NCBI GenBank assembly: GCA_048213135.1
Contig: PS015053.1
Span: 100,526-135,754, forward strand
DNA length: 35,229 nucleotides
DNA from: Reclinomonas americana ATCC 50394
Taxonomy: Eukaryota
Direction: 5' to 3'
Part shown: piece after piece, positions 1 to 35,229 of the stretch
Position numbering within the stretch: position 1 is the stretch's first letter
How the letters are laid out: every line of letters starts with the position of its first letter
Notes under the pieces: model-generated
The model's database searches: none
The model's input: only the letters and a program-made list of their open reading frames with translations
Told to the model about the DNA's origin: nothing
Translations under genes and position numbers: made by a program

Positions 1-728
1 AAAGGGAAAGGGGAGATGGGGGAGGGGAATGGGAAGGGGGAGGGGGAGGGCGAAGGGGAGGGAGGGGAAGGAAGAGGAGGGAAGGGGGAGGGGAATAGGA
101 GAGGGAAAGGGAAACTGAGGAGAACGGTGGAGGGAAGGATGGAGAGGAGGAGGTAAGGGGGAGGGAAAGGGGAATGGAAGGGGGAGGAAGAGTGGAAGAA
201 TATGCTCTCTCGTTCGCCCTCCGCGCATCTCTTCCCATTTTCACTCCCCCTTTTCCTCTCCTTTCCCTCCCCTTTCCCTCGCCTAGTCCCCTCCCCCTTC
301 CACCCTCCCCACCCCTCTCCTCTCGAATGAGAGTGGGCAGCAAATCCACCTCTCTCTGTCTCTCTTCCTGCCCCTCTTGTGCTGACGAAATGAGGCGCAT
401 ATCTTTTTTTCTTTTGCTTGCTTTCCATTATCTTCGAGAGAAAGAAGAGTGAGAGCTCGTCTATTTTCCTCCTGTTTTCTTGTACTTATTCTCTCCCTCT
501 CTCGAATTCCTGGTAGAAAGAAGCGCGTGGTTCTTCCCTCATCATTGTCCTTCATTCTTCTCCAGAAAAAGTCGACAGATCCTTCTTTCTCTCTCACCAG
601 AAAACACAGCAAGCCTGATCTCCTTTCTTTCTTCCCCTCTCGAGAGACAATATGCATGGTTCATCGTCTTCCTCCTCTCGTCCTCTTACCTCTCCCTCCC
701 CTCCCTTCTCCCTTCCCCTCCTTCTCAC

Positions 729-1432
729 CTTCGTATCCATTCCACACCCCAGAACGCATACATCCACGGCCTTGGCGCCGGAACTCTCCTGCATTGACGC
801 CCAACCCATATGAGCACCCTCCTTCCTCCTTTCCCCCTTCCCCCTTACTCCCCACCCCCTCACCAACGCCCTGTGCACCGCCTCCAAACACCAATCGTCC
901 ATGACGCGATGGCGCAACGGCAGCCCGCGCGCAAACGCATCGCCCACCGTGCGCACTTTCTCCGCCGACGGCCGGAACCCGGCAACACCGCGGCGCTGCA
1001 GCTCCGTCACCCACAGCTCTTGGAAGAAGAGGGTCTTGTCGCGGCCGTCTGCGGAGAGGGGGATGGAGTGAGCCAAGAGCGATGAGATGCGTGTCTGTTG
1101 TGCGACTTGCCTTTGTTGACAAACACCGCGGAGAGCGGGTCGTTCAGCACGCGGTCGTTGGCGGGGCGAGCGGCTTCCACTGCGCAAGAGAGGCATGGAG
1201 GGGGAGAGGGGGGAGAGAGGCAGAGAGAGGCAAGGAGAGAAGCAGGTACGGATAGAGGCGGGTGCGGAAAGGTACAAATAGAGAGAGAGAGAGTGAGAGA
1301 GCGAGAGAGACAGAGAGAGAGAAAGAGAGACAAAACAACGAGAATCCCAGAATCTTTGAATCAGCGAACCGTTTCATGACAAAACTTCAATGCACGACTC
1401 ACAANNNNNNNNNNNNNNNNNNNNCTCTCCTC

Positions 1433-1526
<94 letters not shown>

Positions 1527-1676
1527 AGTGGTGGCGACGGGAAGCAGCGGAATCGAGGGCGGCGGTGTGTCATTGGCATTGACTGACACTAGCAGCTGCG
1601 AGAGTGAACGCGAATGTTGCTGCTGCTTGCGCGGAACAGCAAGCAGAGTGCGAGTGGTGCGCGAGAGGAGAAGCAT
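729..1676 (-). CDS. SAM-dependent methyltransferase, LCM/leucine-carboxyl-methyltransferase-like family; 3' end not located
   Basis: Exons 1676-1526, a hidden exon in the gap ending at 1403 (donor GTGAGT at 1402), 1179-1111, 1048-864 and 788-729. Spliced peptide reads PVATT...EAARPANDRVLNDPLSAVFV...LRHRVMDDWCL...VDVCVLGCGMDTK. This matches the family pattern RAxE..DP.A..f / R..fDd.l / vViLGaGlDTR. The N-terminus MLLLSRTTRTLLAVPRK is R/S/L-rich with no acidic residues. Confidence 0.8.
1445..1525. repeat. (CA)n microsatellite preceded by (CT)n, in intron 1 of the methyltransferase
   Basis: Perfect dinucleotide run read directly; (CA)n starts about 1451. Confidence 0.95.
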
Positions 1677-1780
1677 TGGTGGCCTCTCTCTCTCCCTTCG
1701 TGTGAGTGTTGGATAGGCGGACACGCGCGTTTTCGATATCCGTTTCGGGATTTATGGATTGCAGCGTAATAACAAGTGGC

Positions 1781-2265
1781 AACCCTCGGCCCTCAACCCT
1801 CGATCATCAACCCTTGACCCTCAGCCTGCAACCCTCCACCTTCAACCCACGACCCTCAACCCTCACTATTCGACCCTCAACCCTCGACCCTCAACCCTCA
1901 CTATTCGACCATGAACCCTCAACCCTCAACCCTTCACCCTCAACCTTCGACCCTCAATCCTCGTCCCTCGTCCCTCGACCATGAACCCTCGTCCCTCAAC
2001 CCTCGACCCTTAACCCTCAACCCTCGTCCCTCAACCCTCCAGCAGCAACCCTCACTATTCGACCCTCCACCCTTAACCCTCAACCCTCAACCCGCAACCC
2101 TCAACCCTCTACCCGCAACCCTTGTCCATCAACCCTAAACCCGCAACCCTCCAGCAGCTCCACCCTTAACCCTCAACCCTCGACCCTCAACCCTTGTCCA
2201 TCAACCCGCGTCCCTCAACCCTTCCCCCACTACCCCATTACCCTCCACCCTCCACCCTCAACCCT
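1781..2265. repeat. Degenerate heptamer satellite (AACCCTC/GACCCTC)n, telomere-like (TTGAGGG on the - strand)
   Basis: Dozens of imperfect ACCCTCA/ACCCTCG units, with CTTAACCCT and one CCCTAAA variant. It lies between the Vps41 stop and the methyltransferase ATG. Confidence 0.85.
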
Positions 2266-2315
2266 TTCCCCATTACCCCCTTCCCCTCTCGCGGAATGCA
2301 ACACAAACCGCTTCA

Positions 2316-5300
2316 CTACGGCGATAATGGCGATGGCGACGGCGATGCCGCAGTACGCGGAGACACCATAAACTGCGACGGTGGCTGGCTGCTCAACGTG
2401 GATGGAGCGCGCCCTCGTCGTTGATGTTTCGAGCTGTCGATCTCCCGGCAGTATGCCTCCAGGCCGAGTTGAGCGCACCGCTCGCGAACTGCGCGTCAGG
2501 GGAGGGATAGGTGAGAAGGAGAGGGGACAGCGGAGCGACAAAGTAAGTATGCTGACCTGGTTGAGCATCAAAGTACACGCTGGTGCGCAGCACCGACTCG
2601 AAGACCTCAATCAGCTGCTTCTCGACGGCCAGCGGGAATACTGCGTATGCGCGGAAATATGAGAGGTAGATGAGAAGTGGCGGGAAGTGATCGAGGGCGG
2701 GAAAGGGAAGAAAGTGACGCTCACTCTAATACACACACGCATATACTCAGAAAAAAGAGAGAGGTGGACAGCAAGGTACGAGTTGATATGATAGCGAAAT
2801 CGAATGAGGAAGAACGTCTTTCCCTTCTCCTCCTCCTCTGCATTTTTTCGTTGCAGAGAAAGCGCACAAGAGATGAAGTGGAACAAAGGATCTCACTCTC
2901 GAACTCAATCACGCTCACCGTCTCTTTTTCCACCCTTCGCTTCCTCAAGCACTCGCTCACTGACTGACTGACTCACCCTCTTCTCACTCTCCTCAATCTA
3001 AATCGTACCCCATTCCACCTGCTTCCTCAAGCACTCAAGTACTCTCTCACTTCCTCACTCACTCTCCCTTCAATTCTCTGGCGCACACATTCCATCGTTC
3101 CCTCCACTTTCATGTCTCACCACCACTGGACTCGCTGACTCCTCCACCCTCCACTTTTCAACCTCCACTCTCAGCACACACAAACTCACTGCACCACCTT
3201 CCTTNNNNNNNNNNNNNNNNNNNNNNNNNNNNNNNNNNNNNNNNNNNNNNNNNNNNNNNNNNNNNNNNNNNNNNNNNNNNNNNNNNNNNNNNNNNNNNNN
3301 NNNNNNNNNNNNNNNNNNNNNNNNNNNNNNNNNNNNNNNNNNNNNNNNNNNNNNNNNNNNNNNNNNNNNNNNNNNNNNNNNNNNNNNNNNNNNNNNNNNN
3401 NNNNNNNNNNNNNNNNNNNNNNNNNNNNNNNNNNNNNNNNNNNNNNNNNNNNNNNNNNNNNNNNNNNNNNNNNNNNNNNNNNAGACGAGAGACGCGAGAG
3501 AGAGAGAGAGAGAGATGAAACACTCACGGAGAGAAGAGAGGAGAGCTATCCAGTGTATTCCATGGGTGTATAAACTGTGTGAGTTGTGTACTTTCATGCA
3601 CATGATCACGACGAGTAATCGAACCTGACACCTGCAATCGTTTTGGCCGACACACACACACACACTCTCTCTCTCACACACACACACACACACTCACTAC
3701 TCCACATTCCTCACTCGCCCTCACACTCACACACACATCTTTGGCTCGCGTCTAACTCTTATCACTCGCACCCACCTTCCTTCACTCACTCACTGCCTAT
3801 CTCAAAACTTTGCTTGCAGCACCCTGCACGGACTAAATTACTTACTAACACACTCAATCTCTAACTCCCTCACTCCCCCTTCACCCCGTTCCCCCTTCCC
3901 CCTCGTCCCCTTTCCCCTTTCCCCTTACGCACATGGCGGCTCCTCCTCCTCCGCCTCAAACGCCGGCGTCGACGGCACCGCCGGCGGCGGCGACGACAAC
4001 GACGACGGACTGTCGGTCACATCCGTAAACCTCGACGACGACGACGACACCCCCTGCTGCTGCGGCGGCGACTCTACGCCCACCGGCGACGGACTCGCCG
4101 TGGACGGCGAGCGGTCGCGCATCGCCGGCGACAGCGACATGGAGGAGGGCGAGGCCGCGCCCATCATCATGTCGCTGAACTGCCGCTGTCGCGCGGTGCG
4201 CCGGTACGCCGGCGCCACCACCTTTTCCAGCAGCCACGCAATGAGATCGGCGTGGTAGCGCGAGGAGCGCTGCGGGTCGGTGCGGGTGACGCGGGCGAGG
4301 AAGAGGAACTTGAGTTCCTCGTCGGGCGCCAGCAGCTCCACCATGTGGTACATGTCGAGGGTGCACTGCGAGAATTCTTGCAGGGCGCGCACTGGATTCA
4401 ACTCCACGAGCTGCAATAGGGGGAAAGCGGAGAAGGGAATGGGTAAGGAATGGGGAAGGGGGAATAGGAGAAGAGGGCGAAGGGTGAAGGGATGAGAGGG
4501 AATAAGAGATGGGAATGGGATGGGCATCAAAAGGGGCAAGACAAGAGAGACAGCGAATTTTCAAATAGTTGAAGAAAGACAGCTTGATACTGAGAGAATG
4601 ATATGGCAAGAGAGCGAGAGAGAGAGAGAGACAGAGACAGAGACACAGAAACGCTCAAATGTAACAGACGAGAGAACACCGCAGATGGGACAAAACGTGT
4701 ATGAGAAACAGAGAGAAAGAGGGAGGGAGAGAGAAGAGGAGACAGACAGAGACAACGAGACAAAGACAGGGACAGAGAGACAGAGAGATACAGAGCGTCA
4801 AAGAGAGAGATACAAAGACAGAGTCAGAGACAAGAGAGATAGATAGAGAGAAAGATAACGTGGCGGAGACAACAGAGACAGAGTCAGAGACAAGAGAGAT
4901 AGATAGAGAGAAAGATAACGTGGCGGAGACAGAAACAGAGACAGAGAGCGAGACAGAGACAACGAAAGTGAGACAGAGAAAAGAGCGTAAGTTACGGAGG
5001 AGAGATACAACGGCGAGCAAGCAAGGATACTCACACAACGTAGAGAGAGAGAGAGTGTGTGTGTGTGTGTGTTGAGCTTTACAAAACAGAGCGAGTGACC
5101 GGAGACAGACACTTGTGCAACACCGCATGCAACAGAAGGAAACGAATGAGGAAAGGACGAAATGAGCACACGGATGGTGCAGCAGACAAGAACAGAGCAC
5201 GCGAGTGCGACTGCAACAGAGTGAGACAAGAGGTAAACGCGCTCTCTCACTCTCTTTCTCTCGCGACGAGAAAGGCGGGTGGGATGTCGCCGAGAAACAC

Positions 5301-8300
5301 AAGCAGCGAGACGGAGAACAAAATCACAGTGAGCATAAAAGAGGACAGTGACGCCACTGAGAAAAAAGACATAATACAGCGCGGGCCGACATGACAAAAC
5401 AAACACAATCAAAAGTAAAGCAAGAATGAGAATAACAGGCACTGAAACACGAGAAGATAAATACGGACGAAACTCTCAGACAATAGAGAAAAAGGACTAT
5501 GAACTGGGTCGACATCAAACTCACGTCCAGCATCTTCTCCATATCTTTCCCTTCTCTCTCCCTTCCCCTCCCTCACCCTGAACACCAAATCCGCCTTGAA
5601 CCGCTGCTGCAACTGATCATTGGCCCCCTCCGCCTCCTCCGCCTCCGAACCCATACTCGACGACGAAATGGCCGGCCGCATACCCCCCGGTCCCACCCGC
5701 GGAGCCAGGTGCATGCTGGGTGCGGCATTGGCCGCTCGAGCCGCCGCCGTGGGGTCGCCACCGGGGTCCTCCTTGAGCGCGAATTTGACGGCGTGCTCGC
5801 GAAAGTAGTCAAAGGCGCGCTCGTCGCGCAGGTCCAGCAGGACTTCCAGGGCCTCGAGGTACTGCGATGGGGAAAGGAGGAGAGGGGAGAAGGGATGAGG
5901 GGGAAAGGGAGAGGTGATGAGGGAAGAGAGCAGTAGGAAGAAGGGATGACGGAGTTGCGCTCAAACACGGCGACAGACTCCGTCAAGAAGCGACCTGGAT
6001 ACCAGCGGAGAGCGGATGGAACAGGGGATGCAACAGAAGGACAGCAAACAAAATGACAACAGAGATGAGTGGGAAGAGAGAGCGAGTGAATGCTGGCATG
6101 AGAAGGGCACCAATTGAGGGCAACTGAGAACAGAGTAAAAAGAGGTCAAAGAAAAAACAAATTTGCTAGCTGTCAGTCTCATATTCTCGCATTCTCTCTC
6201 CTTGCGTCTCTCTCTTCCTCTCATCTCAAAGCTTCTCTCATTCTCTCGTCCTCACATGTTGCAGTCTTTCTTCCCTTTTCTCTCCACTCACTGCTCCGCT
6301 TATTCTCCGCATTTAATCATCTCGCTGACTCGTTCTCTCATTCCTTGCATCTCACCATCATCAAACTGTCTCTCACTCGCATTCTCTCATCTCGACACTC
6401 CTCTCATTACTCACATCCTCACATTGCAGTATTTCGTTCTTCCTTGTTCTCTCCACTCTGAGTCCCTCTTATTTTCCCTCATTTCCTCATCTCGCTTTCT
6501 CTCTCTCCCATCCTCTTTCATTGTCTCACATCTTCTCTCACCACCTCCTATCTCTCAGTTCTCCTCAACTCGTTGTCTCTCTCGTTCTCTCTCCTCCTCT
6601 CATGCCCTCCCATTTCGCAGTCTCTCATCTTGTCTCTCTGATTCTCAGCTCTCTCGCTGCCTCTCCCACCCTCGCACCTCGCTGTCTCTCTCATTCTCCT
6701 TTTCCCAATTCTCTCTCCCCCTCCCCCTCTCCCTTTCCCAATTCTCTCTCCCTTCTCCCTTCCCAAAATGCACCTTGTGACTGTAATCCAACAATCTATG
6801 CAACGCCCGCAGCAAATCCACAATCTGCCGCACTTGCTCCGTCGTCGGCACCGGCAACCCGAGCTGCGCCAGCGACTCGGCCGACAAGCTCCCCAGATTC
6901 TGTGCCGCCGACGGCGTGCGCGGGAGTCGCGGCGCAAGTGGTGTGCGCGCCGGTCCACCGCCGAGAGGTGACGCCACGGCGCGGCGAGTGACCGACGGTG
7001 TCATGTTGGCCTCGCGCAGCACTTCGTAGATGCCGGAGCGGGCGCTGTGTGGAGTTGAGTGAGAGAGAGAGGATGTAAAAGGAGAGGAGAGAGATGACTG
7101 GACGCACGGTGTGGCCACGACAATGCGCGGCGAGAAACTGGACATGTTGAGGCCGCGCGTGACCTCCAGGAGCTCCTCGCGCACACGCTTGGCGAGTTGT
7201 CCTGCGACGTCGAGCAAATCAGCATCACCACTCTCTGTACAAAAAAGGGAGAGACGCAACTGGTGGAGTAATAAATGGGCCAGCGGGTGACGCAGCCGAG
7301 AAAGGTGCGGTAGTCCTTGCGCTTCAAAAACGTCTCCAGGACGCGAAAGTACACGTCGCCTTTGAGAAGCGAGCGGCTGTTGAAGGGGAGGTATTCCTCT
7401 AGAAGCGGGAGTTGGTCGCACTGCGCAAAAGAGGGAAGGGAGAGGGAGGAGAGAGATTGAGAAAGTAAGAAGAAGAAGAAGAACAAGAAGAACAAGAAGA
7501 AGAAGAAGAAGAACAAGAAGAAGAAGAAGAAGAAGAAGAAGAAGAAGAAGAGGAGGAGGAGGGGAAGACCAAGAACAAGATGAAAAGGGAGAAGAAGAAG
7601 AAGAGGAAGAAGAACAAGAACAAGAACAAGAAGAATAAGTTGAAGAAGAATAAGGAGAAGAAGAGGAAGAAGAGCAAGAACAAGAACAAGNNNNNNNNNN
7701 NNNNNNNNNNNNNNNNNNNNNNNNNNNNNNNNNNNNNNNNNNNNNNNNNNNNNNNNNNNNNNNNNNNNNNNNNNNNNNNNNNNNNNNNNNNNNNNNNNNN
7801 NNNNNNNNNNNNNNNNNNNNNNNNNNNNNNNNNNNNNNNNNNNNNNNNNNNNNNNNNNNNNNNNNNNNNNNNNNNNNNNNNNNNNNNNNNNNNNNNNNNN
7901 NNNNNNNNNNNNNNNNNNNNNNNNNNNNNNNNNNNNNNNNNNNNNNNNNNNNNNNNNNNNNNNNNNNNNNNNNNNNNNNNNNNNNNNNNNNNNNNNNNNN
8001 NNNNNNNNNNNNNNNNNNNNNNNNNNNNNNNNNNNNNNNNNNNNNNNNNNNNNNNNNNNNNNNNNNNNNNNNNNNNNNNNNNNNNNNNNNNNNNNNNNNN
8101 NNNNNNNNNNNNNNNNNNNNNNNNNNNNNNNNNNNNNNNNNNNNNNNNNNNNNNNNNNNNNNNNNNNNNNNNNNNNNNNNNNNNNNNNNNNNNNNNNNNN
8201 NNNNNNNNNNNNNNNNNNNNNNNNNNNNNNNNNNNNNNNNNNNNNNNNNNNNNNNNNNNNNNNNNNNNNNNNNNNNNNNNNNNNNNNNNNNNNNNNNNNN

Positions 8301-11300
8301 NNNNNNNNNNNNNNNNNNNNNNNNNNNNNNNNNNNNNNNNNNNNNNNNNNNNNNNNNNNNNNNNNNNNNNNNNNNNNNNNNNNNNNNNNNNNNNNNNNNN
8401 NNNNNNNNNNNNNNNNNNNNNNNNNNNNNNNNNNNNNNNNNNNNNNNNNNNGGAGAGGAAGAAGAAGAAGAAGAAGAAGAAGGAGGGGAAGAAGAAGAGG
8501 AAGAAGAAGGAGGAGGAGAAGAAGAAGAAGAAGAACGAGAACAAGAAAAAGAAGAAGGAGGAGGAGAAGGAAGAAGAAGAACAAGCAGAGTAGCAGAGGA
8601 AGAAGAAGAACAAGAATAAGAAGAAGAAGAAGAAGAAGAAGAAGGCGAAGACGAAGAAGAGGAGGAGAGAGAGACTGCATTGTTGAGATAACGAGAGGAA
8701 TGTGTTGCTGCCTACTGTAAGAGAGATTGACAATGTGAGAAGCGCGGGAAGCTGGTCACATGTGCGAGACAGAAGGAACAAGGAGAAAAACAGAGCGCCT
8801 AGTCACCATTCTTGTTTCTGTGCTCATTCTTTCTGTACTCTGTTTCCTCTCTCAGTGAAGCTGTTGATCCACAGAGCGTTTCTTCTTCTTCTTCTTCTTA
8901 AAAAAGCGAGTTGAAGCACATTTAGATCGACATAGACTCTCTTTTTCTCCAAGGAAGGCATCAAGCCATCCTCAGTTTGAATCAATGCAAACTCTATTGC
9001 TTATCCGTCCCACACTAAGCCCACGCTCATTAATTCAATCTCTTATCCTCTTGTCCTTCATCGTGTTGTCTCACATGGACAAGGCAAGACGCACACCATT
9101 CTCCTCTCTCCTTCCCACCCTTTCCCTCATCTCCCACGCACTCATAAGTTCATTCTCTTCCTCTCGTCCTTCTTCTTGCTGTCTCTCACGAACAAGCAGC
9201 ATGCAAACCACTCTCGTCCTCCTTCCCACTCTTTCCCTATTCTGCCTTCCCAATCCTTTCTCGTCGCGCCCACCCTTTCCCATCTCTCCCACCCTTTCCA
9301 CATCCCCACCCTTTCCCTTCTCCCCCCCTTTTCACGAAACTTCCGCTAATCTCTCCGCAAACACCGCCCAGTAATCGCGCGTGGCACGCGGCAGAATAAA
9401 CTCGCTGTACACCGTAATGGCCGTGCGGAACTGCTTGCGCTCCCTCCACAAGTGCGCGGCGTAGTAGTCGGCGATCTCGACCACAGATTTCACTCTATAT
9501 GCAAGTGAGTCACGAGTCACCTTTCCTTTTTTTGTCCATCAACCGCGCAACTGATTCGCTGTCTTGGCCGCCTGCGTGGCGTCCGTAAATCTCCCCTCCA
9601 TGACAAACGAGAGCACCCTGTGATCCCATCCCCCGTGTCAATGCCAGTGAGAGCCTCTCAGAATGCAGTCTGCGATGACGCACCTCTCGGCCGTGTTCAG
9701 TGGTCTCAGCAGGTACACCTCCGAGTCGAGCACGAAATACACCACCGGCACGTCGCGCGTGTTGGTGGAGGTCGAGTGGCGCCCTGAGTAACCGGGTCGA
9801 CTGATGGAGCCGAAGGAGCCGAGTGGTTGCATGCCGTCGAGGAGGGGGGACTCCTGAGAGGAGGGTGAGACGCCAAAGGGGGAAGGGGAGAAAGGAAAAA
9901 GCAAAGGAGGAAGAAAAGGGGAGAAGAAAAGGGTGGAAGAAAGGGAGGCTCTCCTCTTTTCCTATTGCCTCCTTTCTCCTTACTTATTCCCTCCCCCACC
10001 CATCCCTCTCTCGCAACTTCCATTATTGTCGACGCATGCATATCAAACGTCGTGAATGTGCCGAAAAATCTGCAGCACCTTCAGTCGCCCGCACACCCCC
10101 TTCACTCCTTCCATGCCCACTCACCTCCTCGCCGTTGAGTGCGGGAACGGCAGCACTTGCTGAAACTCAAAATCGGGCGCCGCCGAGTACAGCGACACCA
10201 CGGGAATGGAGTGCTGGCGCGTGTCGGAGGCGCGCAGCTCGAGCGGGACAAAGAACTGCACGAGCTGGCTTGTGGCCGGCACCTCCTCGGTGACCACCAC
10301 GACCTTGTCGTCGATCTCGGCCACGGCGACGACGGGGGCGGTGTGGTCGAGGACGCTGTTGATTTGGATGGCGGCACTGCGGGGAAAAGGGAAATAGACG
10401 AAGGGTAAAGGGAAGTGAGATTGCATGGAAGGGAGAGGGGCGAAAATGGATTGCGTGTGAAATAACCATCAAATGGGACAGAAAGACACCGCAAATGGGG
10501 ACAGGAGTCCAGACAGAGATGGGCTCCAGCCACAGCACACGAAGCACGCAAAACGAAAGAGCACACCAGCAGGAAGGAGAGGGCACATGTGAGAGGACAG
10601 AGTAAGAAGGTGTGGTAGAATAAGAAAGAGATTCCGCGTGTCTGTGAGCGAGAGAGTGACGGGCCGGAATGAGAACCTCTCTCTCTCTCACGCACACACT
10701 CTCCCTCCCTCTCTCTCCCCCTCCCTCTCTCTCCCTCTATCCCTCCCTTCATCCTTTCCCATACACGCAACGAATCCTGCATCAATTTCCTCCCGTCAAT
10801 GACGAACAGACTGCACCCGCTCGTCACATAGATGCTGGCGTTGCCGAGGAAGAAGTTGACGGCTGCCACAGAGAGATGAGTCATCGTAGCCAACAAATAC
10901 CTCCACATCCGACGCAACGAATATCGGGTCGATCGTAAAAGCGCACGAGAATCTGCTGCCGTCGGAGGCTGTACACCACGACCTCCTCGTTGTTGGTCAG
11001 CACGAAACGGTCGCTGCGATCACAACAAGAGTCAGTTTCTCCTCCCGATGCACTCTTTGTTTGACGGCGCGCAACTTCAAGTGCACGATTTTGGTCACGG
11101 GAAGGTGCGGATTCTGCAGCTTCACCACCACCGACGCGCTGTGGCCGATGATCAGGCGGATGCCGCGCTTCACCACGCGACCGGCCACGCCGCAGTACAC
11201 CACGCCCACATTCTCGCCGAGGGGTTCCGTGACGCAGAGGCTGTGGACTGTGTGGATGGTGAGGGCAGGGAGGAGGAGGAAGGAGAGCGAAAGGGAGAGC

Positions 11301-12970
11301 AGGCACGGAACTGGGCGTCTCGAGGGATTTGCCAAAGGCCAGAACAGAGTCGTCGAGGAAGTCGTATACCATGATGCGGCCGTCCTGGCCGCCGCTGACG
11401 ACGGCGGTGTCTTGCAGGCAGATGGAGAGGACGGCGCCCTGTAAAAAGGGAAAGGGGGTGTAAGGGAAAGGGGGACAAGGGGGAAGGAGGAGGAAGAAGG
11501 GGATGTGGGGTGAAAGGCAAGACGAAGAGGATCATGGAGGAGGACGACATGGAGAGGAGAAGAAGCACTCTGCCATTCTTTCGCTTCTGTTTGCTCTGTC
11601 TCTCATGCATCTGCGTCACTCGACTTATTTGTTTCGCGCTCTCTCTCCCTAGAATGTACAGGAGGAAAAAGAGAAGAGCAACAGCAAGAAGAGAGCACAT
11701 CTTCCATCCCTCACTCTCTCCGAGAAGGAAACTATGAACACGATGACGGAGGAAGAGGAACAGACTACAGCCCCATTTCACTCTCGCTCTCTCTCTCTCT
11801 TTTGTAGACGAAGAAGAGGTACGCGAAGAAGGAAGGAGGAAGAGGAAGAAGGAGAAGGAGAGCAAGAACAAGAAGAAGAGAGGAGGAGGAGGAGGAGGAA
11901 GAAGAGGGAGAAGAAGGAGGAGGAGGAGAAGGAGAAGAAGAAGAAGAAGAACACGAAGAACAAGAAAAGGAGGAGGAAGAAGAAGAACAAGAAGAAGAAG
12001 AATGGAGAAGATGAGAAGACAGAAGTCTCTCTCTCCCTTGCTCTCTCTCTCTTGTGAAGAAGAACGAGAAGATGAAACGACGACGGAGGCTGAGACTACA
12101 GCCTCTCACTCTCTCTTGAAGAAGAAGAAGAGGGAAAGGATGAGGGACGAGAGGAGAAGAAGAAGAGGAACACTGTCTCTCTGAGACTACAGCCTCTCAC
12201 TCTCTCTTGAAGAAGAAGAAGAGGGAAAGGATGAGGGACGAGAGGAGAAGAAGAAGAGGAACACTGTCTCTCTTTCTCTCTCTCAAGAAGAAGAACAAGA
12301 ACAAGAAGAACGGAGAGGATGAGAAGACAGCAGTCTCTCTCTCCCTCTCTCTCTCTCTCTTCTGAAGAAGAACGAGAAGATGAAAACGACGACGGAGACC
12401 GAGACTACAGCCTCTCTCTCTCTTGAAGAACAAGAAGAGGGAAAGGGCGAGGGACGAGAAGAGGAGAAGAAGCTCTCTCAAGAAGAAGAAGAAGAACAAC
12501 AACAACAACAAGAACGGAGACGATGAGAAGACAGCAGTCTCTCCCTCCCTCTCCGTCTCTCTCTCTCTCTCTCTCTTCTGAAGAATAACGAGAAGATGAA
12601 ACGATGGCGGAGACTGGGACTGCAGCCTCCCTCCCTCTCTCTCTCTCTCTATCTTGAAGAACAAGAAGANNNNNNNNNNNNNNNNNNNNNNNNNNNNNNN
12701 NNNNNNNNNNNNNNNNNNNNNNNNNNNNNNNNNNNNNNNNNNNNNNNNNNNNNNNNNNNNNNNNNNNNNNNNNNNNNNNNNNNNNNNNNNNNNNNNNNNN
12801 NNNNNNNNNNNNNNNNNNNNNNNNNNNNNNNNNNNNNNNNNNNNNNNNNNNNNNNNNNNNNNNNNNNNNNNNNNNNNNNNNNNNNNNNNNNNNNNATTTC
12901 CCTCGGCTGTTCCACTGGCACACACACGTCGCGACGCGCAAAACGCTTGCGCACTGGCCAGACTCTGAGG
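2316..12970 (-). CDS. VPS41: Vacuolar protein sorting 41 (HOPS subunit), divergent; 5' exon(s) probably in gaps
   Basis: Phase-consistent exons: 12970-12896 (into gap), 11438-11312, 11247-11076, 11013-10919, 10862-10772, 10376-10125, 10069-10018, 9853-9684, 9617-9552, 9494-9341, 7420-7261, 7201-7108, 7044-6774, 5861-5577, 4410-3933, 2640-2557, 2488-2316 (TAG). The N-terminus is WD40-like (CASGTAEGN; GAVLSICLQDTAVVSGGQDGRIMVYDF). It is followed by Vps41-type helical motifs in the expected order: QLPLLEEYLP..VYFRVLETFL..FLGCVTRWPIYY; YLEALEVLLDLRDERAFDYFREH; FLFLARVTRTDPQRSSRYHADLI. Confidence 0.85.
4816..4931. repeat. 60-bp direct tandem duplication in a Vps41 intron
   Basis: AGACAGAGTCAGAGACAAGAGAGATAGATAGAGAGAAAGATAACGTGGCGGAGACA occurs twice with period 60. 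Confidence 0.9.
7467..8670. repeat. (GAA/GAG/CAA)n trinucleotide tract flanking a gap, in a Vps41 intron
   Basis: Seen directly; it is the source of the poly-F/L/K/S pseudo-ORFs. Confidence 0.9.
11760..12669. repeat. Intronic degenerate minisatellite with GAGACTACAGCC-containing units and GAA runs
   Basis: Near-identical ~90-bp copies start at about 12092 and 12183. Related units recur near 11760, 12400 and 12610. Confidence 0.8.
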
Positions 12971-13608
12971 CTGAAAAGAGAGAGAAACAAGAGAGAGAGA
13001 GTGAGTGAGAGAGAGAGAGTGTGTGTGTGAGGGAGAGGGGGAGAGGGAAGGGTGGGGTTGTGAGAGAGAGAGGGAGAGAGAGTGAGTGTGTGTGTATGTG
13101 TGAGAGAGAGAGAGAGAGTGAGAGAGAGAAAGGGTGCGACATGTCTCACAGAGAGACAACAGAGAGCGCACAGTGTGTGAGAGTGTGTGGAGAGGGAGTG
13201 AGAGGGGAGAGTGTGTGAGAGTGAGAGGGAGAGTGTGTGAGTGTGTGTGAGAGTGTGTGTGTCACCTAATACATCTTTCAACTTTGAATGTGTTTGTGTG
13301 TGAGAGTGTGTGGGAGTGTGTGTGTGAGAGAGAGAGTGTGTGTGTTGTGTGTGTGTGTGAGAGAGTGAGTGAGTGAGTGTGTGTGTGAGAGTGTGAGTGT
13401 GTCAACTCATGCATCTCTTATCTATCAATGTGTTTGTGTGAAAGTGTGTGTGTGAGAGAGAGAGAGAGTGAGAGAGAGAGTGAGCGTGTGTGCGTATGTG
13501 TGAGAGTGTGAGTTGACTGCAAACACTCTCACATTCACTCACTCACTCACTCCTTTCTCACACACTCTCTCTCACTCACTGCACTTCTCTCTTATCATCT
13601 CTTGCACT

Positions 13609-13646
<38 letters not shown>

Positions 13647-14390
13647 GTGTGTGTGTNNNNNNNNNNNNNNNNNNNNNNNNNNNNNNNNNNNNNNNNNNNN
13701 NNNNNNNNNNNNNNNNNNNNNNNNNNNNNNNNNNNNNNNNNNNNNNNNNNNNNNNNNNNNNNNNNNNNNNNNNNNNNNNNNNNNNNNNNNNNNNNNNNNN
13801 NNNNNNNNNNNNNNNNNNNNNNNNNNNNNNNNNNNNNNNNNNNNNNNNNNNNNNNNNNNNNNNNNNNNNNNNNNNNNNNNNNNNNNNNNNNNNNNNNNNN
13901 NNNNNNNNNNNNNNNNNNNNNNNNNNNNNNNNNNNNNNNNNNNNNNNNNNNNNNNNNNNNNNNNNNNNNNNNNNNNNNNNNNNNNNNNNNNNNNNNNNNN
14001 NNNNNNNNNNNNNNNNNNNNNNNNNNNNNNNNNNNNNNNNNNNNNNNNNNNNNNNNNNNNNNNNNNNNNNNNNNNNNNNNNNNNNNNNNNNNNNNNNNNN
14101 NNNNNNNNNNNNNNNNNNNNNNNNNNNNNNNNNNNNNNNNNNNNNNNNNNNNNNNNNNNNNNNNNNNNNNNNNNNNNNNNNNNNNNNNNNNNNNNNNNNN
14201 NNNNNNNNNNNNNNNNNNNNNNNNNNNNNNNNNNNNNNNNNNNNNNNNNNNNNNNNNNNNNNNNNNNNNNNNNNNNNNNNNNNNNNNNNNNNNNNNNNNN
14301 NNNNNNNNNNNNNNNNNNNNNNNNNNNNNNNNNNNNNNNNNNNNNNNNNNNNNNNNNNNNNNNNNNNNNNNNNNNNNNNNNNNNNNNNNN

Positions 14391-14790
14391 CACGCAAGAT
14401 GGCGATGCCTTAGTTGCACCTCTCTTGTCTTGTCGCACTGAATCGTATTCGCTCTCACACAGGCATGCATGCAGCATTCTTTCTCTCTGTCTCTCTTCCT
14501 TGCCCTTTCACTGTCTTCCCTCTGCTCTCTCTCCTCTGTCTGCTCTCATTCTGTTCATTCTCTGGTCCCTTCCCTTCTCATTCTCCTCTCTCCCCTTTCC
14601 TCTGCACACAAGAAGGCGATGACTTGTTGCACCTCTCTTTTCTTGTCTCATTGAATCGTATTCTCTGTCACAGAGGCATGCGTGCATGCAGTGTCTCTCT
14701 CCCTTGCCCTTTCGCTGTCTTCCCTCTGCTCTCTCTTCTCTCTATTTCCTCATTCTGTTCATTCTCTGGTCTCTTTCCTTCTCCCTTCGC
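14391..14790. repeat. Two diverged direct copies of a ~200-bp unit upstream of the hydroxylase gene
   Basis: CACxCAAGAxGGCGATG..TTGCACCTCTC..TGAATCGTATTC..AGGCATGC..TTGCCCTTTC.CTGTCTTCCCTCTGCTCTCTCT..TCATTCTGTTCATTCTCTGGTC occurs at 14391 and about 14606. Confidence 0.8.
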
Positions 14791-15109
14791 TTGAGTCGTT
14801 TCCCTCATAGTTCACTCTTCTTTCCCTTCTGTCACTCACTCTCCCTCTCTCTCTCTCTCTCCTTCTCACTCGAGTGCTTCCATTCTCACTGTCTTCTCAG
14901 CTCTTCATTCTCTCCCCGTGTCAATCCCTTGCTTTCTCTGATCCCCTCTCTTCTTTCTCTTCTTACACCCTTCGCATCTCGCTCTGTTTCATTCTCACTT
15001 CCTTGTCACTTTTTCCCGTCCTTTCTCTCTGCATCCACCCACTCCCTCCCCTCTTCACCCTGTTCCCTTCCCCTCTCACTCCCCTTCCCCCTTCACCTTG
15101 CAGCCCACC

Positions 15110-16384
15110 ATGCGCGGAAACCTGCAACGCCGCGCCGGCACCGCCAAGTGGATCGCCGATCCCGACGACGATCTCCACCAATCAACTCCCCCATCTCCCC
15201 CCTCTGCACCCTCTCCACCCTCTCCCTCTTCCACCACCTCCGGCAATCCGACTGCCGAGTTCCGCGACTGGTTCCGCGCGCACGAGATGGGCAACTACTG
15301 GGGCGGCGACTGGCACCTCGCGCTGACCTCGGTGGTGTGCCTGACGGTGGCCGTGGCGTCGCTGGTGTTTGGCGTGCGCTGGGCCACGCTGCGGTGGTGG
15401 GAGGTGTTGACGGTGCCAGTGAGCTTTGTGTATGCAAAGTTACGCACTCGCTCTCTCTCTCTCTCACACACACACGTTTCAGCCTCATCTCACTTATCCT
15501 TCTCCCTTTCCTCGACTTCCCCCTCCTCACAGTGCCATCGAATACTTTGGCCACAAGGGCCCGCTGCACCACCGCGGGGTGGCCGCCTTTGCCTACCGCC
15601 GCCACACGCAAATCCATCACCGCTACTTCAACCACACCAACATGCAGTGCGACTCGTGGGCCCTGGACGCCAAGGCGATTTTGTTCCCGCCGACCATGAC
15701 GCTCTTTTTCGTGGTGCTGGCGATGCCGATGGCGTGGGTAGGTGAGTGGGGCGGAAATGGGGAAGGGGGGAAAAGGAGGGGAAGGGGGAGGGAGGGAGAG
15801 AAGGGGAAAGACTTGCAAAGGGACTGAAGAAGACGAACGAACAGCGAGAAGGCGATTTTGAGCGTGCTCACCACTTCTCCCTCTCACAGTGTCACTGCTG
15901 TTCACGACCAACTGCGCGTTCCTCTGCACGGCCACGTGCATGGTGTACTATGTGAATTAGTTGCGCACGTCCTCGCCCCCTCTTACCCCCATTGATGCTC
16001 ACACCTCGCGGCAGTGAATTCCTCCATCTGGCGTGTCACATGCTGCCGCTGGACAAGCCGCAAACGTCGCTGCCGATGCGCCTGTTGGCCGCCATTGCGC
16101 AGCACCACCGCATCCACCATCACAAGGAGCACGCGCTGCAGGGCAACTGGAACATCACATTCCCGCTCTTTGATTATCTGATGGGGTTGCGTTGGTGGAA
16201 TGATGTGGTGGGTGGTGGTGGTGGTGGCGAGTGGACTCACTGGTTGGTGCGCAGAACCAAGATCGACCCGGCGACGGTGAAGTTGCGGGGGTTTTGTATG
16301 CTCTTGTACTCGACGGTCAGACTCACTCCTGTTCTCTGTCGCAGGCCGGAGCTGAAGCCGACGACGAAGAAGGCGACAAAGTAA
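15110..16384 (+). CDS. Fatty-acid hydroxylase / sterol desaturase superfamily membrane di-metal enzyme, bacterial-type subfamily
   Basis: Exons 15110-15438, 15533-15741, 15890-15959, 16015-16281 and 16345-16384 (TAA). His boxes: EYFGHKGPLH, RRHTQIHHRYF, YYVNYEFLHLACH and QHHRIHH, followed by NWNITFPLFDYLMG. Several hydrophobic TM segments. Confidence 0.88.
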
Positions 16385-17499
16385 ACGCCTGCAGATGCCG
16401 TCCACTGCGCAATGCAAGATGGGGAGAAGGGGAGAGAGGGAGGGGGGGGGGGAGGGGAGAGAGACGCGTAGTGTTGCTAGTAACTACAACACACGACGAC
16501 GACGCGTACGTACGACGTAGTACGACTANNNNNNNNNNNNNNNNNNNNTGCGCGGAGAGGAGAGGAGAGGAGAGGGGGGGGGGGGGAAGGAAAAGAAGAG
16601 GCCAGAGTTTTGCTGATCTAAACATCAACACAGCTGCACGATGATCACCATCTTGAATGAGCACCAGAAACTCAGACGTTCACGGAAAAAAGCGAGAAAA
16701 AGTCGAGATGGCCGATGCTGGCGTTTCTGCAAGAGAAACCACGGCTCGTGATAAGCATGGATTTGACTCTGAATTCCAAAAAAGGAATTGAGATAGCAAG
16801 AGCGGTGTTGGTGTCAGAACACATAAGGAAACCCAACAATGCCAGGCAATGTGCGAGCAAGTCCGGGAAGGAGCTGAGGTGCAGTTGAGTGCACGATGTT
16901 GCTCTATTGACAAGAAGACGAGATGACTGGAGACCGATTTGCGCAAGGTTCTTCATGCTCACGACTCCTGCGGGTAGTGTAATCACAAGCACTACTCTCA
17001 CCTGCACTCACGATCACTGGCCCAAGCCGGTCGTGGATTCTCTTGCAGAAAGGCTTGAGAGCTCTGCAAGCTGGTGCTCATCGCAATCCCGTTGTACTCG
17101 AGCTCGTTACGCAATCTTTTCACGCGCACTCAATCAAATGCATCCTCTGCGCTTCTGTAGACCTGCCAAAGTGAAAACGCGACAAACCTTACACAAAGTC
17201 CGTCGATTGACTCACTCACACATTCACTCACTCACGGAAGAGCGTGGGCTTTGTTGATGGAAGTGGATGCGTCTGCAGGTGAGAGAGAGAGAGAGAGAGA
17301 GAGAGTGAGTGAGAGAGTGTGCCTCTGAGTGTGTGTGTGTGTGTGTTTCTCTCTCTCTGTGTGTGTTGCATGTGGTGTGCATGTGTGTGGCTGTGTGCAA
17401 GGCTGTGCTTGTGTGTATATGTGTGTGAGAGAGAGTGTTTGTGTGCGTTGTTACATTGAGTGAGAGTGTGCCTCTCTTCTCTCTCACACGCACACTGCG

Positions 17500-17564
<65 letters not shown>

Positions 17565-18009
17565 TCTCTGTATGTGTATGTGCGTGTGTGTGTTTTGTTG
17601 ACCATGTCCTCTCCCTCTCTCTTCTCTCTCTCTTCTCTCTCTTTGTGCAGGCGACGCATCAGCTGTGAGCGACGATACAACCATGGTTAGTGCGTGTGTC
17701 TCTGTGCGTGCGTGTGTCTTATGTAACGAGAGAGAATGAGAGAGAAAGAGGAATGAGAGAGACATTCTCTTGCATTCTCACTCGCTCACTGACGCATGAT
17801 GTGAAGGGAAGAAGGGTGCAGTCTTACTCTCACTCTCGCCCTCTCTCTCTCCTTCTCTCACAGACACGCGCTCGCTCATTGCATCCCTGTGTTGTTCTTA
17901 CATTGACTCTCTGTGACACATTCTCTCTCTCTTTCTCACACACGCACACACGCGCACTCATGCATGCAGAAGAAGGGCGACAGGCATTCTCACTCACTCT
18001 CTCCCTCTG

Positions 18010-18040
<31 letters not shown>

Positions 18041-18803
18041 TAGGCACAGAGAAGAAGGGCGTTCTCTCTCCCTCTCTCCCTTTGTCTTTGCCACTCTGAG
18101 ACATTCACATTCTCTCCCTCACTCCTCTCCTTCTCTGTCCTTCTCTCTCACTCTCTTGCTCTCTCTCTCTCTCTCTCTTCTTTCACACAGGCACGCACAG
18201 GCGCAGAGAAGAAGGGCGTTCTCTCTCACACACTCTTCCTCACACACACATTACACACACCCCAGTGCAGAAAAGATGGGCATTCTCACTCACTCTCAAT
18301 CTCTTGCTCTCTCTCTCTGTCACTCAGAGACACTCACATTCTCTTCCTCACTTCTCTCTTTCTCTCTCTCACACACACAACCACAGGCCCAGAGCGACTC
18401 CTCAGAAGAAGAGACTCATTCACTTGCATTCCCTCCTTCACTCTCCCTCATTCGCTGCAAAGTTGCATTCCACACTCACAAAGACACTCATTCTCGCTCT
18501 CTTCGAGTCACACACTCCGGAGTGAGAGAAGCTCGCCTTCGTTGTTGATGACACGCTCGCAGACTTTCATAATGTTCTTCTCTCTTTCATGCAGAGACGT
18601 CCTCATTGCAGCCACATAACAGAGAGAGAGGTGCACACACGCACGTATCCTCACTCCATCCATCCCACTCGCGTTCTGCACTCTCTCTCTCTCGCGCGCA
18701 CACACACACCCTCTCACTTCTCTCCCTCGCCCACGCCTTCGCCCTCTTCCCTCTTCTTCTCTCCCTTTCCCTTCAATCACTCACTCCTCCCTCTCCTTCT
18801 CAG

Positions 18804-21385
18804 AGTGACCCCCAGCCCGCCACGCCCATGCAAGAAGACGACTCTGCTGCGCCCATGCCTGCCTCTTCTTCCGCGCCAGATACCATTGCAAGCGGCGACT
18901 CAATGGGACCTCCGCCGGTCGTCGTGTCTCCACCATCACTTTGTTGCGTAATAGCAATTGCCTTTCGATGGCAGTGCACGCTGTCTGCTTTTACTTTCTC
19001 GTTTTCCCTTCATTATGTGCCTTCACTTGCTGACGTTCACTCAGCCTTCTCATTCGTTCCACTCTCTCTGCTCTCCATCTCCTCGTGATCGCATGCATCG
19101 CAAGCGCTTATCTTCCCTCATATTCAATTTCCCTTTATCTATTCTCGCACGCAGCACGTATTTGCTTGTTGTCGTGTGACTTGCATCCGTGCGTCGCTCT
19201 CTCATACACGTTGATTTTCCGTCCTCTCCCTTTCCCCCTTCCCCCTCACCCACCCTTTCCCCCTTCCCCCTTCCCTCCTTCCCCCTCACCCACCCTTTCC
19301 CCTTCGCNNNNNNNNNNNNNNNNNNNNNNNNNNNNNNNNNNNNNNNNNNNNNNNNNNNNNNNNNNNNNNNNNNNNNNNNNNNNNNNNNNNNNNNNNNNNN
19401 NNNNNNNNNNNNNNNNNNNNNNNNNNNNNNNNNNNNNNNNNNNNNNNNNNNNNNNNNNNNNNNNNNNNNNNNNNNNNNNNNNNNNNNNNNNNNNNNNNNN
19501 NNNNNNNNNNNNNNNNNNNNNNNNNNNNNNNNNNNNNNNNNNNNNNNNNNNNNNNNNNNNNNNNNNNNNNNNNNNNNNNNNNNNNNNNNNNNNNNNNNNN
19601 NNNNNNNNNNNNNNNNNNNNNNNNNNNNNNNNNNNNNNNNNNNNNNNNNNNNNNNNNNNNNNNNNNNNNNNNNNNNNNNNNNNNNNNNNNNNNNNNNNNN
19701 NNNNNNNNNNNNNNNNNNNNNNNNNNNNNNNNNNNNNNNNNNNNNNNNNNNNNNNNNNNNNNNNNNNNNNNNNNNNNNNNNNNNNNNNNNNNNNNNNNNN
19801 NNNNNNNNNNNNNNNNNNNNNNNNNNNNNNNNNNNNNNNNNNNNNNNNNNNNNNNNNNNNNNNNNNNNNNNNNNNNNNNNNNNNNNNNNNNNGGCTTGCT
19901 CTTTTCCGGCGTGTCACCGTCACTCGGCTGCTCCTTTTGCTTTTGCTGCTGTCGCTTGGCGACGGCCGCGGCGGCGGCGGCCACGGCGGCAGCACGGCGC
20001 GCGCTGCGGCGGATTTCGGCGTCGGCGGATGAAGGTGGGGCGGCGGCGGCGGCGGCAACAGAGGGGGAGGGAGAAGGAGAAGAAGAAGAAGAGGACGTCT
20101 CTGTGGTGGTGGCCGCGGTGGAGGAGGGCGAGAGGGGGATGATCGGCACCGTGTCGACGGGGGCGGCATTGCGAGGCGGGCGTCGGCGGGTGGCCAGGCT
20201 GGGGATGTTGAGCACTNNNNNNNNNNNNNNNNNNNNNNNNNNNNNNNNNNNNNNNNNNNNNNNNNNNNNNNNNNNNNNNNNNNNNNNNNNNNNNNNNNNN
20301 NNNNNNNNNNNNNNNNNNNNNNNNNNNNNNNNNNNNNNNNNNNNNNNNNNNNNNNNNNNNNNNNNNNNNNNNNNNNNNNNNNNNNNNNNNNNNNNNNNNN
20401 NNNNNNNNNNNNNNNNNNNNNNNNNNNNNNNNNNNNNNNNNNNNNNNNNNNNNNNNNNNNNNNNNNNNNNNNNNNNNNNNNNNNNNNNNNNNNNNNNNNN
20501 NNNNNNNNNNNNNNNNTGCTGCAGCCGCAGCAACGCCTACTCCGCCACCGCCACCACCTGCTGCTGCTGCCCCCACGATCCGCACAGTGTCGCTGTCGAG
20601 CGCGGCGCTGACGACGGGCGGGCGACGGCAGCCGCCCAAATTGCCGACTAGTGCGACGACCACCACCACCACGCCCACATCCGCACAGCAGCCGCGCTTG
20701 CGTGTCCCGCCACCGCCGCCACCCACACCGGCCAGTCCCGTGCCGCACCCTGCGTCCGCGACGGGAGCAGCAGGACCGTTGCGCCCGCCAGTGGCCCGCC
20801 GCCCATCGTCGCCACCCGTGAAGGTGTGCCGCCTGCTCAACGCCTCGGACTACTACTCGCTGCTGCCGCCTGCGGAGGAGATGCCGCAAGAGGCCGTGCA
20901 GCTGCCGGTGCTGCAGCCGTCGTATCACTTTTTGCCGCAGCACACACCGCGTCCGGGCCAATCGCAGAAGCGATTGACTGCCGCACTCAGCTACGAGTCC
21001 CCGCTTCCACCGCCGGCGCCACCACCACCTGCTGCGGCGGCACCGCACGCGACACGCGCCTCGGCACGCAAGCGACGGCGCGATGCCGAGTCGGACGACG
21101 ATTCGTACCACGACGAGCCGCCAGAGTGGTCGCGGTCGTCGCGCGCCACCTCCACACCCATGACGCCGAGTGCGCGCTCACAGTCGGGCGCTCTTTCGGT
21201 GCCCGACTGGCTCGCCTCGCCCATCCCATCCCTGTCGTCGTCGNNNNNNNNNNNNNNNNNNNNNNNNNNNNNNNNNNNNNNNNNNNNNNNNNNNNNNNNN
21301 NNNNNNNNNNNNNNNNNNNNNNNNNNNNNNNNNNNNNNNNNNNNNNNNNNNNNNNNNNNNNNNNNNNNNNNNNNNNNNNNNNNNN

Positions 21386-21418
<33 letters not shown>

Positions 21419-22181
21419 AAGGGCTTGTCTCTCTCTCTCTCTTGTCTCTGCCTTGCTCTCCTTTTCTCTCGTTCTCTATGCAGGTTGAAAGTGAGCTAAA
21501 TAAAGAGAGAACGAGGTAGAGAGAGAAAAAGAACAAGGGGCTTCGCTCTGCCACTCACTTTCTCTATCTCGCTCTTTCTTGTCCCCCTCTCTCTACCTCG
21601 CTCATTCTCCTTCCCGTCCCTCTCTCTCTCTCTCTCACACACTCACTCACTCTGCTTCGCTCGCTTTCGTTCGTCGTTCTCTTCATGGGTGGAGATTGAG
21701 CCGGGCAGAGAGAAAACGTGGCACAGAGAGATAAAGTGAGAGAGAGAGAGAGAGAGAACAAGGGCTTCCCTCTGCAACCTCTTTCTTCTACCCGGGTGGA
21801 GAATGTGCGATGGAGAAAGAGAATGAAGCAGGGAGAGAGGGTCTCCCTCTGCCTCGTTCTCTCCTCTTGCTCTGCCTATCTCTCTCTCTCTCTCTCTCTC
21901 TCTCTNNNNNNNNNNNNNNNNNNNNNNNNNNNNNNNNNNNNNNNNNNNNNNNNNNNNNNNNNNNNNNNNNNNNNNNNNNNNNNNNNNNNNNNNNNNNNNN
22001 NNNNNNNNNNNNNNNNNNNNNNNNNNNNNNNNNNNNNNNNNNNNNNNNNNNNNNNNNNNNNNNNNNNNNNNNNNNNNNNNNNNNNNNNNNNNNNNNNNNN
22101 NNNNNNNNNNNNNNNNNNNNNNNNNNNNNNNNNNNNNNNNNNNNNNNNNNNNNNNNNNNNNNNNNNNNNNNTCTCTCGTCT

Positions 22182-22227
<46 letters not shown>

Positions 22228-23183
22228 ACCTCTGGTTCTCTTCTCGGGTGGAGGATGAGTGAGAGATAAGAAGAATGATGCTCTGAGAGAGAGAGGTCCT
22301 CCCTCTGCCTCGTTCTCTTCCTCTCTGTCTCTGTCTCTCTTTCTCTGTCTCTCTGTCTCTCTTTCTCTGCCTCGTTCTCTGTCTCTCTGTCTCTTTCTCT
22401 GTTTCTCTGTCTCTCTCGCTCTCTCTTTGTCGCATTACGCATGTCCCTTGAATGCATTCGCATTCCCTGCTATTCCCCGAGTCCCACTCACCCCTCATCT
22501 CGCCTTGCAGCGACGTGCGCTTCAGTGTGGCGGTCGACCGGCACGCAGAGCACGTGGTGGGAGTGATGCCGCCCAAGCCGCCACCGACGGGCGAGGAGGA
22601 GGCGGTGGATTTTGCGGCGTTTAGGACGAGGGGGGAGAGGAGGAAGGATGGGAGGGGGAGGCTAATGACGATGCTGGAGGGTTCGTAATGGGGGAAGGGA
22701 GGGGAAGGGAGGGGAAGGGGAAGGGATAGGGAAAGGAAGGGGATAGAAAGGGGAAGGGAAACGAAGGGGAAAGGATGCGGAAAGGGATAGAAAGGGGAAG
22801 GGATGTGAAAAGAGAAATCGAGTTGGAAGGGTGCAGGGAGGAAAGAGTTGTGTGTGGGAAGGGATGTGGAAAGGGAAATCGAGTTGGAAAGGTGAAGGGA
22901 AGAAAGAGTTGTGTGTGAGAGAGTGAGATGGAATGAGAGATATTGTTGCCAAAGCAGTTTTGCAAGAAGAGGGCGTTGTGAGTTGCTAGTCTGTGCGTCT
23001 TCTTCACGGTCCTGAGAAGTTGCGTACATTGAGCTGGACGTACAGATTTTGTGTGTGCATGTGGCAGGGACAAGAAATGTCACGCCTTGATAATAGGACT
23101 GAAGCGCTGAGGGGCATTGTGTGTGAGGGAGACAGAACATTCGTGCCTCGGGGAGTGATTGGAGTTCTCTTTGATTTTTGTGC

Positions 23184-23214
<31 letters not shown>

Positions 23215-23770
23215 TGGGCGGGAGGAGATGAGAATACGAGTGCTTGACGATGACGATTCCGAGCCTTGTTTGTTGCACTTTTCTCATGCCGTGCTCACTC
23301 TCCTGTCCACAGAAAACATCGTCGCTGGACCCCTCAGTTCCGCACGTGGCTCTATTCGCAAGCCGGAGGAGGTACTGCGTGCTGAGCATGCGGCCCTCAT
23401 GTCGCGAGTGCGCTTTGCCACGCCGCGGTTGTCGTCGACGCTCGGTGTGCGTGATCTGGCGACGTATGTGGCGCTCCATGAAGGTGTGTTTTGGGGGAGA
23501 GGGGAGGCGACAGGAAAGGGTCTGTGTGAAGCAGAGGGCTCTCGCAAGGCATGAGGCTGCCTAACCATCGCTCTCTTTGCCCCATTCTCTTTGCCCTTGT
23601 TTCTCTCTCTATTCTTTCATTTTGTCGCATACTCGCCGTACAATCGCGCAAATATGAGCACCGAGAGATGAGAGAGTAGGACAAGCATTGCCCCTCTGCC
23701 AGTTTACTCTCATGACGCTTGGCTACTCTTGTTTAATCCTGTGTTCGCGTTTCAATATTAGGCTGCCTGG

Positions 23771-23819
<49 letters not shown>

Positions 23820-24415
23820 NNNNNNNNNNNNNNNNNNNNNNNNNNNNNNNNNNNNNNNNNNNNNNNNNNNNNNNNNNNNNNNNNNNNNNNNNNNNNNNNN
23901 NNNNNNNNNNNNNNNNNNNNNNNNNNNNNNNNNNNNNNNNNNNNNNNNNNNNNNNNNNNNNNNNNNNNNNNNNNNNNNNNNNNNNNNNNNNNNNNNNNNN
24001 NNNNNNNNNNNNNNNNNNNNNNNNNNNNNNNNNNNNNNNNNNNNNNNNNNNNNNNNNNNNNNNNNNCCCATTTCCCTCACCATCCACGGCAGACGTTCAC
24101 CCACTCTTCGGCTTCGTGTCGGCCAACAAGCGCGACATTTTGTGGCGCCTGGAGGAGTACTCGCTGCCGGAGGTCGTGGCCGTGCACGCGGTGGAGATTC
24201 TGAATGGCGCGCTCGGCGACGGCGGCCTGCAGGACCGCACCGTGCACGACTCGTTCTTCACGGAAGTAGCGCCGGAGTTTGTGGCCGACTGCCGCGAGCT
24301 GGTGGAGGAGCATGAGCGGGAGCTGGACGAGTGTCAGTATCGGCGTGATGCGGCGATTGCGGGGGTGGATGTCAATGTGCAGGCCGAGATGGAGCAGTTG
24401 GAGAATGATTTCGAG
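18804..24415 (+). CDS. Long Pro/Ser/Ala-rich, probably nuclear, protein with a C-terminal Sds3/BRMS1-like coiled coil; partial at both ends
   Basis: Exons 18804-18942, 20516-21243 (between gaps; contains ARKRRRD, NLS-like), 22511-22618, 22990-23018, 23313-23483 and 24093-24415; the last four join in phase. EVAPEFVADCRELVEEHERELDECQYRRDAAIAGVDVNVQAEMEQLENDFE resembles the Sds3-family pattern PEy..l..Le....rl......r......i......e......fe. Linkage across the gaps is inferred. Confidence 0.5.
19893..20216 (-). other. Coding-like contig fragment on the opposite strand, probably a mis-oriented piece of the surrounding + strand gene
   Basis: The - strand frame reads VLNIPSLATRRRPPRNAAPVDT...AEIRRSARRAAA...QQQKQKEQPSDGDTPEKS, with the same low-complexity style as 20516-21243. 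It is bounded by N gaps on both sides. Confidence 0.55.
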
Positions 24416-24525
24416 GTTGGTGGGGAGAAGGGAGAATGAGGGAGGGTGAGGGGAAAGGGGAGAGGGGAGAGGGGAGAGAGAAGAAGACTGAAAGCTTTTA
24501 CATGGAGGAGTGGAGATGCGAAGGC

Positions 24526-24604
<79 letters not shown>

Positions 24605-24731
24605 TANNNNNNNNNNNNNNNNNNNNNNNNNNNNNNNNNNNNNNNNNNNNNNNNNNNNNNNNNNNNNNNNNNNNNNNNNNNNNNNNNNNNNNNNNNNNNN
24701 NNNNNNNNNNNNNNNNNNNNNNNNNNNNNNN

Positions 24732-26674
24732 CTGTCTGTGGAAGGGGAATAAGGGAAAGGGTGAAAGGGGAAGGGAAACAGGGGAAGGGGGACTGAAGGG
24801 AAGGAGAACAAGGGGGTGCGGGGAAGGGAGAAGAGAGAGAGAGAGAGAGAGAAAGACAGAGTCGAAAAGGAGAACAGTGAGAGAGGGTGGGAGAGAGAAA
24901 GGACAGTGGAGTGCGACAGGTAAGCCGACAACAAAAAAGACTGACAAAGACAAGAATCGAGAAGAGATAAAGAGAGAAGGAAGAGGAGTGGGCGCGACAC
25001 ACGTACTGAGAACGACATTGAGTGACAATGATGAGAGGCGAAGGATAAGCCGGCGATCGGGGGAGAGGGAAAGGAGGAAGATCAGGCGTGACGAGAGAAA
25101 CGAGAAGACAGGAGTCAAACGAGAGAGAGAGGAAGAAAAGAGGGGCGACGGTTGTGCTGGCAATCAGCAAGTGAACAAACAAGCGAAGGAGAGCACAACA
25201 GAAAGAAGGAAAGACAAAAAGAACGAGAGAGGAAAGAAAGAAACGAAGACGGATGCCAAGGAGAAGCAGAAAGACAGCAAGAAAGAAACAATCCACAGGT
25301 TCACCAGGGGCCGGAAACCCCAACGGAGAGCGAGTGAAGAGGGGAGAATGACCGGCGAGCGCTCGACAACGCAACGAGAGGGGTAGGATGAATCGCTGAT
25401 CACGAGCAACGTCCAGCAGGTGCCACGAGAAGCCGAGAGGGAACCAGAAGGCTTCGATGTTGGAGGTGCGCTTGAACATTGGGGATTCCTCGTCGACGGT
25501 GATGGTTTCAGCGTCGATGTTGTCGCTGCGGGAAGGGAGGGAAGAGAGAGAGAGAGAGGATGAGTAAGAGACAGCAAGGAAAATAAGAGGTGACGGACAG
25601 AGTGGGCTTACGAACAAGCAGTATGATAGACGTAGAGTACTATCCGTGCCATACTACTATCCATTCTTCTTGTAAAACATCATCAACTTCTCACTCTCTC
25701 AGTGTCTCTCTTCTCGACTATGCATGTTCCGCGACTCAACCAATCTACGATCAAGAGCAAAGCAAAAATCAATGCTGGTCCTCCTCTTTCTCCTCCCACC
25801 GCGTGTCGATAGAGGTGAATGTTGAGAGAAGGAGAGAAACGAGCCGATATACATTCAAAGGGAAAGAGGGATGACAAAGAGTCGGCAAGAGAGAGAGGGA
25901 GAGAGAGAGACAAGAAAGAGAGAGAGAGAGAGGAAGGAAATGAAGGCAGAGAGAATGAACAGGTAGAACCGCAGACACGCTGGGACGAGGAAATCAAGCG
26001 AAAACGAGTGAGTAAGAGAATGCAAAGAGAGAGAGAGAAAAAGCAATGTATCGTGTGTGGCGCGCAGAGACGCACAGGCGGAGAGGGGAAGCGCGAAGAA
26101 TGAATGAGACGAGAAAAAGAGATGGCAAGGCAGAGAGCAGAGAGAGAGAGAGAGAGAGAGAGAGCAGCACGCAGAGACGCACAGGCAGAGTGTGGAAGCG
26201 AAGAAACGATGAGAGGAGAAATAAGATGGCAAGGCAGAGAGGCAGACAATGACCGGATAAAGCGTGAGAAAAGAAAGACACGCAGACAGAGAGTAGAGTC
26301 GCGCGAAAATGAGTGAGAGCGAGAGAAAGAGAGGGCAATGCAAAAGAGGGAGCAACGCAGGAAGACAGAGAGCAAATGAATGAGTCGAGCACACAAATGA
26401 GTGAGAACGAGAGAGAGCGACTGCGAAGGCAGGATATGGAGACAGTTTCAGACAAAGAGCGAGAGTTGACAAACGAGTGAGGACAAGAGAGAGAGAGAGA
26501 GAGCGCGTTGGCAATGCAGAGAGGCAGCGGCCCATGCAGACAGAGAGCAAATGAAAGAGTCAAGCAGACAGATGAGTGAGAAGGAAAGAGAGCAACTGCG
26601 AAGGCAGGGAGACAGAGACAGTTGCAGACAAAGAGCAAGGGTCAAGCTGACAAACGAGTGAGGACGAAAGAGAG

Positions 26675-26705
<31 letters not shown>

Positions 26706-28570
26706 GCAAATGAAAGAGAGCCAAGCAGACAAATGAGTGAGAACGAGAGATGGCAAGGCAGAGACAGAGAGAGCCATTCCCTCTCCCTTTCCCCCTTCCC
26801 CTTCCTTTCCCCCTACCCCTTCCTTCCCCCTTCCCCCTTTCCCTTTTGTTTCCTCACCGCGCCATCTTGCTCTCCTCGGCCCTCAACTCCAAATGCCTCA
26901 CCGACGTCTTCCTCTCCTCCCTCCAATAGTTGCGATACACGGCCACAAAGTGCACATTATCCACGACCACCGTGTGATCCTCATCGCCCAACAACAGCAC
27001 CGTTNNNNNNNNNNNNNNNNNNNNNNNNNNNNNNNNNNNNNNNNNNNNNNNNNNNNNNNNNNNNNNNNNNNNNNNNNNNNNNNNNNNNNNNNNNNNNNNN
27101 NNNNNNNNNNNNNNNNNNNNNNNNNNNNNNNNNNNNNNNNNNNNNNNNNNNNNNNNNNNNNNNNNNNNNNNNNNNNNNNNNNNNNNNNNNNNNNNNNNNN
27201 NNNNNNNNNNNNNNNNNNNNNNNNNNNNNNNNNNNNNNNNNNNNNNNNNNNNAACGAGGCCGCAAGCGCCGGATACTTGCTCTGCAGCTCGCGCAATCGA
27301 CCAATATGCACGGGATAGATGACGAGCAGCGAGCCCGGCAGCACACTGTCCACATCGTACTGCGCCAGCTTGTAATCGAGCACGTGCATCACCAGCGGAC
27401 ACGCGGACACCTCGCCCACGTCTTTCAGCAGCTCCGCCACCCACGACAACTCGCGGATGCGGAACATGTACACGTGAGTCACGCAGGAGCATGACGTGGC
27501 AGGCGCGGGAGGACAGCGTATGGGTGGGGGACGCATCCAGGTGAGTGTGTCGCGCAGGACCTCGCTGCCGTCGGACTTGGGGCCGCCGACAATGGCGGGA
27601 AGGGAGCGCGGGAACGGGGAGGCGAGCCACGTGTCGGAGTGGGCTTGCTCGGCGGAGTTGACGGTGGAGTGGGTGAGGGAGGTGGTGGACCAGGCGCCGG
27701 TGGAGATTGGTTGCCACCAGGAGGTGGAGGGGGGAAGNNNNNNNNNNNNNNNNNNNNNNNNNNNNNNNNNNNNNNNNNNNNNNNNNNNNNNNNNNNNNNN
27801 NNNNNNNNNNNNNNNNNNNNNNNNNNNNNNNNNNNNNNNNNNNNNNNNNNNNNNNNNNNNNNNNNNNNNNNNNNNNNNNNNNNNNNNNNNNNNNNNNNNN
27901 NNNNNNNNNNNNNNNNNNNNNNNNNNNNNNNNNNNNNNNNNNNNNNNNNNNNNNNNNNNNNNNNNNNNNNNNNNNNNNNNNNNNNNNNNNNNNNNNNNNN
28001 NNNNNNNNNNNNNNNNNNNNNNNNNNNNNNNNNNNNNNNNNNNNNNNNNNNNNNNNNNNNNNNNNNNNNNNNNNNNNNNNNNNNNNNNNNNNNNNNNNNN
28101 NNNNNNNNNNNNNNNNNNNNNNNNNNNNNNNNNNNNNNNNNNNNNNNNNNNNNNNNNNNNNNNNNNNNNNNNNNNNNNNNNNNNNNNNNNNNNNNNNNNN
28201 NNNNNNNNNNNNNNNNNNNNNNNNNNNNNNNNNNNNNNNNNNNNNNNNNNNNNNNNNNNNNNNNNNNNNNNNNNNNNNNNNNNNNNNNNNNNNNNNNNNN
28301 NNNNNNNNNNNNNNNNNNNNNNNNNNNNNNNNNNNNNNNNNNNNNNNNNNNNNNNNNNNNNNNNNNNNNNNNNNNNNNNNNNNNNNNNNNNNNNNNNNNN
28401 NNNNNNNNNNNNNNNNNNNNNNNNNNNNNNNNNNNNNNAGAGGAGGAGGATGGGGAGGAGAGGGTGGAGGAGAGGCGGGTGAAGAGGAGGGCGAGCCAGG
28501 CGCCGAGGAGGATCCAGGCGAGGGGGAGGAGGAGGCGGCAGAGGCGGTGGGAGGGGGAGCGGGGGAGCAT
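24732..28570 (-). CDS. Type II membrane glycosyltransferase, exostosin/GT47-like or RXYLT1(TMEM5)-like; C-terminus runs into a gap
   Basis: ATG at 28570 gives MLPRSPSHRLCRLLLPLAWILLGAWLALLF (signal anchor) and a Ser/Pro stem. Further pieces are 27737-27253, 27004-26858, 25525-25376 and an exon starting at 24735. The motifs VLLLGDE, AVYRNYW, FWFPLGFS and LPLSQ follow the order hhhsDE..vfRnYw..fPLGy..P.sqR of this family. Confidence 0.6.
25960..26775. repeat. GA-rich degenerate minisatellite in a glycosyltransferase intron
   Basis: Recurring units such as GACAGAGAGCAAATGAA, GAGATGGCAAGGCAGAGA, ACTGCGAAGGCAGG and TGACAAACGAGTGAGGAC. Confidence 0.75.
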
Positions 28571-28888
28571 TGGCGTGGGGGTGTGGGAGAGGGTGTGTGA
28601 GTGGGACAGAGTGCGAAGTTGGGGTTGTTGTATCGATCGGGGATTGCAAAGGCATCTCGTTGTGTGGAGATGAGCGTTTGTTTGCGCGTCGCACAATTTG
28701 CGTTTTACTGCTAGAGAAGGTCGATGGATGGCGCTGGCCGTCACCGAAAAAACAAAGCAACTTCGGAGCAGATAGTCAAGTGTCACGATCGGATCCGTCT
28801 GTCTTGTTTGTCTGGTTGTTCCGTGGTGTGTTGACAGCTTACTTCTCGCACTGTGTGAGAAACATCAGCGCTTGCGCAACCCTCGAGG

Positions 28889-31800
28889 ATGTGCGGCGTT
28901 GTGTCGGGAATCCTGGCAAAGTGCGTGTGTGATCTGTGCCGTATGTATTGTCGTCAGATAAAACTTCTCACACTCACGCACACTCTGTGATTTTGTGTGT
29001 GGCTGTGCTTGTGCACTGGCAGTGTCTCGTTTGCTCGAGAAAGAGCATCGGATGCTGCGTGGAATGGCGACATGCATGCACTGTTGGATTTGGTTTGTCA
29101 TCTCCAGTGCGAGTTTATCAAAAGCGGTCGCACCGCTTTTTTCATCGCCGCTGGCAAAGGCGATCTCGATACGTTGACGCGTTTGTGGACGGAGAGCGGT
29201 GTCGGCCCACGACTTGCCATGATTCGCAGCGGCAGCGACTGGACGCCTCTAATGGCGGCTGCCGAGAAAGGGCACCTGCATGTGGTGCAGTGGTTGCTGG
29301 CCGATGAGCAACGATGCCCAGCGGAGATGGTACGCGTGGTCAGCAATCACACATCCGTGGAGCCGCAATCCACCGCGCTGCATTTTGCGGCCGCGCAAGG
29401 CCACGAAGCCATTGTGCGACTGTTGGCTCAGTCTTACCCTGAACTTATTCCGATGGTCAACCATAAGGGCCGGACGGCGGCCCAATGGGCGCGTGAAAAG
29501 GGGAAGCAAGACGTGGCAAACTTGCTTGACTGCGATCTGCCGTCACGGCCATCACGACCGCAACCGCCCGCCACGGAGCCATCACAATCACCGCCACCCG
29601 TGCCTCCATCTCCGCCAGCAAGGTATTGAGGGATCTATTCATATATTGTCAGGCCTGCTGCTTCCCGCTTACTTATCTGTATGATGCCGATGGTTGCCGA
29701 TAGTATTCCGTCAAAGAAGGCGTGGGAGCTGGCGAAGGATGGTGATGTTGAAGCGTTGCGCGCGTTGGTGGCCCGCGACGGTGCGTCCACCCTACTGGAG
29801 GTCGATAACCGTGAGAATCGCTGCTCCACGTTTTTTATTGCCGCTCGGAAAGGCCACCTACCCGTTCTGGAGTATTTGTGGTCTGAAAGCGGTGTTGGAA
29901 CACAACTCGCCAAGATGCTCACCAAAAATGGCTGGTCACCTTTGATGACGGCATGTTTCAACGGACATCTTGCAGTTGTGGAATGGTTGCTGGCTGATGA
30001 GCTTCGATGTTCCCCGGAGACGGCATGCGCAGTGCCAGCTGCAGATGACAACAGTCGTTGGACAGTGCTCCATTATGCCGCCTCCAGAGGCCACAGAGAC
30101 GTTGTTCAACTGCTTGCCAATCGCTTTGCCCAGCTTGTTCCCATGGTCGACGACAGTGGTAGGACAGCCGCTCAAGTTGCGCGTGAACGCAGTCAACCTG
30201 CGGTTGCCGTGTTGCTCGAAGGCCTTGCCACACATCCACCAGCCCTTGGTTTGGATGCGGTGAGGCGCAAGTTTCTTGTCCCATGTCTTTTCTTACGTGA
30301 ATTGTTCAAATTCGCCGTGTGTCAACCGTGCGCAGGCTGTCGATATGGACGATGCGATGGCGAGGCGCCTCGCTGAACGTGATGCGATTGTCGCGCAGCT
30401 TCAGCGCGATTTCGCTGCAGTGCAGCAGGAGCGCGAGCAACAGCTGCATGAGTGGGAGAGGCAGCGATTAGAGCTTGAGGTCGATGTGGTTCAGCTTGAG
30501 CGAGCGAACACTGAGCTTCGACAACAACTCAACGCCCAGCTGTACGAGGTGGACGAACTTGGACAGCGAGCTCAGCAGCAGATTGCAGAACTTCGGCAAT
30601 GTGTCGCAGACGAGCGGCAACGGGTCATTCATCTGCAGCAAGCAGTTGCGGAGAGGACAGTCCAACTGGAGCAATCGATATCAAACGCAGAATTCATCGA
30701 ATGCCAACAAGCTCTGGCACGAGAGCGGCAATACGTGGCTCAACTTGAGCGAGCAATCGCAGATGTGCGGCAACTGAGTGCCGATGAGCAGCAGCGATTC
30801 AACCAACTTCGCCATCTCCACGCGGATGGACAGCGGCAAGCAGTTCAACTGGAGGACAAGCTGGCGCAATACGCAGCCCTGCTGACCAACGCTGAGCGCG
30901 AGAAGGGCGCACTTGCCACTGTACTGACTACAGTGCGCCAGCAGCTGGAAGACGAAAAAGCCGCTAAAGGTTTGTTGCTATTATCATACATGGTTTGTCG
31001 GTCGCTGCTCCACACGCGAATTCCAATTTCTCGCGGTCTCCCTTTCTCTCTCTCTCTCTCTCTCCTCCCCCCCCCCTCTCCGTACGTCGTACGTACGTAC
31101 CGTACCGTACCGTACCGTACCGGTACCGGTACCGTACCGTACCGTACCGGTACCGTACCGTACGTACCGTACNNNNNNNNNNNNNNNNNNNNNNNNNNNN
31201 NNNNNNNNNNNNNNNNNNNNNNNNNNNNNNNNNNNNNNNNNNNNNNNNNNNNNNNNNNNNNNNNNNNNNNNNNNNNNNNNNNNNNNNNNNNNNNNNNNNN
31301 NNNNNNNNNNNNNNNNNNNNNNNNNNNNNNNNNNNNNNNNNNNNNNNNNNNNNNNNNNNNNNNNNNNNNNNNNNNNNNNNNNNNNNNNNNNNNNNNNNNN
31401 NNNNNNNNNNNNNNNNNNNNNNNNNNNNNNNNNNNNNNNNNNNNNNNNNNNNNNNNNNNNNNNNNNNNNNNNNNNNNNNNNNNNNNNNNNNNNNNNNNNN
31501 NNNNNNNNNNNNNNNNNNNNNNNNNNNNNNNNNNNNNNNNNNNNNNNNNNNNNNNNNNNNNNNNNNNNNNNNNNNNNNNNNNNNNNNNNNNNNNNNNNNN
31601 NNNNNNNNNNNNNNNNNNNNNNNNNNNNNNNNNNNNNNNNNNNNNNNNNNNNNNNNNNNNNNNNNNNNNNNNNNNNNNNNNNNNNNNNNNNNNNNNNNNN
31701 NNNNNNNNNNNNNNNNNNNNNNNNNNNNNNNNNNNNNNNNNNNNNNNNNNNNNNNNNNNNNNNNNNNNNNNNNNNNNNNNNNNNNNNNNNNNNNNNNNNN

Positions 31801-34800
31801 NNNNNNNNNNNNNNNNNNNNNNNNNNNNNNNNNNNNNNNNNNNNNNNNNNNNNNNNNNNNNNNNNNNNNNNNNNNNNNNNNNNNNNNNNNNNNNNNNNNN
31901 NNNNNNNNNNNNNNNNNNNNNNNNNNNNNNNNNNNNNNNNNNNNNNNNNNNNNGGTTTTGGTTCCGGTTCGGTCGTCGTCCTCCACCACGACGTACTACT
32001 ACTTCTCGCGTCTCTCTCTCTCTCTCTCTCTCTCTCCTCCCCTCCCCCCCCCCCCCCCCCTCCCCTCCTCTCTCTCTTCTTGTTCCCTAATCTCTGTCGA
32101 CATATGTCTCATTTCAAAAAACTGCACTCCAGATGATGCTATTGCTGCGTGTGCCCGACTCTCGCGGCAGCTTGCAGTCGCCAGTTGCGAGTCCACTAGA
32201 ACCAGTTGTCAACGGCACTCTGCTTTCGCATGCCTTGCAGCCGCCCAGCGCGCCTCCGACACGCTCACAGCCGATCAGGATCATGAGCTGCCATCCAGTA
32301 GCACCAAGGCCGACCATCTGCAACAAGAATTGGCTGACGACGAGCGTGCTACTGATCTCGCTGCGAAGCTTCGAGCGCAGCTTTCCGTTGCTGTGATGGA
32401 ATGCGACAAGTTGCGACACCGACTCTCCGAGATGGAGTGCCATCTGCGTGGTCTATTCCGCAAGGATTTTCTAAGGTATTCATCAAGCAAAGTCTATGTT
32501 CAATTCTAGTGTTTGTATTTCTTACTCTCGCCGGACTCACAGCGATCGGCGTCGAATTTGGTTGCTTAGCGAAGTCGTACACGAAATCATTCCCCGCGCA
32601 CTAGGCGCCCTCTTGCGACAACTCGTCGCTGAGTTCTTCCCTGGAGAATTCGACATAGAGCAACTCTGCCTTCCCTCTCCACCACAGAGGTACCGAAATA
32701 TTGACTGATTGCCTGCACGTACTGTGTTTACTGTACTCAGCCTGTCTCGCAGATATTGTAGGATGACTCTTGACAAGCGCGGCAATATTCGGATGCGTTC
32801 GGTCGAGCTTTTCCCTTCCAACTACGACGCGATTCGCAAGTTCAAGCAAACTGATAAGACAGCAGACATGGACGTGACTCTTGTGAGCACTCTGCTGTTG
32901 TACATCACCTTTGTGCCTGTCGCCGCGTGTCGTGAGGACGACTTGCTGGAGACTGCCGTCCGTCTTGATCTCGCCACCAGCGAGGATCGGCTGGCTGTGC
33001 CGCTGCTCGCCGACGTCTCCAAGGTATGCTTTCCCCCTACATTGACACCCGTTACTTGAGGTTGCCTAGTTGTTGTCGTCGTATCACAGTTCTCACTTCA
33101 AGGGCTTTGCAGATACAAGCCGTGAAACATTTGCGCGATGTGCGCCATCGCCTGTCCCACTTGGCCCGTGTTTCCTCCCTCGATGATCTGGAGTATTTGA
33201 ACGTCATGCGCCTGGTCCGCGACTCGCTGGATATGCTGTTCCCCAGCGGCCATGGCAGTATTCGTCGGTTGTTCGAAGCATATGACAGTTGCGCACACGT
33301 ATTTCCTGCTCAATTCTTGGGGATACTGCCTTATTTGTCGACGCAGTTGTCAGCAGCATTGATGTGACGGCTGAGATGCTAAAGGCAAAAGCCGAGAGAT
33401 TCGAAATTCATGCGCCTGTTGTGCGTTTTTCTGACCTGGTGGTTTCAAAACAGCTTGCCGTCGGTGAGTTCTTTTTTTCGCACAAATGTCGGGTGTCTTG
33501 TGGTGTGTGCGTCGAGCAGTTGCTGAAAGCAACTGTACAGTTGTCTTCCGCGCCACTCTCAATCTTGGCGGTGTGTCGCGGGTCGTCGCATACAAACGAT
33601 ACATGGTCCGATCTCCGAAACCAGAAGAGGTTCTCCGAACGCAACTAGTGTGTGACAACGAACGCTCGCTACTGGTGCAACTCGAGTTGCGTGCTCCCCC
33701 GTCTGTATGTGCGGCTTATCTGCCACTCATGCATGTTCATGCACACAGTCACACACACATTGTGAAACTTCTAGCTGTGTGCAACGATGATCCAAGTGGT
33801 CTGGGCCTGGTTCTTGAATACGTGGGTCAGGAAGGTGAAGAAGGGCATGCCGAGACGTTGCACGACCTGGTGAAGGACGACCGCGTTGCAACTGAACATC
33901 TGCTCGGTCTTCTCGAACACGTGGCAACAGCGGTGGTGTACACGCATTCACGGCGAGTTATTCATCGCGATCTCAAACCAGAAAGTTGCGTGGCATGCGT
34001 GCTCTGTTGGTGAATACGTGATACAATGGAGATCTAGATTGAGAAGGGGCACGGTGAAGAGTTAATGGTCACGAATTCGAAAGATTATACACCGTCGTCG
34101 AAACTCATGCTGTTCATGTGTATGTCATCGTTGGTGTTTCCAGACGTTTTGATCAGCGATGACCGACTCACTGCAAAACTGTGCGACTTCGGGGAGGCTA
34201 GAAATCATGGCACTCTCGGCAAGATGCAGTCGAACCTCGGAACACCTGCATATGCTGCACCCGAACTCATTCTGGGCCAAGAGGTGTGTGTGCGCGCACG
34301 CGCCGCAGCGTCGTTGACTGACTGTGTCGGTTGAACGGGTTTCCTCATGCTCTCACTGCCACTCGCAGTACGACGAACGTGCTGATGTTTATGGACTCGG
34401 CTCCCTGCTCTGGTTCATCGCCACTCGCCGCGAACCGTTCTCAGGAGTCGCACTGTTGGACATAAAGGAGAAGATTAGAGACAAAGTTCCGCCGGGCAAT
34501 CTGGACGACGCCGCCGTGCGGGCAGCCGTTCCTGAAGACATTCGCAATCTGATTCGACAGTGCTGGGTTGCGTGTGGTAGAAACGGAGGAAAGACACGGA
34601 GGAAATGAGGTATGCTCATCATGTGATGTATCGATGCAGAGGCCTCAAGCGACGCGAGTATCAGCATCGTACGTTCTCAACGAATTGAGGCGATTGGCGA
34701 CAGTGGCGGCACCTCCAGCCGCAGTTGCTGTTGGGGCGCCTGCTGTTGGCGCAGTCAATGCGATAGGTGCGGAAGGATCAGTTGTTATCGTTGAGCCGCA

Positions 34801-34942
34801 AGCGGATCCGGATGCAGAAGGTGCTGTGAATATTCATGCAATGGTAGCGGAAGTGGCACCAAATGCGGTGCTAGTGGCGCCGGCACTCGCTGTAGCAGAC
34901 GAACTGCCGGCGGTGATGCCGGTGATGAATCGATACGAGTAG
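28889..34942 (+). CDS. Multidomain protein: ~10 ankyrin repeats, long coiled coil, DZIP3/hRUL138-type HEPN domain, TKL-like protein kinase, Ala/Val-rich tail
   Basis: Phase-consistent exons: 28889-28920 (start uncertain), 29023-29622, 29704-30259, 30336-30969, 32133-32475, 32543-32689, 32753-33023, 33113-33287, 33347-33463, 33520-33685, 33749-33984, 34144-34283, 34369-34566, 34640-34942 (TAG). ANK motifs: WTPLMAAAEKGHLHVVQWLL and STALHFAAAQGHEAIVRLL. Kinase motifs: VAYK, alphaC Glu (CDNE), HRDLKPEN, CDFG, GTPAYAAPE, DVYGLG. Confidence 0.85.
32543..33287 (+). other. Putative HEPN RNase domain (DZIP3-like), spanning three exons
   Basis: First helix RIWLLSEVVHEIIPRALGALLRQLV. ADMDVTLVSTLLLY matches the family motif fDiTLl..Ll. 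AVKHLRDVRHRLSH contains R-H-x3-H at 33143-33160, followed by SSLDDLEYLNVMRLVRDSLDML (family pattern ..l....f...w..i...l..L). Confidence 0.68.
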
Positions 34943-34996
34943 CCTTACAATGCAAGCTGCGGTTTTTGCCAAATTGTTTTTTTTTGTGTAATCATG

Positions 34997-35002
34997 AATA
35001 AA
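34997..35002 (+). promoter_or_regulatory. AATAAA polyadenylation signal candidate for the ANK-HEPN-kinase gene
   Basis: AATAAA 55 nt after the stop codon, in a T-rich context and followed by TTTGTTTG. Confidence 0.5.
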
Positions 35003-35229
35003 TTATTTGTTTGCTGCCGACTGGCAGGCGCGCGCTGAGGGCTTCAGCTACTGCACAAATTGTGACCAAGTCAACAAAATCGGGAAAACGATCCAGGCGC
35101 ATTAAAACTCGACTTTAAATCTAACCAAGCAACGTTACAGACACCGCCAGGCGGCTTGCATTCCAAACGACAGTCATGATGGTGCAGGACACCGCGAAGT
35201 GGCGCCTCAAATTTGTTCAAAACACACAC

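Follow-up and report, generated by a model that had tools for sequence, protein, structure and literature searches.

The window analysed here, 35,229 nt of a gap-rich draft scaffold of Reclinomonas americana ATCC 50394 (15 N runs), raises the question of whether the introns of its genes start at two kinds of 5′ splice site, one of them reading GTTNCG, and, if so, how the second kind is recognised. An earlier note had listed 18 such sites among 44 donors. We found that all 18 coordinates do read GTTNCG on the strand assigned to them, and that the base before them is A in 13, C in 3, T in 1 and G in 1 case, as had been counted. The hexamers comprise 14 GTTGCG, 2 GTTCCG/GTTTCG and 1 GTTACG. The total of 44 donors was not reproduced: 28–30 introns, all of them predicted from sequence, could be placed in three exon chains, with a few isolated donors elsewhere (Table 1). 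Among the introns of the three chains 14–16, i.e., about half, begin with GTTNCG, GTTGCG after an exon-final A standing in for the usual G/GTGAGT or G/GTGCGT, a share that describes this one 35-kb window. At 14 of the 18 listed sites both flanking exons were defined and joined in one open frame, while the other four were unequal in their support. The original observation holds in part. Two further GTTGCG introns are probable, one at 16282, which had been listed, and one at 32184, which had not.

Table 1. Introns and GTTNCG sites placed in the window. A slash marks the predicted exon–intron boundary, with exon letters in lower case; on the minus strand the donor lies at the higher coordinate. 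Runs are those of the donor-blind exon-chain finder that picked the intron.
Chain	Feature	Position	Strand	Length (nt)	Donor	Basis or remark
Minus-strand	frame-supported GTTNCG intron	11248..11311	-	64	ccca/GTTCCG	acceptor CACAG; joins exons 1-2 in frame; both runs
Minus-strand	frame-supported GTTNCG intron	11014..11075	-	62	tgaa/GTTGCG	frame continuity; first run
Minus-strand	frame-supported GTTNCG intron	10863..10918	-	56	attc/GTTGCG	frame continuity; first run
Minus-strand	frame-supported GTTNCG intron	10377..10771	-	395	attc/GTTGCG	frame continuity
Minus-strand	frame-supported GTTNCG intron	9854..10017	-	164	ggaa/GTTGCG	frame continuity; both runs
Minus-strand	frame-supported GTTNCG intron	9495..9551	-	57	atca/GTTGCG	frame continuity; first run
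Minus-strand	frame-supported GTTNCG intron	7421..9340	-	1920	ggaa/GTTTCG	frame continuity; includes N run 7691-8451
Minus-strand	frame-supported GTTNCG intron	7202..7260	-	59	acca/GTTGCG	frame continuity with acceptor 7202; both runs
Minus-strand	ordinary intron	10070..10124	-	55	ggag/GTGAGT	
Minus-strand	ordinary intron	9618..9683	-	66	agag/GTGCGT	
Minus-strand	ordinary intron	7045..7107	-	63	cacc/GTGCGT	
Minus-strand	ordinary intron	5862..6773	-	912	caag/GTGCAT	
Minus-strand	ordinary intron	4411..5576	-	1166	cagg/GTGAGG	
Minus-strand	ordinary intron	2641..3932	-	1292	ccat/GTGCGT	
Hydroxylase	frame-supported GTTNCG intron	15439..15532	+	94	caaa/GTTACG	both runs
Hydroxylase	ordinary intron	15742..15889	+	148	gtag/GTGAGT	
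Hydroxylase	frame-supported GTTNCG intron	15960..16014	+	55	atta/GTTGCG	both runs
Hydroxylase	probable intron	16282..16344	+	63	tgaa/GTTGCG	in frame, stop-free, hence not forced
Kinase	ordinary intron	30260..30335	+	76	tgcg/GTGAGG	
Kinase	probable intron	32184..32240	+	57	gcca/GTTGCG	in frame, stop-free
Kinase	GTTGCG site	32410..32415	+		acaa/GTTGCG	possible alternative to weak GTATTC donor at 32476
Kinase	ordinary intron	32690..32752	+	63	agag/GTACCG	
Kinase	ordinary intron	33024..33112	+	89	caag/GTATGC	
Kinase	frame-supported GTTNCG intron	33288..33346	+	59	gaca/GTTGCG	frame continuity; both runs
Kinase	ordinary intron	33464..33519	+	56	gtcg/GTGAGT	
Kinase	frame-supported GTTNCG intron	33686..33748	+	63	tcga/GTTGCG	frame continuity; first run
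Kinase	frame-supported GTTNCG intron	33985..34143	+	159	gaaa/GTTGCG	first run
Kinase	ordinary intron	34284..34368	+	85	agag/GTGTGT	Pkinase profile 171 / 174 across
Kinase	frame-supported GTTNCG intron	34567..34639	+	73	ctgg/GTTGCG	frame continuity to last exon
Elsewhere	GTTGCG site	18943..18948	+		GTTGCG	open frame upstream; candidate donor
Elsewhere	GTTGCG site, doubtful	23019..23024	+		GTTGCG	requires 29-nt micro-exon
Elsewhere	GTTGCG site	25370..25375	-		GTTGCG	coding exon upstream; candidate donor

The minus-strand chain, called Vps41 in the earlier note, comprises 15 exons (11438..2557) with 2551 nt free of stops, the hydroxylase chain 875 nt without a stop, and the ankyrin/coiled-coil/kinase chain 1059–1101 codons (about 3200 nt) without an internal stop. 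Three of the GTTNCG junctions are fixed by homology. The codon split at 33985 encodes the Asn of HRDLKPEN; the Pkinase profile runs across this junction at positions 57–127, 128 (the split codon) and 129–171, and solved kinases align to the exon ending at 33984 up to ...KPE as its last residue, which bears out the proposal that DLKPE/NVL forces the donor. The same can be said of YYVN/YEFLH at 15960, where an in-frame TAG lies at the donor: this junction ranked top of nine frame-preserving GT-AG pairs, scoring 155, 245 and 239 with three homologues vs. at most 140, 219 and 215 for the alternatives (a margin of 15–26 score units), and it aligned ungapped against homologues P0001–P0003. YA/NAIEY at 15439, likewise thought to be forced, came out best of 14 such pairs, yet by a narrow margin (245 vs. 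242 for the next pair, one homologue, P0002). L/DHTHIV at 33686 proved consistent with its motif and not dictated by it; the exon downstream of this intron begins at Pkinase profile position 57, and the upstream exon alone matches nothing.

Reading through the intron at 34567, the sole listed site with G at −1, meets a stop after 13 codons; here the first run of a donor-blind exon-chain finder preferred GTGGTA, 7 nt downstream. The same run preferred GTGCAG, 45 nt upstream, to the donor at 10771 and GTGTTT, 24 nt upstream, to that at 9340, and the donor at 10918 has one frame-compatible alternative, GTGGAG, 12 nt downstream. An AG at 7235 was rejected as acceptor for the donor at 7260, as it would leave an intron of only 26 nt; the end was placed at 7202. 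The interval 16282..16344 is probably an intron, because its read-through scored −0.46 bits per codon vs. +0.65 for the preceding exon. Read-through of 32184..32240 gave −0.45 bits per codon vs. +0.50 and +0.59 for its flanks, and the kinase chain is open with or without this intron. It is also open from either 32410 or 32476, the 69 nt between them scoring −0.01 bits per codon. Elsewhere, no exon was found downstream of 18943 before the N run at 19308–19892. Upstream of 23019 no coding frame stays open for 20 codons, and a simpler frame-compatible chain bypasses the site. At 25375 the frame is open beyond the site, an N run (24607–24731) follows and no next exon could be identified.

On both strands of the window GTTNCG accounts for 57 of 3300 GT sites. 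The donor-blind finder builds its score from coding potential, frame and acceptors; a donor need only begin with GT. Its first run took 125 donors, of which 11 were GTTNCG (binomial P = 1.2e-5), each of the 11 lying in one of the three genes and on its sense strand; the coding model had training exons that included ones ending at GTTNCG sites. A second run was trained independently on 1230 codons, from exons and introns touching no GTTNCG intron; here GTTNCG was taken at 6 of 119 donors, a result of modest significance (P = 0.018), and GTTGCG was the second commonest donor hexamer. At least 12 GTTNCG sites inside exons on the sense strand are seemingly unused, including one with a perfect consensus fit at 30176, so the motif alone appears insufficient for splicing.

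The two classes differ in the last base of the exon. A stands at −1 in 11 of 14 GTTNCG donors vs. none of 16 others (Fisher P = 7e-6), and G in 1 of 14 vs. 14 of 16 (Fisher P = 2e-5), in agreement with the earlier remark that ordinary donors mostly follow G. Position +7 of the 18 listed sites is mostly T (11) or C (5), with one A and one G, and so mirrors the T found at +6 in ordinary donors; a +1-shifted helix would predict both this and the change at −1. Among the placed GTTNCG donors C at +5 and G at +6 are invariant, the C being a base that the pattern used for the earlier listing itself selects. Both classes share a short-intron length mode of 55–66 nt, CTNAY-like branch motifs and CAG acceptors, and thus look like substrates of one machinery. 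The suggestion that A/GTTGCG is AG/GTGCG slid by one base is supported in part. The strings differ at one position (AG+GT+GCGT vs. AG+TT+GCGT) and −1 switches from G to A; yet standard U1 pairs worse with these donors than with random GT sites, and no GTTGAG counterpart of the GTGAG donors was confirmed in the window. As GTGAG-type sites make up about half of the ordinary donors, this makes the C at +5 look specific and speaks against a shift of the consensus as a whole.

Paired with the standard U1 5′ end, 14 GTTNCG donors gave best duplexes averaging −1.9 kcal/mol, as opposed to −2.8 kcal/mol for 597 random GT sites and −7.5 kcal/mol for the other donors, and the shifted register was optimal for 0 of the 14. 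Poor U1 pairing and the lack of GTTGAG donors together suggest that a plain consensus slide is insufficient and would imply a changed or extra guide RNA; the altered U1/U6/U5 put forward in the earlier note is what this pairing deficit would call for. A hypothetical model guide, complementary to the local AG/GTGCGT and identical to standard U1 except at positions 5 and 6, was predicted to give a +1-shifted fold in 13 of 16 GTTNCG donors (mean −7.1 kcal/mol). Its predicted energy on random GT sites was −5.1 kcal/mol (SD 3.0), a separation of less than one SD, and unused exonic GTTGCG sites would score about equally (e.g., −10.1 at 16186). Three of 14 donors, with C, T or A at +4, would adopt no shifted fold even with this guide. 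For the GTGAG-type half of the ordinary donors standard U1 is predicted to fit better than the model guide, and the GCAAGT donor of a candidate GC-AG intron (1049–1110) likewise points to standard U1. No snRNA genes were found in the 35-kb window.

The reading we favour, with a probability of about 0.5, is that these are genuine U2-type GT-AG introns with a discrete second donor class, A/GTTGCGY, which would be read in a +1-shifted register by a guide that is presumably not textbook U1 alone. Both classes share the string AG..TGCGY, with T instead of G after AG in the second. The only GU available there uses the G of AG, and the cut would fall at it, one base upstream of the point predicted from the helix. 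The exon-final A would act as −2 A, the +1 G as −1 G, and +4 to +7 (GCGY) as +3 to +6. The organism's U1, or one of several U1 variants, would pair with G and C where standard U1 has its two pseudouridines; alternatively, another factor may read GCG.

Of the other explanations, one that we consider unlikely has U1, and later U6, pairing with GU[U]GCGU in the ordinary register, the additional U at +2/+3 being looped out. GT-T-GCGT does equal GTGCGT with a T added, experimental support for bulge +2/+3 registers in humans is on record (PMC4856993), and the U6 stage would require some bulge in every model, because GCGY sits one base farther from the cut. A bulged-U helix, however, would keep G at −1 as often as in ordinary donors, and the observed switch to A favours the +1-shifted helix; moreover, standard U1 gave the bulge duplex as the optimum for 0 of 14 donors. 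To a similar degree improbable is a dedicated guide beside standard U1, a strongly diverged U1 variant or other small RNA whose 5′ end would be complementary to all seven bases, that would read A/GTTGCG in the ordinary register, an arrangement like that of U11 with U12-type introns. This would suit a discrete, information-rich class with invariant +5 and +6 bases, whose hexamer ranks high in the donor-blind predictions and is unreadable by standard U1; Physarum, too, is reported to have standard and modified U1 candidates (preprint 10.1101/2022.06.08.495308). Yet the number of changes required of the U1 5′ end would be about five, vs. two under the shifted model, and it leaves unexplained why adding one base to the local GTGCGT consensus gives the motif. 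U12-type introns do form a second, rigidly conserved donor class alongside degenerate major-class donors, as here, but neither their RTATCC 5′ motif nor a TCCTTAAC-like branch motif was present (0/16 GTTNCG and 0/12 other introns), and the 3′ ends are alike in both of our classes.

Less probable again is that the boundaries were misplaced, the real donors being nearby GT or non-GT sites and GTTNCG a product of pattern-led annotation. Most introns do have many frame-preserving GT-AG alternatives nearby, the first donor-blind run took other donors at 10771, 9340 and 34567, and 4 of the 18 listed sites resisted verification. Against this stand the three junctions fixed by homology, the TAG at the 15960 donor, the enrichment of GTTNCG in donor-blind predictions and the −1 switch, which misplacement would not be expected to produce; moving the cut at 33985 by one base would, in addition, substitute the catalytic-loop Asn. 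An assembly artefact adding a spurious T to GTGCG might be suspected in a draft with so many N runs, but is scarcely credible: errors would neither cluster at donors nor coincide with A for G at the last exon base, and GTTGCG is present also in well-conserved exon sequence.

Our literature search found no paper on GTTGCG-type donors. Human shifted-register 5′ splice sites (Roca and Krainer, 2009, as summarised in Tan et al., 2016, PMC4856993) resemble those postulated here in having U after GU, little complementarity when paired in the ordinary register, a guide helix off by one base with the cut at the GU upstream of the helix-predicted point, and an exon-final base acting as −2. They differ in frequency, the validated non-canonical registers together making up 1.5% of human 5′ splice sites in that summary vs. 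14–16 of 28–30 placed introns here; if transcripts confirm the junctions, this organism would routinely use a mode of splice-site reading seldom employed in humans. The human model site, furthermore, pairs contiguously with standard U1 (predicted −6.5 kcal/mol, PMC4856993), in contrast to the low mean found here with the same U1 end, so that a different guide would be needed than for the human shifted sites. The human bulge +2/+3 register, with 68 predicted sites in Table 3 of Tan et al. (2016, PMC4856993), likewise has a single additional U separating GU from the paired +3 to +6 block, but G is predicted at −1 there and A is found here. In Entamoeba, according to the preprint 10.1101/2022.06.08.495308, GUUUGU donors (88–90%) have co-evolved with U1 (ACAAAC), while Mastigamoeba combines GUGCGC donors with a U1 carrying ACGUAC. 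The likeness lies in a normal U at +3, in GTGCG-type donors and in U1 5′ ends that change alongside the donors, and this co-evolution is a precedent for an altered guide in our case. As described there, however, each of these lineages has one near-uniform consensus in the ordinary register, whereas the genes of the window combine two classes, the second offset by one base.

Splice sites were inferred throughout from reading frames, homology and statistics. Three exon chains, belonging to a minus-strand gene, a hydroxylase gene and a gene for ankyrin repeats, a coiled coil and a kinase, were built from the sequence and then checked by script. The window comes from an intron-rich eukaryote and is a draft scaffold with many gaps, its 15 N runs comprising 5434 N. 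The 18 sites proposed in the earlier note as GTTNCG donors (intron 5′ sites, mostly A/GTTGCG, the slash marking the cut) all read GTTNCG, and the last exon base (−1) is A in 13, C in 3, T in 1 and G in 1, just as was claimed. For 14 of the 18 we obtained in-frame junctions with both flanking exons defined, at 11311, 11075, 10918, 10771, 10017, 9551, 9340 and 7260 in the minus-strand gene and at 15439, 15960, 33288, 33686, 33985 and 34567 on the plus strand. The intron starting at 7260 ends at 7202 (59 nt), which corrects the previous model; a 26-nt intron using the nearer AG (7260–7235) was rejected. Two additional candidates, at 16282 and 32184, have flanking exons scoring +0.5 to +0.65 bits per codon and are intron-like when read through. 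No downstream exon could be identified in the window for 18943 and 25375. GTTNCG donors open 14 of the 28 introns of the three chains; counting the two in-frame candidates makes this 16 of 30. The previous estimate of about 40% is reasonable once isolated ordinary donors elsewhere in the window are included, although the count of 44 donors was not reproduced.

Gene models, individual candidate donors and the GC-AG intron (positions within the window)
Feature	Position	Strand	Description
Minus-strand gene (Vps41 in the earlier note)	11438 to 2557	−	15 exons, 2551 nt without stop
Hydroxylase gene	15110–16383	+	four exons give 875 nt open; 914 nt with the fifth
Second ankyrin block, coiled coil and kinase	29690–34942	+	one open chain, 1059–1101 codons, at least 13 exons
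Candidate GTTNCG donor	16282	+	GTTGCG, in frame, stop-free; read-through −0.46 bits per codon
Candidate GTTNCG intron	32184–32240	+	absent from the earlier list; in frame, stop-free; read-through −0.45 bits per codon
Doubtful GTTNCG donor	23019	+	requires a 29-nt micro-exon
Alternative GTTNCG donor	32410	+	frame-compatible alternative to the weak GTATTC donor at 32476
Candidate GC-AG intron	1049–1110	−	62 nt, aaag/GCAAGT...CCGCAG

Three junctions are fixed by homology. At 33985, read as DLKPE/NVL, the upstream exon matches positions 57–127 of the Pkinase profile and the next exon continues from 129; the split codon A/AC supplies position 128, the Asn of HRDLKPEN. Solved kinases align through ...KPE, the last residue of the exon before the junction. 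Two alternatives were rejected here: a cut one base further in (AG...CA ends) would replace this catalytic Asn, and use of the GT that lies five bases past the GTTGCG costs both the Asn and the frame. For the hydroxylase junctions, the reference was a set of three weak matches (E 1.4e-4 to 7e-4) found with the 88-aa hydroxylase exon among representative proteins. The YYVN/YEFLH junction (15960) gave an ungapped ...YYVN-Y-EFLH... alignment to these three unnamed homologues and surpassed all 8 other frame-preserving GT-AG pairs (155/245/239 vs. at most 140/219/215). YA/NAIEY (15439) also came out on top of 14 pairs, but by a margin of just 3 units, and L/DHTHIV (33686), the last of the motifs said to force a GTTNCG donor, fits the start of the kinase profile but is not independently fixed by it. 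A metagenome scan returned one distant locus (L001, 37% identity), which was left out of the junction test.

GTTNCG accounts for 57 of the 3300 GT sites on both strands of the window. An exon-chain predictor that scored codon usage, frame, acceptor context and fixed penalties, and took donors for their GT alone, chose GTTNCG at 11 of 125 predicted donors (binomial 1.2e-5), with a model trained on exons that included those ending at GTTNCG sites. All 11 picks fall in the three genes, on their sense strand; the antisense shadow predictions contain no such pick. After retraining on 1230 codons and 12 introns touching no GTTNCG intron, the predictor still took GTTNCG at 6 of 119 donors (P = 0.018), and only GTGAGT outnumbered GTTGCG among its donor hexamers. 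Other donors were favored at 10771, 9340 and 34567, and many frame-preserving alternatives surround most introns. At least 12 sense-strand exonic GTTNCG sites seem unused, among them a perfect caa/GTTGCGCGT at 30176 within an ankyrin repeat, where the paralogue keeps the stretch as coding; the motif alone is not sufficient. It is very probable that GTTNCG donors form a real class. Assembly error as the source of these donors was considered and rejected.

With regard to the kind of intron involved, all 16 GTTNCG introns and the 12 others begin with GT and end with AG, and their removal restores open chains. Fifteen of the 16 and 10 of the 12, respectively, have a CTNAY motif within their final 60 nt; in both classes such motifs lie 11–45 nt from the 3′ end. 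The pyrimidine fraction ranges from 0.55 to 0.91 in GTTNCG introns vs. 0.32 to 0.91 in the others, and the two classes have in common a short-intron mode of 55–66 nt, pyrimidine-rich tails and mostly CAG acceptors. In their ends, frame, branch-like motif and YAG acceptor they agree with U2-type GT-AG introns, and the GTTNCG introns resemble normal substrates of the major spliceosome that differ in the 5′ end. U12-type motifs, an RTATCC 5′ end and a TCCTTAAC-like branch near the 3′ end, were found in 0 of 16 GTTNCG introns and 0 of 12 others, and a U12-type reading was rejected. Descent from an introner-like, transposon-derived family would entail shared sequence along the length of the introns. 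All-against-all blastn of the 28 introns gave 75 cross-intron matches; as the 25 listed are short (13–26 nt), lie in introns rich in CT, GA and CA simple repeats and cut across the two classes, the GTTNCG introns do not appear to be introner copies. Pairing of the intron 5′ TGCG with a CGCAG acceptor was likewise rejected, since CGCAG occurs in 6 of 16 GTTNCG vs. 5 of 12 other introns and no association results.

Ordinary donors in the window take the forms GTGAG(T/G), GTGCGT, GTGTGT and a few weaker ones, and carry G at −1 in 14 of 16. The GTTNCG donors have A at −1 in 11 of 14 vs. 0 of 16 others (Fisher 7e-6) and G in 1 of 14 (Fisher 2e-5), and at +7 the 18 sites of the earlier list have T in 11 cases and C in 5. 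Base preferences are therefore moved by one position, −1 taking those of −2 and +7 those of +6, and the class strings can be written AG-GT-GCGT vs. AG-TT-GCGT. Such strings and such a −1/+7 pattern are expected if the guide helix is moved along by one base. The rival model, a bulged U (GU[U]GCGU), keeps pairing in the ordinary register; we rank it lower, since a bulge at +2/+3 would leave the exon side in register, keeping G at −1 and A at −2, and G stands at −1 in just 1 of 14 donors. One-base-offset reading is the best-supported mechanism, though it would need a guide other than textbook U1 alone. C at +5 looks specific, as GTGAG-type sites make up about half of the ordinary donors and yet no confirmed GTTGAG donor was found in the window; the search pattern of the earlier note also selected for C at +5. 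The possible donors 24416 GTTGGT, 30970 GTTTGT, 22681 GTTCGT and 17686 GTTAGT (+) each follow G and, if real, represent a T at +3 with ordinary-register reading (+5 G, +6 T), which would sharpen the contrast with A/GTTNCG; their downstream exons have no placement or an ambiguous one.

The earlier note regarded A/GTTGCG as the local AG/GTGCG slid by one base. The strings, −1 and +7 agree with this, but pairing with standard U1 does not. With the U1 5′ end as printed in PMC4856993, the best duplexes of the 14 GTTNCG donors averaged −1.9 kcal/mol and those of other donors −7.5 kcal/mol; 597 random GT sites, at a mean of −2.8 kcal/mol, paired more strongly than the GTTNCG donors. Pairing of GTTNCG donors in the ordinary register was weak, being optimal for 1 of 14, and the shifted (+1) register, optimal for 0 of 14, gave no clearly better pairing. 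With a hypothetical guide complementary to the local AG/GTGCGT, which differs from standard U1 at positions 5 and 6, 13 of the 16 GTTNCG donors folded in the +1-shifted register (mean −7.1 kcal/mol); random GT sites gave −5.1 (SD 3.0), and the scores of exonic GTTGCG sites that seem unused were similar to those of the donors. A guide of this type would make the shift coherent, though its existence is not thereby shown. An Rfam search of the window returned nothing at gathering score and, at E ≤ 1, low-complexity sub-threshold matches and no snRNA; no tRNA gene was found in the window either. The GTGAG-type donors and the candidate GC-AG intron speak against a fully changed U1. Only the GC-AG model joins two protein-like frames there (...PLSAVFVNK/DGRDKTLFFQELW...), while a GT five bases downstream would join the good frame to an Arg/Pro-rich one, and its GCAAGT, a textbook site, points to the presence of a standard-type U1 as well. 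Several U1 variants side by side could reconcile the GTTNCG class with these sites. We put one-base-offset reading together with a guide other than textbook U1 alone at even odds (about 0.5). The wider proposition, that some 40–50% of the organism's introns are spliced through a one-base-offset 5′ reading served by a GCG-pairing, co-evolved U1 or a second variant, is tentative and would be the less expected outcome. Under that proposition a single guide would set two cut positions, G or T after AG deciding between them.

Where the 5′ cut falls is usually thought to be set by one U1 helix in one register. Human sites with shifted and bulged U1 registers are well established, each proven individually, and PMC4856993 puts all validated non-canonical registers at 1.5% of 5′ splice sites. 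The preprint 10.1101/2022.06.08.495308 describes U at +3 as the norm in Entamoeba, with a matching U1; it reports that U1 ends have co-evolved with donors in Entamoeba and Mastigamoeba and mentions that Physarum has U1 candidates of both the standard and the modified kind. Unlike the single, near-uniform donor consensus of the Entamoeba type, the window has two classes inside single genes. Full-text literature searches on GTTGCG/GUUGCG donors, a shifted U1 register and atypical protist donors yielded no description of this class. A discrete offset class in about half of the introns, sharing its genes with ordinary donors, would give a known mechanism a new form. If true, this would be the first genome with a non-canonical U1 register as a main splicing mode and not a rarity, and a natural system for how U1, U6 and U5 divide site finding from cut fixing, for active-site slack between the cut and the U6 helix, and for the co-evolution of splice sites with their guide RNAs. 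In practice, many genes of this organism would be mis-annotated by gene finders whose training rests on GTRAGT-type donors.

As for the genes themselves, a per-exon Pfam search supports kinase, fatty-acid hydroxylase, ankyrin and coiled coil only. Vps41, Sds3-like and glycosyltransferase stay as names from the earlier note because single exons lack Pfam support. Since the kinase shares one open chain with the second ankyrin block and a coiled coil of some 210 residues, the previously named kinase gene is probably the 3′ part of an ankyrin/coiled-coil/kinase gene. Searches for homologous proteins with an 83-aa exon of the minus-strand gene and a 78-aa kinase exon gave no match at E ≤ 0.001, and solved structures searched per exon with the minus-strand gene and the first kinase exon gave nothing useful. 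Two tandem paralogous ankyrin-repeat blocks lie at 28991–29626 and 29630–30373 (+), the first with Ank_2 at E 2e-19 and ending at a weak gcaag/GTATTG directly before the second.

The composition of the window is two-faced. Left of about 28 kb, exons are GC3-rich and introns, where most assembly gaps fall, are full of CT, GA and CA microsatellites; in the ankyrin-kinase gene GC is moderate and the introns are plainer, and GTTGCG donors occur in both parts. A telomere-like heptamer minisatellite (GGGTTGA, GGGTCGA and GGGTTAA types, about 60 copies) at 1797–2262 (−) sits downstream of the stop of the last placeable coding-like exon in the minus-strand gene, and contains three GTTGCG that are not donors. 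The long intron 30970–32132 spans an N run and begins aaag/GTTTGT, with a second GTTTGT 23 nt downstream. Short CGTAC/GTACC-type repeats flank three N runs, at 16480–16528 downstream of the hydroxylase stop and at 31079–31172 and 31954–32010 within this long intron.

Follow-up and report, generated by a model that had tools for sequence, protein, structure and literature searches.

Does a single gene of the protist Reclinomonas americana ATCC 50394 join ankyrin (ANK) repeats, a coiled coil, a HEPN ribonuclease and a protein kinase in one chain? A first-pass annotation of this locus, made from the DNA letters only, proposed that it does, and likened the protein to an RNase L having its parts in a different order. 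That proposal raises two questions, whether the locus is indeed one gene and whether the helical domain located between the coiled coil and the kinase belongs to the HEPN superfamily. The DNA analysed, hereafter called the window, is the 35,229-nt stretch from 100,526 to 135,754 on the forward strand of contig PS015053.1 (assembly GCA_048213135.1), and all positions given are those of the window. The reading that we favor, to which we give a probability of roughly 40%, is one 14-exon gene that would encode duplicated ANK modules, a coiled coil/linker of about 300 residues, a divergent HEPN domain of about 200 residues bearing an R-H-x3-H motif and a Ser/Thr kinase having a TKL-like C-lobe.

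Structure of the gene

Between positions 28889 and 34942 of the forward strand (the strand of all features described below), 14 exons bounded by GT-AG introns splice in phase to give an open reading frame of 1305 codons that contains no internal stops. The frame opens with the ATG at 28889 and ends with the TAG at 34942, and all 13 splice acceptors end in cag. The exon chain is confirmed. The number of exons and their joining into one frame are as first annotated, and the introns (29622-29704 and 30969-32133) and the peptide (32543-33287) that had been singled out agree with the boundaries that we found. The count of 14 depends on an in-phase 63-nt intron at 33686-33748, lacking which there would be 13 exons. 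The donor of this intron (gttgcg) is of a type seen in three other introns of the gene, and splicing it out restores a normal alphaC-to-beta4 kinase stretch. A 44-nt candidate intron at 33705-33748 was out of phase and was dropped in favor of the 63-nt intron.

The 5' end of the gene is less firmly placed than the remainder of the chain. Exon 1 (28889-28920), which consists of the ATG plus 10 codons, is a tentative start. It was the sole in-phase ATG exon found 5' of exon 2 and its coding score was weak; thus, the true N-terminus is uncertain, the alternative start being the first methionine codon within exon 2. At the 3' end a candidate polyadenylation signal (AATAAA, 34997-35002) lies 55 nt downstream of the stop codon. 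Rfam gave no matches anywhere in the window, and the ten candidate coding segments found elsewhere in the window matched no Pfam family above cutoff.

The N-terminal half of the protein

Exon 2 (29023-29622) encodes a first ankyrin module of about five repeats together with a proline-rich linker (29540-29620), and exon 3 (29704-30259) encodes a second module that is a duplicate of the first. Pfam detected both modules (Ank_2 at E values of 3.1e-20 and 3.4e-22 for exons 2 and 3, respectively, plus Ank at 2.5e-16 for exon 2). The modules, one per exon, are 44% identical across 174 alignment columns, and a by-eye count of about five repeats in each bears out the roughly ten repeats first annotated. 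A homologue search with exon 3 returned 36 generic ANK proteins having identities of at most 42% (29-36% for the top-ranked matches) and no self match, so the proteome of this organism is absent from the protein collection searched. Two of the matched proteins (P0011 and P0026) also bear kinase domains, and these were set aside as unrelated architectures because the kinase there is N-terminal to the ANK repeats.

Exon 4 (30336-30969) encodes a coiled-coil-like region, residues 397-608, which was recognized by its composition and by a heptad-like score. The region is rich in Q (17%), A (15%), L (12%), E (12%) and R (11%), contains only 1.4% proline plus glycine and has a heptad-like score of 0.40-0.69, a crude score of our own making. 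Within the limits of that score, the long Q/E/L/R-rich heptad sequence of the first-pass annotation is present. Pfam gave CALCOCO1 for exon 4 at 4.8e-5, which is below the cutoff of that family. A complex prediction from two copies of exon 4 was neutral as to dimerization (score 0.08, mark 0.32).

An assembly gap separates the two halves

The N-terminal half (ANK repeats and coiled coil) is joined to the C-terminal half (HEPN-like domain and kinase) only by way of putative intron 4 (30970-32132). Inside this intron lies an assembly gap of 781 Ns (31173-31953), in which exons could be hidden. At 1163 nt this intron is more than seven times longer than the other 12, which span 56-159 nt. The gap is bordered by a CGTAC microsatellite and by tracts rich in CT, and none of the three frames of either flank scores as coding. 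The length of the joining intron, the 781 Ns and the microsatellites on the flanks favor the presence of two genes, in which case an ANK/coiled-coil protein would end in the gap, and the first exon or exons of another gene, that of a (coiled-coil)-HEPN-like-kinase protein, would lie there too. Nor did the homologue searches link the halves. The donor phase of exon 4 matches the acceptor phase of exon 5, but such a match has a one-in-three chance of arising and would be coincidental if there were two genes.

Exon 5 (32133-32475), which encodes a linker and a second short coiled-coil-like stretch, argues against this division. It is an internal coding exon that has no start in its first 88 codons. 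The segment 32133-32396, which was held out of training, gave a coding score of +24.0 bits in the frame of the gene model versus -9.6 and -32.9 bits in the other frames, and an alternative ATG-ATG frame at 32133 was rejected on its score of -9.6 bits. As the 88 codons of exon 5 that precede its first methionine score as coding and the exon opens at a cag acceptor, an upstream coding exon is needed. On the other side of the gap exon 4 has a good donor of the matching phase and runs without an in-frame stop before the gap, and coiled-coil-like composition is present on both sides. Moreover, two genes would require that a stop codon, a 3' end, a promoter and a first exon all fit within about 0.8 kb. 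From the nucleotide sequence, then, a single transcript across both halves is likely, and we consider the two-gene arrangement unlikely.

The C-terminal kinase

Exon 9 (33347-33463) encodes what the gene model places as a helical linker into kinase subdomain I, and it matched no family. Exon 10 (33520-33685) encodes the beta1-alphaC region. The Gly-loop there is degenerate, its positions reading A-E-S-N-C-T with no glycine, and the Pkinase HMM gave no match to exon 10 alone at E<=10; hence, the proposed catalytic lysine (in VAYK) and alphaC glutamate (in NERSLL) are assigned by eye only. The kinase core with its TKL-like C-lobe is encoded by exons 11-13 (33749-34566, comprised of 33749-33984, 34144-34283 and 34369-34566), and the spliced product retains HRDLKPEN, DFG and APE. 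Pfam Pkinase (PF00069) matched this core at E values of 3.6e-10 (profile positions 57-127), 8.4e-8 (positions 129-171) and 0.0073 (positions 174-244), the scores of exons 11 and 12 being 40.1 and 32.4 bits versus a gathering cutoff of 31.7 bits. The kinase first annotated from its K, E, HRDLKPEN and DFG therefore stands as regards HRDLKPEN, DFG and the Pfam match, whereas the K and E are by-eye readings in an exon that the HMM did not match.

The kinase ends in exon 14 (34640-34942), which continues into a tail rich in Ala, Val and Pro, closes with the TAG stop and matched no Pfam family at E<=10. The KEN domain (PF06479) was absent from every piece scanned with Pfam, including exon 14 after the kinase. 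The order of parts proposed at first, ANK repeats followed by the coiled coil and then the kinase, has tool support in the Pfam matches to the ANK modules and to the kinase.

The helical domain between the coiled coil and the kinase

The candidate HEPN domain (about residues 722-920) is encoded by exons 6-8 (32543-33287, comprised of 32543-32689, 32753-33023 and 33113-33287) and is termed HEPN-like here. The fold of the HEPN superfamily is a four-helix up-down bundle, helices 2 and 3 of which are often separated by an insert. Both short elements reported in the first-pass annotation are found in the spliced product, MDVTLVSTLL at residues 810-819 (32868-32897) and RHRLSH at residues 872-877 (33143-33160). 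MDVTLVSTLL may resemble the D-[IV]-T-L...L-L element of DZIP3-type HEPN domains. More broadly, short stretches at the LFP, D-V-T-L...L-L and R-x-x3-H helices are presumably similar to the DZIP3/hRUL138 family, and our working assumption is that the middle domain is closer to that type. RHRLSH, a candidate HEPN Rx4H catalytic motif, is the sole strict R[NDH]x3H in the protein.

In HEPN domains the Rx4-6H motif is placed where one helix reaches its C-terminus, ahead of a loop and a further helix (Anantharaman et al. 2013, PMC3710099), and section 6 of that paper gives the residue after the arginine as 'mostly N, D or H'. RHRLSH has both the spacing and a polar residue of this set after the arginine. 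The AF2 fragment model of exon 8 alone (58 residues, pLDDT 83.1) has three helices; residues 2-19 form a helix, 20-24 a loop and 25-42 a helix. RHRLSH occupies residues 11-16 at the C-terminal end of the helix, a position that agrees with the HEPN motif site of PMC3710099. HEPN domains also have a conserved acidic residue (Ex3[KR]) in helix 2, and two candidates for it are found upstream of RHRLSH at residues 736 and 837, where the helix assignment is unreliable. When Atlas was searched with exon 8 by language model, the named clusters closest to it were Csm6 HEPN (0.85, 0.84 and 0.84), HEPN_Apea (0.80) and Ymh (0.80), and 8 of the 10 best family-bearing matches agree in family or clan with the top one. 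By the rating of the tool, scores below 0.9 are leads only, and all of the exon-8 scores fall there. We treat the assignment of the middle domain as a divergent member of the HEPN superfamily in the same manner, as a lead.

Searches with profiles and sequences gave a different result. Exons 6, 7, 8 and 9 taken singly matched no Pfam family at E<=10, PF18738 included, and the middle-domain exons taken singly gave nothing relevant among the PADLOC and NCBIfam profiles. phmmer searches of the PDB with exons 6, 7 and 9 singly gave nothing relevant, and a phmmer search of 1.84 billion representatives with exon 7 gave two matches, both to spurious bacterial Ig-repeat proteins. Searches for homologous proteins found none for exon 7 and none for the unspliced exon 10-11 stretch, and no related loci were found in metagenome contigs (exon 7) or in viral contigs (exon 8). 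Exon 7 had no usable Atlas match, and its AF2 model was unusable (pLDDT 48.7). Foldseek and VIA-align searches with the 58-residue exon-8 model gave only generic helical matches and were uninformative. Thus, the HEPN domain of the first-pass annotation retains its motif, the helix-end position of that motif in the exon-8 model and Atlas neighbors at 0.80-0.85, whereas profile and sequence matches are lacking for exons 6-9 taken singly.

A non-catalytic module as an alternative

The same gene could instead encode a non-catalytic helical module acting as a regulatory, adaptor or executioner domain, either an MLKL-like four-helix bundle/brace or a FAT-like domain. The protein would then be a Ser/Thr kinase scaffolded by ANK repeats and a coiled coil, and its R-H-x3-H would be fortuitous. 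The lack of a HEPN profile match to any single exon favors this alternative, as does the frequency of the motif in random sequences. When the 219-residue middle domain was shuffled with its composition preserved, a strict R[NDH]x3H arose in 6.3% of the shuffles, and in whole-protein shuffles it arose in 32%; taken by itself, the motif exceeds chance by little. However, RHRLSH falls exactly where HEPN domains bear their motif in the fragment model, and the Atlas neighbors of exon 8 are HEPN families rather than death-fold, 4HB or FAT families.

Two PDB matches also bear on this alternative. The sole PDB sequence match of exon 8 was not to a HEPN protein, but to helix 1 of the FAT domain of PYK2 (27 residues, E 0.0038), the first three aligned residues presumably belonging to an expression tag. 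That match consists of one helix, and the sequence that follows it is too short for a FAT bundle. Exon 13, which encodes the C-lobe, has MLKL as its best PDB match (9.2e-4), followed by TAK1, ZAK and RIPK1, and MLKL has a four-helix bundle plus brace directly N-terminal to its kinase fold. MLKL is, however, a pseudokinase, and the degraded catalytic motifs of an MLKL-like protein are not seen here, where HRD, DFG and APE are intact; its score was also only about 3 bits ahead of those of the other TKL kinases. Pairing of ANK repeats with a TKL kinase is common (ILK, TNNI3K and RIPK4), which fits a scaffolded kinase. We judge a non-catalytic module rather unlikely.

A proposed mode of action and its significance

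If the favored reading of one gene containing a HEPN domain is correct, the product would be a cytoplasmic protein of about 1300 residues. The ankyrin modules would bind a partner or ligand and the coiled coil would keep two or more chains together. The adjacent kinase domains, by nucleotide binding or by trans-phosphorylation, could then bring two HEPN domains into a dimer that would carry out metal-independent RNA cleavage, by analogy with Ire1 and RNase L, in which dimerization of the kinase domains does this for the KEN domains. The protein would act like those two enzymes but would lie outside their family, having a HEPN domain N-terminal to the kinase rather than a KEN domain. An antiviral or cell-suicide role, with ligand sensing by the ANK repeats and dimerization by the coiled coil, is conjecture on our part. 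We advance only tentatively, and with some doubt, the broader proposal that this protist independently built a DZIP3-like HEPN RNase N-terminal to a competent TKL-like kinase, gated by the ANK repeats and coiled coil, convergent with RNase L and Ire1 and possibly having an antiviral or cell-death function. It is plausible that the domain architecture would be a new arrangement.

To our knowledge, all known kinase-coupled HEPN RNases (Ire1 and RNase L) use a circularly permuted KEN domain located after the kinase. A non-KEN HEPN domain upstream of a kinase and combined with ANK repeats would, if true, mean that the logic of a sensor, a kinase-fold dimerizer and a HEPN RNase has been assembled more than once. 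The origin of RNase L has been traced to the stem of the jawed vertebrates (PMC10400998). Such a protein would also extend the DZIP3-type HEPN effectors, the reported partners of which are NACHT, Death, CARD, TPR and ankyrin, to kinase signaling in a unicellular eukaryote. Should the middle domain not be a HEPN domain, the gene would be another lineage-specific ankyrin-repeat kinase.

Relationship to RNase L, Ire1 and other proteins

ILK, TNNI3K, RIPK4/ANKK1 and DAPK1 resemble the R. americana protein in combining ANK repeats with a TKL- or CAMK-like kinase within a single chain, but in none of them are these two parts separated by a coiled coil and an Rx4H helical domain. The likeness to MLKL is that of a helical domain and linker helices just N-terminal to a TKL-like kinase fold, whereas the intact catalytic motifs, the Rx4H motif, the HEPN-like Atlas neighbors and the ANK repeats plus coiled coil set the R. 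americana protein apart.

With the DZIP3/hRUL138-like HEPN domains (PF18738) the middle domain shares an Rx4H having a polar residue after the arginine. That residue is His here versus the usual Asn (typical of the oyster DZIP3-type domains, PMC9646362), and single exons did not match PF18738. DZIP3-type HEPN domains are N-terminal effector domains in NACHT proteins of animals (PMC8260672, PMC9646362), and Table 1 of PMC3710099 records ankyrin fusions of the family and its expansion in a unicellular holozoan, a relative of animals. The row of that table given to the family contains no kinase fusion, and none was found in the literature searched.

Ire1 also joins a kinase to a HEPN-class RNase, which is a candidate RNase in the present case, and dimerization of its kinase positions the RNase domains (PMC3710099). 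The R. americana protein differs from Ire1 in having no lumenal domain, no transmembrane segment and no KEN domain, and in the location of its candidate RNase N-terminal to the kinase.

The domains of RNase L are arranged as ANK-pseudokinase-KEN (PMC10400998), whereas the order here is ANK-coiled coil-HEPN-like-kinase. As no KEN domain (PF06479) lies C-terminal to the kinase, the protein is not a member of the RNase L/Ire1 family. Further differences from RNase L are the retention of HRD, DFG and APE by the kinase, the long coiled coil and the duplication that gave two ANK modules; the 35,229-nt window contains no OAS-like gene. What the two proteins have in common is N-terminal ANK repeats, a kinase fold and, as a candidate here, a HEPN-class R...H site, all in one chain, and by analogy the expected logic would be alike, with RNA cleavage gated by dimerization.

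Exon structure and domain order

The gene model was built by listing GT/AG sites around open frames. This enumeration gave a single in-phase exon chain on the forward strand, which runs with no internal stops from an ATG at 28889 to a TAG at 34942 (14 exons, 1305 codons) and is followed by AATAAA on the same strand 55 nt 3' of the stop. A 13-exon model was replaced, as it left an odd 21-residue insert between alphaC and beta4 of the kinase. We accepted 14 exons, the number given in the first-pass annotation, because the 63-nt intron 33686-33748 is in phase, its excision takes out this insert and its donor (gttgcg) is of a type found in three further introns of the gene. The acceptor is CAG in all 13 introns, and all except one are 56-159 nt in length. 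The uncommon donor GTTGCG is common to four of the 13 (33288, 33686, 33985 and 34567), and usage of this donor and of the CAG acceptor could aid gene modelling in this genome. A codon-usage log-odds score preferred the model frame in every exon, a result that is circular for all exons other than exon 5, the only one held out of training.

One ankyrin module lies in exon 2 and another in exon 3 (Pfam Ank_2, E values of 3.1e-20 and 3.4e-22, respectively), with a Pro-rich linker between them. As the modules are 44% identical over 174 columns, we attribute them to a tandem duplication. The earlier estimate of about 10 repeats was fair, since we counted by eye about five per module including caps. 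Exon 4 is rich in Q, A, L, E and R with 1.4% Pro plus Gly, and gave a heptad-like hydrophobic pattern by a crude home-made score; its only Pfam match, CALCOCO1, was below threshold. The parts and their order in the first-pass annotation (ankyrin, coiled coil, HEPN-like domain and kinase) are real, with the ankyrin, coiled-coil and kinase assignments being solid.

When searched singly, exons 11-13 matched Pfam Pkinase (profile positions 57-244), two of them exceeding the gathering cutoff, and the HRDLKPEN, DFG and APE motifs are intact. The HRDLKPEN and DFG claimed for the kinase were thus found. Its catalytic Lys and Glu were assigned by eye only, because exon 10 (beta1-alphaC) searched alone gave no kinase profile match at E≤10. 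The Gly-rich loop (33463-33554) reads A-E-S-N-C-T with no glycine. An alternative acceptor at 33541 would remove the Gly-loop strand entirely. The PDB relatives of the unspliced exon 10-11 stretch and of exon 12 look CAMK/CMGC-like (CDK6, AMPK, Aurora, SnRK2 and MARK). The 100-residue tail after the kinase matched no family in Pfam, including no KEN domain, and the gene is not a member of the RNase L or Ire1 family.

The assembly gap in intron 4

What most weakens the case for one gene is an assembly gap, absent from the first-pass annotation, of 781 N (31173-31953) in intron 4 (30970-32132, 1163 nt), which separates exons 4 and 5. A 17-copy array of the pentanucleotide CGTAC (31088-31172) adjoins the left edge of the gap and the sequence to its right has CT-rich tracts, among them (TC)13, as well as an extended run rich in C (region 32011-32036); these repeats probably caused the gap. 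The gap could hide a gene boundary, in which case the ankyrin/coiled-coil and HEPN-like/kinase halves would be two genes, or else extra exons, and a phase match between exons 4 and 5 is expected by chance in one-third of cases. However, the first 88 codons of exon 5 (32133-32396), which lie ahead of its first in-frame Met, scored +24.0 bits in the model frame versus -9.6 and -32.9 in the other frames by the held-out codon-usage score, and both gap flanks scored as non-coding in all frames. Therefore, exon 5 is an internal coding exon that requires an upstream partner. Exon 4 has no in-frame stop ahead of the gap and a donor phase that matches exon 5, and coiled-coil-like composition is present on both sides of the gap. 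Hence, we consider it likely that the two halves form one gene.

Is the middle domain a HEPN domain?

The interpretation turns on the middle domain (exons 6-8, 32543-33287, about residues 722-920). Two introns (63 and 89 nt) interrupt it, and all profile, sequence and fold searches were run on single exons rather than on the spliced domain. Exons 6, 7, 8 and 9 each matched no Pfam family at E≤10, and the middle-domain exons taken singly gave no match in PADLOC or NCBIfam. Exon 7 had no related locus in metagenome contigs, and exon 8 none in viral contigs. With exon 7, phmmer against 1.84 billion representatives gave two matches, both spurious bacterial Ig-repeat proteins, the Atlas language-model search gave no match and the AF2 model (pLDDT 48.7) was unusable.

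The RHRLSH sequence (residues 872-877), noted at first pass as an intact R-H-x3-H motif, is present and is the sole strict R[NDH]x3H in the whole protein, a pattern that turns up in 6.3% of domain shuffles and 32% of whole-protein shuffles. The pentapeptide R-H-R-L-S occurs twice, at about 32410-32424 (exon 5) and at 33143-33157 (the exon 8 motif), with different codons. In an Atlas search with the exon 8 peptide the nearest named clusters were Csm6 HEPN (0.85, 0.84 and 0.84), HEPN_Apea (0.80) and Ymh (0.80), and eight of the ten best matches having a family fell in the family or clan of the top match; all scores were below 0.9 and hence are leads only. The middle domain may resemble DZIP3-type HEPN domains in three short elements: a turn with the residues L-F-P, a D-V-T-L...L-L segment and, thirdly, the R-x-x3-H helix together with the acidic, aromatic-bearing helix after it. 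In a confident AF2 model of exon 8 alone (pLDDT 83.1), the motif lies in the C-terminal end of one helix, and a short loop connects this helix to the next; a passage of the HEPN survey of Anantharaman et al. (PMC3710099) gives this location for the Rx4-6H of HEPN domains.

Fold searches with the 58-residue exon 8 model gave generic matches only. A competing lead came from the PDB, where exon 8 residues 15-41 (33155-33235) matched the first FAT-domain helix of PYK2 (PTK2B) over 27 residues (E 0.0038), a Y-L-N-V-M-x-L-V-R stretch being nearly identical. The alignment begins with three residues that are an apparent expression tag, and the sequence that follows is too short for a FAT bundle; this is probably a chance helix match. 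The main rival explanation is a Ser/Thr kinase on an ankyrin and coiled-coil scaffold, in which the helical domain is regulatory or MLKL-like and not an RNase; the nearest PDB relatives of the kinase C-lobe exon are the TKL kinases MLKL (E 9.2e-4), TAK1, ZAK and RIPK1. The HEPN reading is plausible given one motif, its place in a fragment model and sub-threshold language-model neighbours, and we put membership of the HEPN superfamily at a probability of roughly 0.6.

The remainder of the window

The remaining 28.8 kb (1-28800) is rich in low-complexity sequence and CT/GA/CA-type microsatellites and has 14 more assembly gaps, each a run of 20-761 N. A coding-potential scan with the codon usage of this gene gave a few candidates, such as 24089-24418 (forward strand, 43 bits) and 4153-4416 (reverse strand, 26 bits), none of which matched a Pfam family above cutoff. 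The window gave no Rfam match, no paralogue of the gene and no OAS/cGAS-like gene.

Discussion

In Ire1 and RNase L, kinase-fold dimerisation lines up two HEPN-class domains, as treated in passages of PMC3710099 and PMC10400998. The domain order of the present gene is observed, and a mechanism can be inferred from those two proteins. A partner or ligand would be bound through the ankyrin modules, and the coiled coil would assemble the chains into oligomers. Kinase-domain association, nucleotide binding or trans-phosphorylation would pair two Rx4H sites for metal-independent cleavage of RNA.

DZIP3-type HEPN domains are N-terminal effectors of NACHT proteins in cnidarians and oyster, according to passages of PMC8260672 and PMC9646362, the latter giving Rx4-6H in 194 of 202 such oyster proteins, usually with Asn after the Arg. 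Table 1 of PMC3710099 includes ankyrin among the fusion partners of this family and lists lineage-specific expansions in Nematostella, oyster and Capsaspora, and within that table kinase fusions are given for the KEN family only and none for the DZIP3 type. The architecture was new to the first-pass annotation, and full-text searches of a limited literature collection found no protist protein described as combining ankyrin repeats and a kinase with a HEPN domain of DZIP3 type or of any other kind outside KEN. In RNase L and Ire1 the KEN domain follows the kinase, whereas the gene described here lacks KEN; if the HEPN reading is true, it would encode a HEPN RNase that became coupled to a kinase independently of the KEN family.
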